Shown: piece after piece, positions 1 through 64,000 of the stretch
How positions within the stretch are numbered: position 1 is the first letter of the stretch
Layout of the letters: each line of letters begins with the position of its first letter
From: an uncultured Chloroflexia bacterium
GTDB lineage: Bacteria; Chloroflexota; Limnocylindria; Limnocylindrales; CSP1-4
Assembly: GCA_963752475.1 (NCBI GenBank)
Contig: CAVVYR010000006.1
Span: 799,074 to 863,073 of the forward strand
Reading direction: 5' to 3'
DNA: 64,000 nucleotides
Translations under genes and position numbers: made by a program
The notes under the pieces: model-generated
What the model was told of the DNA's origin: nothing
Database searches by the model: none
What the model saw: the letters and a program-made list of their open reading frames with translations, nothing else

Positions 1-300
1 GCCAACAAGACGGCCGGTCCCGACATCAGCGCCGCCGACTGGCTGCTGAAGAAGGGCGTCGTCGCGACCGGCACCGACACCGAGACCTACGAGGTCCAGC
101 CCGCCCCCGACCCGGGCCCCGAAGGCAATCCCCAGCCGGTGCACAAACATCTGCTCATCGACAACGGCATCTACCTCATGGAGAGCCTCGACCTGGAGGA
201 GCTGTCCAGGGAGAAGCTCTACGAGTTCGCGTTCATCGCGCTGCCCCTGAAGATCCGTGGCACGACCGCCTCGATGGTCGACCCCGTCGCCGCTATCTGA
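1..300 (+). CDS. Cyclase family (kynurenine formamidase-like) protein, 3' part only
   Basis: Frame +1 reads ...GPDISAADWL...GTDT...PVHKHLLIDNGIYLMESLDLEEL...FIALPLKIRGTTASMVDPVAAI*, a typical cyclase C-terminus; truncated by the window edge. Confidence 0.85.
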   Translation, partial: ANKTAGPDISAADWLLKKGVVATGTDTETYEVQPAPDPGPEGNPQPVHKHLLIDNGIYLMESLDLEELSREKLYEFAFIALPLKIRGTTASMVDPVAAI

Positions 301-364
301 TCTGACCCGACGCACCCTGTCCGAAACGCCCTCGCCCGCCCGTTCCCGAAAGGAGCCATCCCAA

Positions 365-1423
365 GTGACCGACACCATGCAGGCCCTCGTCGTCCTCGAG
401 CCCGAGCGGTTCGAGATCCAGGAGGTGCCGGTGCCTGCGCCCGGGCCGATGGAGGTCCTCTGCCGGGTCAAGGCCGTGTCCATCTGCGGCACCGACTCGC
501 ACCTCATCGCGGGTGACTACCCGGGCTTCTGGCCGCCCGCGTTCCCGATCATCCCCGGCCACGAGTGGTCCGGCGAGATCGTCGAGCTCGGTCCCGGTGC
601 CGAGAAGGCCGGCTGGAAGGTCGGCGACCGCGTCGCGGGCACCAGCCACGATGCCTGCGGCGTCTGCCAGCAGTGCGTCGAGGGGCGCTACAACCTCTGC
701 GAGAACTACGGCGTGATGGACCTCCATCGCCAGTACGGCCACAACTACCAGGGTGCCGATGCCGAGTACGTGGTCCATGGCGTCAAGTGCATCTTCCCGC
801 TGCCCGAGAGCGTGAGCTGGGAGGAGGGCGCCGTCATCGACCCCGCGTCGATCGCTCTGCACGTGGCGAACCGGGCCCAGATCCAGCCGGGGGACAACGT
901 CGGCATCATGGGTGGTGGCGCCATCGGTCTGCTCGGAGGGGAGGCGGCCAAGATCCGCGGCGCTGGCCGTGTCATCGTCGTGGAGCCGTTGGCGCAGCGT
1001 CGCCAGAAGGCACTCGACATGGGCTTCGAGGTCATCGACTCCTCCGCCGGCGACGCCGGCGCCACGCTGCGCGAGATGACCGGCGGCCTGGGCGTCGACA
1101 GGATCATCGAGGCGGCCGGCGTGCCCATCACCGTGCAGTGGTCGCTGGCAGCCCTGCGCAAGGGTGGCCGTATCGCCGCTGTCGGTATCCCCAACAAGGG
1201 TGTCGAGATCGACATGCGGGAGCTCGTGCTCTATGAGTTGGAGATCGCCGGCTCACGCGCGTCCGCAGGGGAGATGCGTCGCGTGATGCCGCACGTGGCG
1301 GACGGTCGCATGCGCCTCTCGCAGGTCATGACCCACGAGTTCAGCCTGTCTGACTACGCCGACGCGCTGACCACCTTCCGAGATCCCGACTCGGGCGCCA
1401 TCAAGATCATCATCAAGCCATAG
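365..1423 (+). CDS. Zn-dependent alcohol/polyol dehydrogenase (MDR family), copy 1
   Basis: ICGTD and GHE motifs, structural Zn motif CxxCxxCx7C, GxGxxG (GGGAIG); GTG start at 365 after AAGGAG. Confidence 0.92.
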   Translation: MTDTMQALVVLEPERFEIQEVPVPAPGPMEVLCRVKAVSICGTDSHLIAGDYPGFWPPAFPIIPGHEWSGEIVELGPGAEKAGWKVGDRVAGTSHDACGVCQQCVEGRYNLCENYGVMDLHRQYGHNYQGADAEYVVHGVKCIFPLPESVSWEEGAVIDPASIALHVANRAQIQPGDNVGIMGGGAIGLLGGEAAKIRGAGRVIVVEPLAQRRQKALDMGFEVIDSSAGDAGATLREMTGGLGVDRIIEAAGVPITVQWSLAALRKGGRIAAVGIPNKGVEIDMRELVLYELEIAGSRASAGEMRRVMPHVADGRMRLSQVMTHEFSLSDYADALTTFRDPDSGAIKIIIKP

Positions 1424-1996
1424 CGAAAGGCGTGTTCGTGCAGAGCCTCCCCCCAACGCTGCCGAAGCCGACCGACCAGACAGCCGCAGACGCGCGGGCG
1501 CCTGCATGACCGACACCATGCAGGCCCTCGTCGTCCTCGAGCCCGAGCGGTTCGAGATCCAGGAGGTGCCGGTGCCTGCGCCCGGGCCGATGGAGGTCCT
1601 CTGCCGGGTCAAGGCCGTGTCCATCTGCGGCACCGACTCGCACCTCATCGCGGGTGACTACCCGGGCTTCTGGCCGCCCGCGTTCCCGATCATCCCCGGC
1701 CACGAGTGGTCCGGCGAGATCGTCGAGCTCGGTCCCGGTGCCGAGAAGGCCGGCTGGAAGGTCGGCGACCGCGTCGCGGGCACCAGCCACGATGCCTGCG
1801 GCGTCTGCCAGCAGTGCGTCGAGGGGCGCTACAACCTCTGCGAGAACTACGGCGTGATGGACCTCCATCGCCAGTACGGCCACAACTACCAGGGTGCCGA
1901 TGCCGAGTACGTGGTCCATGGCGTCAAGTGCATCTTCCCGCTGCCCGAGAGCGTGAGCTGGGAGGAGGGCGCCGTCATCGACCCCGCGTCGATCGC
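366..1996 (+). repeat. Direct repeat of about 490 bp (366-855 = 1507-1996) covering the 5' halves of the two dehydrogenases
   Basis: Sequences read as identical at offset 1141 until the first mismatch at 856/1997. Confidence 0.9.
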
Positions 1997-2561
1997 CCTG
2001 CATTGCGCCCGGCGTGGTCGCATCAAGCCCGGAGACGATGTCGTGATCATGGGTGCGGGTCCGGTGGGCCTGCTCGCGGGCGATGCCGCGATGGCCATGG
2101 GCGCCGGCCACGTCATCGTCATCGGCCGCGGGCCGCGGCTGGAGAAGGCCCGCGCGATGGGCTTCTTCGGTGTGGACTCGACCGCGGTCGACGTGGTGAC
2201 GGCCATCCGCGATCAGACCGACGGCCGGGGCGCAGACGTCGTCCTCGAGGCTGCGGGGACACCCACGACGCTGACCTGGTCGCTGGCGGCCCTGCGCAAG
2301 GGTGGCCGCATCGCCGCGGTCGGCATCCCCAGCGAAGGCGTCAGCATCGACATGCGCGAGCTCGTGCTCTACGAGCTGGAGATCGCAGGCTCACGCGCGT
2401 CGCGGGGAGAGATGCGGCGGGTGATGCCGCTCATTTCCGACGGTCGGATGCGTCTGGCCGAGATCATGACCCACGAGTTCCGGCTGGCCGACTTCGCTGA
2501 CGCGCTGGCCGCATTCAGGGATCGCTCCAGCGGGGCGATCAAGATCACCATCAAGCCGTGA
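1506..2561 (+). CDS. Zn-dependent alcohol/polyol dehydrogenase (MDR family), copy 2
   Basis: Same catalytic half as copy 1; divergent Rossmann domain with GAGPVG. Confidence 0.92.
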   Translation: MTDTMQALVVLEPERFEIQEVPVPAPGPMEVLCRVKAVSICGTDSHLIAGDYPGFWPPAFPIIPGHEWSGEIVELGPGAEKAGWKVGDRVAGTSHDACGVCQQCVEGRYNLCENYGVMDLHRQYGHNYQGADAEYVVHGVKCIFPLPESVSWEEGAVIDPASIALHCARRGRIKPGDDVVIMGAGPVGLLAGDAAMAMGAGHVIVIGRGPRLEKARAMGFFGVDSTAVDVVTAIRDQTDGRGADVVLEAAGTPTTLTWSLAALRKGGRIAAVGIPSEGVSIDMRELVLYELEIAGSRASRGEMRRVMPLISDGRMRLAEIMTHEFRLADFADALAAFRDRSSGAIKITIKP

Positions 2562-2579
2562 GGGGAGCACTGCGGACCG

Positions 2580-4707
2580 ATGACCTGGGCCTATTCCTTC
2601 GATCATGACCACGGGCTGGCGCAGCCCGAGCTGACGGCGCTCGTCGGCGGCAAGGGCGCCAACCTCGCCATCATGACCCAGCAGCTTGGTCTGCCGGTCC
2701 CGCCTGGCTTCACCATCACCACGTTCGCCTGCAAGGTGTACCTCGATGCGGGCTGGCCGGAGGACCTCGACGGCGAGCTGCGCGAGCAGATCGGGCGCAT
2801 CGAGAAGGCCGTTGGACGACACTTCGGTGACGCCGCCGACCCGTTGCTCGTGAGCGTCCGCTCGGGCGCGCCCGTGTCGATGCCAGGCATGCTCGACACC
2901 ATCCTCAACCTGGGCCTCAATGCCGAGACCGAACGGGGCCTCGCGGCCGCCGGCGATGCGGAGTTCGCGGCTGGCTGCCGTACGCGACTCGACACGATGT
3001 ACAAGTGACATCGTGGGTGTGGACGAGGTCCCGGCCGACCCCTGGCAGCAGCTGCGTGGCGCGGTGGAGGCCGTCTTCCGCTCGTGGAACAGCGACCGGG
3101 CCATCAGCTACCGGGAGAAGGAAGGCATCTCCGGGGAGCTGGGCACTGCGGTGAACGTGCAGGCCATGGTCTTCGGCAACCGAGGGGTCGACTCGGGCAC
3201 GGGCGTGCTCTTCACGCGCAACCCGGCCACTGGCGAGAACACGCTGTATGGCGACGTGCTCTTCGGTGCGCAGGGTGAGGATGTCGTCGCCGGCACGCAC
3301 GCGACCGAGCCCATCTCCGTGCTCGACGAGACCCTGCCGGCGGTCGGGGCTGAGCTGCGCCGCTACGCGGACATGCTCGAGCGACACAACCGCGACATCT
3401 GCGACATCGAGTTCACCATCGAGGACGGACGCCTGTGGATGCTCCAGAACCGCATCGGCAAGCGCACGGCACAGGCGGCCGTGCGAGCGGCGGCCGAGAT
3501 GGCGCAGGACGAGGACTTCCCGCTGACCCGAACAGAGGCCGTAAGGAGAGTCGCGCGCATCCTTGCTGACCCGCCGACCATCGCCTCCGAGACGTCCGCT
3601 GATGTGGACGTGGTGGCCACCGGGCTGGGTGCCTCACCCGGCTTGGTCTCCGGTGCGATCGCCACGTCGCCTGAGAAGGCCGTCGCCATGGCCGACAGCG
3701 GGAGCGATGTGCTGCTGGTTCGCTCGGAGACCTCGCCCGACGACGTGCATGGCATGGCCAAGTCGGTCGGCATCCTGACCTCGACCGGTGGGCTGGCCTC
3801 GCATGCGGCGGTCGTCGCGCGTGGCTGGGACATCCCCGCGGTGGTCGGTGCCTCGGACGTAGTGGTGGGAGCCGGAGCGATCATCATCGCGGGCCGGACG
3901 TTCGCCGAGGGCGACGTCCTCTCGATCGACGGCAGCAGCGGCGAGATCTATGGTGGCGCCGTGACGACTGTCACGACCGTGGTGCCGGAGGCGGCCACGT
4001 TGCTCGGTTGGGCCAAGGAGCTCGGCATCGAGATCGGTGGTTCGAAGGAAGCTGTCGGTGAGGGCGCGGGCCCTGAGACCGGGGATGCCGTGCCACTCGA
4101 CTTCGTCGTGCGTACGCTGGCCATCAAGGGCTACGCCATGGGCGACATGCTCGCGCTTGCGCTCGGCGTGGACTCCGACGAAGCTGCGGCGATGGTCGAG
4201 CGGCTGGCCGCGGATGGCATCGCCAAGGACTCGGGCGGCATGTTCAGCCTGACCGACGACGGCAAGGCATTGGGTGCCGAGATGATCGCCGCCGACAGCG
4301 AGGCCTGGGGTGTCGCGAACGCCACCGCGGCCCTGGATGCGTTCATCGCGCTCGACCACAAGATGAAGGACATCGTCACCGCCTGGCAGATGAAGGAGGT
4401 CGAGGGCGAGCAGGTCCTCAACGACCACGCCGACGCCGAGTACGACGCTGCGGTGCTCAAGCGCCTGGCCGACCTTCACCTCGAGACCACCGCCTGGATC
4501 GCGCCGCTGATCGCCGGGTTGCCGCGCCTGGCCTCGTACGGTAGGCGTCTCGACGCGGCCGCCGAGAGGGCCGCGACGGGCGACGGCATGTACATCGCGA
4601 GCCCACGTGTCGACAGCTACCACGGCGTCTGGTTCGAGCTCCATGAGGACCTCATCAGGCTGAGTGGCAAGACCCGCGAGGAGGAGGTCGCAGCGGGCCG
4701 CGCGTAG
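2580..4707 (+). CDS. PPDK-like protein (ATP-grasp + phospho-His swivel domain, no pyruvate-binding barrel) fused to an Rv1126c-like helical domain; one-base frameshift near 3006
   Basis: GGKGANL, VSVRSGA..SMPGM, VQAMVFGN, DIEFTIE, TSTGGLASHAAVVARG; C-terminus NDHADAEYDAAVL...DSYHGVWFELHEDL; junction TAC AAG T GAC ATC. Confidence 0.85.
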
Positions 4708-4736
4708 GACCCATCACGCGATAGGCTTGCTTGATC

Positions 4737-6038
4737 ATGACCACGCGATCCAACGTCACCGTCCCGACCCTCGGGGCCGCCCGGTTCGACTCACCGCTTG
4801 CGGCCAAGGGCCGCAGCTTCTCCGATCCCCGACTTCGGGTGCGCTACCAGGCGCGCGTCAGTGACGAGACCCCCATCGGGGAGGACTTGCTCCTGGAGAA
4901 GGCCGGTCCACGGCAACGCATCTTCTTCGAGCCAGCCGGCACCAGCGCCGCCTTCGTCACCTGCGGAGGCCTCGCGCCAGGGCTCAACAACACCATCCGA
5001 TCGGGCTTCTACGAGCTGCGCCACAACTACGGCGTGGCACGGATCCTTGGCATCCAACAGGGCTACCGCGGCCTGGACCCGCACGAGGGCCTGGAGCCGA
5101 TCGAGCTGACGGCCCAGGGCGTCGACGACATCAACGACATGGGTGGCACCGTCCTGCAGACGTCACGCGGCGGCCGGGATCCGGTCGACATGGTCGACTA
5201 TCTCGAGACGCACGAGATCGACATCCTCTTCTGCATCGGCGGCGACGGCACGCAGCGCGGGGCCCACGCCATCGCAGAGGAGGTGCGCAAGCGCGGCTCC
5301 GCACGATCGATCGTGGGCATCCCCAAGACCATCGACAACGATGTGCCGTTCGTCTACACGTCCTTCGGCTATGCCACTGCGCTCGAGGGTGCGGCCGACG
5401 TTCTGCGCCAAGCGCACGTGGAGGCCAGGTGCCACGAGAACGGCGTGGGCCTGGTCAAGCTCATGGGCCGTGACGCTGGCTTCATCGCCGCCGGTGCCGC
5501 GGTCGCGGCCCAGGAGGCCAACTTCGTGCTGGTGCCGGAGATCGACTTCCCGCTCGGAGGCGAAGGTGGCTTCCTCGCAGCGCTCGAGCGGCGGCTCCTG
5601 TCTCGGCACCATGCCGTCGTGGTCGTCGCTGAGGGTGCGGGTCAGCAGCTCTTCGAGGAGGGACACGCGACGACCGACGCCTCGGGCAACCGGCGCTACC
5701 GCGACATCGGCCTGTTCCTCAAGGAGCGCATCAAGGTCCATCTCGGCGAGCGGGGGATCGGTCATACGATCAAGTACTTCGACCCCAGCTACTCCATCCG
5801 CAGCGTGCCGCCCAACGCCAACGACCGCTTCCTCACCGACCGCATGGCCCGTAACGCGGTGCACGCCGCCATGGCCGGCAAGACGGATGTGATGGTCGGC
5901 AGCTGGAACCAGTCCACGATCTGGGTGCCCATCGCCGTGGCCACGTCCGAGCGCAAGCGCATGGACCCTGACGGTGACCTCTGGCAGGCGGTCCTCTCGA
6001 CCACAGGCCAACCGAACTGGCGGGCGTCCACCGAGTAG
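4737..6038 (+). CDS. pfkA: 6-phosphofructokinase (PPi-PFK-like clade, GGDG signature suggests ATP use)
   Basis: TCGGLAPG, GGDGT, PKTIDND, MGR, AEG and DPSY motifs. Confidence 0.9.
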   Translation: MTTRSNVTVPTLGAARFDSPLAAKGRSFSDPRLRVRYQARVSDETPIGEDLLLEKAGPRQRIFFEPAGTSAAFVTCGGLAPGLNNTIRSGFYELRHNYGVARILGIQQGYRGLDPHEGLEPIELTAQGVDDINDMGGTVLQTSRGGRDPVDMVDYLETHEIDILFCIGGDGTQRGAHAIAEEVRKRGSARSIVGIPKTIDNDVPFVYTSFGYATALEGAADVLRQAHVEARCHENGVGLVKLMGRDAGFIAAGAAVAAQEANFVLVPEIDFPLGGEGGFLAALERRLLSRHHAVVVVAEGAGQQLFEEGHATTDASGNRRYRDIGLFLKERIKVHLGERGIGHTIKYFDPSYSIRSVPPNANDRFLTDRMARNAVHAAMAGKTDVMVGSWNQSTIWVPIAVATSERKRMDPDGDLWQAVLSTTGQPNWRASTE

Positions 6039-6145
6039 CTGCAGTGGCGGTTCCACGCCGACGTTCCGCGGGCGCAGGCACTGCGGTAGGGGCTGACGTA
6101 CGGACGCGGTGAGACACTTGGTCCGGACCGTGCATCTATCCGGGT

Positions 6146-6688
6146 ATGGGGGCAATGGCTGGAACGGTCGATCAGGAGCTGGTCGGGCTCGCCGAGTCAG
6201 CGATGGCGGGCGATGAGCTCGCTTTCGCCCGCATCGTCTCCGGGCTGCACGAGCAGGTCTACTCCATCGCCATGATCGTCTGCCGTGAGCGGACGCTGGC
6301 GGAGGAGGCCGAGGCCGCGACGTGGACACAGGTCTGGCGCAAGCTCAGCTCGGTCCGACAGGGCGATCGGTTGCGGCCGTGGGTCGTGGCCATCGCCTTC
6401 AACGAGGCCAAGCAGGTCCTGCGAAAGCGCAGGCGTTGGTTCCGCCACGAAGTCGCGACCGAACCGGTGGAGGCACCCGGTGGGCTCGACCCCGCGACCG
6501 GTGTGCCTGGCATCGACCTGCGTCTCGCGGTGCAGGAGCTCGATCCGGATGACCGGGCGCTGCTGACGATGCGTTACGTGCTGGGCTTCGACGCGACCGA
6601 GCTCTCGAGCGCGATGGGCCTGACGCCGTCTGGCGTCCGTTCACGCCTGGAACGCCTCCTGGCACGCCTGAGACAGGAACTCGAGTGA
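6146..6688 (+). CDS. ECF RNA polymerase sigma factor (cassette 1)
   Basis: GDELAF region 2, C-terminal HTH (GVRSRLER); start could be 6155. Confidence 0.9.
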   Translation: MGAMAGTVDQELVGLAESAMAGDELAFARIVSGLHEQVYSIAMIVCRERTLAEEAEAATWTQVWRKLSSVRQGDRLRPWVVAIAFNEAKQVLRKRRRWFRHEVATEPVEAPGGLDPATGVPGIDLRLAVQELDPDDRALLTMRYVLGFDATELSSAMGLTPSGVRSRLERLLARLRQELE

Positions 6689-7884
6689 TGAACGACAAGC
6701 AAGCGTTCGAACGGCAACTGGGCGACGAGCTCCGACGGCAGATCGGAGCCATCCCCGAAGCCAACGCACTCGACGTTGCTCGCTCGCTCGCAGGGCGAGC
6801 GCCGGCCGGCCATCCTGTCTCGGGCCTCGCCTCATCAGTGTCCTTCGGAAGGGGGTTCCCAATGTCAGCAACACTCAAGTTCGTCGCGGGCGCGGCCGTC
6901 ATCGCCTTGATCGGAGGCGTCCTCGCGACCGCGCGCGTGCTGGAGTCGGACCCGGCAACGGTCCCGGGCGCGCCGCTCGAGACCCAGCTCGTGGCGACGT
7001 CACAGTGGGAGACGCGTGGCGATCCGGACAATCCGCTGCTCTTCGGCAACTCGATCGAGGTGGCCCCGGACGGCAACATCTGGGTCCTGGACGCCAGGGG
7101 CGGGTTCCAGATCATCGCGCCCGATGGTTCCTTCGTCGAGAGCTGGGGCTCTCCCGGCAGTGGCGAGGGCGAGCTGGACTTCGACCGCGAGATCGACAGC
7201 CTCTACTACGGAGACATCTCCTTCGCCCCCGATGGCAGCTTCTACGTTGCGGAGTCGGGCAACCACCGCGTGTCCAAGTTCGATGCCGATCGGGAGTTCG
7301 TCATGAGCTGGGGTGGCAAGGGCACCGAGGATGGGCAGTTCATCGACGTCATCGGCGTCTCGGTCGCTCCGGACGGGAACGTCTACGTCATGGACGACGA
7401 ACGCTATGAGGTTCAGGTCTTCGATCCTGAAGGGCAGTTCCTTTTCAAGTTCGCAGGCCCCGGCGACGAGGCGCACAACCTCAAGGATCCCGGCACGCTC
7501 GACGTCGATGCCGATGGCACGGTCTTCGTCGACGACTGGGGCAACAGCCGCATCGTGAAGTACACGGCCGAGGGCGAATACATCGGGGAGTGGGGCGAGC
7601 GCGGGATGGGCGATGAGCCATACGCCCTGATGAACCCGCACGGCGTCGACATCGGCCCCGATGGCCGTGTGTACGTGGCCGACATGCGCAACGATCGCCT
7701 GAAGGTCTACGAACGAGACGGCACCTATGTGGCGACGTTGGGCGGCGAGTACGGCAGCGATCTCTACGTGGGCAAGCCAGTAGGCGTGGGCGTGGCCGAG
7801 GACGGCAGCGTCTACGTCATGCAGTACAACGTCAAGAGCCTCGAGAAGATCCACGTCGAGGAGGTCCCGGCCACGGGCGAGTAG
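6685..7884 (+). CDS. Putative anti-sigma: short cytoplasmic N-terminus, TM helix, extracellular NHL beta-propeller
   Basis: Start overlaps the sigma stop; hydrophobic segment after Met60; NHL repeats (YVAESGNHRVSKFD, WGGKGTEDGQF). Confidence 0.8.
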   Translation: MMNDKQAFERQLGDELRRQIGAIPEANALDVARSLAGRAPAGHPVSGLASSVSFGRGFPMSATLKFVAGAAVIALIGGVLATARVLESDPATVPGAPLETQLVATSQWETRGDPDNPLLFGNSIEVAPDGNIWVLDARGGFQIIAPDGSFVESWGSPGSGEGELDFDREIDSLYYGDISFAPDGSFYVAESGNHRVSKFDADREFVMSWGGKGTEDGQFIDVIGVSVAPDGNVYVMDDERYEVQVFDPEGQFLFKFAGPGDEAHNLKDPGTLDVDADGTVFVDDWGNSRIVKYTAEGEYIGEWGERGMGDEPYALMNPHGVDIGPDGRVYVADMRNDRLKVYERDGTYVATLGGEYGSDLYVGKPVGVGVAEDGSVYVMQYNVKSLEKIHVEEVPATGE

Positions 7885-7971
7885 AAGCGCGTCGCCGACG
7901 CGAGCGACGCCACGTCGATGGGCGACGGGCGTCGCTCCTTAGGACGCCCTGCTGCCGGATGGGCAGGAAGA

Positions 7972-7998
7972 AGCCCCGCCGGGAATGCCGGCGGGGCT
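7972..7998. terminator. Stem-loop between convergent genes
   Basis: AGCCCCGCCGG-gaatg-CCGGCGGGGCT, 11-bp perfect stem. Confidence 0.7.
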
Positions 7999-8035
7999 CT
8001 TGCGCTGGGGCCGTACTAAGCGTGGAGCGAGGGTA

Positions 8036-8905
8036 TCAGTCCTTGTCCACCGTCATCTGATCCCAGAGGGCACCGGCGTTGTGGCCCATGATGTAGTCCA
8101 TCATGTACTCCTGACCGATGTCGACCGGGAAGCGCTCCTTGAGGTTGACGCGCTCCTGTGTCTCCTCGCGGGACAGGCCCTCGGCTACCGCCGAAGCCAC
8201 GCGCGACTTCCATTCAAGCAGGATGGCTCGCTGATCGTCGAGTGACGAACGGTCGGTGAGTGGACCGTGCCCGGGTACCAGGTGGTCGAAGTCGAGCGCG
8301 CGGATCGTCTCCAGCGCCGCCAGCCAGCCGTCGACATCGGAGGTCATCAGCCATGTCTGACATTCGTTGAAGATGGTGTCGCCGGTGAAGACGACGCCCT
8401 CCTGGGGCACGTGCACCGCGATCTGGCCGGGCGTGTGGCCGGCCACATGGATGAGGTCGAAGGTGGTGTCGCCCACCTCCAGGCGCAGGTCGCCGGTGAA
8501 GACGATCGAGCCGTCGTTGGGATCGGCGTAGTACTCGTCCCGGTCGGGGAAGATGGCCTCACCCTCGGGGTCGTCGGTGGGGATGGCTTCCTTGGCGTAG
8601 GCGAAGGGGTCGAGGATCGGCGCCACGACCATGAAGTTGTCGGCCACGCCCTTGTGATGGACCACCGGCACCGGCTTGAAGTAGTAGTTGCCGAAGATGT
8701 GGTCGACGTGGTGCTCGGTGTTGATGACGTAGCGGATCCGGCCGTGCTTCTCGGCCTCCTCGCGCATGGCCACGGCACGCGTCGGCAGCTGCGGTGTATC
8801 GATGACGACCACGCCGTCGGTGGTGACGACGTAGCTGGGGTTGCAGCCGCGGATCCGTGTGTTGGCGAAGACGTTGGCGGTGACCTGCTCCATGGGCGGG
8901 TTCAC
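8036..8905 (-). CDS. Metallo-beta-lactamase-fold hydrolase
   Basis: NTEHHVDH, GHTPG, FTGD and VPGHG motifs. Confidence 0.88.
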   Translation of the reverse strand: MNPPMEQVTANVFANTRIRGCNPSYVVTTDGVVVIDTPQLPTRAVAMREEAEKHGRIRYVINTEHHVDHIFGNYYFKPVPVVHHKGVADNFMVVAPILDPFAYAKEAIPTDDPEGEAIFPDRDEYYADPNDGSIVFTGDLRLEVGDTTFDLIHVAGHTPGQIAVHVPQEGVVFTGDTIFNECQTWLMTSDVDGWLAALETIRALDFDHLVPGHGPLTDRSSLDDQRAILLEWKSRVASAVAEGLSREETQERVNLKERFPVDIGQEYMMDYIMGHNAGALWDQMTVDKD

Positions 8906-8930
8906 GATGGTTGGCTCCCTTCCGAAGTCG

Positions 8931-9716
8931 CTATTGGGTAGCAGTCAGGCCGCCGTCGATCCCGACGATCTGGCCGGTGATGAAGGACGAGGCATCACTC
9001 ACCAGGAAGATCGCCGCGCCCACGAGGTCGTCGGTGCCGCCCACGCGGGAGAGGGGGATGCGCGCCAGGACAGCATTCTTGAACTCGGGATCGTCGAGCA
9101 GCATGGCGACCTGTGGCGTGTCCACGAAGGTCGGGCTGATGGCGTTGACGTTGATGCCGTACTTGGCCCATTCGGTGGCCCACTGGCGGGTGAGTGAGCT
9201 GATCGCACCCTTGGCCGCGACGTAGGCGCTGTAGCCGGCATTGATGCCGAGGGCCGCGCGCACCGAGCTGATGTTGAGCACCTTGCCGCCATTGCCGGCC
9301 TTGATCATGGCCTTGACCGCGGCCTGGGTGGGCACGAGTGTGCAGCGCACGTTGATGTCGTAGATCCAGTCCCACGCGTCATCGGGATAGTCCTGCGCCT
9401 CGAAGAGGACCTTGCCCGCGCCGCCGCCGATGGCATTGACCATGATGTCCAGCTTGCCCAGGTGGTTGACGACCTCGTCGACCACGGCATCGGCCTCGTC
9501 GCGCTGGGTCATGTCACCGGCGATGGCGAGGCATTCGCCGCCTGCCGCCTCGACCTTGGCCTTGGTGCCGTCCACCGACTCCTGGCTGATATCGATCACG
9601 GCGACCTTCGCACCGGCCTCGGCGAGGGCGACCGCCATGGCTCCGCCGATGGCACCGCCGCCACCGCCGACGAGCGCGACCTTGCCATCGAGCTTGAACC
9701 TGTCCAGCTGACCCAT
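8931..9716 (-). CDS. SDR oxidoreductase (gluconate 5-dehydrogenase-like)
   Basis: GGGGAIG, NISS, YVAAK catalytic motif, IDGG; ATG at 9716 after GGAGG. Confidence 0.9.
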   Translation of the reverse strand: MGQLDRFKLDGKVALVGGGGGAIGGAMAVALAEAGAKVAVIDISQESVDGTKAKVEAAGGECLAIAGDMTQRDEADAVVDEVVNHLGKLDIMVNAIGGGAGKVLFEAQDYPDDAWDWIYDINVRCTLVPTQAAVKAMIKAGNGGKVLNISSVRAALGINAGYSAYVAAKGAISSLTRQWATEWAKYGINVNAISPTFVDTPQVAMLLDDPEFKNAVLARIPLSRVGGTDDLVGAAIFLVSDASSFITGQIVGIDGGLTATQ

Positions 9717-9922
9717 GCTGGTTCCTCCACACAACGTGTCCGCGTGCCCGGCGGCCGGGGGTTGGGCTTCATGCCCTGCAATCATCGATTATCGACGATG
9801 TCAGCCTAGATGTCTTGCTCCGAGACGAATTCGGGTGCATCGTGGAGTCGAATCGCGTGCCGCGGGCGCCATTGGTAGTAGAGGGCGCACGAAGGCTGCG
9901 TTCGGATGTCGGGATCGGGGGC

Positions 9923-10483
9923 ATGGATACCGACCTGGTGACACGAGCTCAGGCAGGGGACCGAAGCGCGTTCGCGCAGATCGCGGACGAAGTGCTCGAC
10001 CGTTTCCTGGCCATCGCACATCGCATCCTTCGCGATGGGGCCATGGCCGAGGATGCGACCCAGGCAGCGCTGCTCAGCCTGTGGCGGGATTTGCCCCGGC
10101 TGCGCGAGCCCGACCGTTTCGGCGCGTGGTCGACGCGGCTGCTGGTGAATGCCTGCTACTCGGAGGCCCGACGCGCCCGGCGCTGGCTGCCGAACCTGCC
10201 GCTCGAGGCTGTGCCTGAACCGATCGCCCCTGATGAATTCGGCGCCGTCGCCGACCGAGACGCGCTCGATCGGGCCTTCCACGATGTTCCCGTCGACCAG
10301 CGGGCGGTCATCGTCCTGCACCACTACGTCGGCATGCCCATCGAGACCGTCGCGCAGACTCTCGACATCCCGCCCGGCACGGTCCGCTCGCGCATGCACC
10401 GCGGGATGACCACGCTCCGCCGGGCCATGGAAGCCGATGTCCGACCGAATCATCGAGTCGTTCGACAGGAGGCCACGAGATGA
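9923..10483 (+). CDS. ECF sigma factor (cassette 2)
   Basis: MDTDLV..GD..AF, AEDATQ, LREPDRFGAW, GTVRSRMHR. Confidence 0.92.
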   Translation: MDTDLVTRAQAGDRSAFAQIADEVLDRFLAIAHRILRDGAMAEDATQAALLSLWRDLPRLREPDRFGAWSTRLLVNACYSEARRARRWLPNLPLEAVPEPIAPDEFGAVADRDALDRAFHDVPVDQRAVIVLHHYVGMPIETVAQTLDIPPGTVRSRMHRGMTTLRRAMEADVRPNHRVVRQEATR

Positions 10484-11247
10484 CGCACGACCGTGACCTC
10501 GACGACAGGGTCCGCACCTGGCTCGACGAGCCGCCGCCCGGTCCGCCCGATCGCGACGCCGTCTACGCCCGAGTGCTCGACCGCCTACCAGAGACCCATC
10601 AACGCCGGCACTGGTGGCCATTCCAGTGGAACCCTTTCGCCGCAGGCGCGACGCGTAGCGCCGACGCGAACGGACCACGCCCACAAGGGAGGTCCAGAAC
10701 CATGTTGAACCCAGTCCGCGCGGTGGTGCTCGTCGCCGCGCTCGCGCTCGCCAGCAGCTTCGCGATGGTGACGGAGGTGGCTGCGCCGGGGCCGATCGTT
10801 CCGGGCGCGGAGGCACCGGGCGAGGCCATCGCGCACGTCGTTGGGCAGACAAGTGGCCAACGCGAGATCGCCGAGGGTGAGATGCAGGTCACAGACCGCG
10901 CCATCGAATGGCGAGGGATGGTGGCCGAGTGGGATGTGACAGCGGACGACCCGCGCTTGAGCGGCGTGATGACGGCCGAATATGCCCTTGACAACCTCAT
11001 GGGCGTTGCCGGGGCGGCGGCCCTGGCCGGGACGCAGACGATCAGCAACGCCGATGGCGAATGGTCGGGGACGGTGGTCGGAGTCGGCGTGCCGGACACG
11101 AACGACATCCAGTTCCAGTCGGTCCTCACAGGATCGGGAGCCTATGACGGACTGACGGCCGTGGTCCGCGCCGACAACGCCGAGAACGTGCTCGTCTACG
11201 AGTTCGAGGCGGTCGTCTTCCCAGGTTCATTGCCAGGCAGCGAGTAG
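10480..11247 (+). CDS. Putative anti-sigma / exported beta-rich protein (cassette 2)
   Basis: ATGA overlap; WL.E...LPETHQRRHWW N-terminus, TM or signal segment after Met75, DPRLSG...LTGSGAYDGL domain. Confidence 0.8.
   Translation: MTHDRDLDDRVRTWLDEPPPGPPDRDAVYARVLDRLPETHQRRHWWPFQWNPFAAGATRSADANGPRPQGRSRTMLNPVRAVVLVAALALASSFAMVTEVAAPGPIVPGAEAPGEAIAHVVGQTSGQREIAEGEMQVTDRAIEWRGMVAEWDVTADDPRLSGVMTAEYALDNLMGVAGAAALAGTQTISNADGEWSGTVVGVGVPDTNDIQFQSVLTGSGAYDGLTAVVRADNAENVLVYEFEAVVFPGSLPGSE
10632..10704 (+). promoter_or_regulatory. Putative internal ECF-type promoter (CCCTTT-N16-CGTAG) plus SD (AAGGGAGGT) and internal ATG at 10702
   Basis: Motif conserved in cassettes 2, 4 and 5, including minority codons CCT and CGT; function is inferred. 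Confidence 0.55.
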
Positions 11248-11385
11248 GCGCGCTCTCGAATGCCCGCGGGCCATCCAGGCTCGCGGGCATTCTTCGATTC
11301 GAGGGACCCAGAACGCTAGCGTGCCCGTCTTACCATGTAGAGGCGCAGCAACACAGCGAGGCGCCCAAGGGCACTTTGAGGGGGA

Positions 11386-11946
11386 ATGGACACCGACCTC
11401 GTGCTTCGGGCCCAGGACGGCGACGAGATCGCGTTCGCACGCCTGGCCGACGGCGTATACGGCCGCCTGCAGCAGGTGGCCTACCGCATCCTGCGGGACC
11501 CCGAGCTGGCTCGCGACGCATCCCAGCAGGCGGCCCTCTCGATGTGGCGCCACCTGCCGGAGCTCCGAGACCCCACCCGTTTCGAGGCCTGGTGCTATCG
11601 CCTCTGCGTCAATGCGTGCCACGAGGAGTCGCGGAAGCGCAGACGCCGCCTCCCTGAGACCGAGCTGAAGCCGTGGCACGAGCCCACGGTACGTGACGAG
11701 TACCAGCGTCTCATCGATCACGACCAACTGGAACGCGCGTTCCGGCGTCTGTCATTCGAGCACCGGACGGTCCTGGTGCTGCATCACTACCTGGGGATGT
11801 CGGTAGACGAGGTCGCGACCACCCTTGACACCCCGCTCGGAACCGTCAAGTCCCGCATGAACCGAGCGCTCCGACAGTTGCGTCGGCTCCTTGCGGCCGA
11901 TGCCGCCCCGCCGCTTGCGATGAACCGACAGGAGGTCACCCGATGA
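11386..11946 (+). CDS. ECF sigma factor (cassette 3)
   Basis: Paralog of 9923..10483; LRDPTRFEAW, GTVKSRMNR. Confidence 0.92.
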   Translation: MDTDLVLRAQDGDEIAFARLADGVYGRLQQVAYRILRDPELARDASQQAALSMWRHLPELRDPTRFEAWCYRLCVNACHEESRKRRRRLPETELKPWHEPTVRDEYQRLIDHDQLERAFRRLSFEHRTVLVLHHYLGMSVDEVATTLDTPLGTVKSRMNRALRQLRRLLAADAAPPLAMNRQEVTR

Positions 11947-12656
11947 CGATCGGACACGACCTCGAGCACCGTCTCGACAGTTGGATGCAGGAAAACGCGA
12001 GCGTGCCCGACGACCTCGCCGAGGTCCTCGCGAAGCTGCCCGAGACACCACAGCGACACCATCGATGGTCGATCAGCCTCACCGATCTCACAGGGAGGAC
12101 ACGAAGCATGTTCACAGCCACACGAGTGGCCGCGTTCGTCACTATCTTCACGCTAGGAGCGACGTCTGCGCTCATCATTGCGCCGCAAGAGGAGTCGGAG
12201 CCGGTCACGGTCCCCGCAGCGGAGGCGCCCTCCCTGGACGACATGGCCCGGGTCACCTGGCATGCGTGGATGTCGAAGAACGACCCCGCCAGCGCGAGTG
12301 TGACCCAGACGGAGTACGGAGAGCTGATCGAGGGTGGTGTCGCGGAGTTCGACATCGACGCGAGCGACGATCGCCTGTCCGGCCCAGCGGAGTTTCACAT
12401 CAATTCGATGTACTTCGAGCCGGCCGACGGGCAGTACCCGGCCCAGGTATTCGTTGGCAGCGTGACCATCGAGGCTGAGGAGGGCATGTGGGAGGGCTCC
12501 TTCGTGGCCCTGGACTATCCGGGCACCCCTGACGGCGAGAGCCAACACATCCTGACGGGCACCGGCGCCTACGAGGGCCTGACGGCTGTGATGACCACGC
12601 GCGACGACGTGACCTCGGGGCTGATCTTCCCGGGCGAGCTACCCGAACTGCCGTAG
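11943..12656 (+). CDS. Putative anti-sigma / exported beta-rich protein (cassette 3)
   Basis: ATGA overlap; LPETPQRHHRW; internal GGGAGG + ATG at 12108 (MFTATRVA); DDRLSG...LTGTGAYEGL. Confidence 0.8.
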   Translation: MTIGHDLEHRLDSWMQENASVPDDLAEVLAKLPETPQRHHRWSISLTDLTGRTRSMFTATRVAAFVTIFTLGATSALIIAPQEESEPVTVPAAEAPSLDDMARVTWHAWMSKNDPASASVTQTEYGELIEGGVAEFDIDASDDRLSGPAEFHINSMYFEPADGQYPAQVFVGSVTIEAEEGMWEGSFVALDYPGTPDGESQHILTGTGAYEGLTAVMTTRDDVTSGLIFPGELPELP

Positions 12657-12667
12657 TTCTGCCCACA

Positions 12668-12705
12668 GAGAGACGCCCGCGGGACTTCCTCCGCGGGCGT
12701 CTCTC
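12668..12705. terminator. 15-bp perfect inverted repeat between convergent genes
   Basis: GAGAGACGCCCGCGG-N8-CCGCGGGCGTCTCTC. Confidence 0.75.
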
Positions 12706-12749
12706 ACGTCCAGGCCCGGAGTCTCGGGCTCCAGGCCTGGCTCGCTTCG

Positions 12750-14162
12750 TCAGCTCTCCAGATGCATTCGCTGCATCGCCGCCGAGCCGGTCTCCGTCTC
12801 CGAGGCTTCGCCAGTGACCTGGTGCCGGGTCTCGACGGTGAACTCGATGGTGGCGCTCTGGTGAGCCTCGTCCATCTGCAGGTCGCCGTAGAGCGTCGAG
12901 TTGCCGCGCTTGACCACATCGGGCCGCGGGTCGCTGTCGTAGTAGTCGATGACCACGGACGCGCTATCGGGTCCGGTGGGCAGCCAGTTGCCCACGCCGA
13001 CGCCTCGGTAGGGATCGATCGTGAGCAGGGTGCCGTCGGCATGGATGGCCGTCGTGACCGAGGGTCCGTCCTCGTGCTCCTCGACCCACAGGCTGCCCAG
13101 GCTGGGCCACCAGGCCGGGTCGACGGTCGCGGCGTCCGGCTCCGGTTGTGGCTCCGCCGGCGCCCAGTCCGTGAAGCCGTTCGAGTCGCCGTAGCGGTTG
13201 GTTGCGACTCCGGTCTCCGGGTCGATGCTGACCTCGGCGACCAAGGGCAGGGCAGCAGGATCGTCGCTTGCGAACCAGGCCGTCATGATGCCGTGGTGCT
13301 CGTCGGGCTCGGCATACAGTCCGACACCGGGGCCGACCCACGAGTTGATGCTCACCCAGGTGCCGTCCGAATGCTCGAGGTTCTGGTTGGGTCGTCCGCC
13401 GTAATCCTCGTGCGTCACGCCCAATTCGTCCGCCCTGTGCAAGTCGATGCCGATCCTGGGCTGCCAGCCGGCATCGGGCGGCGTGACCGTCTCGGCTTCG
13501 GGCGGCATCGGCGCCATCTTCTTCCGCTCCGCCGTAGAGGTGATGATGCCGAAGCTGTTCTCGTCGTAGGTCAGGGTCATGTGGTCACCGGCCTCGTCGA
13601 GTTCACCGATGAAGCGGAGCTCGGCGGTGCCGGGCTCGAGGTAGATGTAGGAGCTATCCGTGCCGGTGAAGCCGAGCTCGGCGACGAGGGAGTGGTCGCC
13701 CAGCGGCCTCCACTCCCCGAGGCCGATCCCCAGCTCGCTGTTGACGCCCGTTGCGATGCCGTCGCCATGGAAGACGTAGTAGGTGGCCGCTTCGCCGGCA
13801 TCTCGCTCGAGCCAGATGCTGCCCGGAGCGTTCTCAGGCGAGAGTGGGGCGGAAGCGCGCTCCTCTTGGCCGACGTTGAGCGCGAGCGAGCCGCTCAGCG
13901 CGATGACGGCGATGACGGCCACGATCCGTGTGGCAGTGACCATGTTCGGGTACCTCCAGTGGTGGAGCGCCCTGCCGGAACCGGGGCTACGCGTCACGCC
14001 GGGACCGAAAGGGCGCCAGTCGAGTGGCCGCAGCCACCGGTGTCTGCGCTGAGGTGTGTTCGGGAGCTGCGCGAGCACGCGGTCCAGGCCGCGGTCATCG
14101 AGCTCCGTGGGTTCTTGCATCCAGTCGTGCACGACGCGTGCCGCTTCTCGCTCGGTGGTCAT
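12750..14162 (-). CDS. Putative anti-sigma / exported protein with three internal repeats (cassette 4)
   Basis: ATGA overlap; LPNTPQRRHRW; internal GGAGG + ATG at 13943 (MVTATRIVA), TM, 3x HxDG...GxGxG(W/Y). Confidence 0.8.
   Translation of the reverse strand: MTTEREAARVVHDWMQEPTELDDRGLDRVLAQLPNTPQRRHRWLRPLDWRPFGPGVTRSPGSGRALHHWRYPNMVTATRIVAVIAVIALSGSLALNVGQEERASAPLSPENAPGSIWLERDAGEAATYYVFHGDGIATGVNSELGIGLGEWRPLGDHSLVAELGFTGTDSSYIYLEPGTAELRFIGELDEAGDHMTLTYDENSFGIITSTAERKKMAPMPPEAETVTPPDAGWQPRIGIDLHRADELGVTHEDYGGRPNQNLEHSDGTWVSINSWVGPGVGLYAEPDEHHGIMTAWFASDDPAALPLVAEVSIDPETGVATNRYGDSNGFTDWAPAEPQPEPDAATVDPAWWPSLGSLWVEEHEDGPSVTTAIHADGTLLTIDPYRGVGVGNWLPTGPDSASVVIDYYDSDPRPDVVKRGNSTLYGDLQMDEAHQSATIEFTVETRHQVTGEASETETGSAAMQRMHLES
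13941..14013 (-). promoter_or_regulatory. Putative internal ECF-type promoter plus SD and internal ATG (cassette 4)
   Basis: Minus strand CCCTTTCG-gtccc-GGCGTGACGCGTAGC; CGTAG is 43 nt before the ATG, the same spacing as cassette 2. Confidence 0.55.
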
Positions 14163-14710
14163 CGCGCCGCTCCTTCGGCCAGGGCCGCGGGGCTCGGCTC
14201 TGCGAGGGCTTGACGCATGTTGGCGAGGGCCCGATGGAGCCGCGAGTTGACGGTGCCGATCGGTACGTCGAGGGCCTCCGCGATGGCGTCGAGCTGCAGG
14301 TCGAGGTGGTAGCGCAGCACGAGCACGACTCGGTGGTCGATCGACAGCGCGGCGAAACCGCGTTCCAGTTGCTCACGATCGAGGATCCGGCCGAAGTCAT
14401 CGGGAGCGACAGGTTCCTTGGGTGCTTGCGAGCCCACGACGGGCAGCATGCGCTTGCGTCGCCGGAACTCCGCGTGACAGGCGTTGACGAGGAGACGGTG
14501 GGACCAGGCTTCGAAGCGATCGGGGTCGCGTAGTTGCGGCAGGTCGCGCCACATCAGCAGGACTGCCTGCTGGGTCGCGTCCTCGGCCGCTGGCCGGTCG
14601 CGCAGGATCCTGAAGGCGACCTGGTGCAGCCGCCCATACACCGCGTCGGCCAGCATGGCGAATGCGTGCTGGTCCCCGTTCCGAGCGTGGATCACGAGCT
14701 CTGTGTCCAT
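14159..14710 (-). CDS. ECF sigma factor (cassette 4)
   Basis: MDTELV, AEDATQQ, LRDPDRFEAW, GTVNSRLHR. Confidence 0.92.
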   Translation of the reverse strand: MDTELVIHARNGDQHAFAMLADAVYGRLHQVAFRILRDRPAAEDATQQAVLLMWRDLPQLRDPDRFEAWSHRLLVNACHAEFRRRKRMLPVVGSQAPKEPVAPDDFGRILDREQLERGFAALSIDHRVVLVLRYHLDLQLDAIAEALDVPIGTVNSRLHRALANMRQALAEPSPAALAEGAAR

Positions 14711-14836
14711 CCCCCCACCGCTCATGGCGCTGGCGTCTGAGTCGCGCCTCTGAATCGTATGGCGCACGGCAAGCGCGAAACCTTCCATCCAAGAGAACCG
14801 TCGGGTCAGCTGCGGCGCATCGGTGCCGAAACCCTG

Positions 14837-15451
14837 CTAGTCGAGCATCCCTCGCTCGACCACGAAGTCGGCGACCTTGTCCACGCCGTCGCCACCTCGA
14901 AGGTTGGTGAAGACGTACGGGCGGTCCTGGCGCACGGAGATGGCGTCCCGCTCCATGTTCATGAGCGAGGCGCCCACGGCCGGCGCCAGGTCGCTCTTGT
15001 TGATCACCAGGAGGTCGCTGTCGGTGATGCCCGGGACCCCGCGCCGCGTCGCCTTTTCACCGGCGGCCACGTCGATGACGTAGATGACGAGGTCGGTCAG
15101 CTCCGGGTCGAAGGTCGAGGAGCCCAGATCGTCTCCACCTTCGATGAAGATCGCATCGAGCCCCTGGTGGCGGGTGATGAGCGCATCCACAGCGGCTAGG
15201 TTCTGCGTCGCATCGTCCCCCACGTCGGTGTGGGGACAGTTGCCGGCGTCGAGCCCGACGATCCGATCCTCAGTCAACGCTCCACGTCGCACCAGCGCCC
15301 GTGCGTCCTCGTGGGCGTTGACGTCGTTCGTGACCACCGCCACCGAGTAGCGATCGCTCAGATGCGAACAGAGCCCAGCCACCAGCGTGGTCTTGCCCGA
15401 GCCGATCGGTCCGCCGATGCCGACGCGCAGCGTCGGGCGGGACTCGCTCAC
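14837..15451 (-). CDS. ureG: Urease accessory GTPase UreG (divergent)
   Basis: GPIGSGKT, VTND, CPH metal motif, INKSDL. Confidence 0.88.
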   Translation of the reverse strand: MSESRPTLRVGIGGPIGSGKTTLVAGLCSHLSDRYSVAVVTNDVNAHEDARALVRRGALTEDRIVGLDAGNCPHTDVGDDATQNLAAVDALITRHQGLDAIFIEGGDDLGSSTFDPELTDLVIYVIDVAAGEKATRRGVPGITDSDLLVINKSDLAPAVGASLMNMERDAISVRQDRPYVFTNLRGGDGVDKVADFVVERGMLD

Positions 15452-15897
15452 CCCTGGGAGGCCAGGTCGTGATCGTGGGCGTGGTCCTTCGTGCCGCGTT
15501 CAGGCTCGAAGGGAACCTCTTCGACAGTGACCTGTGCTCCGAGCTTGCGTACGAGATCGTCGATGGCGCGATCGTGACGGTAGCGGATGAAGCCGGGGCC
15601 GACCTGCGTGCGAACATGCCGATTGCCCAGGTGGTACGCGACGCGCGCGAGCAGCATCGCATCAGAGGAGGCGATCGTCGAGACGTCCTCGGGCGCGGCT
15701 TCGACCGCGATGATGCGTTCGTCGGAGGCCTTCATGAGGTCGCCGTCGAGCAGGACCGTTCCGCGAGGCAGGAACAAGCCCACCTCCCGGCCGCTCGCGG
15801 TGGTGGCCTTGAGCCGGCTCTTGCGTCTTAGCTCCCAGGTCAGCGCCAATCGGTCGCTCGGTTCGCCCGCGGTCGCGAGTTCGTGGACCTCCAGCAT
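15448..15897 (-). CDS. ureE: Urease accessory nickel chaperone UreE
   Basis: LPRGTVL.DGD, AYHLGNRH, PFEPE and His tail; ATG at 15897 after GAGGAGG. Confidence 0.88.
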   Translation of the reverse strand: MLEVHELATAGEPSDRLALTWELRRKSRLKATTASGREVGLFLPRGTVLLDGDLMKASDERIIAVEAAPEDVSTIASSDAMLLARVAYHLGNRHVRTQVGPGFIRYRHDRAIDDLVRKLGAQVTVEEVPFEPERGTKDHAHDHDLASQG

Positions 15898-16076
15898 CGT
15901 CTGTGCCACCTCCTCAACTGCCATCGATCTCGACGGTAGCCGAGGGGCCGGTTCGGATGACGACCTAGAGCGGTGACCTTTCCGTTGCCCTTGTGTTGCG
16001 AGTCCGGCCTGAGGTGTTCTCGCCGACATAGAACGGATGTACTATTCGTGCACGGAGGTGTTAGGATGCCGGTCCC

Positions 16077-19000
16077 GTGCCCCGACGCCGCAAGCCCGCT
16101 CCGACCGACCCGTTCGCCGCCTTCGAAGCGCCCACGCGCGAGTGGTTCGGGTCCTCGTTCGACCGGCCCACCGACGCGCAACGGCAGGGCTGGCCGGCCA
16201 TCGCGGGAGGTCAGCACACGCTGATCTGCGCGCCCACCGGCAGCGGCAAGACGCTCGCCGCCTTCCTTTGGTGTCTGGACCGCCTGAAGCACGAACCCGT
16301 GCCGTCGGAGCCCAAGGCTCGGCTGCGCGTCCTGTACGTGTCGCCCCTGAAGGCGCTCGTGCATGACGTCGACCGCAACCTGCGTTCGCCCTTGGCCGGG
16401 ATCGGGCTGGCGGCGGAGCGGCTAGGTACGCCCACGCGTGAGGTGCAGGTCGGTATGCGCACGGGTGACACACCCGCGCAGGAGCGGCGCGCCTTCGGCA
16501 AGAAGCCGCCGGACATCCTCGTGACCACGCCGGAGTCGCTCTATCTCATCCTGACCAGCCAGGCACGCGAGGCCCTGCGCAACGTGGAGTGGATCATCGT
16601 CGATGAGATCCACGCGTTGGCCGGGACCAAGCGCGGTGCCCATCTGGCCCTATCGCTGGAGCGGTTGGAATCCATGACCGACCGTCCACCGCAGCGGATC
16701 GGGCTCTCGGCCACGCAGCGACCGCTCTCGGCCGTGGCCGCATACCTCGGAGGGCGGCAGCCGGGCGACGGTGAGAGCACGGCCGCGCCTCGGCCTGTGA
16801 CGATCGTCGATGCGGGCGTACGCAAGGAGCTCGATCTGTCGGTCGTGGTGCCGGTGGAGGACATGGGCCGTCTGGGTGAGGTCATCCCGCTCGAGGAGAC
16901 ACCCGGTGGCCCGATGGATGGGCCGGCGACGCGGACCAGCATCTGGCCCTCTGTCTACCCCCGCGTACTGGAGCTCATCCGCGAGCACCGCAGCACGATC
17001 GTCTTCACCAATAGCCGGCGACTGTCGGAGCGCCTGGCGCAGAGCCTCAACGAGCTCGCAGAAGAGGACATCGCCCGAGCGCACCATGGCTCCATCGCAC
17101 GCGAGCAACGGCTGATCATCGAGGAGCAGCTGAAGCAAGGCAAGCTCCCGTGCATCGTGGCCACGTCATCGCTCGAGCTGGGTATCGACATGGGCGCGGT
17201 GGACCTGGTCATCCAGGTGGAGTCGCCGCTGTCGGTCTCGCGCGGCCTGCAGCGTGTGGGGCGTGCCGGCCATCGGGTCGGCGAGCCCTCGCGCGGCGTG
17301 ATCTTCCCCAAGTACCGCGGTGACCTGCTGGAGGCGGCGGTGGTCACGCGCATGATGCGAGACGGCGCCATCGAGCCCACGACCGTGCCCCACAACCCGC
17401 TCGACGTGCTGGCTCAGCAGATCGTGGCCACGACCCTCGACCGGGACTGGCCCATCGACGAGCTCTACGCGCTCGTGCGGCGGGCGGAGAACTTCGCCGA
17501 TCTTGGCCGGGACACGTTCGAGGCCGTGCTGGGAATGCTTGCCGGCCAATACCCCGCTGACGAGTTCGCCGAGCTCAAGCCGCGGATCGTCTGGGACCGG
17601 GTGGCCGGCAGCGTGGCGGCGCGGAAGGATGCGCGCACCGTGGCCGTGACCTCGGGCGGGACGATCCCCGATCGCGGCCTGTTCCCCGTCTTCCTCTCGG
17701 ACGACGCTGCCGAGACCGGCGGTCCGGCGAGGGCGCGCGGTCGGGGAGGGGGTCGCCGCGTCGGGGAGCTGGACGAAGAGATGGTCTACGAGGCGCGCAC
17801 CGGTGAGGTCGTGCTGCTCGGTGCCAGCGCCTGGCGCATCGAGGCGATCGAGCACGACCGGGTGTTGGTCTCGCCGGCACCGGGCGAGTCGGGCAAGGTG
17901 CCCTTCTGGAAGGGTGACGGCGTGGGCCGGCCGGTCGAGCTCGGACGTGCGCTGGGACAGTTCACCCGGGAGATCTCGGAGCAGGCCGGTGCCAAGCGCG
18001 GTGGGCGCGCAAGGGCCATAAAGCGACTGCGCGACGAGCACGACCTCGACCAGATGGCGGCCGAGAACGTGCTCTCGTACCTCGACGAGGAACGTGAGGT
18101 CACCGGCGCGCTGCCCACAGATACGACGGTGGTGCTCCAGCGGTTCCGTGACGAGCTCGGTGACTGGCGAGTCTGCCTCTTGACGCCGTTCGGGGCGCGA
18201 GTGCATGCGCCGTGGGCGCTGGCCATCGAAGCCCGTCTGCAGGCGTCGCTGGGGGTGGACGTGAAGCCGCTCTGGTCCGATGACGGCATCGTGCTTCGCC
18301 TGCCCTCCACGGACGGGTCCTACGAGCCGGGTGAGGGCCTCGAGTCGATGGCTCAGCAGGCGGAGGCGGCGGTGCTCATCGCTGCCGACGACATCGAGGA
18401 GCTGGTGACCGAGTCGGTCGGCAGCTCGGCGCTCTTCTCGAGCCGCTTCCGCGAGAATGCGGCCCGAGCGCTGTTGCTGCCTCGCCGGCGCCCCGGCCAG
18501 CGGACGCCGCTGTGGCAGACGCGGCAACGGGCCTCTCAGCTATTGGCCGTGGCCAGCCGCTACGGCTCCTTCCCGATCATCCTCGAGACCTACCGTGAGG
18601 TCCTCCGGGACGTCTTCGACCTGCCCGCGCTCCGGGGCATCCTGGCCTCGATCGAACGCCGGGAGATCCGGGTCGTGAGTGTGGAGACATCGCGCGCATC
18701 GCCCTTCGCGTCGTCCTTGCTGTTCGACTACATCGCGACCTACATGTATGAAGGTGACGCGCCGCTGGTCGATCGGCGCGCACAGGCGCTGACGCTCGAT
18801 CGCGACCTGCTCCGGGAGTTGCTCGGAGCTGAGCAGCTGCGTGACCTGCTCGATGCGGAGGCCCTGGCCGAGCTGGAGCTCGAGCTGCAGGCGCTGACCG
18901 AGGAACGGGCGGCCGGCTCGGTCGACCAGGTACAGGACCTGCTGCGGCGCCTCGGTGACCTGAGCGACGACGAGGTCGCGGCTCGGGTGCGCGGCGCTGA

Positions 19001-20759
19001 TGCCAAGGCTCGCCGCGCGGTCGCCCAGGAGTGGCTCGAGGCGCTGGTGGCAGACCGGCGAGCGGTCTCGCTACGCGTGGCTGGTGAGGTCCGCTGGATC
19101 GCGGCCGAGGACGTCGGGCGCTACCGGGATGGCGTGGGTGCATCCCCGCCGGTCGGCGTGGCCGAGGGCTTCCTGGCGCCCACGAGCGACGCGCTCGGGT
19201 CGATGCTGGCTCGGTGGGCCCGGACGCACGGTCCGTTCCACACCGAAGGGCCCGCCGACCGCTGGCAGCTACCTCGCGGAGTCGTTGAGACCGCCCTGGA
19301 GGGCCTGATGGCCGACGGTGTGCTGCTGCGGGGTGAGTTCCGACCCGGTGGCGTGGAGCGCGAATGGTGCGACCCGGAGGTACTGCGCCTCGTGCGTCGC
19401 CGTTCGCTGGCTCGGCTGCGACGCGAGATCGAGCCGGTGGAGCCGACGGCCCTGGCTCGGTTCCTGCCGGCCTGGCAAGGCGTAGGTGCGGGGGCCGCGG
19501 GCATCGACAGGCTGGCGGAGGCCATCGGCCAGCTCGAGGGTGTGGCGCTACCGGCGAGTGTGCTGGAGCGTGACGTCCTTCCAGCGCGGGTCCAGGGCTA
19601 CAGCCCCCAGATGCTCGACGAGCTGGGCGCCGCCGGCGAGGTCGTTTGGGTCGGTGCCGGGAGCCTGGGCAAGGATGATGGCCGCATCGCCTTGTATCGG
19701 CCCGATCGCCTTGCGCTGCTGCTGCCGACACGCGTCGGAGAGGACCAGCCGGGCGAGGACGCCGGGACCTGGCTGCACGAGGCGTTGCGCCAGCACCTGT
19801 CCGCGCGTGGCGCCTCGTTTCATCGTGAGTTGCTGGGTGCGGCCCTCACTGCCGCTGCGGCCGGTGAGCGCCGACGTCCAGGAGAGCGAGAGATGCTCGA
19901 TGCGCTGTGGGACCTCGTCTGGGCCGGTGAGGTCACCAACGACACGTTCCTGCCGTTGCGGGCGCTGCGCTGGCCGCGTCGAGGGGGAGGGCGGCCTGCA
20001 GCCCGGGCGCGATCGCGGATGGGTACCCGCATGGGACCGCCGGAGGCGGCGGGGCGCTGGTCGCTGGTGGAGGAGACGCTGCGGACGGCGGTCGCACTCG
20101 CCGACGGCAAGGAGCCGACGGGCACAGGACAGCGTGCCGCCCTCGCGGCCACGCTCCTCGAGCGCTATGGCGTCGTCACCCGGGACGCCGTCGCCGGTGA
20201 GAACGTGCGCGGGGGGTTCGGGGCGGTCTACCCGGTCTACCGCGAGATGGAGGAGCGCGGACGGGTGCGCCGCGGGTATTTCGTCGAAGGCCTTGGCGGT
20301 GCCCAGTTCGCCGTCGCAGGTGCGGTGGACCGGCTGCGCTCGATGCGTCGCGGCGCCGGCGCAGACTCCAGCGACGACCCCAAGACCGTGCTGCTGGCCG
20401 CAACCGACCCGGCCAACCCGTATGGTGCCGCGCTGGCGTGGCCGCAGGACGGGGTTCGGCACTCGCGGACGCCGAGCCGTTCGGCCGGCGCCTACGTCGT
20501 GCTGCACGACGGTGAACCTGTGCTCTACCTGGAGCGTGGTGGGAAGTCGCTGCTGACGTTCTCGCCGTTCGATGACGAACGCGTCGGGGGATCGGCCGTC
20601 GATGTGCTGCGAACGCTCATCGATGATGGACGCGTGAAGCGTCTGCAGCTCGAGCGCGTGGATGGCACGGCCATCGGTGAGTCGCCATCCCGGGAGCGCC
20701 TGGCCGCCCTCGGGTTCCGGCAGGCGTACCGTGGGTACGTGCTCGGCCCAGTGGGCTAG
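16077..20759 (+). CDS. lhr: Large helicase-related protein Lhr (DExH helicase with C-terminal winged-helix domain)
   Basis: APTGSGKT, SPLKAL, DEIH, LSAT, HHGS, TSSLELGID, QRVGRAGH, RRGYFVEGLGGAQFA. Confidence 0.95.
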   Translation: MPRRRKPAPTDPFAAFEAPTREWFGSSFDRPTDAQRQGWPAIAGGQHTLICAPTGSGKTLAAFLWCLDRLKHEPVPSEPKARLRVLYVSPLKALVHDVDRNLRSPLAGIGLAAERLGTPTREVQVGMRTGDTPAQERRAFGKKPPDILVTTPESLYLILTSQAREALRNVEWIIVDEIHALAGTKRGAHLALSLERLESMTDRPPQRIGLSATQRPLSAVAAYLGGRQPGDGESTAAPRPVTIVDAGVRKELDLSVVVPVEDMGRLGEVIPLEETPGGPMDGPATRTSIWPSVYPRVLELIREHRSTIVFTNSRRLSERLAQSLNELAEEDIARAHHGSIAREQRLIIEEQLKQGKLPCIVATSSLELGIDMGAVDLVIQVESPLSVSRGLQRVGRAGHRVGEPSRGVIFPKYRGDLLEAAVVTRMMRDGAIEPTTVPHNPLDVLAQQIVATTLDRDWPIDELYALVRRAENFADLGRDTFEAVLGMLAGQYPADEFAELKPRIVWDRVAGSVAARKDARTVAVTSGGTIPDRGLFPVFLSDDAAETGGPARARGRGGGRRVGELDEEMVYEARTGEVVLLGASAWRIEAIEHDRVLVSPAPGESGKVPFWKGDGVGRPVELGRALGQFTREISEQAGAKRGGRARAIKRLRDEHDLDQMAAENVLSYLDEEREVTGALPTDTTVVLQRFRDELGDWRVCLLTPFGARVHAPWALAIEARLQASLGVDVKPLWSDDGIVLRLPSTDGSYEPGEGLESMAQQAEAAVLIAADDIEELVTESVGSSALFSSRFRENAARALLLPRRRPGQRTPLWQTRQRASQLLAVASRYGSFPIILETYREVLRDVFDLPALRGILASIERREIRVVSVETSRASPFASSLLFDYIATYMYEGDAPLVDRRAQALTLDRDLLRELLGAEQLRDLLDAEALAELELELQALTEERAAGSVDQVQDLLRRLGDLSDDEVAARVRGADAKARRAVAQEWLEALVADRRAVSLRVAGEVRWIAAEDVGRYRDGVGASPPVGVAEGFLAPTSDALGSMLARWARTHGPFHTEGPADRWQLPRGVVETALEGLMADGVLLRGEFRPGGVEREWCDPEVLRLVRRRSLARLRREIEPVEPTALARFLPAWQGVGAGAAGIDRLAEAIGQLEGVALPASVLERDVLPARVQGYSPQMLDELGAAGEVVWVGAGSLGKDDGRIALYRPDRLALLLPTRVGEDQPGEDAGTWLHEALRQHLSARGASFHRELLGAALTAAAAGERRRPGEREMLDALWDLVWAGEVTNDTFLPLRALRWPRRGGGRPAARARSRMGTRMGPPEAAGRWSLVEETLRTAVALADGKEPTGTGQRAALAATLLERYGVVTRDAVAGENVRGGFGAVYPVYREMEERGRVRRGYFVEGLGGAQFAVAGAVDRLRSMRRGAGADSSDDPKTVLLAATDPANPYGAALAWPQDGVRHSRTPSRSAGAYVVLHDGEPVLYLERGGKSLLTFSPFDDERVGGSAVDVLRTLIDDGRVKRLQLERVDGTAIGESPSRERLAALGFRQAYRGYVLGPVG

Positions 20760-20816
20760 TCGTGATTCTCGGGTGTGATGAGAGCGACGCTCGCTATGGC
20801 TGACTTGCAGGCAGGC

Positions 20817-21812
20817 TCACGAGACGTAGATCTTCACATCGATGAAGCCATCGTCGCCCTTGCCGTTGAGCGACAGGCTCAAGTCACGTTCGGGTTTGCT
20901 GGGTGAGTCGGCGTCCACGGCGACCTGGTCTGGCGCGGCTTCGGCCGGGTCGTCGATCAGGAACGATGCGGCCGTGTCACCAGCATCGCGCTCGAAGTAG
21001 GTATCGCCGAGGACGGACGCATCGGTGTACCACTCGTGCTCGCTGCCGGAGGTCGACTCCACGCGGACCACGCTCAGGCTGACGTTGATGCCTGTAGGAG
21101 CGACCGTGTGGCTCGTGCCCCAGCTCTCGAATGTCTGCCGGACGGCCGCGGGGATGATCGCGAACGGGGTCGTGGGGTACTGGCCCATCCTGATGGTGTC
21201 GCCCCCACTGACGACACCGTCCTCGTTGGTGTCGACGATCTCGCTGATCATGATGTCACCGTCGTCCCACTCGTGGTTCGTGTTGACGTCGGCGTAGGCG
21301 ATGACCAGCGTGGGGGGCTCCGGGGGTACGACCAACGGCTTCTCACAGCGCACGACCGGGCCCGAGCCCGTGTTCTGGAAGCAGGTGTCGACACCGATGC
21401 CGCCGTCGATGACGTCGTTGCCCAGCTGCCCCGCCGCGAGGTCCGGTCCGGGTCCCGCGAACAGGCGATCGGGTCCGGGGCCGCCGTAGAGCTTGTCCGC
21501 CCCGGCACCACCGATGAGCTTGTCGATACCACCCTGACCCACGAGCCGGTCGTTGCCCGGACCGCCACAGATGAGGTCGTTGCCTCCGCGGCCGAAGACC
21601 TTGTCCGCCCCGCCCTTGGCCACGATGACGTCACGCTTGCTCGTGCCGATGATGCGATCGGCCTTCCTGGTGCCGACGATGGTGGCGGTCACCCCCTGGC
21701 ACTTCGGCTTGGCCGCTGACGCTGGGCTAGCGACGGTGGCCGCGGTCATGGTGGCGAGGAGCGCGGCTGAAGTGAAGAGCGCGATACCTCGGCGAAGTCG
21801 AGTGCTGTCCAT
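20817..21812 (-). CDS. Secreted protein with hemolysin-type (RTX) Ca-binding repeats
   Basis: Signal peptide, C.GVTATIVGT, GGxGxD repeats, C-terminal DxNxDG loops; SD GGGAGG. Confidence 0.8.
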   Translation of the reverse strand: MDSTRLRRGIALFTSAALLATMTAATVASPASAAKPKCQGVTATIVGTRKADRIIGTSKRDVIVAKGGADKVFGRGGNDLICGGPGNDRLVGQGGIDKLIGGAGADKLYGGPGPDRLFAGPGPDLAAGQLGNDVIDGGIGVDTCFQNTGSGPVVRCEKPLVVPPEPPTLVIAYADVNTNHEWDDGDIMISEIVDTNEDGVVSGGDTIRMGQYPTTPFAIIPAAVRQTFESWGTSHTVAPTGINVSLSVVRVESTSGSEHEWYTDASVLGDTYFERDAGDTAASFLIDDPAEAAPDQVAVDADSPSKPERDLSLSLNGKGDDGFIDVKIYVS

Positions 21813-21977
21813 GGCGCAAGGATCCTCCCTCGTCGGCCCGCGCCGGGGTCGGGCGCGTGGGCATGCGCGAAAGATACCGCCTCCGACTCGCGATAGCGAG
21901 TGATGGTCGTCGCCCGCACCCACGCGTGACGTACCGTTGCGTCCAACCGCTGAACAGCAGTCCAGGAAGGGACCTCG

Positions 21978-22292
21978 ATGACCGTCATCCGGATCAACGC
22001 CATCTCCGTGCCTGAGGCAGGCGGGGATGAGCTCGAAGCACGATTCGCCAAACGACTTGGCGCCGTCGATGAGCAGCCCGGTTTTCTGGGCTTCGACCTG
22101 CTCAGGCCCACGGGCGAGAACGAACGACGTTGGTTCGTGATGACTCGCTGGGAGTCGCAGGAGGCATTCCAGGCTTGGGTCGAGTCCACGGCGTTCCGAC
22201 ACGGCCATGCGCAGTCGGAGGGCGGCGGCCGGCCCGTGGCCACCGGGTCGGAGCTGCTCGAGTTCGAGGTGGTCCTCTCGAGCGAACGCTAG
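21978..22292 (+). CDS. Antibiotic biosynthesis monooxygenase family protein (MhuD/IsdG-like heme degradation)
   Basis: INAI.VP, RF..R, PGFLGF.LLRP, TRWES.EAF.AW, conserved His. Confidence 0.85.
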   Translation: MTVIRINAISVPEAGGDELEARFAKRLGAVDEQPGFLGFDLLRPTGENERRWFVMTRWESQEAFQAWVESTAFRHGHAQSEGGGRPVATGSELLEFEVVLSSER

Positions 22293-22313
22293 GCTGCCGG
22301 GCAGACCAGGCGG

Positions 22314-23246
22314 CTACGTCGGGGCCTGTCCTGGCTCGTTTGCCAACGGCTCGGTTTCTGCGACCGTCTTCCCCCCGGCATCCCCTTCGTCGAGGCCGAA
22401 GAAGTGCCGGCCATGTCGGTACGCCGCATCCCAGGCGTGGGCCACTCGCCCGGGGGCGTTCCACCATGTCGTGAACGCGTCGCGCACGACCTCGCGATCC
22501 TCGCGGGCCTGCTCGCCCCAGGAGCGCCACTCGAACCAGCGCGGGTGGGCCCAGATCCAGGGCACGGCTGCCCAGATCAGCAGGATGTAGTCGAGGCGCA
22601 GCGGCCGAGGGAAGTTGATGACCAGGTCCAGCTGCCGGACGACCTGAGGCCAGACGGCCAGCGTCAGCACGCCGAACAGGACCATCCAGGCGATGCCCCA
22701 CAGGCGCGTCCTCGGCTTGAGGATGAGGAACAGCAACAGCGGGAACCACTTCAGGGCGGTCGCCAGTGCCCAGAAGAACCCGCCGAGCCGCGGTCCGACG
22801 AAGTGCGCCGCCCAGATGCCCATCGCGCAGAGCAGCGTGATGTTGCCGGTGTCGAGCGTGGCGGCCAGGGGGATGGTGATGATGACCACGAGGATCGCCG
22901 TCGCCATCGGGTGCTGACGGTACGCCCAGGCCACGCTCCAGCCGAAGAGCAGCAGGTTGACCATCCGATAGACGAACCAGGCCGTCTCCCATGGCAGCGC
23001 GGCCCAGGGCGTGAAGATCGGTAGCGACCACGACCAGTAGACGTAGGGCATATACGGCGGAGGAGGGTCGAGCGGGTCACCGCCGCTGAGCCAGAGGCGG
23101 ACGCCACCCCAGTAGGCGCGCGCGTCGGCGCCGACGAGGTCACCTCGGGCGATGATCCAGACCGCGATGGCCGCGCCACAGACGACCAGGATGAGGATGG
23201 CGGCCAGCCGCACGGGGTCTCGCGCGAAGCTCAGATTCGGGCGCAT
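22314..23246 (-). CDS. GT-C (glycosyltransferase family 87-like) polytopic membrane protein
   Basis: D..AYW, PYVY, GNI and ALK.FP motifs with multiple TM helices. Confidence 0.7.
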   Translation of the reverse strand: MRPNLSFARDPVRLAAILILVVCGAAIAVWIIARGDLVGADARAYWGGVRLWLSGGDPLDPPPPYMPYVYWSWSLPIFTPWAALPWETAWFVYRMVNLLLFGWSVAWAYRQHPMATAILVVIITIPLAATLDTGNITLLCAMGIWAAHFVGPRLGGFFWALATALKWFPLLLFLILKPRTRLWGIAWMVLFGVLTLAVWPQVVRQLDLVINFPRPLRLDYILLIWAAVPWIWAHPRWFEWRSWGEQAREDREVVRDAFTTWWNAPGRVAHAWDAAYRHGRHFFGLDEGDAGGKTVAETEPLANEPGQAPT

Positions 23247-23293
23247 CCGAAGCATCGTACCGCCGAGCGGCGCAGGCCATAGACTCGTTGCCG

Positions 23294-24476
23294 ATGACGA
23301 CGACCCCGAGCGCGACGACGCTGGGGCGGCTGCGCGACGAGGTCCAGCGCCGACTGCCCGACTACCTGACGGACCTCGAGACCATCGTCAACATCGAGTC
23401 CGGGTCCTACACCAAGTCCGGCGTCGACGAGGTGGCGAACTGGATTGCCGGCCGGCTCGCGAACCTCGGCGCGGCCATCGAATGGGACCGGAACGAGGAA
23501 CTGGGCGACACCGCGGTGGCCACCCTGGAGGGCTCCGCCGGTGGGCCGACGATCCTGCTCATCGGCCACACCGACACCGTGTTCGACCCCGGCTTTCTCG
23601 CCAAGCGCCCGTTCGGGATCGACCGCGACAGGATCGTGGGTCCGGGTGTCAGTGACATGAAGTCGGGCCTGCTCACCGGTCTCTATGCCATCGACGCGTT
23701 GCTGACGGTCCTCGACGGCAAGCAGCCTCCCTTTGGCCGGCTCATCTACATCGTCAACCCGGACGAGGAGATCGGCTCGCCGGCCAGCGTCGATCTCATC
23801 GCGAAGTTGGCGCAGGGGGCGGATGCGGCCTTCGTGATGGAAGCTGCCCGAGCGAACGGGGACATCGTCTCGGCGCGCAAGGGCATGATGCACATCCGGG
23901 CCACGATCCAGGGGCGATCGGCCCATGCCGGCGTCGAGCCGGAGAAAGGCCGCAGCGCGACGCTCGAGGCCGCGCACAAGACCATCGCCCTGCATGCCCT
24001 CAACGGACGCTGGTCCGGCGTGTCGGTCAATGTCGGCGAGATCAAGGGCGGCACACGCCCGAACATCGTGGCCGAGGAGGCCGTGATGACCATCGATATG
24101 CGCGCGCGCCTGGCAGTGGAGCAGGACGAAGCCGAGGCTGCCATCTACGAGATCCTCGAGTCGTCAGTCGTGCCGGACATCTGCGACCACGATCGAGAAG
24201 CTCGCCGGTACCCGCCCGATGGAGAAGACCCCGGCATCGGCCGAGCTCGTCGATGCCGCAGTCGCCATCGCCGCCGAGCTGGGGTTCGAGCTGGCCGATG
24301 CCGAGACCGGCGGGGGATCGGACGCGAACACGACGGCCGCGGTCGGCGCGCCCTCGGTCGACGGGCTCGGGCCGGTGGGCGGCAACGACCACACGCCGCT
24401 CGAGTACATCGAGAAGAGCAGCATCGTCCCGAGGACGACGCTGCTCGCTGCGTTGCTGCTGTCAGTCGACGGCTAG
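23294..24476 (+). CDS. M20 family metallopeptidase (glutamate carboxypeptidase-like); one-base frameshift near 24182
   Basis: GHTDTV, GPGVSDMKSG, DEEIGS, AHAG; C-terminus GGGSDAN...DGLG..GGNDH in the next frame. Confidence 0.88.
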
Positions 24477-24490
24477 AGCGCCTCGAGCGG

Positions 24491-25289
24491 TTACTCCGGC
24501 GCCTCGGGAAGCTCGCCTGGGAAGAGACCCCTTCGAAGTCCATCCAGAGCCCCCACGTGTCCTGGGACAGTGCTCGTGAGAGCGCGACAGGCCCTCGTAG
24601 GCGCCTTCGCCACGAACCGCATGGCGTAGGTCATCGTCCGGTCCTCGTGGGTGCTCGGTAGCCCCAGTTCGACGTCGACACCCAGTGTCCATCCTCGTTC
24701 GGTGAGCGACGGCAGCCGACGTTGCGCAACACCCCAGTTGGGTCGGCGTCGTACTTGTAGTAGTCGTGGACCGAGTGCATGTTGCCGGTGAAACGGGGGT
24801 CGTTGACCATCGACGGGGCAGTTGCGTAGCGTCTCACCCTCGATGATCGCACGACCCCATCGTTCTCGGGTCGTCCGCCGTATCCGCCGGTGGACTGCAC
24901 TGCACTCGTGCAGGTGAAGCCGCCGAAATCGGCTGGGTCGATGTCGTCCATCCGTGACGGCCCGGGGCCAGAGGGCAGCGTCGCTTCCGTGAGGGGATGG
25001 CGATGAAGGTCAGGCTCCCGGCGAGTGCCAGGATGGCCACCGCGGCCAGCGACGCGTGTGGCTGTGAACATGGATCTGGCATCTCCTTCGTTCGGGGTGT
25101 GGCGCCTCCGACGTCGGCGCTACGCGTCGCGCCGAACCCGAAAGGGAACCACCTGAATGGCCACCAGCGCCGGCGCTGGGGCACAGAGGGGAGTCGATCG
25201 ATCGTCTGGAAGAGGGTGTGGTCGTCGAGCGTGGGGGCCGGCTCCGACAGCCACTGCTCGAGCTCGCGCGTCACGTCCCGCTCGTTCAT
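24491..25289 (-). pseudogene. Cassette 5 anti-sigma/exported protein, multiple frameshifts
   Basis: MNERDV..WLSEP..LPSVPQRRRWWPFRWFPFGFGATRS; MFTATRVA at 25071; DPRFTG, GEGAYEGL and FPGELPEAPE* fall in different frames. Confidence 0.7.
25069..25146 (-). promoter_or_regulatory. Putative internal ECF-type promoter plus SD (AAGGAG) and ATG at 25071 (cassette 5)
   Basis: Minus strand CCCTTTCG-ggttc-GGCGCGACGCGTAGC. Confidence 0.5.
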
Positions 25290-25845
25290 GCCGGCACCTT
25301 CGTCTCGAATGGCTGTCGGTGGCCACCCGGTCGTCCGCCTCGAGGGCGGCGCGCAGCGTGCGCAAGGCCCGTCGGAGCCGCGAGCGCACGGTCTCCACCG
25401 GTGCGCCGACCGTCTCGGCGACTTCCCTGATGGGCAAGCCCAGGTAGTGATGAAGTCGACCACGGTGCGCTGTTCGACGGGCAGCCGAAGGAATCCGCGC
25501 TCGAGGGCATCGCGATCGATGACGGCCGAGTAGTCGTCGCCGGGCGCGCCGGGCTCGATGTGGTCGAGCGGCACCTCCGGCAACCTCGGTCGAGCACGCT
25601 TCGTTGGGCGAGCAGGTGCGCACGAGGATCCGATAGGACCAGCCGCTGAACCGAGCGGGATCACGCAGCTGGGCCAGGTCCTGCCAGGAGCGCAGGAGCG
25701 CCTGCTGGACGGCGTCCTCGGCGAGTGCGGCGTCACGCAGGATGCGGCAGGCGACGGCGTGCATCCGGGGCGCGATGCGGGTAGCGAGCATGGCGAAGGC
25801 CGCCTCGTCCCCCCGTCGTGCTCGGACCACGAGCTCGTCGTCCAC
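25286..25845 (-). pseudogene. ECF sigma factor (cassette 5), frameshifted
   Basis: MDDELV..GDEAAF..LRDPARFSGW, then DRDALERGF in another frame, then HHYLGL..ETVRSRLRR. Confidence 0.75.
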
Positions 25846-25940
25846 GCGGTGTTCTCCCGCAGCTGCCCGCTCACCCTGTCGGAGCGGTCCCTACCCAGTA
25901 CGGGGCCGGGACACGCCCGGACGGGTGCATCCTCCTCCGG

Positions 25941-26591
25941 TCAGGAGGCGATATCGAGAGCTGCTCGTGCTGTGTTCACCTGTTCGACGAGCGCGGCACC
26001 GTCAGGGTCGGCTCGGAGCTCTTCGAGCGTGGCCGCGAGTTCGGCCTCGGTCGACGCTCCGGCGGAGAGGTCGGTCAGCGCCACGAATGCCCTCGCGAGC
26101 TTGGCCTCGGAAGCGCCTTGGGCCCCGGCGGCCCTGGCCAGCGTGACCGCCGACTCGAAGTCCGCTCGGGCCTCTTCGGGTCGGCCGGCAGCGAGCTCGT
26201 GGGCACCCAGGATCCAGTGGGCCCGGGCGCGGGGCAGCTCACCCTTCTCCAGCTCCTTGGCCAGCTCGAGGTTGGCGCGGGCGGCGGCGCAGCCGGCGCG
26301 AGCCTCCGGCGGGGTGATGACGATGCCCGGCTCATCCCAGCCGGCCCAGGTGAACGAGGCCAGGTCGTAGCTCAGGGCCTTGGCCTGAGAGCGAAACTCG
26401 TACGCCTGGTCCGGGTCGGAAGCGTGGGCCAGCGCCAGCAGGCGGCTGATACCGGCCCAGGCGATGGCCATCGCGGCCGAGAGGTCCTTGTCCTCTCGGT
26501 AGGCGTGCCGCATGGCTTCGCTGTAGGCCTTGGGCTTGGCAGCCAGGTCGACCTCTGCGAGGGCGGCGATGTCGGCGAAGGAGTCACGCAT
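25941..26591 (-). CDS. Hypothetical alpha-helical (TPR-like) protein
   Basis: SD GAGGAGG, coding-like codon usage, YDLASFTWAGWDE motif. Confidence 0.65.
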   Translation of the reverse strand: MRDSFADIAALAEVDLAAKPKAYSEAMRHAYREDKDLSAAMAIAWAGISRLLALAHASDPDQAYEFRSQAKALSYDLASFTWAGWDEPGIVITPPEARAGCAAARANLELAKELEKGELPRARAHWILGAHELAAGRPEEARADFESAVTLARAAGAQGASEAKLARAFVALTDLSAGASTEAELAATLEELRADPDGAALVEQVNTARAALDIAS

Positions 26592-26603
26592 GGTCGAACC
26601 TCC

Positions 26604-26894
26604 TCAGCGGGCGAAGGTGCTCCCGCAACCGTCGCACACGACGTAGAGCCCGTGGCGATCGAACAGGTAGCCCGCGACGTGCAGGCGGCCTTCGATGCAC
26701 TTGGGACAGACCCAAGTCCACCACTTGACGGGCGCACCGTTCTCGGCGGGCACGACCTCACCGAGCGGCTTCGACTCCGAGGCGACGCGATCCGCGAGGC
26801 CCTCGTTGGCCTCGAACGCGGCCTTGATGGCAGCGTCACGTTGGTCGTCGGACTCGCTGCTGTAGGGGTAGTTCTGGCTGACGTTCGAACTCAC
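26604..26894 (-). CDS. Small zinc-ribbon protein
   Basis: CPKC...CDGC; SD AGGAG. Confidence 0.65.
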   Translation of the reverse strand: MSSNVSQNYPYSSESDDQRDAAIKAAFEANEGLADRVASESKPLGEVVPAENGAPVKWWTWVCPKCIEGRLHVAGYLFDRHGLYVVCDGCGSTFAR

Positions 26895-26985
26895 GTTGGT
26901 CGGGGCTCCTGGCTACGTCGAAGGCCAGCCGCGAACGTCGTGAGCGCGGCGCGACCGGCCTGGGATGAGTATAGGACTCGGGTCG

Positions 26986-28641
26986 CTACCACGCGGCCGC
27001 CGAGCCTTCTGCCCGCGGATCGGAACCGGCAGCGTAGGAGGCCACCGCACCGTCACTGTCGCGCACGACCTCGATGGCATGGGCGTGGCCCACCAACGAG
27101 GTCCACGGTTCTTGCAGCACGACGCGGTGACCCATCGCCGTGAGCGCCGCAGACACGCTGTCGTGGGCTCGCGATTCGAGCACGGTGAGCTCGGGTGGCC
27201 CGAACTGGCGCTCCATCATGGCTGCCCAGCGAGGCGCAGCCACGGCCGTGGCAACATCGGCGCCGCCGTCGACGACCGCGGACACGAACTGGGCGAAGAC
27301 CTGCGGCTGGATCTCACCGCCCATCGAGCCGTGGATCATCCACGGGCGTCCATCTCGCAGGAGCATGCCGGGCGCGAGCGTGTGGGTCGGTCGCTTGCCG
27401 GGGGCAAGGGCGTTCGGGTGGTCGGGGTCGAGACGGAAGAAGGCCCCGCGATCGTGGAAGGCGATGCCTGTGGCTGGATCGACCAGTCCGGAGCCGAAGC
27501 CCTGGTAGTTGGACTGGAGCAGGCTCACGGCGTTGCCCCACTGGTCGGTGGTCGCGAGATAGATGGTGCCGCCGGCGCGCGGCAGCGTGCCGGCGATCGG
27601 GTCCATCGGTCGGTCTGGGTCGATGCGGGCGGCCAGCCGGTCGATGTGCAGATCCGACAGCATCCGCTCGACCTCACCATCGGCCATGTACGCGATGTCG
27701 GTGACGTGAGCGTCGCGTTCGGCGAGTGCCAGCCGGGAAGCCTCGAGGCCGAGGTGGATCCAGCCGGCATCGGCCCATCCCCGCCCGTCCCACGCAGCCG
27801 GGCTCGGGGCCGCGAAGCGCGAGAGCAGGCCCAGTGTCTGGAGCGCCACGACACCGACGCTGTTGGGTGGATGGCTCAGCGAGGTCACACCGCGGTAGTC
27901 GATCGACAGCGGTGAGTCCCAGTCGCTCGCGTGGGCGGCGAGGTCATCGGCGCTGATGGGCGCGCCGCGGCGCTCGAAGTAGGACGCCGTGGACCGGGCG
28001 ATCGAGCCACTGTAGGGCGCGCTCGGCCCTTCGTCGGACAAGGCCCGCAGCGTCCGCTTCAGGGCGGGCAGCCGGAGGGTCTGGCCGGGGGTCGAGGCTC
28101 GATCAGGGGGCCGATACGTCGTGGCCCAGTCACCGTCCTCTCCGAACGCCGTGGCGCCCCGCTCGATGACATCGAGCCAGTAGGCCGATGCAGGAAAGCC
28201 GGAGGCCAGTTCGATAGCCGGTTCCAGCAGGGAGGCCCAGTCGAGGCGGCCGAAGCGGCGATGGGCCTCGCCCCAGGAGTCGACGGCGCCGGGCACGGTG
28301 ATCGACCAGGGGCCGCGTTCGGGGACGGCTGCGAAGCCGGCGGCGTGAGCAGCCTCGATGGTGGCACCGCTGCCAGCCCGTCCGCTGCCGTTGAGCGTGG
28401 CGGCCTCAGCGCTCGCCTCATCCCAGATGATCCAGAACGCATCGCCGCCCAGGCCGCAGCTGTGGCCGGCGACGACCGCGAGGGCGGCGTTGGTGGCGAT
28501 GGCGGCGTCGACGGCGCTACCGCCACCACGGAGGACGTGGAGTCCCGCCTGTGTGGCGAGGTGATGCGGGCTGGCGACGGCGCCGTGGCGTCCCCGGACC
28601 GGGCGAGCCGGTGTCGTCGCGAGGAGGTGAGGGTCGGTCAC
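26986..28641 (-). CDS. ggt: Gamma-glutamyltransferase family protein
   Basis: GGSAVDAAIA, GGDAF, VPG, nucleophile Thr (GGTIYL), GSMGG..QPQ, DPR. Confidence 0.92.
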   Translation of the reverse strand: MTDPHLLATTPARPVRGRHGAVASPHHLATQAGLHVLRGGGSAVDAAIATNAALAVVAGHSCGLGGDAFWIIWDEASAEAATLNGSGRAGSGATIEAAHAAGFAAVPERGPWSITVPGAVDSWGEAHRRFGRLDWASLLEPAIELASGFPASAYWLDVIERGATAFGEDGDWATTYRPPDRASTPGQTLRLPALKRTLRALSDEGPSAPYSGSIARSTASYFERRGAPISADDLAAHASDWDSPLSIDYRGVTSLSHPPNSVGVVALQTLGLLSRFAAPSPAAWDGRGWADAGWIHLGLEASRLALAERDAHVTDIAYMADGEVERMLSDLHIDRLAARIDPDRPMDPIAGTLPRAGGTIYLATTDQWGNAVSLLQSNYQGFGSGLVDPATGIAFHDRGAFFRLDPDHPNALAPGKRPTHTLAPGMLLRDGRPWMIHGSMGGEIQPQVFAQFVSAVVDGGADVATAVAAPRWAAMMERQFGPPELTVLESRAHDSVSAALTAMGHRVVLQEPWTSLVGHAHAIEVVRDSDGAVASYAAGSDPRAEGSAAAW

Positions 28642-28645
28642 ATCC

Positions 28646-30166
28646 TCATGATGCCGTGCCGGGCGTGTCCACGGCGGCCGCGGTCGCAGGCAGGGTCACC
28701 CCGACGCGGGCACCGTTGCCCTCGACGTTCTCAGCGAACGACTCACCGTGGAGCACTTCGGCCAGGTCACGCACGATCGCGAGCCCCAGCCCGGAGCCTG
28801 AGCCGGTACGTGACGGATCAGCACGATAGAAGCGATCGAACACGTGCGGCAGCGCGGTCTGGGAGATCCCGGGGCCGTCGTCGCTGACGGCCAGCGTGAC
28901 CGTTCGATCCCCAGTCGAGACCTCGACGGTGATGTGCCCACCTGGCGATGGGGCGTGCTTCAGGGCGTTCGCGATGATGTTGCCGAGGATGCGGTCGAGA
29001 GCATCCCGATCGGCTACGAGCCGTGTTCGTTCGGCGCCTTCGTCGACCCGAAGACGCTGTCCGTTCGCATCGGCCTCAGCGGCGAAGCGTTCCACGGCGG
29101 CCTGTGCGACCTCGAGGCTGTCGAGCGACTCGAGATGCAGCGATGGACCGGCCACACCAGGGACCGTCAGATGATCGAGGTCATCGAGCATGCGACCCAG
29201 GCGGTCGGTCTCGTCGGAGATCGCGCCCGCCGCGCGCACCGCATCGTTGCCGGAGGCAGTGCCGTCCTTGAGCGCCTCGGAGAATCCACCGATGACCGTG
29301 AGCGGGGTGCGGAGGTCATGGCGGATATCCGCGAGCAACTGACGCTGTGCCTCGCGGGTCGCTCCGACCTCATGGGCCATGGTGTTGAAGGCCTCGCTGG
29401 CTTCGGCGACCTCGATGGGTCCGGTGACGGGTAGCGGTTCGGGCACGTTGCCCTTGGCTACATCGCTGGTGGCGGCGGAGAGCCGCCGGAGTGGACCGGT
29501 GACCGAGCGGCCGAGCCCGATGGCCAGCGGGATGCCGGTGACGACGAGGATGAGCCCGGCGACCGCCAGCGACCGCACGAGGTCGGCGGTGGCCTTCTCG
29601 CTCGAATCGTCCTCGAGCGCGAGCATGAGGAACGGAGCGGTCTGTCGACGGCCTTGCGCGGGTCCCTGCCCGACGATCGGCGTGGTGGCAAAGAGCACCT
29701 CACCGACACCTTCGATCTCCGTCGTACCCGTGGCGACCTGGCCGCGCTCCAGGTCGCTCTCGAGCTGGGGTACCTGCTTGAGGCGTGACGCGCCACCCTC
29801 CGCGGGGTTGAAGATGATGGAGCTATCGCCGGCGGTGAAGATGACCGAGACGTCGGTGTCGGCGATGTTCTCGCGGAACGACTCCCGGAACTCGATGAGC
29901 TCTTCGGTGAACTCCTCTCCATCGAGGTTCTGCTCCAGGCGCTCGATGAGGTTGGACTCGCCGGGCTGGCGCGGTCGCAGCACCCCCGGTGGCAGTGCGC
30001 TTCGGGCCGCGGCCGAGTAGGGCACGGTCAGCTCAGTGAGCGCGCCGATGGTCGCGTCCTGGTGTAGCCCGCGTAGCACGAACCAGAGCGACCCTCCGAC
30101 GGCCAGCAGGGTCGCGAGCGCGAATACGAGCAGGACGAGACCGATGCGCCCGCTGAGTGTCCTCAA
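28646..30166 (-). CDS. HAMP-domain sensor histidine kinase
   Basis: Two TM helices, HAMP, HDLRTPL, N box, DDGPG, FDRFYR, GSGLGL. Confidence 0.93.
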   Translation of the reverse strand: MRTLSGRIGLVLLVFALATLLAVGGSLWFVLRGLHQDATIGALTELTVPYSAAARSALPPGVLRPRQPGESNLIERLEQNLDGEEFTEELIEFRESFRENIADTDVSVIFTAGDSSIIFNPAEGGASRLKQVPQLESDLERGQVATGTTEIEGVGEVLFATTPIVGQGPAQGRRQTAPFLMLALEDDSSEKATADLVRSLAVAGLILVVTGIPLAIGLGRSVTGPLRRLSAATSDVAKGNVPEPLPVTGPIEVAEASEAFNTMAHEVGATREAQRQLLADIRHDLRTPLTVIGGFSEALKDGTASGNDAVRAAGAISDETDRLGRMLDDLDHLTVPGVAGPSLHLESLDSLEVAQAAVERFAAEADANGQRLRVDEGAERTRLVADRDALDRILGNIIANALKHAPSPGGHITVEVSTGDRTVTLAVSDDGPGISQTALPHVFDRFYRADPSRTGSGSGLGLAIVRDLAEVLHGESFAENVEGNGARVGVTLPATAAAVDTPGTAS

Positions 30167-30852
30167 CCGTGTCGTACGCGCGGAGGCGGCACGAGGCGAT
30201 AGCCCACACCCTTGACCGTCTCGATCGGCGGTGCGTCCTCACCCAGCTTGCGTCGAAGCTCGGAGATGTGGACGTCGACCGTGCGCGTCTCTCCTGGGAA
30301 GTCGGTGCCCCAGACCGACGAAAGCAGGTCGTCCCGGCTCCAGACGACGCCCGGGTCGCGAGCGAGGGCAGCCAGCAGGTCGAACTCCCGAGGACGCAGG
30401 CCCAGGCGCCGCTCACCGACATACGCCTCGCGACGCCGTGGGTCCACGCGGAGCTTGCCCACGTCCATGGGCCGGGTGCCACGCATCGAGGGGTCGGACC
30501 GGCGCAGGATGGCCTTGACTCGGGCGACCATCTCGCGCGGGTTGAAGGGCTTGGTCAGGTAGTCGTCCGCGCCCAGCTCCAGCCCGACGATGCGGTCGAT
30601 GTCCTCGCTGCGGGCCGTCAGCATGAGGATCGGCGTCTCGCCACGGCGGCGAACCTCGCGCGTGACCTCGGTGCCATCCATCTTGGGCATCATCAGGTCG
30701 AGCACGATGAGGTCGGGATCGACGCGGTCGTGCTGTTGGAGCGCCTCCTCGCCGTCCCGCGCCTCCACGACGTTGTAGCCGGCCTGCTCGAGGTAGAGGC
30801 GGACCAACTCGATGATGTTGCGTTCGTCGTCGACGACGAGGATGGTCTTCAC
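30163..30852 (-). CDS. OmpR/PhoB-family response regulator
   Basis: VVDD, DLMMP, GADDY.TKPF, RTVDVHI. Confidence 0.95.
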   Translation of the reverse strand: MKTILVVDDERNIIELVRLYLEQAGYNVVEARDGEEALQQHDRVDPDLIVLDLMMPKMDGTEVTREVRRRGETPILMLTARSEDIDRIVGLELGADDYLTKPFNPREMVARVKAILRRSDPSMRGTRPMDVGKLRVDPRRREAYVGERRLGLRPREFDLLAALARDPGVVWSRDDLLSSVWGTDFPGETRTVDVHISELRRKLGEDAPPIETVKGVGYRLVPPPRVRHG

Positions 30853-31051
30853 GCGCGCCAGCATAGCCGCGTGGTCGACCCTCAGGCCCGCGCCCGATGT
30901 CAGGGCCACGTAAGGCCAGTGCGCACGGTGCATGTGGGGATGGTGCCGCCAGCATCGGGTGTGCCGGCCTTGTTCGCGTCGTTGAGCCGGGCGATCATCA
31001 CCTCACCGTCGCGCGTGGCACCGCGACATGGAGGCGCGCTAGGCTCGATAG

Positions 31052-31879
31052 ATGAGTAGCGAACGATTGGTCGCGGCGGAAGCCTGGGCCGAACGGGTGC
31101 GAGCGGCACGGACACAGATCGACCGGTCACGCGAGACCGACGAGCCACAGGACCTCTACCGGCATTGGGCGACACGCTTCGCGGCTGATCCGCGTGGAGC
31201 GAGCGACCCCACGCGCGACGTGCTGCTATCGATGGCTCGGCGGGACGATACGTGGCTGGACATCGGCGCCGGTGGGGGACGTTACTCGCTCCCAGTCGCC
31301 TCGGCCGTCCGATGGGTGGTCGCGGTGGAGCCGTCTCCCTCGATGCTGGAGGTCCTGCGTGCAGGCATCGCCGATCAAGGCATCCACAACATCGAGGTCG
31401 TCGAGGACAGGTGGCCCACCCGCAAGCCGCTGACCGCTGACATCGCGCTGATGGCCCACGTCGGCTACGACATCGAGACGTTCGGTGGCACGTTCCTGGA
31501 TGCTGTGGAGGACGCGGTGCGCCGATGTGTGGTCATCATGCGCACGAGTGGCGCCAGCCGTGCCAATGAGCTGCTCTGGCCGGAGATCCACGGCGAGCCG
31601 CGCCAGACCTATCCGATGTTGCCGGAGTTCCTCGAGCTGCTGGCGGCGCGCGGGGTCTCGCCGACCGTTGCGCACGTCGACCGCGGTTCCTGGGGGTACG
31701 AATCGCGTGAGCAGATGCTGGCGGCACTGCGGCGCCTGCTCTATCTGCGACCGGGTTCGGCCAAGGACCAACTGCTGGCACGGCTGATCGCCCAACGAGC
31801 GACCGAGCACGATGGCGGGTGGGAGATCGATCGGACCCCGATACAGGACGGCGTCGTGACCTGGGACGTGCCGGTCTGA
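31052..31879 (+). CDS. Class I SAM-dependent methyltransferase
   Basis: LDIGAGGG, VEPS motifs. Confidence 0.85.
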   Translation: MSSERLVAAEAWAERVRAARTQIDRSRETDEPQDLYRHWATRFAADPRGASDPTRDVLLSMARRDDTWLDIGAGGGRYSLPVASAVRWVVAVEPSPSMLEVLRAGIADQGIHNIEVVEDRWPTRKPLTADIALMAHVGYDIETFGGTFLDAVEDAVRRCVVIMRTSGASRANELLWPEIHGEPRQTYPMLPEFLELLAARGVSPTVAHVDRGSWGYESREQMLAALRRLLYLRPGSAKDQLLARLIAQRATEHDGGWEIDRTPIQDGVVTWDVPV

Positions 31880-32159
31880 TGGCCTTGCCGCTGAACGGGC
31901 GAATACGACCCGTCGACAGCCGCGATCGGTACACGTGTGCAGGATCGTGTCGCTGGGCGGTCAGGACTGACGAAGCCGCTCGCGTTGCGACAGAGCCCTG
32001 AAGCGAAGAGGCTCGGAACGGACTGGGCTGTGACCGACACGTCAGGCTCGCCCGTTCGACGACGACGAGGGACGACCACGGGTGGTGACCTGCGTCTCGC
32101 CCCTTCGCTGAGGTGCGGTCGAAGGCACGCTGCCCGGGCTACAGCGCCCGATGCTGGAC

Positions 32160-32912
32160 CTAGCCGACCGCCGCTCCCGGCTCCGGACTCAGGACCTCCA
32201 CGTCGCCGAGACCGAGATGCTCCAACTCCTCGCGCAGCTGATCGGGCGTGCCGGCGAGCGCCGGGAAGGTGCCGTAGTGGATGGGCACGACGACGGCGCA
32301 CCCGAGCAGCTCGACGGCCCGGGCCGCGGCCGGCGGGTCCATCGTGAAATGGCCGCCGATGGGCAGGAAGGCCACGTCGGGCCGGTGCATCTCGTTGATG
32401 AGACGCATGTCGCCGAAGAGCGCCGTGTCGCCAGCATGGTAGAGAGAGCGCCCGTTCTCGAGCTCGATCACGAACCCCACGGGCTCACCCAGGTACAGCG
32501 GCAGACCGGTGTCGTCGACGAAGTCGCCGGCGGAGTGGTCAGCCGCGACCATCGACACGCGAACCCCGGCGACCTCGACGGTCCCGCCCTTGTTCATGCC
32601 CACGATCTCGGCCCCGGTCTCCTGCGCGCCCAACCACAGGCTCAGCTCATGGATGGCTGGCCAGGCCGGCTGCGTGCGCCGGGCGATCGTCAGCGAGTCG
32701 GCGTTCGCGATGTCGCCGGGCATGGCGCCGAGGTGATCGTGGTGGCCGTGCGTCACGAGCATCACGTCGCAGCGCTCGATGACCTGAGGGCCGGCGGGCG
32801 CGAGGGGATGCCCGAACCAGGGGTCGATGAGGATACTCGTGCCGGCCTCGCTCTCGACGTGCACGGTCGCGTGGCCGTACCAGGTGAAACGGAAGCCCAG
32901 GTCCTCGCTCAT
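32160..32912 (-). CDS. UPF0173-type metal-dependent hydrolase (MBL fold)
   Basis: WYGHA, IDPW, THGHHDH, YHAGDT, LPIGG.FTM, PIHYGTF. Confidence 0.9.
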   Translation of the reverse strand: MSEDLGFRFTWYGHATVHVESEAGTSILIDPWFGHPLAPAGPQVIERCDVMLVTHGHHDHLGAMPGDIANADSLTIARRTQPAWPAIHELSLWLGAQETGAEIVGMNKGGTVEVAGVRVSMVAADHSAGDFVDDTGLPLYLGEPVGFVIELENGRSLYHAGDTALFGDMRLINEMHRPDVAFLPIGGHFTMDPPAAARAVELLGCAVVVPIHYGTFPALAGTPDQLREELEHLGLGDVEVLSPEPGAAVG

Positions 32913-32995
32913 CGGTCTCCTCCAGTCGTCCGTACGGGTGTACACGCATCCTAGCCACTCGAGAGGGCTGGCGACCCCCGCGTATGCTGGCTCAC

Positions 32996-33634
32996 ATGAA
33001 GGTGCTCGAGATGACCACCGGGCCGGTGGGCACGAACGTCTACGTCCTTGGTGATGTGCGCACGCAGGAGGCCATCGCCATCGACACCGCGACACCCTCG
33101 GTCCGCTGGCTGACCCAGCAGCTGGCCGATGAGGGCTGGGACCTGCGCATGATCATCAGCACGCACCGGCACTGGGATCACATCGGCGACAACGCAGAAG
33201 CCGTCATCGCGACCGGGGCCGCCCTGGCGGTCCACACCGCCGATCGCCATGGCCTCGAGGAGCCGGACGCGCAGTCGGCGCCATTCCCCATCCTGCCGAG
33301 CGTTCCCGCGCTGGACCTCGAAGAAGGCTCACGCATCCGCTTCGGAGACATCGATCTGCAGGTACTGCACACGCCGGGCCACACCGAAGGTTCGGTCTGT
33401 CTGCTCAGTCACGAGGAGCGGGTGTTGCTGTCGGGCGACACGCTCTTTGCCGGCGCCTGGGGCCGCACCGACCTGCCGGGCGGGGACCACGTCGCGATGA
33501 TCGAATCGCTCTCACGCCTCGCCACCCTGGAGGACGGACTGACGGTCTTGCCGGGCCACGGCCCGCAGACGACCATCGGGCGCGAGAAGGCGTGGCTGCA
33601 GATGGTGGCGCAGGACCAGAAGCTGCCGTTCTAG
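32996..33634 (+). CDS. MBL-fold hydrolase (glyoxalase II/YcbL-like)
   Basis: THRHWDHIG, HTPGH, SGDTLF, GRTDLPGG, PGHG. Confidence 0.9.
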   Translation: MKVLEMTTGPVGTNVYVLGDVRTQEAIAIDTATPSVRWLTQQLADEGWDLRMIISTHRHWDHIGDNAEAVIATGAALAVHTADRHGLEEPDAQSAPFPILPSVPALDLEEGSRIRFGDIDLQVLHTPGHTEGSVCLLSHEERVLLSGDTLFAGAWGRTDLPGGDHVAMIESLSRLATLEDGLTVLPGHGPQTTIGREKAWLQMVAQDQKLPF

Positions 33635-33835
33635 GCGAAGCGGCCGGACGACTCCGAGTCGAGCGAGTAGGTGCGCTGCGTGGCGAAGCCCTTGACCTCG
33701 ACCTCGTCCAGGTCGGTGCCGGCAGGTCTGACACGTCCAAGTAGGCGTCGCCCATCGTCTTGAGGCGCTAGCGGTCGGAGCTCTCCCGGATGCGGTCGAA
33801 GGCACCGAAGATGTCGTTCAGCTCCGCGATCGGTC
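33631..33835 (-). pseudogene. Remnant of a class III adenylate/guanylate cyclase
   Basis: ELNDIFGAFDRI...R*RLKTMGDAYL.V..LP joined, in another frame, to EVEVKGF...TYSL; in-frame TAG at 33768-33770. Confidence 0.65.
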
Positions 33836-33854
33836 AGGTGTGTGCGCGACCCGG

Positions 33855-34862
33855 CTACGGCAATGGCCTGCGCCACTCCGAAGCGACCCGGTCGGCCACG
33901 AACCCGTGCCGCTCGTAGAGCGTGAAGGCCTCGTGGGGGTTCTCGCTGTCGACATCGAGCTGGGCCGAGGTCATGCCCTTGTCTCGCAGCACGACGAGCG
34001 CCCGACCGAGCAGGGCCGAGGCCAGCCCACGTCGCCGCCATGGTCGACGGACCCAGATGGGGTCGGTCCAGCCTCGCTCGTAACCCTGTTGCTCGTTTTC
34101 GGCCTGATGGATCTCGGCGTGCACGGCACCGGCGATGTGGTCGCCGTCGAAGGCGGCCACGATGAGCTCCTGACGGGTGCTGGGGTTGTCCAGCCACTCG
34201 CGGTAGCCGGCTTCGCTGGAATCGAACGTGCCATGGTGGTCGCGGAAGGCCTCGATGCCGCCATCGAAGACGACGCGCAGGAGCTCATCGGTGATGGGAC
34301 GGATCTGGAGGCCTCCGGGGAGCGCAGGCAACTCGATGTCATCGAGTGTCGCTCGGGTCATGTGCTGGTAGACGCGCGTACGGCTGTAGTCGAAGCGCTC
34401 GGCGAGGGCCCTACCGCCGGCATCACCACCACGCACGACCGGTACCACCAGGGCCCGCTCGCCATCGAAGGCTTGCGCTGCAGCGAGGGCGGTGAGGCGG
34501 TCGACGTTCCGCTGCCACATGGCGGTGCCGATCCCGCGCCGGCGCCAGTCGGGGTGGACGTCACCCCAGTGCTGGTACTGCCGCTGGCTGCCGTCCGGGG
34601 TGTCCATCCAGTCGAGGTAGGAGCGAGCGACGAGCTGGTCACCGACGAAGCCGAGGACCATGTCTTCCTCGGGCCTCACGCGATCGCGATGGGCCGCGTG
34701 CACGGCCATCTCATCGACGCTGATGCCGACCTGCTCGCCGTAGGCGTCATAGGCTGCGCGGAGGAGCCTGACGATAGCCGGGAGGTCGCCCTCGCCGCGG
34801 TATGTGCGGAAGGTGAGGCCGTCGATGGCCGGCCCAACGGGCAGCAAGGTCTCGCTCGTCAT
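33855..34862 (-). CDS. Tandem-GNAT acetyltransferase (MshD-like), paralog 4
   Basis: VHPDWRRRGIG and VRRPWRRRGLA acetyl-CoA motifs, LDVDSEN..A..LY. Confidence 0.9.
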   Translation of the reverse strand: MTSETLLPVGPAIDGLTFRTYRGEGDLPAIVRLLRAAYDAYGEQVGISVDEMAVHAAHRDRVRPEEDMVLGFVGDQLVARSYLDWMDTPDGSQRQYQHWGDVHPDWRRRGIGTAMWQRNVDRLTALAAAQAFDGERALVVPVVRGGDAGGRALAERFDYSRTRVYQHMTRATLDDIELPALPGGLQIRPITDELLRVVFDGGIEAFRDHHGTFDSSEAGYREWLDNPSTRQELIVAAFDGDHIAGAVHAEIHQAENEQQGYERGWTDPIWVRRPWRRRGLASALLGRALVVLRDKGMTSAQLDVDSENPHEAFTLYERHGFVADRVASEWRRPLP

Positions 34863-35881
34863 GCCAGCACCAGCGGCTTGTGCCACTCGGTGGCGACCCG
34901 GTCGCTGGCGAAGCCGTGGCGTTCGTAGAGCGTGAGGGCCTGGTTCTCGTTCTCGGTATCGACCTCCAGCTGGGCCGAAGTCATGCCCACCTCGCGGAGG
35001 CGGACCAAGGCCCGGCCGAGCAGTGCCGAAGCCAGCCCGCGGCGACGCCACGGCCGACGCACGTAGACCGGATCCGTCCAGCCACGGAGGTAGCCGTTGG
35101 CCTCGTTCTCCTCGGGCACGACGGAAGCGTGGACCCCGCCGGCGATCTCGTCAGCGTCGTAGGCGATCACGAGGAGAGACCGGTCAAGGGTGGGGTCTTC
35201 GATCCACCGCCGATAGCTTTGCTCGCCCGAGTCCCAGGCACCGAAGTGATCGCGGAACGCCTCGGTGACCGCGCCCCATACCTCGGGCAGGTCGGCCTCG
35301 GTAGCGCTTCGCAGTTCCAGCCCGGATGGCAGCGCCGGTACCTCGATGTCATCGAGCGTGGGGCGGGTCATGTGGTGGTAGACACGCACTTGCCGGTATC
35401 CGAACCGCTCAGCGAGGACCGCCCCACCGGCGTCACGTCCTCGCAGCCACGGCACCGTGAGGTAGCACGATCCATCGAACGCGCGGTCGGCTGCGATGGC
35501 CGTCAGTCGGTCGATGGCGTATGACCACAGGCAGCTACCGATCCCACGCCGTCGCCACTCAGGGTGCACGTCTCCCCAGGTCTCGTAATGGCGCGAGCCA
35601 CCATCCGGGGTGTCCGCCCACTCGACCATGGAGCGGGCCACTAGCAGATCGCCTACGAACCCGAGCATCAGGTCGCGCGTCGGGTCGATGTGGGGCGAGT
35701 TGCGGAGCTCGACGCGCATCTCGCCGACGCTGGCGCCGGATGTGTCGCCGTTGGCCACGAAGCTGGCGTTCATCAGCGCCACCAGGGCCGGCAGGTCCTC
35801 CTCGCCGCGATAGGGTCGGATGTGGAAGCCCGGGATATCGGGCAGCTTCGGTGGCGGTGGGGCGGTGGGCACGTCAGCCAT
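34859..35881 (-). CDS. Tandem-GNAT acetyltransferase, paralog 3
   Basis: Same two GNAT motifs; its stop overlaps the start of paralog 4 (ATGA). Confidence 0.9.
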   Translation of the reverse strand: MADVPTAPPPPKLPDIPGFHIRPYRGEEDLPALVALMNASFVANGDTSGASVGEMRVELRNSPHIDPTRDLMLGFVGDLLVARSMVEWADTPDGGSRHYETWGDVHPEWRRRGIGSCLWSYAIDRLTAIAADRAFDGSCYLTVPWLRGRDAGGAVLAERFGYRQVRVYHHMTRPTLDDIEVPALPSGLELRSATEADLPEVWGAVTEAFRDHFGAWDSGEQSYRRWIEDPTLDRSLLVIAYDADEIAGGVHASVVPEENEANGYLRGWTDPVYVRRPWRRRGLASALLGRALVRLREVGMTSAQLEVDTENENQALTLYERHGFASDRVATEWHKPLVLA

Positions 35882-36884
35882 GCAGTCCCCCTAGCGGCTT
35901 GTGCCATTCGGTCTCGGTAAAGGTCGAATCGAAGCGGTGTTTGCGATAGAGCGTCAGAGCGTCGTTGGGGTTCTCCGTGTCGACACCCAGCTGGGCTGAG
36001 GTCATGCCCCAATCGCGGAGCACGACGAGCGCACGGCCGAGGCAGGCGAAGGCCAGACCCCGACGACGCCACGCGCGGCGAGTGAAGACCGGATCGGTCC
36101 ACCCGCGCAGGTAGCCGCGGGCCTCGTTCTCGCCGGGTGTGACGGCCGCTTGCACGCCGGCCGCCACCTCGTCGCCGTCGAAGGCCACGATCATGCCCTC
36201 GGGGTTCATGCGCGGGCTCTTGATCCAGCCCTGGAACGAGGTCTCCGAGGTGTCCATGGCCCCGAAGTGGTCCCGGAACGCCTCGGACATGCCGTCCCAG
36301 ACCTTGCGCAGCTCCTCCCGTGTCACCGCGCGGATGACGATGCCCTCAGGCGGCTCCGGGGTCTCGATATCGGCGAGATCCGGGCGGACCATGTAGTGGT
36401 ACGTGCGCACGTTGCGATAGCCGTTTGCCTCCATCAGCTTGCGTGCACCGAGGTCCGGGCCGTCGGTCCAGGTGACGAGGAGGGGCGGCGCGGAATGCTG
36501 GTGCCAGCGGGCGATCTCCCTCAGGCGAGCTTCTGTCCGGGGCAGGAGCGCCGAGCCCAGGCCGCGCCGTCGCCAGTCCGGGTGCACGAAACCGTACGTC
36601 TGGTAGTGGCGCATGCCCTCGTTGGCATCCTCGAAGGTGGCGTACGAGACCGACACCAGCTCATCGCCCACGAACCCCAGGACCAGGTCCTCGCGCGGGT
36701 CGGTGCTCGCGGAGTGCGTCAGTTCATTGAGGATCAGCTCCTCGGGCTGGAACTCGGGGTTGGCATTGGCCTCGGTAGCAGCGTTCATGACGCGGGCCAT
36801 GGCCGGCACATCGGCCTCACCCGCGTAGGTCCGGAAGTGGAGGCCCGGGATGTCGGGCGCGCCGGGGACGACGATGGCGGTCAT
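35874..36884 (-). CDS. Tandem-GNAT acetyltransferase, paralog 2
   Basis: VHPDWRRRGLG, FTRRAWRRRGLA, LGVDTEN. Confidence 0.9.
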   Translation of the reverse strand: MTAIVVPGAPDIPGLHFRTYAGEADVPAMARVMNAATEANANPEFQPEELILNELTHSASTDPREDLVLGFVGDELVSVSYATFEDANEGMRHYQTYGFVHPDWRRRGLGSALLPRTEARLREIARWHQHSAPPLLVTWTDGPDLGARKLMEANGYRNVRTYHYMVRPDLADIETPEPPEGIVIRAVTREELRKVWDGMSEAFRDHFGAMDTSETSFQGWIKSPRMNPEGMIVAFDGDEVAAGVQAAVTPGENEARGYLRGWTDPVFTRRAWRRRGLAFACLGRALVVLRDWGMTSAQLGVDTENPNDALTLYRKHRFDSTFTETEWHKPLGGLHG

Positions 36885-37900
36885 GCGCCGTCCAGGGGTC
36901 TGTGCCATTCCGAGATCGACCGATCGACCTCGTAGCGATGGCGTTGATAGAGGGTCAATGCCTGGTTCTCGTTCTGTGAGTCGACACCCAGCTGCGCTGA
37001 GGTCATGCCGCGTTCCTTCAACTGCTGCAGCGAGCGGCCCAGGAGGGCGTAGGCCAGACCTTTGCGGCGCCAGGCCTGACGGGTGAAGACCGGGTCGGTC
37101 CAGCCGCAGAGGTAGCCGTTGGCCTCGTTCTCGTCGGGGTCGATGGCACCTTGCACGCCGGCCACGGCCTCGTCGCCGTCGAACGCGACGACCAGCAGCT
37201 CCGGCTCCATCAGCGGATCGTCCAGCCATCGTTGGCGAGCCGCATCCGAGAAGTCGTGCCCGCCGAAGTGATCACGAAACGCTTCGGCCGCGGCCTCCCA
37301 TACCTGCGACAGCATCTCGCGGGACACGGGCCGAACCTCGATCCCGTCAGGCAGCGACGGCACGTCGATGTCTTCCATGTCTGGCCGGGTCATGTGGTGG
37401 TACACCCTGACCTTCCGATAACCGCGCCGCCTGGCCAGCTCGATACCCCCGACGTTGAGGTCATCCAGCAGGGTGATGAGCTTGCGCGGCCCATCGAAAG
37501 CCTGGCGGGCCGCAAGGTCGACGAGCGACTGCTCGCTCGCCGCCATCAGGGCCGTGCCCAGCCCTTGGCGTGCGAAGTCGGGATGCAGGTTGCCCATGCT
37601 TCGGTAGTGGCGTTCGCCATCGGTCGTGTCCGAGTATTCGATCGAGGAGTACACCGCGAGCCGGTCACCGACGAAGCCGAGCAGCATCCCTTCAGTGGGC
37701 GGGATGTGTGTCGGGGAGCGGAACTCGGTGCGCATCATCTCTACGCTCCAGCGTTCCTTCTCACCGTTGGCTTCGTTGAAGGCGTTGGCGACCTCGGCCA
37801 TGGCCGGGATGTCGGTCTCGTCAGCGTAGAAGCGGAACCGAAGCCCGGGGATCCTTGGTGCGTGAGCGATCTCCACCCACTCGTGCGCGGTCGTGGTCAT
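36881..37900 (-). CDS. Tandem-GNAT acetyltransferase, paralog 1
   Basis: LHPDFARQGLG, FTRQAWRRKGLA, LGVDSQN. Confidence 0.9.
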   Translation of the reverse strand: MTTTAHEWVEIAHAPRIPGLRFRFYADETDIPAMAEVANAFNEANGEKERWSVEMMRTEFRSPTHIPPTEGMLLGFVGDRLAVYSSIEYSDTTDGERHYRSMGNLHPDFARQGLGTALMAASEQSLVDLAARQAFDGPRKLITLLDDLNVGGIELARRRGYRKVRVYHHMTRPDMEDIDVPSLPDGIEVRPVSREMLSQVWEAAAEAFRDHFGGHDFSDAARQRWLDDPLMEPELLVVAFDGDEAVAGVQGAIDPDENEANGYLCGWTDPVFTRQAWRRKGLAYALLGRSLQQLKERGMTSAQLGVDSQNENQALTLYQRHRYEVDRSISEWHRPLDGA

Positions 37901-37904
37901 GCGA

Positions 37905-39005
37905 CTAGTAGTCCTTCTTGCCTTGTCGTCTCAGGTTCTTCTTGTGCTGCTTGAAGAACTTGCCTCGTTTGCGGTCAGCCTCGCGGCGGGCACGTTGGTC
38001 TGCACGGACCTCGGCGGCGTGGCGTTCGGCCTCGAGCTTGTGGTGGCTGGCGAGCCGCTCGGGTGAGAGCGTGCCGGACTCCAGCGCGGCAGCCACGGCG
38101 CAGCCAGGCTCGCCCTCGTGGCGACAGTCGGAGAAGCGGCACTGGCGTGCCAGGCTCTCGACCTCGTCGAACGTGGCCTCGACCGAGTCGCTCTCGCCCA
38201 GCACGCCGACGGTGCGCAGTCCCGGGGTGTCGATGAGCAGCCCACCATGAGGAACGGCGAACAGCTCGCGATGCGAGGTCGTATGGCGGCCCTTGCTGTC
38301 GTCCTCGCGCAGTGCCTTGGTCGCCTGTCGTTCGTCGCCCAGGAGGGCATTGGTGATGGTCGATTTGCCGACGCCGGAGGATCCCAGCAGGCAGGCCGTC
38401 GAGCCGCGATCGAGATACGCGCGCAGCTCATCGATACCGGTGCCGTCGATGGCACTGGTGACCACCACACGGGTGCCGGCGGCGACCGCGTGCACCTCGC
38501 TGACGGCTCGAGTGAGGTCGAGTGCGATGTCGACCTTGTTGAGCACGACGACGGGGCTGACGCCGCCATCGAGCGCAAGCACAAGGTAGCGCTCGATGCG
38601 TCGCAGGTTGAGGTCATCGTCGAGGCCGGAGACGAGGAATGCGGTGTCGACGTTGGCGGCCAGCACCTGGGGCTGCCCATCGCTGAGCCGTTGTCGCACG
38701 AAGGAGCTGCTGCGAGGTAGGACTTCGCGGAGGGCCGCCTGTCGCGGGGTCTCCGACACCGGCTCCAGCGCCAGCCAGTCGCCGACCGCAGGCATGTCCT
38801 CACGAGTGCCGGCTTCGCGGGCGAAACGGCGCTGGACGACCAGCTGCGTGGGACCAGCCTCGGTGATGGCGAGGCCGTCGCCGAGGCTGCTAACGAGGCG
38901 GCCAGGCAGCAGGCCGGCGGCCGTGTGCGGGGCGAAGCCCATGGCACGGTCCGCCGACCATCCCAGCTGGCCGAAGGCGAGGGCAGTGCTGGCGGTAGCC
39001 CCCAT
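37905..39005 (-). CDS. rsgA: Ribosome small subunit-dependent GTPase A
   Basis: VGDW, NKVD, GSSGVGKS, GRHTT, DTPG, CRFSDCRH..EPGC. Confidence 0.95.
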   Translation of the reverse strand: MGATASTALAFGQLGWSADRAMGFAPHTAAGLLPGRLVSSLGDGLAITEAGPTQLVVQRRFAREAGTREDMPAVGDWLALEPVSETPRQAALREVLPRSSSFVRQRLSDGQPQVLAANVDTAFLVSGLDDDLNLRRIERYLVLALDGGVSPVVVLNKVDIALDLTRAVSEVHAVAAGTRVVVTSAIDGTGIDELRAYLDRGSTACLLGSSGVGKSTITNALLGDERQATKALREDDSKGRHTTSHRELFAVPHGGLLIDTPGLRTVGVLGESDSVEATFDEVESLARQCRFSDCRHEGEPGCAVAAALESGTLSPERLASHHKLEAERHAAEVRADQRARREADRKRGKFFKQHKKNLRRQGKKDY

Positions 39006-39811
39006 CAGCCGGCCCTCTTGAGCTTGCCGGTGCGCTTGGCGTAGGCCTCGGCCTTGCCGAAGGTCCAGATCCCCAGCGGGATGAACACGACGGCCATGAT
39101 CAGCAGGGGCCAGAGCAGGTCCAGGAGCTCGCTGATGGGTGTGCCGTAGATCAGCCCCTGGCGCATGGCTTCGAGGACGTAGGTCGCGGGCGACAGATGC
39201 GCCAGCAGTTGCATCCACTCAGGCAGGACCTCGACGCTGTAGTAGACGCCGCTCACGAGGAGCAGTACCGACTGGAACACGAAGGTCATCTGTGCGCCTC
39301 GTTCCACATACATCAGGGGCAGGATGGCAGCCATCATGCCGATACCGATGAACGAGAGCGAGCCGACCGCGAGGAAGACGATGGGCGCGACCGGGTCGGC
39401 CTTGGTGAAGTCCAGCCCGAAGAAGACCGCCAGCACGATGAGCATCACGAAGGTGTGCACGAGCCCGTAGAGAACGGCGTACATCGTGCTGCCGAGCAGC
39501 TGGGCCCAGCGTCGGACCGGGGCCATGAAGGTGTATTCGAGCGTCCCTTCCCAGCGTTCCCAGGCGACCGTCTCGGCGATGAAGCCGAAGACGATCGAGA
39601 GGAAGTTCCAGAAGACCGCACCGACCATCAGGGTCAGCACGAGGGTCTGGTCGCCCTGGTCGACGCCGATGAAGGCGATGGCCAGGGCGCTGGCGGTGGC
39701 ATAGACCAGCCACGCGATCTCCCAGCCCCAGTAGCGCTTGGTCAGGAAGAAGTTGCGCTCGATGAAGGCGTAGCTCGCGACGAGCTCGCGTGTCAGCAGT
39801 GCCACGGGCAC
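39005..39811 (-). CDS. ABC-2 type transporter permease
   Basis: Six hydrophobic segments, ERWEGTLE, SGVYY.V..LP. Confidence 0.9.
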   Translation of the reverse strand: MPVALLTRELVASYAFIERNFFLTKRYWGWEIAWLVYATASALAIAFIGVDQGDQTLVLTLMVGAVFWNFLSIVFGFIAETVAWERWEGTLEYTFMAPVRRWAQLLGSTMYAVLYGLVHTFVMLIVLAVFFGLDFTKADPVAPIVFLAVGSLSFIGIGMMAAILPLMYVERGAQMTFVFQSVLLLVSGVYYSVEVLPEWMQLLAHLSPATYVLEAMRQGLIYGTPISELLDLLWPLLIMAVVFIPLGIWTFGKAEAYAKRTGKLKRAG

Positions 39812-39933
39812 TCGACCTCTCTTTCAAGCGGGTGTCGGATGGAGTGTTGGTAGGGCCGCCGCCTGCGAGGCAGGCGCTTGGGTGGGGCGTGACGGTGCTC
39901 ACCGCCACGACGGTGGAGCGGATTACGCATGGT

Positions 39934-40845
39934 TCAGTCGTTCTCCTCGTCCTCGACGTCGTCGAGGGATCGCCCGGTCCAGGTCATGAAGACCGATTCG
40001 AGCGTGGGCGGAAGGTCGTGTTCGATCGCGACCTTGTGTTTCAGTTCATCGGGTGTGCCTTCGACCACGAGCCGGCCTCGATCCAGGATCGAGAGTCGGT
40101 CACAGAGGCGTTCGGCCTCGGCGAGGTCGTGTGTCGTCAGCAGGATGGTGGCGTCAGAGGTGGCCTTGATCTCCTCGATGAAGGCCTGAACATCAAGCTT
40201 GCTGCGCGGGTCCAGACCCGTCGTCGGCTCGTCGAGCAGCAGCAGTGTGGGGCTGGTGAGGATGGCCCTCGCGATGGCCACCTTCTGCTGCATGCCGCGG
40301 CTCATCTGCTCGAGCGGGCTGCCTAGGCGCGACTTGGCGATGCCAAGACGTGCCAGGATCCGTTCCGCTTCCCGCTGAGCTTCGCTGGCCTTGAGGCCGT
40401 AGAGCCGAGCGGCGTAGAGCAGGTTCTCGTGGGGCGAGAGCTTCTTGAAGAAGGCCGCGTCCACCGAGACCCGGTTGATGAGGCGCTTCACCGCCATCTC
40501 GTCACGCTCGACGTCGTGGCCGAAGACCTCGACGCGTCCGGTGTCGAGGGTCAGCAGCGTGCTGACCAGGCGGATGAGCGTGGATTTGCCACCACCGTTG
40601 GCTCCAAGGATGCCGTAGACCTCGCCGCGCTCCACCCGGAGCGAGACGTCGTCGACGGCGGTGACGGTGGCCTTCTTGCGGCCGAGCTTGAAGCGCTTGG
40701 TGACATGGTCGATGAGCAGCGCGGTCGTGCCGTCCGCCCAGGGACGGGCCGCTGGCTGCATCGGCTGCTCCGTTGACGGTGCGACGGGCAGCGGGGGGCG
40801 GGGAGGGGTCATCGAAGGGCGAAGTTCGGTGTCGATGGCCATCAT
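39934..40845 (-). CDS. ABC transporter ATP-binding protein (DrrA-like)
   Basis: GANGGGKST, MSRGMQQK, LLLDEPTTGLD, TTH. Confidence 0.93.
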   Translation of the reverse strand: MMAIDTELRPSMTPPRPPLPVAPSTEQPMQPAARPWADGTTALLIDHVTKRFKLGRKKATVTAVDDVSLRVERGEVYGILGANGGGKSTLIRLVSTLLTLDTGRVEVFGHDVERDEMAVKRLINRVSVDAAFFKKLSPHENLLYAARLYGLKASEAQREAERILARLGIAKSRLGSPLEQMSRGMQQKVAIARAILTSPTLLLLDEPTTGLDPRSKLDVQAFIEEIKATSDATILLTTHDLAEAERLCDRLSILDRGRLVVEGTPDELKHKVAIEHDLPPTLESVFMTWTGRSLDDVEDEEND

Positions 40846-40942
40846 TCACCTCCGGGGTAGCTGTCGAGGAACGTGGACGGGCCTGCTTCCTGTGGGAAGC
40901 GCGGGAGTCCTGGCTCTCGATGCCTGGCGTGAAGAGGGCATC

Positions 40943-40975
40943 AAAAAAGCCGGGGGCCCATCCGACCCTCCGGCT
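40943..40975 (-). terminator. Intrinsic terminator in the 5' leader of the ABC operon (attenuator)
   Basis: Minus strand AGCCGGAGGGTC-ggatg-GGCCCCCGGCT-TTTTT, about 100 nt upstream of the start codon. Confidence 0.8.
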
Positions 40976-41006
40976 CGATCGACTGGCGCTCAGGCGCCTG
41001 GTGGAT

Positions 41007-41102
41007 CTACGAAGGGCACGGATCTCCCGCATCCGCGGTGCCGACGGGCACACGCGTCCGCTGCCGGGAAGCAGCGAAGCTGGTGAGCAGGATGCTTGTC
41101 AT
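41007..41102 (-). CDS. Putative 31-aa leader peptide MTSILLTSFAASRQRTRVPVGTADAGDPCPS
   Basis: Upstream CAGGAG; the stop lies about 30 nt before the terminator. Confidence 0.5.
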   Translation of the reverse strand: MTSILLTSFAASRQRTRVPVGTADAGDPCPS

Positions 41103-41217
41103 CTGACTGCGAATCTCCTGTGCGGGATCCAGTGCGGACGGCCTGGTGAGCGGTGGCCGTCGAGAAAGATACACCCACTGTCAACCTCGGTCGCTCGAGT
41201 TGGCGGATACTTCATCG

Positions 41218-41964
41218 GTGACTCGCTCCAAGACGCTTCAGTCCCTGCACGACGGCACGCTCGATGCCCGCACCCTGGCGTTGCTGTGGCTGCTGAGCGA
41301 GGGTGGTGTGCCCCTGATGGTGACCGGACCGGCGTCGACCGAAGCGAGACGGAGGCTGGCCGCTGGCCTCCTTGCGTTCCAGCCGGATCGCCCCTGGGTC
41401 GTGCTCGACGCGGACGAGGAACCGGCGACCCCTGAGCGTCTGTCGGCCCTGCTGCGTGGTGATGCCCGCGTGGGCATCACCCTGGCGGCCGACGATCTCG
41501 AGGCGTTGTTCGAGCACCTCGCGGTCCAGGGCCTGCCAGAGGACGCGGTTCGGAAGCTGGGCGTGGTCGTCGTGGCCGAGGAGACGGCCAGTGGCCTGCG
41601 CTGCACGGTCGTGCACTACCTGCGACCGACCGAGCGGGATGCGCAAGGACACCTGCAAAGACGCCCACCCGCGGTGCTCGCAGCGTGGGACGAAGGCGCG
41701 GACACCTTCGAGGACTACGCTTGGGGCATCACCCCGGAGTTGGCCGATCGGGTAGACCGCTCACAGGCTGACCTCGAGGAACGGCAAGCAGATCGGGCCC
41801 GCTTCCTGGCGGGCCTGACCGTGGATGACGCGTATGCCGAACGCGTCGCGGCTTACCTTGCCACCGAGCCGCCGCGCGTGCCGGCTCCAGAGCATGAGGA
41901 GGCCAAGCCGTCGCCGTTCTCAGGCGGCCTCACCGACCCCGATCCCGACCCGCATCGGCACTAG
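41218..41964 (+). CDS. Hypothetical protein resembling a degenerate VirB11/CpaF-type ATPase
   Basis: GTLDARTLALLWLL..GVPLMVTGP, but no GKT; C-terminal RRPPAVLAAWD. Confidence 0.6.
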   Translation: MTRSKTLQSLHDGTLDARTLALLWLLSEGGVPLMVTGPASTEARRRLAAGLLAFQPDRPWVVLDADEEPATPERLSALLRGDARVGITLAADDLEALFEHLAVQGLPEDAVRKLGVVVVAEETASGLRCTVVHYLRPTERDAQGHLQRRPPAVLAAWDEGADTFEDYAWGITPELADRVDRSQADLEERQADRARFLAGLTVDDAYAERVAAYLATEPPRVPAPEHEEAKPSPFSGGLTDPDPDPHRH

Positions 41965-43169
41965 GGCCCGAACGGACGCGCGAAGGAGAGGGCCTGGTTG
42001 CCTTGGGCATCGAGGAATGCGAGCCGATCGGTACCGCGCTCGATCACGACCGAGCGACGGAGGCCGCTGATGAGCGCCCGCTCCGTCCGCAGCTCGGAGC
42101 AGTCTTCGTCGCGAGCGCCCCGGGCCTCTGCGAAGGTGACGAAGATCCCGTCGGTGACGTAGGCCGCGGCATAGGGTCCGCACGGCCCCTCGCCGCTGGC
42201 GACCCCATCCGCGAGGCGCAGCGTGATCCGTTGACCACCGATGCTGCCATCGGCGGCGGTGCGCTCGAGCCACCAGGTCGTGCCCTCGACCGGCGTCTGG
42301 CTCACGAACTCCAGCCGCTCATCGGTATCGGTAGAGGTGAGGACCAGGCGGTCGGCCGGCAGGTCGAGCCGGATGGCGGTGGCACCGAGGACGGCGGTCA
42401 TGGCTGCCTCCTGGGCTGCGAGCTCGTCGGTGCAGGGAGCGTCGGTGAGGGTGAGCTCGCTCAGACTGAGGACATCGGCGTGTCGGGAGAACTCGGCCAC
42501 GATAGCGTTGCAGCCGGACGTTCCAGAGAGTGGACCCGACTGGCGGCGCTTGTAGAAGGCGTCGGCGTTCGGCTGGAAGGAGAGCAGCCCCGGCATCTCC
42601 TCGGACGAGGGCACGGCCCGACCGTCGACGGTATATGACTCGAGCCGCCACTCGGGCCCTTCGAGCAACGTCAGGTCATCGACGGCGTAGCGCAGTACCT
42701 CTTCACCGGTGACCGAGTAGATCACGAGCTGGTCGTCGAGCTCGGTGGCGCTGGCCTCGATGTCGTAGGCCGCGGCCCTCCTGAGCCCGCCTTCGACCGC
42801 CTGCTGGACCAGGGCCTGGTTCTCCGCGCAGGCGCGTTCGTCGAGCTGCTTGAGTCGGACCCGCAGGGCCGCCCCGTTGACGCCGTACTCACCCTCGATC
42901 CTGGAGCACCCGCCTGAGCCGACGTGGAAGCGAGGGCCGAACTCGATGAACGCCGCCACCTCCGGGCCGGGCACAGCCTCCCGGCCGCGATCCACATAGC
43001 TCACCAGCCGCCAGGGTGTGCCCTGCAGTGGAAGACGCCCATCGGGTTGACGGGCGAGGGGAGCCGGCGCTGTGCCACGGTCGACATCGGCCTGCGCAGC
43101 GGTGGCCGCTGGTATCGCCAGCAACGAGACGGCCAGGCAGGCCGCCGCGAGGGTTCGTAGGGCGCGCAT
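41961..43169 (-). CDS. Secreted META (HslJ-like) domain protein, three domains
   Basis: Signal peptide; L.GT.W.L...GxxGCN/CS/CG...AC repeated three times. Confidence 0.8.
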   Translation of the reverse strand: MRALRTLAAACLAVSLLAIPAATAAQADVDRGTAPAPLARQPDGRLPLQGTPWRLVSYVDRGREAVPGPEVAAFIEFGPRFHVGSGGCSRIEGEYGVNGAALRVRLKQLDERACAENQALVQQAVEGGLRRAAAYDIEASATELDDQLVIYSVTGEEVLRYAVDDLTLLEGPEWRLESYTVDGRAVPSSEEMPGLLSFQPNADAFYKRRQSGPLSGTSGCNAIVAEFSRHADVLSLSELTLTDAPCTDELAAQEAAMTAVLGATAIRLDLPADRLVLTSTDTDERLEFVSQTPVEGTTWWLERTAADGSIGGQRITLRLADGVASGEGPCGPYAAAYVTDGIFVTFAEARGARDEDCSELRTERALISGLRRSVVIERGTDRLAFLDAQGNQALSFARPFGP

Positions 43170-43339
43170 CGTGCTTGCAGTATCCGCCCGTCCGGAAAGA
43201 CGTGCCTGCGGCGTACGCCTTCGTGACCGCTGTACCGACCTTGGCGGGCCGACGGGCACGGGTGAGACCTGGTGCCTGGTAGTAGCATCGAACGCAGAAA
43301 GCACACTTGCGTCTGCCCGACGCCCACCGGAGGTTCCCT

Positions 43340-44734
43340 ATGACCGCCCCTCGTGTCGCCGCGTCCGTCGGCGAGCTCGTCTCCTACCTCGAAGGCATCT
43401 GCCACATCGAGGGCGAGCGTGTCGTCATCGACGACGTCGAGGCCTTCCGCAGCACCGCCATCAAGGATATCGCCTGGAGCGCCACCTTCAGCCAGAGCGA
43501 AGAGGTCGTCGAGGCCGCCCGCTGGATCGTTTGGGAAGCGTCCCAGGAGCTCGGCTGCCGTTCCGCCAGCATCCACGAGCTGTACATGGCCCGCAGCCGC
43601 GACGAGTACAGCGGCTGGTCCGAGCCCGCCATCAACCTGCGTACGCAGGTCTTCGACATGGCCGCGGCCGGCTGCCGCGCCGCCATGGAGCTCGGCGCCG
43701 GCTCGCCCATCTGGGAACTGGCCCGTTCGGAGCAGGCCTACACCTTCCAGCGCCCCGGTGAGTACATCACCAGCGTCCTCGCGGGCGCCATCCACGCCGG
43801 CTGGGAAGGCCCCGTCTTCGTCCAGGGCGACCACTACCAGTGGAACGCCAAGAACTACGCCAAGGACCCCGATCAGGTCACTGACGCCCTGCACAAGGCG
43901 ACCCTGAACGCCATGTCCGTCGGCTACGGCAACATCGACATCGACTCCTCCACCCTCGTCGATCTCTCATACGACTCGCTCGACGAGCAGCAGAAGGAGA
44001 ACTACACGCGCGCCGCGGAGCTGGCCGCGCTCATCCGTGAGAACGAGGAGTTGACCATCTCCATCGGCGGTGAGATCGGAGAGGTGGGCAAGGACAACTC
44101 CACCCCCGACGAACTGCGCGCCTATCTCGACGGCTTCAACAAGGACTTCGCGGCGCGCGCGGGCGCGGATGCCATCGGCCTCTCCAAGGTCAGCGTCCAG
44201 ACCGGCACCAGCCACGGTGGCGTGCCCACCGCGGACGGCAAGGTCGCCGAGGTGGCTCTCGACTTCGACGTCCTGCGTGAGCTGGGCGTCGTGGCCCGCG
44301 AGTACGGCCTCGCCGGCGCGGTCCAGCACGGCGCCTCCACGCTCCCCGACGAGCTCTTCCACAAGTTCCCGGAGGCTGAGACGGCCGAGGTCCACCTGGC
44401 CACGGGCTTCCAGAACTTCCTCTACGAGCACGCGCTCTTCCCGGCCGAGCTGTATGAGAAGGTCGTCGAGTTCTGCAACACCGAGTGCGCCGACGAGCGC
44501 TCCGAGGGTCAGACGGACGTCCAGTTCGTGTACAAGACCCGCAAGAAGGCCCTTGGCCCCATCAAGCGCGACCTCTGGGATCTCGACGTGAAGGACCAGA
44601 TCATCGCCGACCAGGGGGCCAAGATGAAGTTCATCTTCGAGCAGCTGGGCATCTCCGGCAACAAGGCCACCGTCGAGAAGTTCGTGACCGCGCCCGAGCG
44701 CCACAAGCCGCTTCCGGCGAGCCTCAAGGCGTAG
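43340..44734 (+). CDS. Class II fructose/tagatose-bisphosphate aldolase family protein
   Basis: QGDH, IDIDSS, GEIGEVG, GTSHGG, VQHGASTLP, HLATGFQ; strong codon bias. Confidence 0.85.
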   Translation: MTAPRVAASVGELVSYLEGICHIEGERVVIDDVEAFRSTAIKDIAWSATFSQSEEVVEAARWIVWEASQELGCRSASIHELYMARSRDEYSGWSEPAINLRTQVFDMAAAGCRAAMELGAGSPIWELARSEQAYTFQRPGEYITSVLAGAIHAGWEGPVFVQGDHYQWNAKNYAKDPDQVTDALHKATLNAMSVGYGNIDIDSSTLVDLSYDSLDEQQKENYTRAAELAALIRENEELTISIGGEIGEVGKDNSTPDELRAYLDGFNKDFAARAGADAIGLSKVSVQTGTSHGGVPTADGKVAEVALDFDVLRELGVVAREYGLAGAVQHGASTLPDELFHKFPEAETAEVHLATGFQNFLYEHALFPAELYEKVVEFCNTECADERSEGQTDVQFVYKTRKKALGPIKRDLWDLDVKDQIIADQGAKMKFIFEQLGISGNKATVEKFVTAPERHKPLPASLKA

Positions 44735-44876
44735 ATCACGCTTCCGCGTTAGCATCCGAAGCAACACGCGCCCTCGCGGCGCGATGTCGAGCAGCTTCGA
44801 CGCCGGGACTCCCACGGGTCCCGGCGTCGATCTTCGTCCGGGCGGTCAATCCCGACTTCACAGGTAAGATATCGAC

Positions 44877-45947
44877 ATGCTCAGCGACACCACCATCACC
44901 GAGGCCCTTCGGAACGTCCAGGATCCGGAGCTCCATCGAGACATCGTGAGCCTGGACATGGTCAAGGAGATCCACATCGACGGCACGCAGGTGGCGTTGA
45001 AGATCGACCTGACCACACCCGCCTGTCCGCTCAAGGACCAGATCGGCGCCGACATCGAGAGCCAGGTCAAGGAGCTTGGCGCGACGGACGTGTCGATCGA
45101 ATGGGGTGCCATGGTCCGTCGTGCGGTCCCAGGCCAGCAGCAGGAGAACCTGGTCCCGGGTGTCAAGAACATCATCGCCGTGGCCTCAGGCAAGGGCGGC
45201 GTCGGCAAGAGCAGCGTGTCCGTCAACCTGGCCACGTCGCTGGCGCTCGAGGGTGCCACCGTGGGCCTGCTCGACGCGGACATCACCGGTCCCAACATCC
45301 CGCAGATGATGGGTGTCGAAGGCCAGCCGTCTGCCACACCAGAAGGCAAGATCAAGCCGCTCGAGCGCTACGGCGTGAAGGTCATCTCCATCCAGTTCTT
45401 CGTGCCCCAAGGCCAGCCCATCGTGTGGCGAGGCCCGCTCGTGGGAGGCGCCATCCAGCAGTTCTTGCGCGATGTCGACTGGGGCGAGCTCGACTACCTC
45501 GTGGTCGACATGCCGCCCGGCACATCCGATGCTCAGCTGACGCTGGCGCAGTCGGTGCCCGTCACCGGCTCCGTGCTGGTCACCACGCCACAGGACGTGG
45601 CGCTTTCGGACGTGGAGAAGGCCATGAACATGTTCGAGCGCATGTCCGTGCCCATCCTCGGGGTGGTCGAGAACATGAGCGCGTTCATCTGTCCGCACTG
45701 CGGCGAGCCCTCCGAGATCTTCGGCCGCGGCGGTGCCGAGCGCTTCGCCAAGACCCATGACCTGCACTATTTCGGGGGTATCCCCTTGGACATGAAGGTG
45801 CGCCAGGGCGGTGACGCTGGTGTGCCGGCTGTCGCTCAGCGCGAGCCCGGCGTGGCCGCGGAGGTCATGCGCGAGGTCGCGCGTGCCGTCGCCGGCAGGG
45901 TCAGCGTGCAGGCCAGCGCCGAGGCGCCGACGCTCACCATCACCTGA
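44877..45947 (+). CDS. mrp: Mrp/NBP35 Fe-S cluster carrier ATPase
   Basis: DPEL, TTPACP, SGKGGVGKS, WRGP, DMPPGTSD, ENMS.F.CPHC. Confidence 0.95.
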   Translation: MLSDTTITEALRNVQDPELHRDIVSLDMVKEIHIDGTQVALKIDLTTPACPLKDQIGADIESQVKELGATDVSIEWGAMVRRAVPGQQQENLVPGVKNIIAVASGKGGVGKSSVSVNLATSLALEGATVGLLDADITGPNIPQMMGVEGQPSATPEGKIKPLERYGVKVISIQFFVPQGQPIVWRGPLVGGAIQQFLRDVDWGELDYLVVDMPPGTSDAQLTLAQSVPVTGSVLVTTPQDVALSDVEKAMNMFERMSVPILGVVENMSAFICPHCGEPSEIFGRGGAERFAKTHDLHYFGGIPLDMKVRQGGDAGVPAVAQREPGVAAEVMREVARAVAGRVSVQASAEAPTLTIT

Positions 45948-47108
45948 TCAGGGGCGCAGCCTCTTCCACAGCTCGGCGATGGCGATATTGGCCGCACGCC
46001 GGCGTCCGGTGTCACCCCCGCGGAAGGCCGTGCGCGTGACCGTCTCGGTCCGGCCCTCGAGGTCGAGGCCGATCTCGACCTGCATGTCGTCGCCGTGTTC
46101 GCGGCCGATGATGGCCAGGCCGATGTGCGTTCCCGCCCGACGGCGCACGTCGGCGGCGAGGAGGACGGCGTCGGGCGCCTCGCGCCGGACTTCCGACAGT
46201 GCCACGAACGGCGCCTGGCCCAGGAGGAGGCCGAGGTAGCCCCCCGTTCCGACCTCGGCCAGCGCGAGACGGCGATCCGCGAGCAGCGGGACCAGGGCAT
46301 CGAGCCAGTCCTCGTCGTCGGCCGCGAAGACATAAGGGTCGACCCGGGGGCTCAGGCTGGCGATGGCCTCGGCCACGATCTCCCTGGCCGTGCGCCCGGC
46401 GGCGGCCACTGCGCTGACCCGGACATCGACGAAGTCGGCACGAGCGTACGTTGCCATGCGAGGGTTCTCCGCCCTGAGCAGATCGCTGCCGACGACGTCG
46501 ACGAGGGCGGATTCGCCGATGCCCACGAGGTGCAGCGTGCGGGTGGCCCGGTCCAGCCCGAGCCCACGCGCCTGCAATCGAGGCAGCACGTGGTCGCGCC
46601 ACATGGGCTTCATCTCGCGGGGAGGGCCGGGCAGTGCCACGACCACCTGGTCCTCGTGGTCGATCCACCAGCCGGGCGCGGTGCCATTGGGGTTGCCCAT
46701 GGCCTCGGCGCTGGGGATGAGCCAAGCCTGCTTGAGGTTGACGTCGGAGAAGGGGAGTCCTCGGGCAGCCCACAGGTCGCGCAGCCAGGTCTCCAACCCG
46801 GGGTCGACCACTGGTGTCTCACCGAGCGCAGCGGCGATGGACTCGCGTGTGAGATCGTCGGGCGTGGGTCCGAGACCGCCCGTGGTCACGACCAGGTCCA
46901 CCCGCGCCAGCGCGTCACGGAGAGCTGCCGACACCACCTCCAGGTCATCGGGCAGTTGGCTCATGCGTGAGACCTCCACGCCAAGCTGCGTCAACTGACG
47001 CGCGATGTCACCGCTGTTGGTGTCTCCAGTCTCGCCCGCGAGCAGCTCAGCGCCGATGGCCAGCATCTCGGCAGTTGCGATGGGGGAGGGCTTGGTGCGA
47101 TCGGGCAT
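45948..47108 (-). CDS. cinA: CinA-like protein (MocF domain plus degenerate PncC domain)
   Basis: IGAELL.G, TGGLGPTPDDLT, NPNGTAPG, LPGPPREM, GIGES. Confidence 0.85.
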   Translation of the reverse strand: MPDRTKPSPIATAEMLAIGAELLAGETGDTNSGDIARQLTQLGVEVSRMSQLPDDLEVVSAALRDALARVDLVVTTGGLGPTPDDLTRESIAAALGETPVVDPGLETWLRDLWAARGLPFSDVNLKQAWLIPSAEAMGNPNGTAPGWWIDHEDQVVVALPGPPREMKPMWRDHVLPRLQARGLGLDRATRTLHLVGIGESALVDVVGSDLLRAENPRMATYARADFVDVRVSAVAAAGRTAREIVAEAIASLSPRVDPYVFAADDEDWLDALVPLLADRRLALAEVGTGGYLGLLLGQAPFVALSEVRREAPDAVLLAADVRRRAGTHIGLAIIGREHGDDMQVEIGLDLEGRTETVTRTAFRGGDTGRRRAANIAIAELWKRLRP

Positions 47109-47206
47109 CTCCTTCGAGTCTAGCCGGTCGCACTTGACCGACAGAGGACGATTGCGGAGAGGGCCGCGAGCATTCTCCGACGGCCCCGCCCAGCGAGGGG
47201 GATGTG

Positions 47207-47638
47207 ATGGGCACCGAGCAGGACGCCGAGCACTACATCGACGGCGCGGTCGAGACGGTCAATGCGCGCGACTGGGAGGGCTACGGCGCGTTCTTCGCCG
47301 AGGATGTTGCGATGCGTTTCCCCGGAGCGATAGACGGGAGCGTGAGCGGCCGAGCCGCGCGGGTCAGGTTCGTGCAGGGCATCATCAGGGCCTTCCCTGA
47401 CGGGCGCATCCGGCGGGTACGGGTCTTCGGCTCGGGCGAGTGGGGCTGCTGCGAGTTCGCCTTCGAGGGCACCAATACCGGTCCTCTCGGCAACCCCGAT
47501 GGATCGGACACGCCCCCGACCGGCCAGGTCGCAGCCTTTCCCTACTGCGTCGTGGCTCGCTTCGAGGATGGCCTCATCGCCGAGTTCGACGAGTACTTCG
47601 ATCGACTCGAGATGCTCGGCCAGCTGGGCCTGGCCTAG
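47207..47638 (+). CDS. SnoaL-like/ester cyclase (NTF2 fold)
   Basis: AFPD, GTNTG.L, PPTG, EYFD...ML.QLG. Confidence 0.85.
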   Translation: MGTEQDAEHYIDGAVETVNARDWEGYGAFFAEDVAMRFPGAIDGSVSGRAARVRFVQGIIRAFPDGRIRRVRVFGSGEWGCCEFAFEGTNTGPLGNPDGSDTPPTGQVAAFPYCVVARFEDGLIAEFDEYFDRLEMLGQLGLA

Positions 47639-47650
47639 CGGCGCGAAGCG

Positions 47651-50600
47651 GTGGAGGCGCGCACCGGCGAAGCGGGCCGCACCTTCCTGATCGCTGACAT
47701 CCGCGGCTACACCACCTTCACCGCTACGCACGGCGACCTCGCCGGGTCGAGACTGGCAGTGGAGTTCGCGACCATCACGGCTGAGGCCGTGGAAGCCTGG
47801 TCCGGACGGCTCGTGGAGCTGCGCGGTGACGAGGCGCTGTGCCTCTTCGGCGATCCGGAGGCTGCGCTGCGGGCAGCGGTCGAACTGCAGGATGCCTTCG
47901 GCCACGAGTCAGCTGCTCAGCCGGCGCTGCCCCTTGAGGTCGGCATCGGTCTGGCAGCCGGTGAGGCGGTCCCGGTAGACGACGGCTTCCGGGGCTCGAC
48001 GCTCAACCTCGCCGCGCGACTGTGCAACATCTCCGAGGCCGGTGAGATCCACGCTAGCGTATCGCTGATCAAGATCGTCGACGCGGTCGAAGGGCTCCGC
48101 TTCGAGGAGGTCGGCGACCTGGATCTCAAGGGCCTGAAGGGAGATCGTCGCGCGTACCGGGTCCTTCCACTCGAGAAGTGCACACCGTGCCCGGAGGCTG
48201 CCCGCCCGTCGCACCACGATGGCGCAGGACTGCTACCGCCGGAGTTGGACATGAGCGCGGCGCTCGTGGGACGAGAGGCCGAGATGCGCTGGCTCTCGTG
48301 GCACTGGCGGCGTGCGCGCCAGGGGCATACCCGGGTCGTGCTGCTGGCGGGCGTCCCCGGGGTGGGCAAGACGCGGCTGGCAGCGGAGCTGGCGGCACAG
48401 GCATCCGGCGACGGAGCCAGCGTCGGCTATGAAACGACGCCGAGGGTGGAGGCACAGGGTGCCGGATCGTCCCCGGGCGGTGAAGGGCCGGTGCTGCGGA
48501 TCCTTGATGGCGCGGCTGGGACGGAGTGGGCACCACCGGGTGCCGGACCTGACGAGGTTGGTGCGCTCGCCCACCTGACGGTGGTGATCCGCGGGGTCGG
48601 TGGCGAGCAGCTGGACGGCGACAGCGCGGCCCTGGCCGGACCGTCGCGCCTCGAGGTCCAGCCACTGGGCCTCGATGGCATCAGGGCCCTGGGGTCGGCC
48701 CTCGCACCCGCAACGGCTGATGAACTTCCGGTCGCCCGCATCCTCGAATCATCGGGAGGTCTCCCAGAGGCGGCCCAGGCGGCCATCGCTGAGTGGTCGG
48801 AGCGCCTCGAGGCCGAGCGCAGCGTGGGTGCGGACGCCGGCTCCCTGCCGGGTGAGTGCTCCAGATTCGTAGGGCGCGTCCGTGAGCTGCAGGGCCTGCG
48901 GTCCCTGCTCGAGCACGCCCGCCTCCTGGCGCTGACCGGCCCGCCGGGAACGGGTAAGACACGACTAGCCATGCAGCTCGCACGTGAGGTCTCGGAGAGC
49001 TTCCGCGGCGGCACGTTCTTCGTTCCCTTGGCGTCGCTACGCGATGAGGCTCTCGTGGGAGCGGCCATCGCACAGGCCCTTCAGCTGCGCGAGAGCGCCG
49101 AGGCTACGCCGCTCGACATCGTGAAGGTCTACCTCGCAGATCGCGAGGTCCTGCTACTGCTGGACAACTTCGAGCACCTCTCTGGCGCCGCCGCGCAAGT
49201 CGGTGAGCTGCTGTCCGCAGCGCCCCGGTCGAAGGTCGTGGTGACGAGTCGAGCCGCTCTGGGCCTGGCGGGTGAGCAGGTCTACCCGGTGCCGCCCTTG
49301 CGCCTGCCGGACACGGGTGACGACACGGATATCGAGGCCGTGGCCGCCTGTGACGCCGTTGCGTTATTCGTCCTGCGCGCACGAGCAGTCGATCCCGAGT
49401 TCGACCTGCTGCCGGAGAACGTCGAGGCGATCTCGAAGATCGTGGCGCGCCTGGACGGCGTGCCCCTGGCGATCGAACTCGCGGCCGCACGGATCCGGAC
49501 GCTCGGACCCGCGGAGCTGCTCGAGCACCTCGCCCGACGGCTACCGCTCCTTACCGGCGGCGCGGTCGATCACGCGAAGCGGCACCAGGCCATGCGCGAT
49601 GCCATCGGCTGGAGCTACGAGCTGCTCGACGGTGACGAGCAGGCCGTGCTGCGCAACCTGTCGGTCTTCCGTGGCGGCTTCACGCTCGATGCCGGTGCGC
49701 GCGTAGCCGACCGATCGGAGGTCGAGGCCATCGACCTCATCGACAGCCTCGTGGCCAAGAGCCTGGTCTTCCGCAGCGATCGCGGCGAGAAGGGTCGCTT
49801 CGCGATGCTGGAGCTCGTTCGCGAGTACGCCTCCGACGAGCTGGTCGCGCAGGACGAGCAGCGCGTGGCCCTCGACCGCCACGTGGCCGTCTACGTGGAT
49901 CTGGTCCAGGAGCTCGAGCCGCTCTTCGAGGGAGGCGCGCCGGGTGAAGCGAATGGGCGGTTGGCACCCGAGGTGGATAACCTGCGAGCCGCATTGGAGC
50001 ACGCCTGCCGGAACGGTGATGTCGAGTCGTGCCTGTTGCTGGCGGCCTGCCCATGGCGCTTCTGGCAGGGCCTCGGCCAGCTGGCCGAGGGTCGCTCCTG
50101 GGCGGAGGAGGCCCTGGCGTTGTCAGGCGGCTCGATCGGCGCGCGCGCCGGGGCGACCGCGGCGCTCGGTGGCCTGACCTACTGGCAGGGTGACTTCGCG
50201 GTCTCTGGCGAGAGCTACCGGCGAGCGCGGGATCTCTACACGGCAATCGGCGACAAGGCTGCCGAGACCAACGCCGTCTACAGCCTGAGCCTGGTGGCGA
50301 CGTACGAGGGTGACCTCGACGCAGCCGACCGCTACGCCGATGAGGCCATGGAGTTGGCACGGGGCTCCGGGAACGAAGCAATGGTGGCTGAGGTGTTGGC
50401 GGCGCAGTGGCTCGTCGCCTGGCAGAAGCGTGAGCTGGCACGCGCCGAGGGCCTCGCCGAGGCCGCGCTGGAGATCGCTCGGCGCCTGGGGCTTTCCGCG
50501 ATGACTGCCACCAGCCTGATCGGACTCGGTGGCATCGCCTTCCAGCAGGGACGAGTGGACGAGGCTCTCGGACGGGCGGGCGAAGCCCTGGAGCTGGCCA

Positions 50601-50917
50601 TCGAGATCGAGAATGCTCACACTCAGATCTTCGCCTTGGACTCGATCGCATCGTTCATTGCCGAGCGCGCTCCCGTCGAGGCTGTGCGCCTGTGCTCGGC
50701 GGCAGCGGCGCTCAACCGGGAGCATGGAGGCGGCTGGACGCTCGAGGTCATGGGAGTCGAGTGCGCCAGCTCGGTCGCGGAGGGACTGCTGGCCGAGGAG
50801 GCTCTGGAGTCGGCCAGTGCGGAGGGCGAGCATCTGGGCCTTGCCGAGGCCGTGGAGGTTGCGCGATCGGTCCTGCTCGAGACCCATGTCAGCCCGGCGA
50901 GAGCCCCAGCGAGTTGA
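47651..50917 (+). CDS. Class III nucleotide cyclase-STAND ATPase-TPR protein
   Basis: ADIRGYT, GDE, NLAARL, LKG; P-loops GVPGVGKT and GPPGTGKT; LDNFEH, LDGVPLAIELAAAR; TPR-like tail. Confidence 0.9.
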   Translation: MEARTGEAGRTFLIADIRGYTTFTATHGDLAGSRLAVEFATITAEAVEAWSGRLVELRGDEALCLFGDPEAALRAAVELQDAFGHESAAQPALPLEVGIGLAAGEAVPVDDGFRGSTLNLAARLCNISEAGEIHASVSLIKIVDAVEGLRFEEVGDLDLKGLKGDRRAYRVLPLEKCTPCPEAARPSHHDGAGLLPPELDMSAALVGREAEMRWLSWHWRRARQGHTRVVLLAGVPGVGKTRLAAELAAQASGDGASVGYETTPRVEAQGAGSSPGGEGPVLRILDGAAGTEWAPPGAGPDEVGALAHLTVVIRGVGGEQLDGDSAALAGPSRLEVQPLGLDGIRALGSALAPATADELPVARILESSGGLPEAAQAAIAEWSERLEAERSVGADAGSLPGECSRFVGRVRELQGLRSLLEHARLLALTGPPGTGKTRLAMQLAREVSESFRGGTFFVPLASLRDEALVGAAIAQALQLRESAEATPLDIVKVYLADREVLLLLDNFEHLSGAAAQVGELLSAAPRSKVVVTSRAALGLAGEQVYPVPPLRLPDTGDDTDIEAVAACDAVALFVLRARAVDPEFDLLPENVEAISKIVARLDGVPLAIELAAARIRTLGPAELLEHLARRLPLLTGGAVDHAKRHQAMRDAIGWSYELLDGDEQAVLRNLSVFRGGFTLDAGARVADRSEVEAIDLIDSLVAKSLVFRSDRGEKGRFAMLELVREYASDELVAQDEQRVALDRHVAVYVDLVQELEPLFEGGAPGEANGRLAPEVDNLRAALEHACRNGDVESCLLLAACPWRFWQGLGQLAEGRSWAEEALALSGGSIGARAGATAALGGLTYWQGDFAVSGESYRRARDLYTAIGDKAAETNAVYSLSLVATYEGDLDAADRYADEAMELARGSGNEAMVAEVLAAQWLVAWQKRELARAEGLAEAALEIARRLGLSAMTATSLIGLGGIAFQQGRVDEALGRAGEALELAIEIENAHTQIFALDSIASFIAERAPVEAVRLCSAAAALNREHGGGWTLEVMGVECASSVAEGLLAEEALESASAEGEHLGLAEAVEVARSVLLETHVSPARAPAS

Positions 50918-50943
50918 GTAGCCGTTGAGGCGAGGAGGTCACC

Positions 50944-51368
50944 ATGGTCAGCAAGGCGGACATCGAGCCGTTCGTCGAGGGCGGCGCCGAGGCGGTGAAT
51001 GTCGGCGATCGGGATGCCTACGGGGCGCTCTACGCCAAGGACATGGTCATCCGCTCGCCCGGCACGCCAGGGGAGAGCGTGGGTCGCGAAGCGAGTGTCC
51101 AGTTCGGGAGGACGTTCGCCACGGCATTCCCCGACGCCCACGTCGAGCCGGTGCGAGCTTTCGGCGAGGGAGACCTCGTGTGCATGGAGGTACGCTTCCG
51201 GGGCACGCCCACTGGCGCTCTCCCGACGCCACAGGGCGAGACTGCTGCAACCGGCCGGACGGTCGAGTTCCCGTACTGCATCGTGGCCCGCTTCAGGGAC
51301 GGTGAGGTCGTCGAGATGCCGAGTACTTCGACCAGATGACGATGCTCACGCAGCTCGGCCTGAACTGA
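50944..51368 (+). CDS. SnoaL-like/ester cyclase, paralog; frameshift near 51320
   Basis: AFPD..FPYCIVARF.DG; EYFDQMTMLTQLGLN* continues in a shifted frame. Confidence 0.8.
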
Positions 51369-51424
51369 CCGCCCACGCAGTGGCCCTTCCCACGTCCACG
51401 GTTGACGCACCCGGTCGCTCTGTG

Positions 51425-51451
51425 TTATCACTCTAAGCCTGAGAGTGCTAA
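51425..51451 (+). promoter_or_regulatory. CIRCE element (HrcA operator) overlapping the groEL promoter
   Basis: TTATCACTC-N9-GAGTGCTAA, one mismatch to consensus; TTGACG at 51402. Confidence 0.9.
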
Positions 51452-51472
51452 CCAACCACCACCAGCGGCTGA

Positions 51473-53197
<1,725 letters not shown>

Positions 53198-53541
53198 CCG
53201 ACACCCTCGGAGCGATGGCTCCGTCCTGATCGCAGGTAGCCCGGTCGTGAGGCCGGGCTTCCTGCTGTCTGTGCCCGGATCCGCGCGAGTGTGCGCCCTG
53301 CTCGGGTATCCTGACCATGCACGTGGGGGGCTCGTGCATCGCTGCCCCTGCCTGACTACCGACGAGGCTGACCCTGACGACACCAACGGACCCACGGGAC
53401 GAAACGGCCGCGACGCCCGAAGACGAGGCGCCCACGACCGAGCCGACCCCTGAGGCCACACGAGAACCCGAGCCGGAGCCAGAACCGGCCCTGCCGCCCG
53501 AACCGGAGCCCGAACCTGACGAGCAGCCCGGCGAACCCAGC

Positions 53542-54363
53542 GTGGGCGAGGCCATCGGCGGAGTGCGCGCGGCCTTCATGCGCATGCTCGATGCTCATCT
53601 CACGCTGCTGCGTGCCGAGCTGGCGATCACCGGCAAGGAGCTCGGCATCATCGCCGGTCTCGCTCTCGGCGCGCTCGTCGTCCTGCTGCTGGTGCTGGGC
53701 CTGGTCTACATCGGCGGCTTCCTCTTCTTCGGGGAGTGGCTCTTCGGCTCCATGGGTTGGGGCATCATCCACGGGACGTTGCTCGGCTTTGGCTTCATCG
53801 GCTTCGTCGCCATCAACCTCGCCGGTGGGGATGTGCGCGCGTACGGCGGGGGCGCGCTGGTCGGACTGGCCGTCGCCGTCCTCCTCGGCGCTGTGCTCGT
53901 CAGCAACGTCGGCAACGAGGGTGGCGAAGCGGTCCGCGAGTGGCTGGTCGGCGAGTTCCAGACGGACCGGCTGCCCTTCGGCGACGAGTGGCTCGTGCTC
54001 CTCTTGGGCATCGTCATCGCCGGCCTCATCGGCGGCATCGTGGCGCTCGTCGCCAGCTGGCGCACGCAGGCCGGCCATCCCTTCGCCATGCTCATGACGG
54101 GCCTCGTGGTCGGTGCGATCATCGGCGCCATCTGGTTCCCCACGCGATACCAGGCAGCCGACGGGGTCATGGGCCTCGCCATCATGGTCGGACTCATCAC
54201 TTGGATCGCGGCCGGCGGGCTCCTGGCCTCGCGTCGCGGCTTCGACCCGGAGGCGCGCTACGCGGACCTCATCCCGCGTGAGTCGATGGCCGCGTTCGAG
54301 CGCACCAAGGACTTCATGACCCAACAGTGGGAACGCCAGAAGGACAGGATGCTGGGCCGATGA
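53542..54363 (+). CDS. Membrane protein (DUF1469/holin-like); a Pro/Glu-rich N-terminal extension probably starts near 53334-53352 across an indel
   Basis: H..LLRAEL followed by several TM helices; the in-frame upstream region is an open EPEP-rich stretch. Confidence 0.7.
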   Translation: MGEAIGGVRAAFMRMLDAHLTLLRAELAITGKELGIIAGLALGALVVLLLVLGLVYIGGFLFFGEWLFGSMGWGIIHGTLLGFGFIGFVAINLAGGDVRAYGGGALVGLAVAVLLGAVLVSNVGNEGGEAVREWLVGEFQTDRLPFGDEWLVLLLGIVIAGLIGGIVALVASWRTQAGHPFAMLMTGLVVGAIIGAIWFPTRYQAADGVMGLAIMVGLITWIAAGGLLASRRGFDPEARYADLIPRESMAAFERTKDFMTQQWERQKDRMLGR

Positions 54364-54992
54364 CCGACCGCATGGAACCGCAGGCCGACCTCGACGACGA
54401 GGGCTTCGAGCGCATGCTGGCCAAGCACTCGGAGCCGACCGCTGAGGTCCGTGAGGCGATGGAGCGCATCGAGGCCGCCCGCGTCGAGCTGAGCGGCTCG
54501 CTCGATCAGCTTGCCGACGCGACGCACTCGGCGCTCGACGTCCCGGCCAAGATCAAGCGAAACCCGGCCAAGACGGCGGCGCTCGTCGGTGGCACCGGCT
54601 TCCTGCTCGTGGGTGGGCCCAGGCGCGTGGCGCGCTTCGTCGGCCGGCGCGTCTTCCCGCAGCGTCCTGATCCACACGCGGGCATCCTGCCGCCCGAGAT
54701 CGAGAAGGTGCTCAAGGACTCCGGCGTGGCCAAGGATCCGTCGGTTCGCCGCGCGCTGAACAAGGACTTCGCCGAGTACCTCAAGTCGAAGGGCCGGTAC
54801 GAGCCCGAGCCGACCGCGGCCGCTTCGTTCTGGCGCACCTTCGATCGCGTGGCGGGCCCGCTGGGCACCGCCGGCGCGCGCGTCATGGTCCAGCGCCTGA
54901 TGGAAGCGGAGCAGAACCGCGCCATCTATCGCACGGAGATGCGCGAGCGCTCCATCGCTCGGGCGGAGGCGAAGAACAAGCCCGGAGCGTAG
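54360..54992 (+). CDS. DUF3618-like protein
   Basis: IEAAR.EL..SLD.L...NP...TM segment; ATGA overlap. Confidence 0.7.
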   Translation: MTDRMEPQADLDDEGFERMLAKHSEPTAEVREAMERIEAARVELSGSLDQLADATHSALDVPAKIKRNPAKTAALVGGTGFLLVGGPRRVARFVGRRVFPQRPDPHAGILPPEIEKVLKDSGVAKDPSVRRALNKDFAEYLKSKGRYEPEPTAAASFWRTFDRVAGPLGTAGARVMVQRLMEAEQNRAIYRTEMRERSIARAEAKNKPGA

Positions 54993-55003
54993 TCGCCGGC
55001 GGC

Positions 55004-55089
55004 TGGTGCGGAAGGGGGGATTCGAACCCCCACGCCCTCGCGGGCACTGGCTCCTAAGGCCAGCGTGTCTGCCATTTCACCACTTCCGC
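55004..55089 (-). tRNA. tRNA-Leu (anticodon TAG), CCA encoded
   Basis: GCGGAAG/CTTCCGC acceptor stem, CTGGC-CT TAG GA-GCCAG anticodon arm, long variable arm, GGTTCGAATCC. Confidence 0.97.
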
Positions 55090-55151
55090 CCTGCAGCAGT
55101 GTAGGACAGCCGAAGGACCGATAGACTCTGGCCCGAAAGGGGTACCTACCG

Positions 55152-56186
55152 ATGTCGTCAATGCGCTCTACCCGTCTCGCGGCCGCGGCCGCCACCTCAC
55201 TCCTCATGGCCGTCGTGCCGGCGAGCGCCTACGCGCAGGAGCTGGAGTGCGACATCCTCGGCACGGAAGGACCCGATCGGCTCCGCGGCACCGAGGCGGC
55301 CGAGGTCATCTGTGGTCTGGGCGGCGACGACACCATCCGCGGCGGTGCGGGCGACACCCTGCTGGGTGGTAGCGGCGACGACGTCCTCATCATCGATGAG
55401 GACGCTGGGGCCGCGGAGCTCATCGGGGGCACGGCCGAGGGCGGATCCGGCGATGACCGTATCTTCGGTGGACCCGGACCTGACACGCTCGATGGCGGCA
55501 ACGGCAGGGACATCCTGCGTGGTCGCGCCGGCGACGACATCCTGCGAGGCGGCTTCGGTGCGGACAACATCGCCGGTGCCGACGGCAACGACCTCGCCGA
55601 GGGTGGCGACGGCCGCGACAGGATCATGGGCGATGCCGGTGATGACGAGCTCGAGGGCAACGGTGGCGCCGACGTGGTCAAGGGCGGGGTCGGGAACGAT
55701 ACGCTCTACGGCGATCGCCTCAAGGACAGCGGAGCCGTGGCCGGGAAGGACACCCTGCAGGGTGGCCCCGGCAACGATCGACTCGTCGGCGGCGGCGGTG
55801 ATGACAGGCTCTTCGGTGGCGATGGCATCGACTGGCTGCTCGGCTGGGGCGGCGACGACCGACTCGAGGGCGGACACGGCAACGACCGTATGTACGGCCA
55901 TGGGGACGACGACCTCATCTTGGGCGAGCAGGGTCGTGACATCCTGTCCGGCGGCCGTGGCAACGACAAGCTGCGTGGCGGCTGGGGCCCGGACAGGCTC
56001 AACGGCGGTCGCGGCAACGACATCCTCATCGGCGGTGAGAGCGCTGACGTCATGGACGGCAAGGCAGGCGCGGATACCTTCCGAGCTACCGACGGCGACC
56101 GTGACACGCTCAACGGCGGCGCAGGGCGCGACGGCGGCTTCTGGGACCGGGGCCTGGACAAGCTCCAGAGCATCGAGCTCAAGTAG
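55152..56186 (+). CDS. Secreted hemolysin-type (RTX) Ca-binding repeat protein
   Basis: Signal peptide, then many GGxGxDxL nonapeptides. Confidence 0.9.
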   Translation: MSSMRSTRLAAAAATSLLMAVVPASAYAQELECDILGTEGPDRLRGTEAAEVICGLGGDDTIRGGAGDTLLGGSGDDVLIIDEDAGAAELIGGTAEGGSGDDRIFGGPGPDTLDGGNGRDILRGRAGDDILRGGFGADNIAGADGNDLAEGGDGRDRIMGDAGDDELEGNGGADVVKGGVGNDTLYGDRLKDSGAVAGKDTLQGGPGNDRLVGGGGDDRLFGGDGIDWLLGWGGDDRLEGGHGNDRMYGHGDDDLILGEQGRDILSGGRGNDKLRGGWGPDRLNGGRGNDILIGGESADVMDGKAGADTFRATDGDRDTLNGGAGRDGGFWDRGLDKLQSIELK

Positions 56187-56267
56187 CCCCAACGGCGCCG
56201 TGAGGCGCCAACCCTGCCTCGTCCCTATACTCTTCCGGCATCCCAAACGCATCGACCCAAGGATCCT

Positions 56268-57725
56268 GTGAACACCGAAATCCGCGAAGGCGACCAGAGC
56301 ACGATCGTGCTCGAGGTCCAGATCACCGACAAGGAACTCAAGAACGCCATCAATGAGGGCGTCCGCCACCTCGCCCGCCGCACGCGTATCCCCGGTTTCC
56401 GCCCGGGTAAGGCCCCGCGCGCGATGGTCGAGCGAGCCTATGGCATCGACCGCACGGACCCCGACGGCCCGGACCCCGTCTACGACGAGGCCCGCGAGCA
56501 CCTCTACCAGCGTACGGTGATCCAGGCGGTCACCGAGTCGGGCAAGGACGTGCTGGAGCTTCCGCGTGAGCCGGAGTGGACGCAGCTTCGAGGAGGGCGT
56601 CGGCGCAACCTACGAGGTCACCCTGCCGGTGCGCCCGGAGGTGGAGCTGGGTGACTACACCGAGTACCCCTTCGAGCCCACCGTCGAGGATGTCACCGAG
56701 GAGCAGATCGACCAGGTCATCGAGCAGCTGCGCGATCAGCAGGCGTCGCTCATCCCGGTCGAAGAGCGCGGTGCCGAGAACGAGGACTACGCGGTCATCA
56801 GCTTCGCCGGGACGCGTGACGGCCAGCCGGTCGAAGGCGCCCAGTCGGATCGCTTCCCGCTGGTCCTGGGCAAGGAACGCATGATCCCGGGCTTCGAGGC
56901 CAACCTCCTGGGCATGAAGGAGGAGGACGAGCGAACGTTCACGGTGACGTTCCCCGAGGACTACGCCGAGCCGAGCCTCCAGGGTGCGGAGGTCGAGTTC
57001 ACGGCGGTGCTGCTGGAGCTGCGCGAGCGCAAACTGCCGGAGGCCGATGACGACTTCGCGGGTCTCGTGGGCGAGTACGAGGACATGGCGGGCCTGCGGG
57101 CCGACCTCCAGAAGCGGATGGAGATCAATGCCCTGGACCGCGCCCGCCACCAGTTCGCGGACCGGATCATCGAGTACGCCAACGGCAACGCCACGCTGAC
57201 CCTGCCGGAGGTGCTGGTCGAGCGCGAGATCAACACCATGATCGACGAACTCAAGGTGCGTGTGGCCGAGCAGGGAATCGCCTACGACCAGTACCTCAAG
57301 GTCACCGAAAAGGACGAGGCCAGCCTGCGCGAGGAGTACAAGGAAGGCGCGGAACAGCGCGTCAAGACGCTGCTCGTGCTCGGTGCCATCGCTGAGAAGG
57401 AAGAGGTCACCGTCGACGAGGCTGACGTGCAGGCCGAGATCGACCGTGTGCTGGCCGACCCCAACGCCGGCGACAACATCAAGGAGTACCTCGCCTCGGA
57501 TCGCGGGCGGAACTACATCCGTTCACAGCTGCGGCGCTCGCAGACGGTCGAGATGCTGGCTGACCGCTGGATCGAGGCCCATCCGGAGTTCGAGAACGTG
57601 CAGCACCAGCACGGCCACTCGCACGATGAGGAGGACGTCGACGAGGAGGAGACGGTCGACCCGGTCTCCGAGGTCGTCGAGGAGGTCACCGAAGAGGTGG
57701 CCGAGGCCGAAGGAGAGACCAAGGC

Positions 57726-57729
<4 letters not shown>
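56268..57729 (+). CDS. tig: Trigger factor; one-base frameshift near 56583
   Basis: [20 protein letters not shown] domain; upstream of clpP. Confidence 0.93.
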
Positions 57730-58406
<677 letters not shown>

Positions 58407-58418
58407 GGAGAGCGTAGG

Positions 58419-59726
<1,308 letters not shown>

Positions 59727-59756
59727 GCACGGGTCCCATGGTGGGCGGTGCGTCGC

Positions 59757-60395
59757 CTACTCGTCTGGGCCGAGCGGCACGATGGTCTCGACCATGTGGG
59801 CCGTGACACCCAAGGCGATCCCCTCCTCGGTGATCTCGCCCACCCATCCGATGGGCACCGCTCGTCGTTCCAGCGAGAGCCCGCCGGCGTCGATGATGAA
59901 GTGCGTTGGCCGGCCGTCGTCGGTCGCCAGCACCCGCTCGAGGTGCCCCACCACCACATGGTCGGAGGACAGCACCGCCAATCCGGCCTCGAGCGCGAGG
60001 AGCCGGTCGGGGATATTGCGCTCGCTCACTGATAGCAGGGCGTCACGGTGCATCGGGGGAGCGATCCCGATCGGGCCGTACCAGGCGGACACGAATCCGG
60101 GATCGTAGACCACGTCACCCTCACGCAGGTCTGTCTCGTCCAGCGGCACGAAGTGGCGCTCGACGAATGGGTCGAGCCGTGTGGAATCCACGCCCTGCCT
60201 GAGGTTGATGCGCTCGGGTGTCGCGGTCGAGATGTCCTCGAAGTGGATCAGCTTGTCCTCGGGAAAGAAGATGCCCTTACGCACGACGACGTGCGTAAGC
60301 TGCTGCGTGACCGGATCGATGACGATCCGATCGACGCTGCCCACGTGCTTGTCGTCGGCGGTGTAGACATCGGTGTTCTTCGTGACCTCCAGCAT
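59757..60395 (-). CDS. Tandem PRC-barrel domain protein
   Basis: DVYTADDKHVGSVDRIVIDP...THVVV, plus a second similar unit. Confidence 0.8.
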   Translation of the reverse strand: MLEVTKNTDVYTADDKHVGSVDRIVIDPVTQQLTHVVVRKGIFFPEDKLIHFEDISTATPERINLRQGVDSTRLDPFVERHFVPLDETDLREGDVVYDPGFVSAWYGPIGIAPPMHRDALLSVSERNIPDRLLALEAGLAVLSSDHVVVGHLERVLATDDGRPTHFIIDAGGLSLERRAVPIGWVGEITEEGIALGVTAHMVETIVPLGPDE

Positions 60396-60699
60396 GTGGT
60401 CCTCCTCAGGCGCGGGACGTGTCCGACGGTAGCGAGGGCACGGTCACAGGCGCGCGTCGCTGGCCGGCGCTGGTCATCACAGATGCATTGCGACGGGGCC
60501 TCGCCCGCGTCGGACGGTTCGGCGAGCGAGAGCTCAGCCAGTAGGTCGCAAGGGAACTGATAGGTCCTCGGCCGCTCCGAAGCGTCCGTCTGCGACGGGC
60601 GCGAACCTACCGTAGGGAACGAAGTGACGGGTGCTGAGGCCTTCTTACGCGGCCAGCCTGCCTGTCGACGAGCTGTTCGAGAGAACCGGAGGACCACGG

Positions 60700-60972
60700 A
60701 TGATCATCGACATCATCGCCTGGCTCGTGCTCGGCGCCATCGCGGGCTATGTGGCCGGCCTGATCGTCGAGGGCGATGAGGGACTCGGCGTCATCGGGCA
60801 CGTCGCGCTCGGTATCGTTGGTGCCGTGGTCGGCGGGTTCATCGTCGGCGCGCTCGGGTTCAACACTGGCCGCGAGGATGGAGACATCCTCAACCTGGCC
60901 TCGATCGTGGTCGCGGTCATCGGCGCCATCATCACCGTGGTCGTGGCCGGCTTCGTGATGAAGCGACGCTAG
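60700..60972 (+). CDS. GlsB/YeaQ/YmgE family stress membrane protein
   Basis: IIAWLVLGAIAG..A...LGIVGAVVGG...VAVIGA. Confidence 0.88.
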   Translation: MIIDIIAWLVLGAIAGYVAGLIVEGDEGLGVIGHVALGIVGAVVGGFIVGALGFNTGREDGDILNLASIVVAVIGAIITVVVAGFVMKRR

Positions 60973-61044
60973 CCGATGACGAGGCTGAGTACGGGCCGCT
61001 CCGCTAGCATGCGTCGCAACGAGGCCCACAACCGAGAGGCGGAC

Positions 61045-61404
61045 ATGACCGACGGACAGAACCCTACGCGAGCCGAACAGTCGAAGGTGCCACCAGAAGC
61101 GTGGGCGGGCTGGTGTGAGCAGGCCACGACCGAGCACAGCGGGAAGGAAGTGCTCGTCCGCCAGGCTGACCGAGCGCTCGGTGAGGTCGAGCTGGCGAAG
61201 GGCCAGCAACTCGTCGCATTCGAGTACGACGAGTTCGGCAAGACCACGGCACTGACCATCAAGTGTGGCTCCAGTGCGGTGCCCGTGAGCTATGTGGTCG
61301 CCGAGCCGCGATCCATCGAGGAGCATCGTGACAGCGACGGATCCGTCGACGAGGTCAGCATCCTTGATGTCACCGGCCGCCGGACATCGGTGAGCCTGGA
61401 TTGA
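61045..61404 (+). CDS. Hypothetical protein (DUF5335-like)
   Basis: VP...W...C...T.EH, FEYD, H/Y.V.EP pattern; SD GAGG. Confidence 0.6.
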   Translation: MTDGQNPTRAEQSKVPPEAWAGWCEQATTEHSGKEVLVRQADRALGEVELAKGQQLVAFEYDEFGKTTALTIKCGSSAVPVSYVVAEPRSIEEHRDSDGSVDEVSILDVTGRRTSVSLD

Positions 61405-61642
61405 CGGGGCCGCCATGCGCCCGCTCGAACATCGCCCAAGCCCGATGCCCCGGCGGTCGAAGCCACTGCTTTCGGCGCTGAGTGCCTGGCTGAAGAGCCC
61501 TTCGAGGCCGATGTCTACCCCTTCGTCAGGCACTTCCGCGCCACCGCTTCCCGGTCGCGAACCCATCACCGACCGGGAAGGCCTAGAGCCGGGCGGTCCG
61601 GCAGCTGAGTTGCACCCGGGCCAGGCGCTCGGCCGTTCGCGC

Positions 61643-62872
61643 TCAGGGTCGCGCGAGAGTGCCGTCCGGGAGCCTCGCCTGGGTCCAGCCGACGACGCCA
61701 TCGGAGAACTGGGCCATCTCGGGGCCGAGGGGGTAGCGCTCGGCGAGTTCTTCATCGATGTCGATACCCAGGCCCGGTGCGTCACTCGGGTGGAGGTATC
61801 CGTCATGCAACTCGGGTGCGCCCGGGAACACCTCGCGGAGCGCATCGGGGAAGCCGGTGAACTCTTGGATCCCGAAGTTCGGCAAGGAGACGTCGAGGTT
61901 GAGGTTGGCGGCATGACCCACCGGTGAGACATCGCCGGGTCCATGGAAGGCCGTGCGCACCCCGAACGACTCGGCCAGCGCCGCCAGCTTGCGGGCAGGC
62001 GTGATGCCCCCGATATCGCTGATGTGAACGCGGATGAAGTCGAGCTCACGTCGGACGATCGCCCCTCGCCACTCGAGCGGGTGGGTGAACAACTCGCCGA
62101 TGGCGATGGGCGTCACCGTGTGTCGACGGAACTGACCCAGCCAGTCCACGTCTTCCGGAGCGAACGGGTCCTCGAGGTAGTACAGGTCGAAAGGCTCGAG
62201 CTCCTTGGCCAGGCGGATGGCGTCGATGGGTGCCAGGCGTTCATGGACGTCGTGGAGGAGCTCCAGTTCGGAGCCGACGCGGCTGCGGACGAACTCGAAG
62301 AGCTCGGGGATCGCGCGAGCGTAGGTGGCCCGGTCGTAGTAGCTCCCGGGCTGCGTCCGCAGCGGCTCGTGGTTCCCCGAGTTCGCTTCGCTGGCACCGC
62401 TCGCTCCGTAGCCAAGCAGCTGGCAGCGCACGTGTCCCAGCCCGCCCTCCTGCAGTTCGAGGACGTGTTCGAGGACCTCTTGGGGATCTCGGCCGTCGGC
62501 ATGAGCGTAGGTCGCGGCGGCCTCGCGGACCTTGCCCCCCAGGAGCTCGTAGAGCGGCAGGCCGGCGACTTTGCCCTTGATGTCCCAGAGCGCCTGGTCG
62601 ACGCCCGACAGGGCGTTGTTGAGGACCGGCCCGTTGCGCCAGTAGGCGTTCTGGTAGACGAGCTGCCAGAGGTCCTCGATACGGTGCGGGTCACGACTGA
62701 GCAGAAGTGGCTCGAGATACTCCTCTACCACGGTCCGGACCGCCAGCAGTCGCTGCGTGAAGGTGGCACAGCCGAGGCCATATAGACCAGGCTCGGACGT
62801 CTGAACCTTGACCACAGCCAGCCCGATGCCCGCGGGCGCAGTGAGGATACATTTGACCCCGGTGATGCGCAT
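61643..62872 (-). CDS. Enolase-superfamily sugar-acid dehydratase (RspA/ManD-like)
   Basis: GLGCATFTQR, YWRNGPV, DQALWDIKGK, LHDVHER, YLED, GEL, HGPGD. Confidence 0.92.
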   Translation of the reverse strand: MRITGVKCILTAPAGIGLAVVKVQTSEPGLYGLGCATFTQRLLAVRTVVEEYLEPLLLSRDPHRIEDLWQLVYQNAYWRNGPVLNNALSGVDQALWDIKGKVAGLPLYELLGGKVREAAATYAHADGRDPQEVLEHVLELQEGGLGHVRCQLLGYGASGASEANSGNHEPLRTQPGSYYDRATYARAIPELFEFVRSRVGSELELLHDVHERLAPIDAIRLAKELEPFDLYYLEDPFAPEDVDWLGQFRRHTVTPIAIGELFTHPLEWRGAIVRRELDFIRVHISDIGGITPARKLAALAESFGVRTAFHGPGDVSPVGHAANLNLDVSLPNFGIQEFTGFPDALREVFPGAPELHDGYLHPSDAPGLGIDIDEELAERYPLGPEMAQFSDGVVGWTQARLPDGTLARP

Positions 62873-62874
62873 GG

Positions 62875-63747
62875 CTAGCTCCTCCATGAGTGTCGCGGCA
62901 CCCAGCCCAGCACGTCGCAGGCGTGGCGGCAGTCGATAAGGGAACGATACGGGTCGCCCGCGAGGTAGGCGTCGAGATCCACGTCGCGCCAACGCGCCTC
63001 TGGATGGAAGCGCTCGACGAGCTCGCGTGTGGGCTCGGGCACTGAGGTATCGGCGGCCGCCAGCAGGAAACGGTCGTGCTTGATGGCGGTCGCACGCAGG
63101 CTCAGGAGGACCGCCTCGACGACATCGCGCACGTCGACGTAGGCCCAGAGCTCGTGGCGCCAGGGCTCGATGAATGCCTCCGTACCGAGCCCCTCGATGT
63201 GAGGGCTGGCCGGGTGCGACACGAATACCGGCCGCAGGCAGATCGTGGCAAGGCCATGCGTCTCCGAGAAGCTCCGGCAGGTCTCCTCCATAAGGTGCTT
63301 CGACAACTGGTACGGGCTCGTAGGGTGATGTGGCACTTCATCATCGAGTGGCAGGTATGGGATCGGCCGGCGGCCGCCCGTGCTCCCCTGCGCGTTGATG
63401 CTCGAGAGCGCGACAAAGCGGTCGACCCCGGCTTCGCTGGCCGCCTGCAGGACGTTCCACGTCCCCATCACGTTCGTTGCGATGACGCTCGAGCCATCCC
63501 CTCGATCCCAAGGGATGGCGCCGGCATGGACGATTGCGTCGGCGCCCTTGGTGGCGTCGCGCACGGCCGCGAGATCAAGCAGATCGACGCTGTGGTGATC
63601 ACCACCATGGACAGTCGAGGGTGCCTTGTCGAGGGTGCGCAGGGTGTAGCCCGCCGCACGGAGTCCCGGGCCGATATGGGAGCCGATCGCGCCCTCGGAT
63701 CCCGTCAGCAGTACCAGGCCGCGCCCATCCGCTCGTGCGCTCGTCAT
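62875..63747 (-). CDS. NAD-dependent epimerase/dehydratase (uronate dehydrogenase-like)
   Basis: TGSEGAIG, HAGA, SSIN, YQLSK. Confidence 0.88.
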   Translation of the reverse strand: MTSARADGRGLVLLTGSEGAIGSHIGPGLRAAGYTLRTLDKAPSTVHGGDHHSVDLLDLAAVRDATKGADAIVHAGAIPWDRGDGSSVIATNVMGTWNVLQAASEAGVDRFVALSSINAQGSTGGRRPIPYLPLDDEVPHHPTSPYQLSKHLMEETCRSFSETHGLATICLRPVFVSHPASPHIEGLGTEAFIEPWRHELWAYVDVRDVVEAVLLSLRATAIKHDRFLLAAADTSVPEPTRELVERFHPEARWRDVDLDAYLAGDPYRSLIDCRHACDVLGWVPRHSWRS

Positions 63748-63777
63748 CGGCCTCCCTTCCGTCTCTCAGCGTCCCGG

Positions 63778-63860
63778 CAAGTAAACGCTTACATAGAACA
63801 TGTCAATAAGGAGCATTTAGAGCGTGTATACGCTTACTTGACAGGTACTCTAGCATGTGG
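63778..63860. promoter_or_regulatory. AT-rich divergent promoter region with two LacI-type operators
   Basis: GTAAACGCTTAC (63781-92) and GTATACGCTTAC (63826-37); TTGACA on the minus strand (63801-06) and the plus strand (63838-43). Confidence 0.65.
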
Positions 63861-64000
63861 ACTAACCCACACGGGACTACCCGCCAAGAGGCCGAGTCGC
63901 AGGCGCCGAACGGAGGAGACGCCTAGGGACCGAAGGAATGCCTCACCCCCACTAGAGGCCCACCGGAGAAGCCGGTAGCACGCCTCGGATCTCACTGAAG

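Follow-up and report, generated by a model that had tools for sequence, protein, structure and literature searches.

Among the modes of bacterial signal transduction, ECF sigma/anti-sigma pairs are the third great one, and the usual view of them assigns a single anti-sigma to each gene. The locus described here raises the question of whether that rule covers every such pair. In the window, by which we mean the whole 64,000-nt stretch of DNA to which all coordinates refer, several ECF sigma genes are each followed by a partner gene for a protein with a single membrane helix, and within the partner gene, just ahead of the helix, an SD sequence and an ATG recur. Are these second translation starts, such that each gene would give two proteins, or are they motifs retained for some other reason?

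Cassette 1 lies on the plus strand and consists of a sigma gene (6146..6688; Pfam Sigma70_r2 and Sigma70_r4_2) and a partner (long ORF, 6685..7884) with an N-terminal segment of the FERQL type, one membrane helix (about 6880-6933, plus strand) and an NHL-repeat propeller. Its internal SD, GGAAGGGGG at 6847-6855, is separated by a 6-nt spacer from ATG 6862-6864 (plus strand), which is Met60 counted from GTG 6685. In cassette 2, also on the plus strand, the sigma gene (9923..10483, probable start at MDTDLV) is followed by a partner at 10480..11247 with its helix at about 10720-10770; the internal SD AAGGGAGGT at 10685-10693, built with the rare codons AGG and AGA, precedes ATG 10702-10704 (Met75) by 8 nt. 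Cassette 3 (plus strand; sigma gene with Pfam domains at 11386..11946, partner at 11943..12656) encodes a partner with a predicted sigma-binding segment in residues 1-40, a helix at residues 56-75 in the AlphaFold model (about 12108-12167) and a C-terminal beta-barrel. Here GGGAGG at 12093-12098 stands 9 nt before ATG 12108-12110, and the corresponding Met56 is kept in at least 90% of 22 aligned sequences, the query counted. Cassette 4 is on the minus strand, with a sigma ORF at 14159..14788 (probable start 14710, MDTELV), a partner at 12750..14162, a helix at about 13878-13925, and GGAGG at 13957-13953 with a 9-nt spacer to ATG 13943-13941 (Met74). The sigmas of these four cassettes, 180-209 aa long, are ECF (group 4) sigma-70 factors, having regions 2 and 4 (Pfam Sigma70_r2 and Sigma70_r4_2, NCBIfam TIGR02937) and lacking regions 1 and 3.

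The preliminary description counted five dual-start cassettes. Direct reading of the sequence located all five internal SD and ATG pairs, each Met leading into a hydrophobic stretch, and likewise the upstream starts at the sigma stop, as an ATGA overlap in cassettes 2-4 and as GTGATG (GTG 6685/ATG 6688) in cassette 1. The W(L/M)xE...LPxTPQR..W segment was also present in cassettes 2-5 as described. Four of the cassettes are intact, but the fifth (24631..25874, minus strand, partner start ATG 25289) is a frameshifted pseudogene in which sigma and partner are both broken, their remains lying in three reading frames (ORFs 25120-25845, 24834-25874 and 24631-25071). Its AAGGAG at 25088-25083 is followed after 11 nt by ATG 25071-25069 (minus strand), which shares its frame with neither the N-terminal part nor the helix and corresponds to the cassette 3 site by homology only, through an identical 18-nt stretch. 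We therefore count cassette 5 as a decayed copy and not as an independent case. Three of the more distant matches in the cassette 3 search (P0018-P0020) share the WWPFRWFPFG motif of cassette 5, are unbroken and carry EGR..SMF.

The strength of the internal SDs was judged by the energy of the duplex with the 16S tail of the same genome (G000), with 12,097 internal in-frame ATGs as background. The values were -14.5 kcal/mol in cassette 1 and -13.0 kcal/mol in cassette 2, reached by 0.04% and 0.18% of background ATGs, followed by -10.9 (0.77%), -10.7 (1.0%) and, for ATG 25071 of cassette 5, -9.6 kcal/mol (2.0%). When synonymous codons were shuffled with the peptide preserved, p was 0.0005 for each of cassettes 1, 2 and 3 and 0.04 for cassette 4. 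The genome encodes 28 members of the family, and the column just before the helix holds Met in 22 and Val in three, two of the latter as GTG and one, in a divergent and doubtfully aligned member, as GTC. At 17 of the 24 ATG or GTG sites the energy was -8 kcal/mol or lower, as against 5.3% of background, and the shuffles were beaten at p <= 0.01 by 11 and at p <= 0.05 by 16 of the 24, although such p-values overstate the case because paralogs and orthologs are not independent. Codon choice follows the same pattern: in the seven codons upstream, 18 of the 28 Arg codons are AGG or AGA (4.6% in the genome as a whole), and 20 of the 22 Gly codons are GGG or GGA (19%). A strict genome-wide scan for the architecture returned only 11 ORFs, six of them family members. 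Among seven membrane partners of ECF sigmas outside the family, four have no start codon before the helix and three have one near it (-10.0, -8.3 and -7.5 kcal/mol). Two of these three look like distant relatives.

The preliminary description had made its reading depend on conservation of the internal Met and SD in homologs, and both, as well as the fixed spacer between them, are kept within the genome, within the genus and among class-level relatives. In the same genus, 27 of 34 aligned ORFs have Met at the pre-helix column, and the residues upstream of it vary (GR, WR, RR, GG) while the nucleotides GGAGG persist. The class-level sample comprised 80 loci taken from further MAGs of Chloroflexota, several of which carry the label Ca. 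Limnocylindria; it was fetched with patterns drawn from N-terminal residues 1-45 only (the head-only alignment A2), so the internal site was unselected. GGAGG was found in 78 of these loci, and an in-frame start lay downstream in 75, at 9 nt in 73 and at 6 nt in two; the three loci with GGAGG and no start after it are two frameshifted assemblies and one locus end. The start codons were ATG (67), GTG (7) and TTG (1), and no intact gene of the A2 family had a non-start codon at the site (75 of 75). For comparison, in G000 Val is encoded by GTG in only 41% of cases and Leu by TTG in 4.9%. Among 146 representatives with less than 50% mutual identity, the column reads Met in 132, Val in 10 and Leu, Ile, Lys and Thr in one each, with Arg or Gly at position -4 in 128 of the 132 Met rows. 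The feature is not obligatory, as it is missing or its SD is weak in some members of the own genome (C7:313280, with ATC; C10, -2.8; C36:35789, -6.9; C8:270158, -5.3 kcal/mol) and of the class-level sample (L049, L053 and L063, and three loci without Met).

What distinguishes this conservation is the level at which it operates. In 56 in-register class-level loci, the Arg codon of the SD (codon 48) is the rare AGG in every case and codon 47 never changes at its third position, whereas elsewhere invariant Arg residues are encoded with varying third bases (entropy 0.65-1.74); the fixation of AGG beside freely varying Arg codons indicates that selection acts on the RNA and not on the protein. Variability in the region peaks at the three spacer codons, and third positions of the neighbouring helix are near saturation (entropy 1.2-1.9). 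At the level of sequence, these comparisons show nucleotide-level purifying selection on the internal site across a class of Chloroflexota, and a site with every sequence property of a start. In the A2 family, RNAalifold predicts pairing between CGCGGAGG and the CUCCCCGCG in codons 34-36, a candidate hairpin that could mask the internal SD; the predicted pairing probability is about 0.75, equal for primary and internal SD, and covariation in the hairpin is unreadable because both arms are fixed by other constraints. A programmed frameshift at the rare AGG was also considered and rejected, since the frame runs on into the conserved helix and domain.

The long form has the gene position of a membrane anti-sigma, the partners adjoining, co-oriented with and overlapping their sigma genes. 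Translational coupling, as proposed in the preliminary description, is supported by a 4-nt overlap of partner start and sigma stop for 25 of 36 sigma ORFs; in all 80 class-level loci the sigma ORF ends at the partner start, which has its own GGAGG at 7 nt in 73. Head residues are conserved across the class-level loci with third-position variation, which marks the N-terminal part as coding. A single membrane helix follows the head in hydropathy windows, as in the cassette 3 model. The suggestion that the N-terminal segment binds the cognate sigma is supported by complex modelling with controls: the cassette 3 sigma with partner residues 1-55 gave an ipSAE of 0.75, and the best of three controls gave 0.00. 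Of 157 solved complexes, 116 reach the mark applied to this score, as do 2 of 215 mismatched pairs; these counts are rough here as our own alignments were used. The runs agreed in at least 87% of contacts with partner pLDDT of at least 68, and the contacts join sigma residues 10-59 and 112-169 to partner residues 4-40, such that the N-terminal 40 residues are predicted to sit between sigma regions 2 and 4. A passing score in such models can reflect likeness to solved sigma/anti-sigma complexes. Sequence searches gave no relevant Pfam or NCBIfam family for the heads alone at E <= 5, no anti-sigma model in those collections for whole partners at E <= 0.01, and no anti-sigma chain in the PDB for the heads at E <= 10. 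The heads have no Cys or His motif, and with these search results they fall outside the class I or zinc anti-sigmas (zf-HC2, RsrA-like, H-x3-C-x2-C).

The short form would consist of the remainder. Lys or Arg stands at +5 after the internal start (codon 57) in 51 of 56 loci, and two kinds of hydrophobic segment can be distinguished by eye. In the subfamily of cassettes 2-5 an h-region of about 11 residues leads to a conserved G/A-S-x-A, in agreement with the -3/-1 rule; in most other subfamilies the stretch is about 20 residues long with no clear cleavage motif and looks like a membrane anchor. The outside domains differ widely and include NHL and Reg_prop propellers, beta-helix/NosD, YceG and beta-barrel folds. 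That of cassette 3 is a confident beta-barrel (pLDDT >90); its best Foldseek matches, to barrels of allene oxide cyclase, AbyU and DUF3224, are weak (E = 3e-3). For the outside domains of cassettes 2-4, no usable name came from sequence searches of Pfam, NCBIfam and the PDB, and the ESM Atlas returned only 'hypothetical protein' from Chloroflexota for these and for the head. Among public sequencing runs, one of DNA contains 84% of the sampled words; three of RNA contain 5-6%, in the form of contigs that cover short stretches such as 12080-12360 and 10355-10605, in which DNA carry-over is possible and transcript or protein starts are not readable, and to which we give no weight. Current annotation of the family genes always calls the long form and thereby hides a probable second product.

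Taken together, we consider it probable that each partner gene is a dual-start gene, encoding a long membrane anti-sigma and a short isoform that is signal-anchored or exported. The interpretation put forward in the preliminary description is thus supported in part, in its SD and start, its coupling and, by modelling, the sigma binding of the head; the short form may be membrane-anchored instead of exported. The long form would be made from the first start, which overlaps the sigma stop in ATGA and is in most cases preceded by a GGAGG of its own at a distance of 7-8 nt. It would begin with about 45-75 residues of cytoplasmic head and continue through one membrane helix to an extracytoplasmic domain that varies between members; the head is predicted to wedge between sigma regions 2 and 4 and so to act as an anti-sigma. 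The internal ribosome-binding site, with GGAGG from codons -5/-4 including AGG, a free 9-nt spacer and ATG, GTG or TTG, would recruit ribosomes independently. Initiation there could be rare, because the site would be covered by ribosomes already translating from the first start. The short form would begin M-x-x-x-(K/R), continue into a hydrophobic segment serving as an ordinary signal anchor or signal peptide, and be inserted or exported with the same outside domain and no sigma-binding head. We infer that it may have a modulating part in signalling: free of sigma, it might for example compete for the signal, or for the protease by which the long form is degraded. Alternatively, it may be the working copy of the outside domain.

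Other readings of the junction deserve consideration. GGAGG might be a site of elongation pausing through anti-SD pairing, with no start at all and with Met simply a conserved hydrophobic residue at the beginning of the helix; the head would then gain time to fold or to capture sigma ahead of the synthesis and targeting of the helix. The pausing role of SD-like motifs is itself disputed. The position of the motif at the boundary of head and helix in every member suits this reading, and GGAGG-like elements inside coding regions near membrane segments have been proposed to cause pausing on E. coli membrane-protein mRNAs (PMC4359368); those elements lie downstream of the helix, whereas the motif here lies upstream with a start codon at a fixed 9 nt. 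The spacing is as constant as the 7 nt of the true starts. A pause preceding helix synthesis cannot aid the signal recognition particle in recognising the helix. A constraint on hydrophobicity would also permit GTC, CTG and ATC, but in the intact A2-family genes every Val is GTG and the one Leu is TTG. We regard pausing as unlikely.

Still less likely, in our estimation, is that the junction is a relic of gene fusion, in which secreted-protein genes were captured behind an anti-sigma stub together with a ribosome-binding site, start and signal peptide that are now functionless. As an account of origin, the capture idea of the preliminary description fits the joining of one conserved head-plus-helix module to very different outside domains, the sharing of one SD-ATG-helix junction by two unrelated head types (W..E..LP.TPQRR and FERQL), and the presence of stand-alone secreted paralogs of the cassette 2 and 3 outside domain in the same genome. 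It leaves the later retention of SD and start unexplained: relics decay, yet AGG is fixed beside helix third positions near saturation, the start codon is kept or exchanged only for another start codon, and the feature persists in 132 of the 146 divergent representatives. Similarly improbable is that only the internal start is used, the upstream segment being an untranslated leader, or translated merely as a by-product of coupling to sigma, and the product an ordinary exported protein of the sigma regulon. Cassette 1, with a primary SD of only -4.9 kcal/mol against its very strong internal one, would agree with this, as would a locus on contig 36 of G000 (328-aa ORF) that has lost the head and part of sigma and keeps TGG AGG ... 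ATG before the helix. Against it stand the silent third-position change in a head conserved as protein, the GGAGG and sigma overlap at the first start, and the predicted binding of sigma by the head with controls scoring zero.

The dual-start reading places the family beside known systems. Single-pass membrane anti-sigmas of ECF sigmas include RseA, RsiW, RskA and RslA, with CnrY as the short class II type. The family resembles these in a gene directly behind the ECF sigma gene and translationally coupled to it, a cytoplasmic N-terminal sigma-binding segment (predicted here), one helix, a variable outside sensor domain, and predicted contacts spanning sigma regions 2 and 4; it differs in a head of only about 45 residues with two short helices, no zinc motif and no match to an anti-sigma profile or solved chain. 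In Bacillus subtilis RsiV, the single-pass anti-sigma of sigma V, the membrane segment reportedly doubles as a signal-peptidase substrate and is cut at site 1, which the h-region and candidate cleavage motif of the cassette 2-5 subfamily may parallel; no relation in sequence was found between the two, and RsiV is not known to have an internal start. Our searches of openly accessible literature turned up no anti-sigma gene described with an internal start. The review PMC13515050 lists IF2, ClpB, SafA, sigma S, SsaQ/SpaO and FruK as bacterial cases in which an in-frame internal start yields a second, N-terminally shortened proteoform. As in those genes, an internal SD and in-frame start at functional spacing, the defining feature of a dual-start gene, would here give a shorter protein lacking an N-terminal functional module. 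None of the examples listed there is an anti-sigma, and none has a short form starting exactly at a signal or anchor sequence, an arrangement in which both forms would keep one topology and differ in a cytoplasmic binding head. The evidence for the present family is comparative only. It is an unusually clean case built from sequence alone, combining a rare codon in 56 of 56 loci, a free spacer and substitutions confined to start codons.

A broader proposal, which we offer tentatively and think rather doubtful, is that the ECF switches of a whole class of Chloroflexota operate with two proteins per gene, the short form being competitor or effector and the junction a universal joint. If true, the long form would tether sigma while the short form would supply the same outside domain in a sigma-independent amount; sharing helix and sensor, it would compete for the signal and the membrane proteases, and this competition would determine at what threshold the switch responds and how it is reset. 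In another version, the short form would itself be the real effector, secreted or anchored, and the anti-sigma a tethered copy gauging the fate of that effector. The SD-ATG-helix junction would also serve as a universal joint for plugging any secreted-protein gene in behind a head that binds sigma, and this would account for the variety of outside domains. The family amounts to 960 clusters (50% identity) in public data, and all of its known members come from uncultured organisms. By removing precisely the sigma-binding head, a conserved second start would give the ECF switch a built-in modulator, and about 960 protein clusters may be affected.

Four times in the stretch 6146-14788 the window has an intact ECF sigma gene with a partner gene downstream of it (cassettes 1-4, as judged from reading frames in the sequence); a fifth such pair (cassette 5, 24631-25874, minus strand) is decayed, with its two genes spread over three frames. 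The Pfam domains Sigma70_r2 and Sigma70_r4_2 were found in the cassette sigmas; the C-terminal end of the cassette 1 partner consists of NHL repeats, and the partners of cassettes 2-4 matched no Pfam or NCBIfam family. As the preliminary description had it, sigma stop and upstream partner start overlap (as ATGA in cassettes 2-4 and as GTGATG in cassette 1), and a Shine-Dalgarno (SD)-like motif followed by ATG was read at its reported position in all five partners. In cassette 5, sigma and partner each read in two frames, and the stretch MFTATRV lies in a frame that differs from both that of the head (the N-terminal part before the membrane helix) and that of the helix. Because both genes are split, and because P0018-P0020, more distant matches of the cassette 3 search that share its motif WWPFRWFPFG, are unbroken in public data, we treat cassette 5 as a pseudogene. 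An open frame of 1,560 residues lies between cassettes 4 and 5 (16077-20759, plus strand).

Each candidate start was scored over positions -21 to -4 for its duplex energy (dG) with the 3' tail of the 16S rRNA encoded in this genome. Cassettes 1-5 score -14.5, -13.0, -10.9, -10.7 and -9.6 kcal/mol, values that only 0.04% to 2% of a background of 12,097 internal in-frame ATGs, from 1,603 confident ORFs, reach. When the peptide was kept and synonymous codons were redrawn by genome codon usage, the resulting p was 0.0005 for cassettes 1-3 and 0.04 for cassette 4; the SD motifs of these four are therefore not a by-product of an Arg/Gly-rich juxtamembrane peptide.

The SD and internal Met, whose conservation in homologs the preliminary description had left to be checked, are kept in the window's own genome, in its genus and in class-level loci. 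A profile search with the head-plus-helix region found 28 members in the 4.25-Mb genome, and the pre-helix residue is their most conserved column after the first Met (M 22, V 3, I 2, G 1). Two of the three V members have GTG preceded by AAGGGGG- or GGGG-type motifs; the third has GTC and is divergent, with a doubtful alignment at that column. A dG of -8 or below occurs at 17 of the 24 ATG/GTG sites, versus 5.3% of the background. Over the seven codons upstream of the internal start, AGG or AGA accounts for 18 of 28 Arg codons (genome share 4.6%) and GGG or GGA for 20 of 22 Gly codons (genome share 19%). In part of these members the feature is absent or the SD weak. A strict genome-wide scan, which demanded an SD of -9 or below, a start codon and then a helix, with an upstream part that is helix-free, coding-like and has its own SD-led start, returned 11 ORFs, six of them family members. 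A family partner stands beside 23 of the 36 ECF-like sigma ORFs; of the seven non-family membrane partners, four lack a start codon over the 15 residues that precede the helix, and the other three have one (dG -10.0, -8.3 and -7.5), two of these looking like distant relatives of the family.

Across this genome, which is 89% complete, the downstream gene begins 4 nt before the sigma stop in 25 of the 36 sigma ORFs. Contig 36 holds a 328-residue ORF (reverse-strand ORF coordinates 16928-17911) in which a cassette 1-like sigma, cut after the start of region 4 (..DPDDRALLAMRYV), continues in frame into ..MWRFWS-MFTATK, a helix and an outside domain. The anti-sigma head is gone and TGG AGG TTC TGG TCC ATG is retained (dG -10.5); as read from its frame, this is a natural locus of the short form only, the short form being the partner from the internal pre-helix start.

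Within the same genus, members occur in 10 of 12 genomes, with M at the column in 27 of 34 aligned ORFs and a typical junction of GGG AGG ACC CAG NCC ATG; residues -5/-4 vary (G-R, W-R, R-R, G-G) while the nucleotides GGAGG are constant. In a phylum sample of 401 genomes, only two families, both of one class, had matches: the window's own (6 of 23 genomes) and a second one (7 of 16), whose junction is W-P-A-(R/W)-R-x-x-x-M-N, encoded by (C/T)GG AGG NNN NNN NNN ATG. Because selection on the site itself was to be avoided, public loci were fetched with an alignment of residues 1-45 only and search patterns in the head, which gave 80 loci, all from MAGs and mostly labelled Chloroflexota, uncultured Chloroflexia or Ca. 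Limnocylindria/-ales, with a few under other labels. GGAGG is present in 78 of them, followed by an in-frame start after 9 nt in 73 and after 6 nt in two (ATG 67, GTG 7, TTG 1). Of the three loci with GGAGG and no start, two are frameshifted assemblies and one breaks off at the end of the locus; the two lacking GGAGG are a decayed copy without a helix and a locus with GGGAGA and ATG. Replacements of the Met codon are always another start codon; for comparison, in the window's genome just 41% of the codons for Val are GTG and 4.9% of those for Leu are TTG. Since three GTG loci are closely related, the independent GTG cases were counted as about five. At the primary starts, GGAGG stands at 7 nt in 73 of the fetched loci, and ATG:GTG is 46:10 among the 56 in-register loci. 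Several long-read MAG records (L078, L080, L087, L099, L135, L136 and L146) have a partner that is frameshifted at or just past the junction, within GGAGG/GGGG runs rich in homopolymers, which probably reflects faulty assembly and not biology.

The 56 in-register loci of this set allowed a codon-level analysis. In every one of the 56, codon 48 is AGG; codon 47 has an invariant third position and codon 52 is ATG; third-position entropy at other invariant Arg residues is 0.97 (codon 5), 0.65 (codon 40) and 1.74 (codon 41). The most variable codons of the region include the three of the spacer, third positions of the helix codons are near saturation, and the head has the pattern of coding sequence, with its residues conserved and its third positions changing silently. 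On these alignments, the pattern at codons 47-52 is the signature of an SD, a spacer and a start, and selection on the internal site is evident from it. Codons 12-14 (CGG TCG TGG, R-S-W of RIVRSWL) have zero third-position variation in the 56 loci (from L070-L149), unlike other conserved codons close by. RNAalifold on L070-L149 pairs the internal SD CGCGGAGG (codons 46-48) with CUCCCCGCG (codons 34-36), which encodes L-P-A within the conserved LPATPQRR motif. Such a predicted pairing, possibly a mask of the internal site opened by upstream translation, is indistinguishable from chance given the GC-rich sequence.

Searched exhaustively with a profile, 1.84 billion representatives yielded 960 matches at E <= 1e-3, of which 259 reach E <= 1e-10. 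Among the 150 matches listed, nearly all start no later than residue ten of the called protein, and gene callers therefore take the long form, from the first start at the sigma stop. The pre-helix column of 146 new representatives holds M 132, V 10 and one each of L, I, K and T, with R (109) or G (19) at position -4 of most of the 132 M rows. The cassette 3 search returned 23 matches including the query, each unnamed or 'hypothetical protein', and M56 is kept in at least 90% of its aligned sequences.

Anti-sigma domains work by contacting sigma regions 2 and 4. The earlier suggestion that the N-terminal segment binds its cognate sigma gained support from complex prediction, in which the cassette 3 sigma and partner residues 1-55 scored an ipSAE of 0.75 (runs 0.76, 0.74 and 0.75), versus 0.00 for the best of three control complexes. 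Among solved complexes, 116 of 157 reach the ipSAE mark, against 2 of 215 among mismatched pairs; these counts apply here only approximately, since the prediction used our own alignments. Agreement between the runs is 87% of contacts or more, and partner pLDDT does not fall below 68. The predicted interface joins partner residues 4-40 to regions 2 and 4 of the sigma (residues 10-59 and 112-169); likeness to solved pairs may account for part of this pass. In the AlphaFold model of the cassette 3 partner, two short helices (4-16, 25-30) precede a helix at 56-75, and the C-terminal part is a confident beta-barrel. The predicted short form begins M-x-x-x-(K/R), with K/R encoded by codon 57 in 51 of the 56 loci, and a hydrophobic stretch next. 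Judged by eye, this stretch spans about 11 residues in the cassette 3 group and is followed by a conserved G/A-S-x-A, which would fit the -3/-1 rule for signal peptidase I cleavage; the roughly 20-residue stretch of other subfamilies looks like an anchor. The outside domains are very diverse (beta-helix/NosD, propellers, YceG), most of them of unassigned family. That of cassettes 2 and 3 (10702-11247, 12108-12656) is a confident beta-barrel of 8-9 strands with the motifs SDPRLSG, GxWEG, GTGAYEGLTA and IFPGxLP, matching no known family; it is present twice in some homologs (P0009, P0010) and, behind ordinary signal peptides and without the anti-sigma head, on contigs 4, 8 and 31 of the window's genome.

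Other explanations of the site account for less of these observations. Were GGAGG a pause site and not a start, the start-codon-only substitutions would be left unexplained, and the pause would fall on the wrong side of the helix for aiding targeting. The SD and start could instead be a relic of gene fusion, akin to the alternative in the preliminary description that cassettes capture intact secreted-protein genes behind an anti-sigma stub; the cassettes may well have originated by capture, but a relic leaves silent-site conservation across class-level divergence unexplained. That the head is untranslated and only the internal start used is contradicted by the head's protein-level conservation, by its own SD and by the predicted sigma binding.

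Among the openly accessible papers reached by full-text literature searches, none was found that describes an anti-sigma gene with an internal start. The bacterial N-terminal proteoforms in the consulted part of a 2026 review include IF2, ClpB, SafA, sigma S, SsaQ/SpaO and FruK, with no anti-sigma factor among the examples there (PMC13515050). We file the putative dual-start partner genes under two known kinds at once, as membrane anti-sigma factors and as internal-start proteoform genes. We propose that the first start, coupled to sigma termination, would yield a tethering anti-sigma in an output roughly matched to that of the sigma, and that the internal site would recruit ribosomes independently and yield the membrane and outside parts with no head. 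We infer initiation at this site, and the fate and role of the short form, from sequence; most economically, the short form would serve as a sigma-free competitor for the signal or protease, or as the working copy of the outside domain.

Follow-up and report, generated by a model that had tools for sequence, protein, structure and literature searches.

Extracytoplasmic function (ECF) anti-sigma factors such as RseA and RsiW are single-pass membrane proteins under regulated proteolysis. The anti-sigma genes described here follow this type in two respects: each lies downstream of, and is translationally coupled to, an ECF sigma gene, and each product comprises a cytoplasmic sigma-binding domain, one transmembrane (TM) helix and an extracytoplasmic domain. 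They depart from it in lacking both a Pfam or NCBIfam family and the zinc-binding HxxxCxxC motif, in the very short two-helix N-domain, in an ectodomain of the DUF3224/allene-oxide-cyclase-like beta-barrel type, and in the additional presence of an internal ribosome-binding site (RBS) and a hairpin within the coding region.

In bacteria and archaea, in-frame initiation within a gene yields N-terminally truncated proteoforms, ClpB, IF2 and CheA being familiar cases. Alternative start sites in bacteria have also been mapped by retapamulin ribosome profiling (bioRxiv 10.1101/520783), and Cas11b is produced from inside cas8b by initiation at an internal in-frame site (PMC11899642). The anti-sigma genes share with such cases an in-frame Shine-Dalgarno (SD) sequence and start codon inside a longer open reading frame, as well as a short product without an N-terminal domain. 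Unlike in those cases, the anti-sigma site sits at a domain boundary and is conserved in ~100 divergent paralogues and orthologues, and the predicted short form is a membrane-anchored sensor domain without its output domain. On balance, we favour as moderately likely the reading that the anti-sigma mRNAs carry two nucleotide-level signals in their coding sequence, namely a family-wide internal RBS and a stem-loop restricted to a subfamily.

The window, i.e. the whole 64,000-nucleotide stretch analysed here, comes from an uncultured Chloroflexia bacterium, and the genomes used for comparison are all uncultured assemblies. In the first cassette, the ECF sigma gene SIG1 (9923..10483, + strand; Pfam Sigma70_r2 and Sigma70_r4_2) scores above the cut-off of NCBIfam sigma70-ECF, its best subfamily, SigE-fam_strep, remaining below its own cut-off. 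The start codon of the anti-sigma gene AS1 (10480..11247, +; 255 aa) overlaps the SIG1 stop codon (ATGA). Motif discovery in 101 sigma-upstream regions places a putative promoter or leader start, GGAG..TCG .. CCATTGG .. TAGAG, at 9840..9883 (+); it is the second-best genome match of the clade matrix and may act as the promoter of cassette 1. On the opposite strand, AS2 (12750..14162, −; 470 aa) follows ECF sigma gene 2 (14159..14713, −), upstream of which lies the conserved motif GGAAGGTTTCG-N14-CATACGATTCAGAG (14748..14791, −). Cassette 3 (24631..25845, −) is a decayed pair in which both the sigma and the anti-sigma reading frames are frameshifted, the lesions lying within the sigma gene, before the ATG, after MFTATRV and after the TM helix. 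A fourth cassette (11386-12656), made up of an ECF sigma gene (11386..11946, +) and an anti-sigma gene (11943..12656, +), has neither the motif discussed below nor the hairpin and retains the internal SD (GGGAGG, 12093-12098) and ATG (12108-12110).

The products of the three motif-bearing genes are anti-sigma factors that cross the membrane once and belong to an uncharacterised, greatly expanded family. AS1 itself matched no family in Pfam or NCBIfam. In its AF2 model, an N-terminal two-helix sigma-binding domain is joined through a disordered linker to the TM helix and a beta-barrel ectodomain, which a fold search assigns to the DUF3224/allene-oxide-cyclase-like type; residues 45-77, encoded in the hairpin region, have pLDDT values below 50. 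The complex model confidently predicts binding of the N-terminal 50 residues of AS1 to SIG1, scoring 0.88 as compared to 0.01 for the best of three controls, with at least 96% contact agreement between runs and a partner pLDDT of at least 80. Of the solved complexes, 116 of 157 attain this mark, as do 2 of 215 mismatched pairs, and the pass may rest on likeness to sigma/anti-sigma complexes that have already been solved. In the model, the AS1 N-domain touches both sigma-2 and sigma-4.

An initial annotation of the window had drawn attention to a motif shared by three ECF partner genes, and this motif is real: the 28-nt pattern CCCTTTCG-N5-GGCGYGACGCGTAGC occurs with 0 mismatches at 10632-10659 (+), 13986-14013 (−) and 25119-25146 (−), whereas 0 of 100 dinucleotide shuffles produced any match. 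Across the whole genome (4,246,097 bases, 68.1% GC), these three sites are the only matches; the reduced form CCCTTT-N16-CGTAG likewise matches three times, and loosening its gap to N15-17 adds a single, unrelated site. All three copies lie inside genes downstream of ECF sigma genes, as had been claimed, the frames of the third being broken. The motif is read as CCT TTC nnn nnn GGC GYG ACG CGT AGC, encoding P F x x G A/V T R S. Because CCT and CGT make up just 6.3% of proline and 12.4% of arginine codons genome-wide, their description as minority codons was correct.

Codon comparisons among homologues indicate that the motif is under real synonymous-site constraint and that what is being maintained is the nucleotide sequence, not the peptide. 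In 12 homologues from six clades, between-clade codon identity at identical residues is 351/437 (80%) in the motif region and 636/1527 (42%) outside it in the same genes, the sequence pairs in this comparison not being independent. Four codons are invariant (Ala GCG 11/11, Thr ACG 12/12, Arg CGT 11/11 and Ser AGC 11/11), whereas other conserved Pro, Thr and Arg columns of the same genes use 3-4 codons each, and the codons of a second A-T-R tripeptide 17 codons downstream vary freely. Codon choice in the GATRS stretch is nearly as uniform in 15 metagenome loci retrieved by a peptide pattern located elsewhere in the protein (CGT 14/15, GCG 14/15, ACG 15/15, AGC 15/15). The Pro codon of box 1 is looser, being CCT in 7, CCG in 3, CCA in 1 and CCC in 1 of the homologues, and CCT in 7, CCC in 5, CCG in 2 and Leu in 1 of the metagenome loci. 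Block 1 (CTTTCGGTCC) is also common to a sister subfamily, termed HGF, where it is read in a different frame.

What these nucleotides most likely form, judging from the aligned sequences, is a folded RNA stem-loop rather than a promoter. The predicted structure spans ~41 nt, and the flagged motif is its 5′ two-thirds: box 1 is the basal 5′ arm and box 2 (GGCGCGACGCGTAGC) the apical stem and loop, while the supposedly divergent N5 changes in concert with the sequence after box 2 such that pairing is kept. The loop sequence is invariant, being conserved as (G)ACGCG(U/A). Encoded within the codons of the disordered cytoplasmic linker, the hairpin ends ~13 nt before the internal SD and is confined to the GATRS and HGF subfamilies. 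In AS1, it is predicted at 10633..10673 (+; MFE −21.0 kcal/mol, z = −2.05) with the apical loop GACGCGTA at 10650-10657 (+), and a covariance model matches 10618-10686 (E = 1.4e-11). Its counterparts are predicted in AS2 at 13972..14012 (−; MFE −26.0 kcal/mol, z = −2.32; model E = 5.3e-8) and in cassette 3 at 25105..25145 (−; 7-bp apical stem, z = −0.99; model E = 3.1e-12). Genus-wide, 14 of 49 genomes contain matches to the covariance model, at 27 places in total, all of them in stretches listed as anti-sigma N-termini.

Over 40 sequences, a 15-pair structure, derived from and counted on the same sequences, is paired in 74.5% of cells as compared to 37-50% when the 3′ partners are slid. Cells changed on both sides number 35 against 17.6 in shuffles, and the covariation score is 0.233 against 0.180, values that 0 of 500 shuffles reach in either case. 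Within the core (27-32/41-46), 222 of 240 cells show pairing, and arms that vary between members remain complementary (e.g. GGTGC/GCACC in member L151, CAGCGC/GCGCTG in L162). The 56 core cells of HGF comprise 46 Watson-Crick, 9 G.U and 1 A.C pairs and no others, a preference for G.U over A.C that indicates RNA of the sense strand. In the main subfamily, 38 of 224 core cells, chiefly those of the outermost pair, do not pair, and the apical stem is nearly constant, so that the 8 HGF members, together with a few other sequences, supply most of the covariation. Folding of the 48-nt segment against dinucleotide shuffles gives a mean z of −2.02, with 24 of 40 sequences below −2, in GC-rich sequence that readily folds. 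Partition-function folding assigns pairing between the CU tract and the internal SD a mean probability of just 0.13 (at least 0.2 in 8 of 30 sequences).

Autoregulated ECF promoters combine a GGAAC-like −35 with a CGT-like −10 element, and the initial annotation had accordingly read CCCTTT-N16-CGTAG as an internal promoter that lets the released sigma factor drive transcription of the 3′ portion of its own anti-sigma gene. The two-block architecture with CGT in the second block fits this idea, as do a CGA at the same place in the sister subfamily, a GGAAC directly before the motif in AS1 and the position of the motif 43 nt ahead of an SD and ATG. Moreover, a family matrix built from the motif common to the regions upstream of 101 sigma genes aligns best in one register at all three sites (TTTCG ... 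C(A/G)TA, 14 nt apart). Yet this match is weak: among 8.49 million genome positions, the sites rank 601, 2031 and 16,119, the full matrix placing them lower still, and the clade-matrix matches listed (the 60 best per contig and strand) include none of them. With the family matrix, 0 of 99 family members score above the 99th percentile of the null anywhere in the 260 nt ahead of the internal ATG. Neither AS2 nor AS3 has the GGAAC, and the variable Pro codon falls in box 1. Furthermore, the internal element is identical across clades whose sigma-upstream motifs differ, the motifs upstream of the three cognate sigma genes are also different from one another, and neither pattern nor covariance-model scans found an intergenic copy or any copy outside anti-sigma genes. 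Finally, each block base-pairs, in the RNA, with the flanks of the other; palindromic symmetry, covariation and G.U pairs are not predicted by a promoter. We therefore regard internal transcription from this motif as unlikely.

The second element, the internal SD and start codon, had been noted in passing by the initial annotation and is the stronger finding. CGTAG was said to precede an SD-bearing, in-frame internal ATG by 43, 43 and 48 nt; distances and SDs (GGGAGG, TGGAGG and AAGGAG) hold for all three copies, the third ATG being out of frame. In AS1, the SD GGGAGG (10687..10692, +), which spells Gly-Arg with a rare AGG codon, precedes the in-frame ATG of Met75 (10702..10704, +), the proposed start of a short isoform; this residue is invariant in 18 of 18 sequences and lies three codons before the predicted TM helix (residues 78-95). 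AS2 has TGGAGG at 13953-13958 and an in-frame ATG at 13941-13943 (−), also before the TM helix, and cassette 3 has AAGGAG at 25083-25088 and an ATG at 25069-25071 (−), out of frame with the N-terminal domain.

Conservation extends far beyond these genes: in ~100 divergent family members, an SD is followed after 6-9 nt by a conserved start codon, usually ATG and rarely GTG, that immediately precedes the TM helix. An SD core at −17 to −5 is present in 79% of 97 non-identical members (start codon ATG in 88, GTG in 9) but in 10% upon synonymous resampling (maximum 20%), and the mean duplex energy with the anti-SD (16S 3′ tail CCUCCUUUCU) is −9.0 kcal/mol as compared to −3.6 in the resampled sets. 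AGG and AGA account for 77% of arginine codons in the seven codons before the start, for 9% in the preceding codons and for 5.3% genome-wide. The SD variants (GGGAGG, TGGAGG, AAGGAG, AAGGGGG) are spelled by differing residues (GR, WR, KE, GG, RG), and 4 of 5 distant soil relatives keep (C/T)GGAGG-N6-9-ATG or GTG. Upstream of the internal SD and ATG in other clades, there is no excess structure (mean z −0.15 to −0.5), meaning that the hairpin is not needed for internal initiation.

SD-like tracts inside genes can act as pause sites, and a pausing role for them ahead of TM segments has been proposed. The purine tract might thus slow translation of a single protein in which the Met is structural and the hairpin has an unrelated role, and the Met and Gly-Arg, which are also conserved as residues, could have protein-level roles. 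This explanation is quite unlikely: whichever residues a clade uses, the distance to the ATG stays at 6-9 nt, the codon is GTG wherever Met is replaced, and the residues that follow resemble the N-terminus of a signal anchor.

Slightly less credible still is a programmed −1 ribosomal frameshift. Signals of the dnaX type consist of a slippery heptamer, a spacer and a stem-loop, and each of the three copies in the window has a heptamer (C CCU UUC, of the form X XXY YYZ), a short spacer, a GC-rich stem-loop 3-6 nt on and a −1 frame that ends at a conserved TAG eight codons further; CCT is also far commoner at the motif than its genome-wide usage. Such an event would free the sigma-binding domain, and ribosomes might then re-initiate at the internal ATG. 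However, only 14 of 29 subfamily members retain an intact heptamer, whereas hairpin and TAG persist, and in many members the basal stem includes the heptamer itself. HGF members, in turn, read the same nucleotides in another frame and have a loop without a stop codon.

A DNA operator bound by a dimeric regulator is very unlikely. The 16-of-18 palindrome GGCGCgACG|CGTaGCGCC does show 8 of 9 symmetric pairs, loop positions included, and an identical 17-nt stretch occurs in an unrelated gene for a membrane protein, beside a MarR-like gene (G000 C8:572499). Since ~0.26 occurrences of GCGC.ACGCGT.GCGC are expected by chance according to our own estimate, this extra copy may be fortuitous. A DNA palindrome, moreover, would not tolerate the 9-to-1 ratio of G.U to A.C pairs in the HGF core, HGF loops such as ACGCGA are not palindromic, and the stem reaches ~15 irregular pairs with bulges. 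Least probable of all, and largely refuted by the codon comparison and the 15 metagenome loci, is a conserved peptide without nucleotide-level function whose codons are identical through recent ancestry or gene conversion among paralogues: three copies do lie within 15 kb and sequences within clades are similar, but the between-clade difference in codon identity, a central N5 that diverges unlike a conversion tract, the same codons in metagenome relatives at 31-78% protein identity and block 1 kept in a different frame in HGF all speak against it.

Returning to the two coding-region signals, the internal RBS most likely directs translation of a shorter protein from the conserved ATG or GTG. 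This protein would start with Met, followed by a short stretch that contains a basic residue and then by the hydrophobic helix, akin to a signal-anchor N-terminus, and would possess the beta-barrel ectodomain but lack the sigma-binding domain. Thus, the suggestion of a second product without that domain is plausible because the internal SD and ATG are conserved, and two products are likely: the full-length anti-sigma factor and a membrane-anchored ectodomain form. The hairpin may be a cis-acting regulator that tunes expression of the internal cistron, either by stabilising the 5′ end of a transcript that is processed or starts internally, or by modulating how the 30S subunit gains access. The short isoform, in turn, may modulate signalling, for example as a sigma-blind competitor for the ligand or for the site-1 protease. 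Together, the hairpin and the second ribosome start suggest that these membrane sensors are produced in two forms.

The two-block pattern CCCTTTCG-N5-GGCGYGACGCGTAGC, read in the initial annotation as the -35 and -10 boxes of an ECF promoter hidden within anti-sigma coding sequences, has exact matches in the window at 10632-10659 (+), 13986-14013 (-) and 25119-25146 (-) and no match in any of 100 shuffled windows, which bears out the observation itself. Across the source genome (4.25 Mb, 68% GC, 38 contigs), both the full motif and the looser CCCTTT-N16-CGTAG are restricted to these three places. The motif is read in the frame CCT TTC nnn nnn GGC GYG ACG CGT AGC, and both CCT and CGT are minority codons genome-wide, at 6.3% for Pro and 12.4% for Arg. 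An ATG follows CGTAG at a distance of 43, 43 and 48 nt, preceded by GGGAGG, TGGAGG or AAGGAG. That this ATG lies in frame in all three genes holds only in part: ATG and SD are present at every copy, but in the decayed cassette 3 (24631-25845, -) the ATG and the N-terminal domain are in different frames. Both genes of this cassette carry several frameshifts, reflecting either recent decay or assembly errors, and its hairpin sequence (described below) is kept exactly. A fourth cassette (11386-12656, +) is without the motif, and a 1560-codon open frame occupies 16077-20759 (+) between cassettes 2 and 3.

Each motif-bearing gene directly follows an ECF sigma gene, its start codon overlapping the sigma stop codon (ATGA), and the sigma proteins comprise regions 2 and 4 only. 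The partner proteins AS1 (10480-11247, +), AS2 (12750-14162, -) and AS4 (11943-12656, +) matched no family in Pfam or NCBIfam, nor any described anti-sigma domain such as zf-HC2 or RskA. In the AlphaFold model of AS1, helices at residues 4-16 and 25-35 are followed by a low-confidence stretch (45-77), a TM helix (78-95) and a confident all-beta ectodomain (118-248) whose fold resembles DUF3224 and allene-oxide-cyclase-like barrels (TM-score 0.63-0.76 on the target). This ectodomain (window 10830-11225) is modelled at high confidence as an eight-stranded barrel akin to DUF3224, allene oxide cyclase, dirigent and AbyU; barrels of this type often hold small hydrophobic ligands. Modelled together with SIG1, the sigma factor of cassette 1 (9923-10483, +), AS1 residues 1-50 gave a complex score of 0.88 (best of three controls, 0.01), a mark attained by 116 of the 157 solved complexes compared with 2 of the 215 mismatched pairs, although the pass may rest on likeness because similar complexes have already been solved. 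The runs agreed in at least 96% of contacts, the partner pLDDT was at least 80 and the contacts fell on sigma-2 and sigma-4. The complex model therefore allows AS1 to be labelled an anti-sigma factor, supported in silico, with an N-terminal domain predicted to bind sigma. The family is large: the source genome has 23 sigma paralogues with partner genes, and 35 of the 49 genus genomes contain matches, every genome compared being an incomplete assembly from an uncultured organism. AS1 has 19 database homologues, all of metagenomic origin and carrying no name other than 'hypothetical protein'.

Homologues for codon comparison were selected at the protein level, with a profile or with a peptide pattern located outside the motif, and the DNA motif played no part in the choice. 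Among them, the G-A-T-R-S peptide is almost always written GGC GCG ACG CGT AGC: Arg is CGT in all 15 rows of the close subfamily, and the 15 metagenome rows have CGT in 14, GCG in 14, ACG in 15 and AGC in 15. Conserved Pro, Thr and Arg columns outside the motif use three to four codons each, and an A-T-R tripeptide 17 codons downstream varies freely. Between clades, codon identity reaches 80% in the motif region (351/437) versus 42% elsewhere (636/1527), counted over non-independent pairs from 12 sequences of six clades. The codon comparison thus sustains the earlier proposal that the constraint acts on nucleotides rather than on the peptide. Block 2 is invariant among the 12 sequences and the Pro codon of block 1 varies (CCT 7, CCG 3, CCA 1, CCC 1), as it does in the metagenome set (CCT 7, CCC 5, CCG 2 and one Leu; n=15). 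The Pro of a conserved W-W-P-F peptide upstream of the hairpin (window 10613-10623 and homologues) is encoded by the rare CCA in 10 of 10 cases, which the hairpin does not explain.

What the nucleotides encode does not appear to be a promoter. A common motif, GGAAC-like ... C(A/G)TAC ... TAGAGG, precedes 101 sigma genes of the family, 26-83 nt from the start codon (28-66 nt for all but one); it is probably an autoregulated promoter together with the transcript 5' end. In the window (9840-9883, +; 14748-14791, -) and at loci L047-L146, its layout is a GGAAC-like box, about 21 nt, C(A/G)TAC and T.TAGAGG, and in many members a leader hairpin of the GAGGACCG...CGGTCC type then follows. The boxes of textbook ECF promoters are spaced more closely than GGAAC and CATAC are here. 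Aligned to the family matrix built from the 101 upstream regions, the three internal sites share one register (TTTCG-N14-C(A/G)TA) and rank only 601st, 2031st and 16,119th among 8.49 million genome positions; with the full matrix they rank far lower. A clade-specific matrix from nine sigma-upstream sites recovered only its own two sites in the genome scan, with the internal sites absent from the 60 best matches per contig and strand; this matrix is over-fitted, and the family matrix was therefore used. Within the 260 nt before the internal ATG of 99 family members, the best matrix score equals the null median, and none of the 99 exceeds the 99th percentile of the null. The internal element is identical in the three clades, even though their sigma genes differ in upstream motif. 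A scan of 10450-10760 returned neither a sigma-70-type promoter nor an intrinsic terminator. A resemblance to the presumed promoters of the cognate sigma genes, as expected of an ECF promoter, is not borne out, and neither is the expectation of further copies outside coding regions: the genome scan found none upstream of other regulon genes, all three lying inside anti-sigma genes.

Our in silico analysis instead shows the motif to have the features of a conserved RNA stem-loop. GGCGC-GACGCGTA-GCGCC is a stem with an 8-nt loop, and in most members the stem runs outward, such that box 1 and the supposedly variable N5 pair with the sequence after box 2. The register of this outer stem (i + j = 72) was taken from MFE folds; the neighbouring register, i + j = 73, pairs poorly and was rejected. 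For the resulting 15-pair structure, which was counted on the same 40 codon-anchored, related and hence non-independent sequences from which it was derived, 74.5% of cells are paired, whereas sliding the 3' partners lowers this to 37-50%; both sides have changed in 35 cells versus 17.6 in shuffles, and the covariation score is 0.233 versus 0.180, with none of 500 shuffles reaching either 35 or 0.233. The six core pairs are formed in 222 of 240 cells, and compensated stem variants occur (GGTGC/GCACC, CAGCGC/GCGCTG and AGCGC/GCGCT). Compared with dinucleotide shuffles, the 48-nt segment has a mean z of -2.02, with 24 of 40 sequences below -2. RNAalifold, run on a 126-column region, returned the apical stem only, with a positive covariation term. 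In the AlphaFold model, the residues encoded by the hairpin fall within the low-confidence linker.

A sister subfamily with the peptide HGF(R/G)SGATR (HGF) shares the loop core but carries it on stems of 7-14 pairs whose arms differ. Its core cells comprise 46 Watson-Crick pairs, nine G.U, one A.C and no others, and this excess of G.U favours base pairing within the sense-strand RNA over a palindrome in DNA. Block 1 of this subfamily (CTTTCGGTCC) matches that of the AS2 type nucleotide for nucleotide, yet its reading frame is a different one. A covariance model finds four sites in the source genome and 27 places in 14 of the 49 genus genomes, two of them outside the training set and all 27 inside listed anti-sigma N-termini. 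No Rfam family covers the motif sites; the sole match in 9700-14900 is an unrelated, sub-threshold ftsZ-DE hit just past the end of anti-sigma gene 4 (12632-12707, +; 28.3 bits versus a gathering score of 72.2), probably due to chance. Elsewhere in the source genome (G000), 17 nt identical to the hairpin core (GGCGCGACGCGTAGCGC) lie on the opposite strand of an unrelated multi-pass membrane-protein gene adjoining a MarR-like gene (C8:572499-572515), which may likewise be coincidental.

Other roles for the conserved nucleotides fare less well, to different degrees. The CU tract could act as a switch in which CCCUUUC masks the internal SD; 81% of cells can pair in 14 sequences, but the covariation is weak (reached by 17-50 of 500 shuffles) and the mean partition-function probability is 0.13, leaving this a faint possibility. 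The tract mainly closes the basal stem. A -1 frameshift device, composed of the heptamer C CCU UUC, a short spacer, the hairpin and a -1 frame ending at the conserved TAG, is a striking fit to the three window copies (10633-10658, 13987-14012 and 25120-25145): C CCT TTC conforms to the textbook X XXY YYZ pattern of slippery heptamers and stands 3-6 nt before the stem. Yet the zero-frame heptamer is present in only 14 of 29 subfamily members, and the reading frame differs in the HGF subfamily. An alternative-frame ORF ending at the TAG was rejected on its lengths of 10 to 353 codons and a start that is not conserved, as was an antisense start codon from CCA TTC, because the AS2 clade keeps CCA without CAT.

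Comparison with resampled sequences gives strong support to the internal ATG with its SD, a feature that extends well beyond the three genes in which it was first seen. An SD core at -17 to -5 of the ATG or GTG before the TM segment is found in 79% of 97 non-identical members, versus 10% (maximum 20%) under synonymous resampling, and duplexes with the anti-SD average -9.0 kcal/mol versus -3.6 in the resampled sets. Of the Arg codons within seven codons upstream of the start, 77% are AGG or AGA, compared with 9% in the codons ahead of these and 5.3% genome-wide. Clades encoding Gly-Arg, Trp-Arg, Lys-Glu, Gly-Gly or Arg-Gly have GGGAGG, TGGAGG, AAGGAG, AGGAGG or AAGGGGG as their SD, 6-9 nt before the start. 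The 16S rRNA of the source genome ends in CCUCCUUUCU, to whose tail the internal SD is complementary. Met75, the putative internal start of AS1, and Arg71 are invariant in 18 AS1 homologues, and four of five distant soil relatives keep (C/T)GGAGG-N6-9-ATG (GTG in one). The predicted short product would begin with Met-x-x-x-(Arg/Lys) and a hydrophobic helix, a signal-anchor-like N-terminus. Judged in silico, these genes contain a conserved internal ribosome-binding site, with SD and start kept beyond what the protein sequence needs.

If ribosomes also use the internal ATG, they would produce a membrane-anchored barrel domain without the sigma-binding domain. Such a short form would be unable to hold sigma and might draw ligand, partner or site-1 protease away from the full-length protein. 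The hairpin, which ends about 13 nt before the SD, would be an add-on to this arrangement, as it occurs in two subfamilies only and no excess structure precedes the internal SD in the other clades; most likely, it tunes stability or translation of the internal cistron. A joint reading, which we put forward tentatively and consider rather unlikely to hold in full, is that the anti-sigma family represents 'two genes in one frame': the internal ribosome-binding site would yield a sigma-blind sensor barrel anchored in the membrane, which, as a competitor for ligand or protease, would fix the switching threshold; in one subfamily, an RNA device within the coding region would govern the long-to-short ratio, or would go as far as dividing the protein in two, one part a free sigma-binding peptide and the other a sensor on its own. 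This device would consist of the conserved-loop stem-loop and the CU tract pairing with a proximal purine tract or the internal SD, joined in half of the members by the slippery heptamer and the -1 frame stop.

A full-text literature search found no description, for anti-sigma genes, of either an internal start or a hairpin within the coding region. With the family unnamed in Pfam and NCBIfam and known from uncultured assemblies only, both features are open for first description. That two conserved blocks around a variable core, placed within a gene and looking like a hidden promoter, can be a folded RNA calls for caution in sequence-only scans. The internal ribosome-binding site, if real, would be a clear, testable case of selection acting through rare codons. 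An anti-sigma factor is commonly regarded as one product, its level following that of sigma; a conserved second start giving the sensor half alone would, if true, equip many ECF switches at once, with about 23 such cassettes in the source genome alone, with a built-in competitor or decoy.
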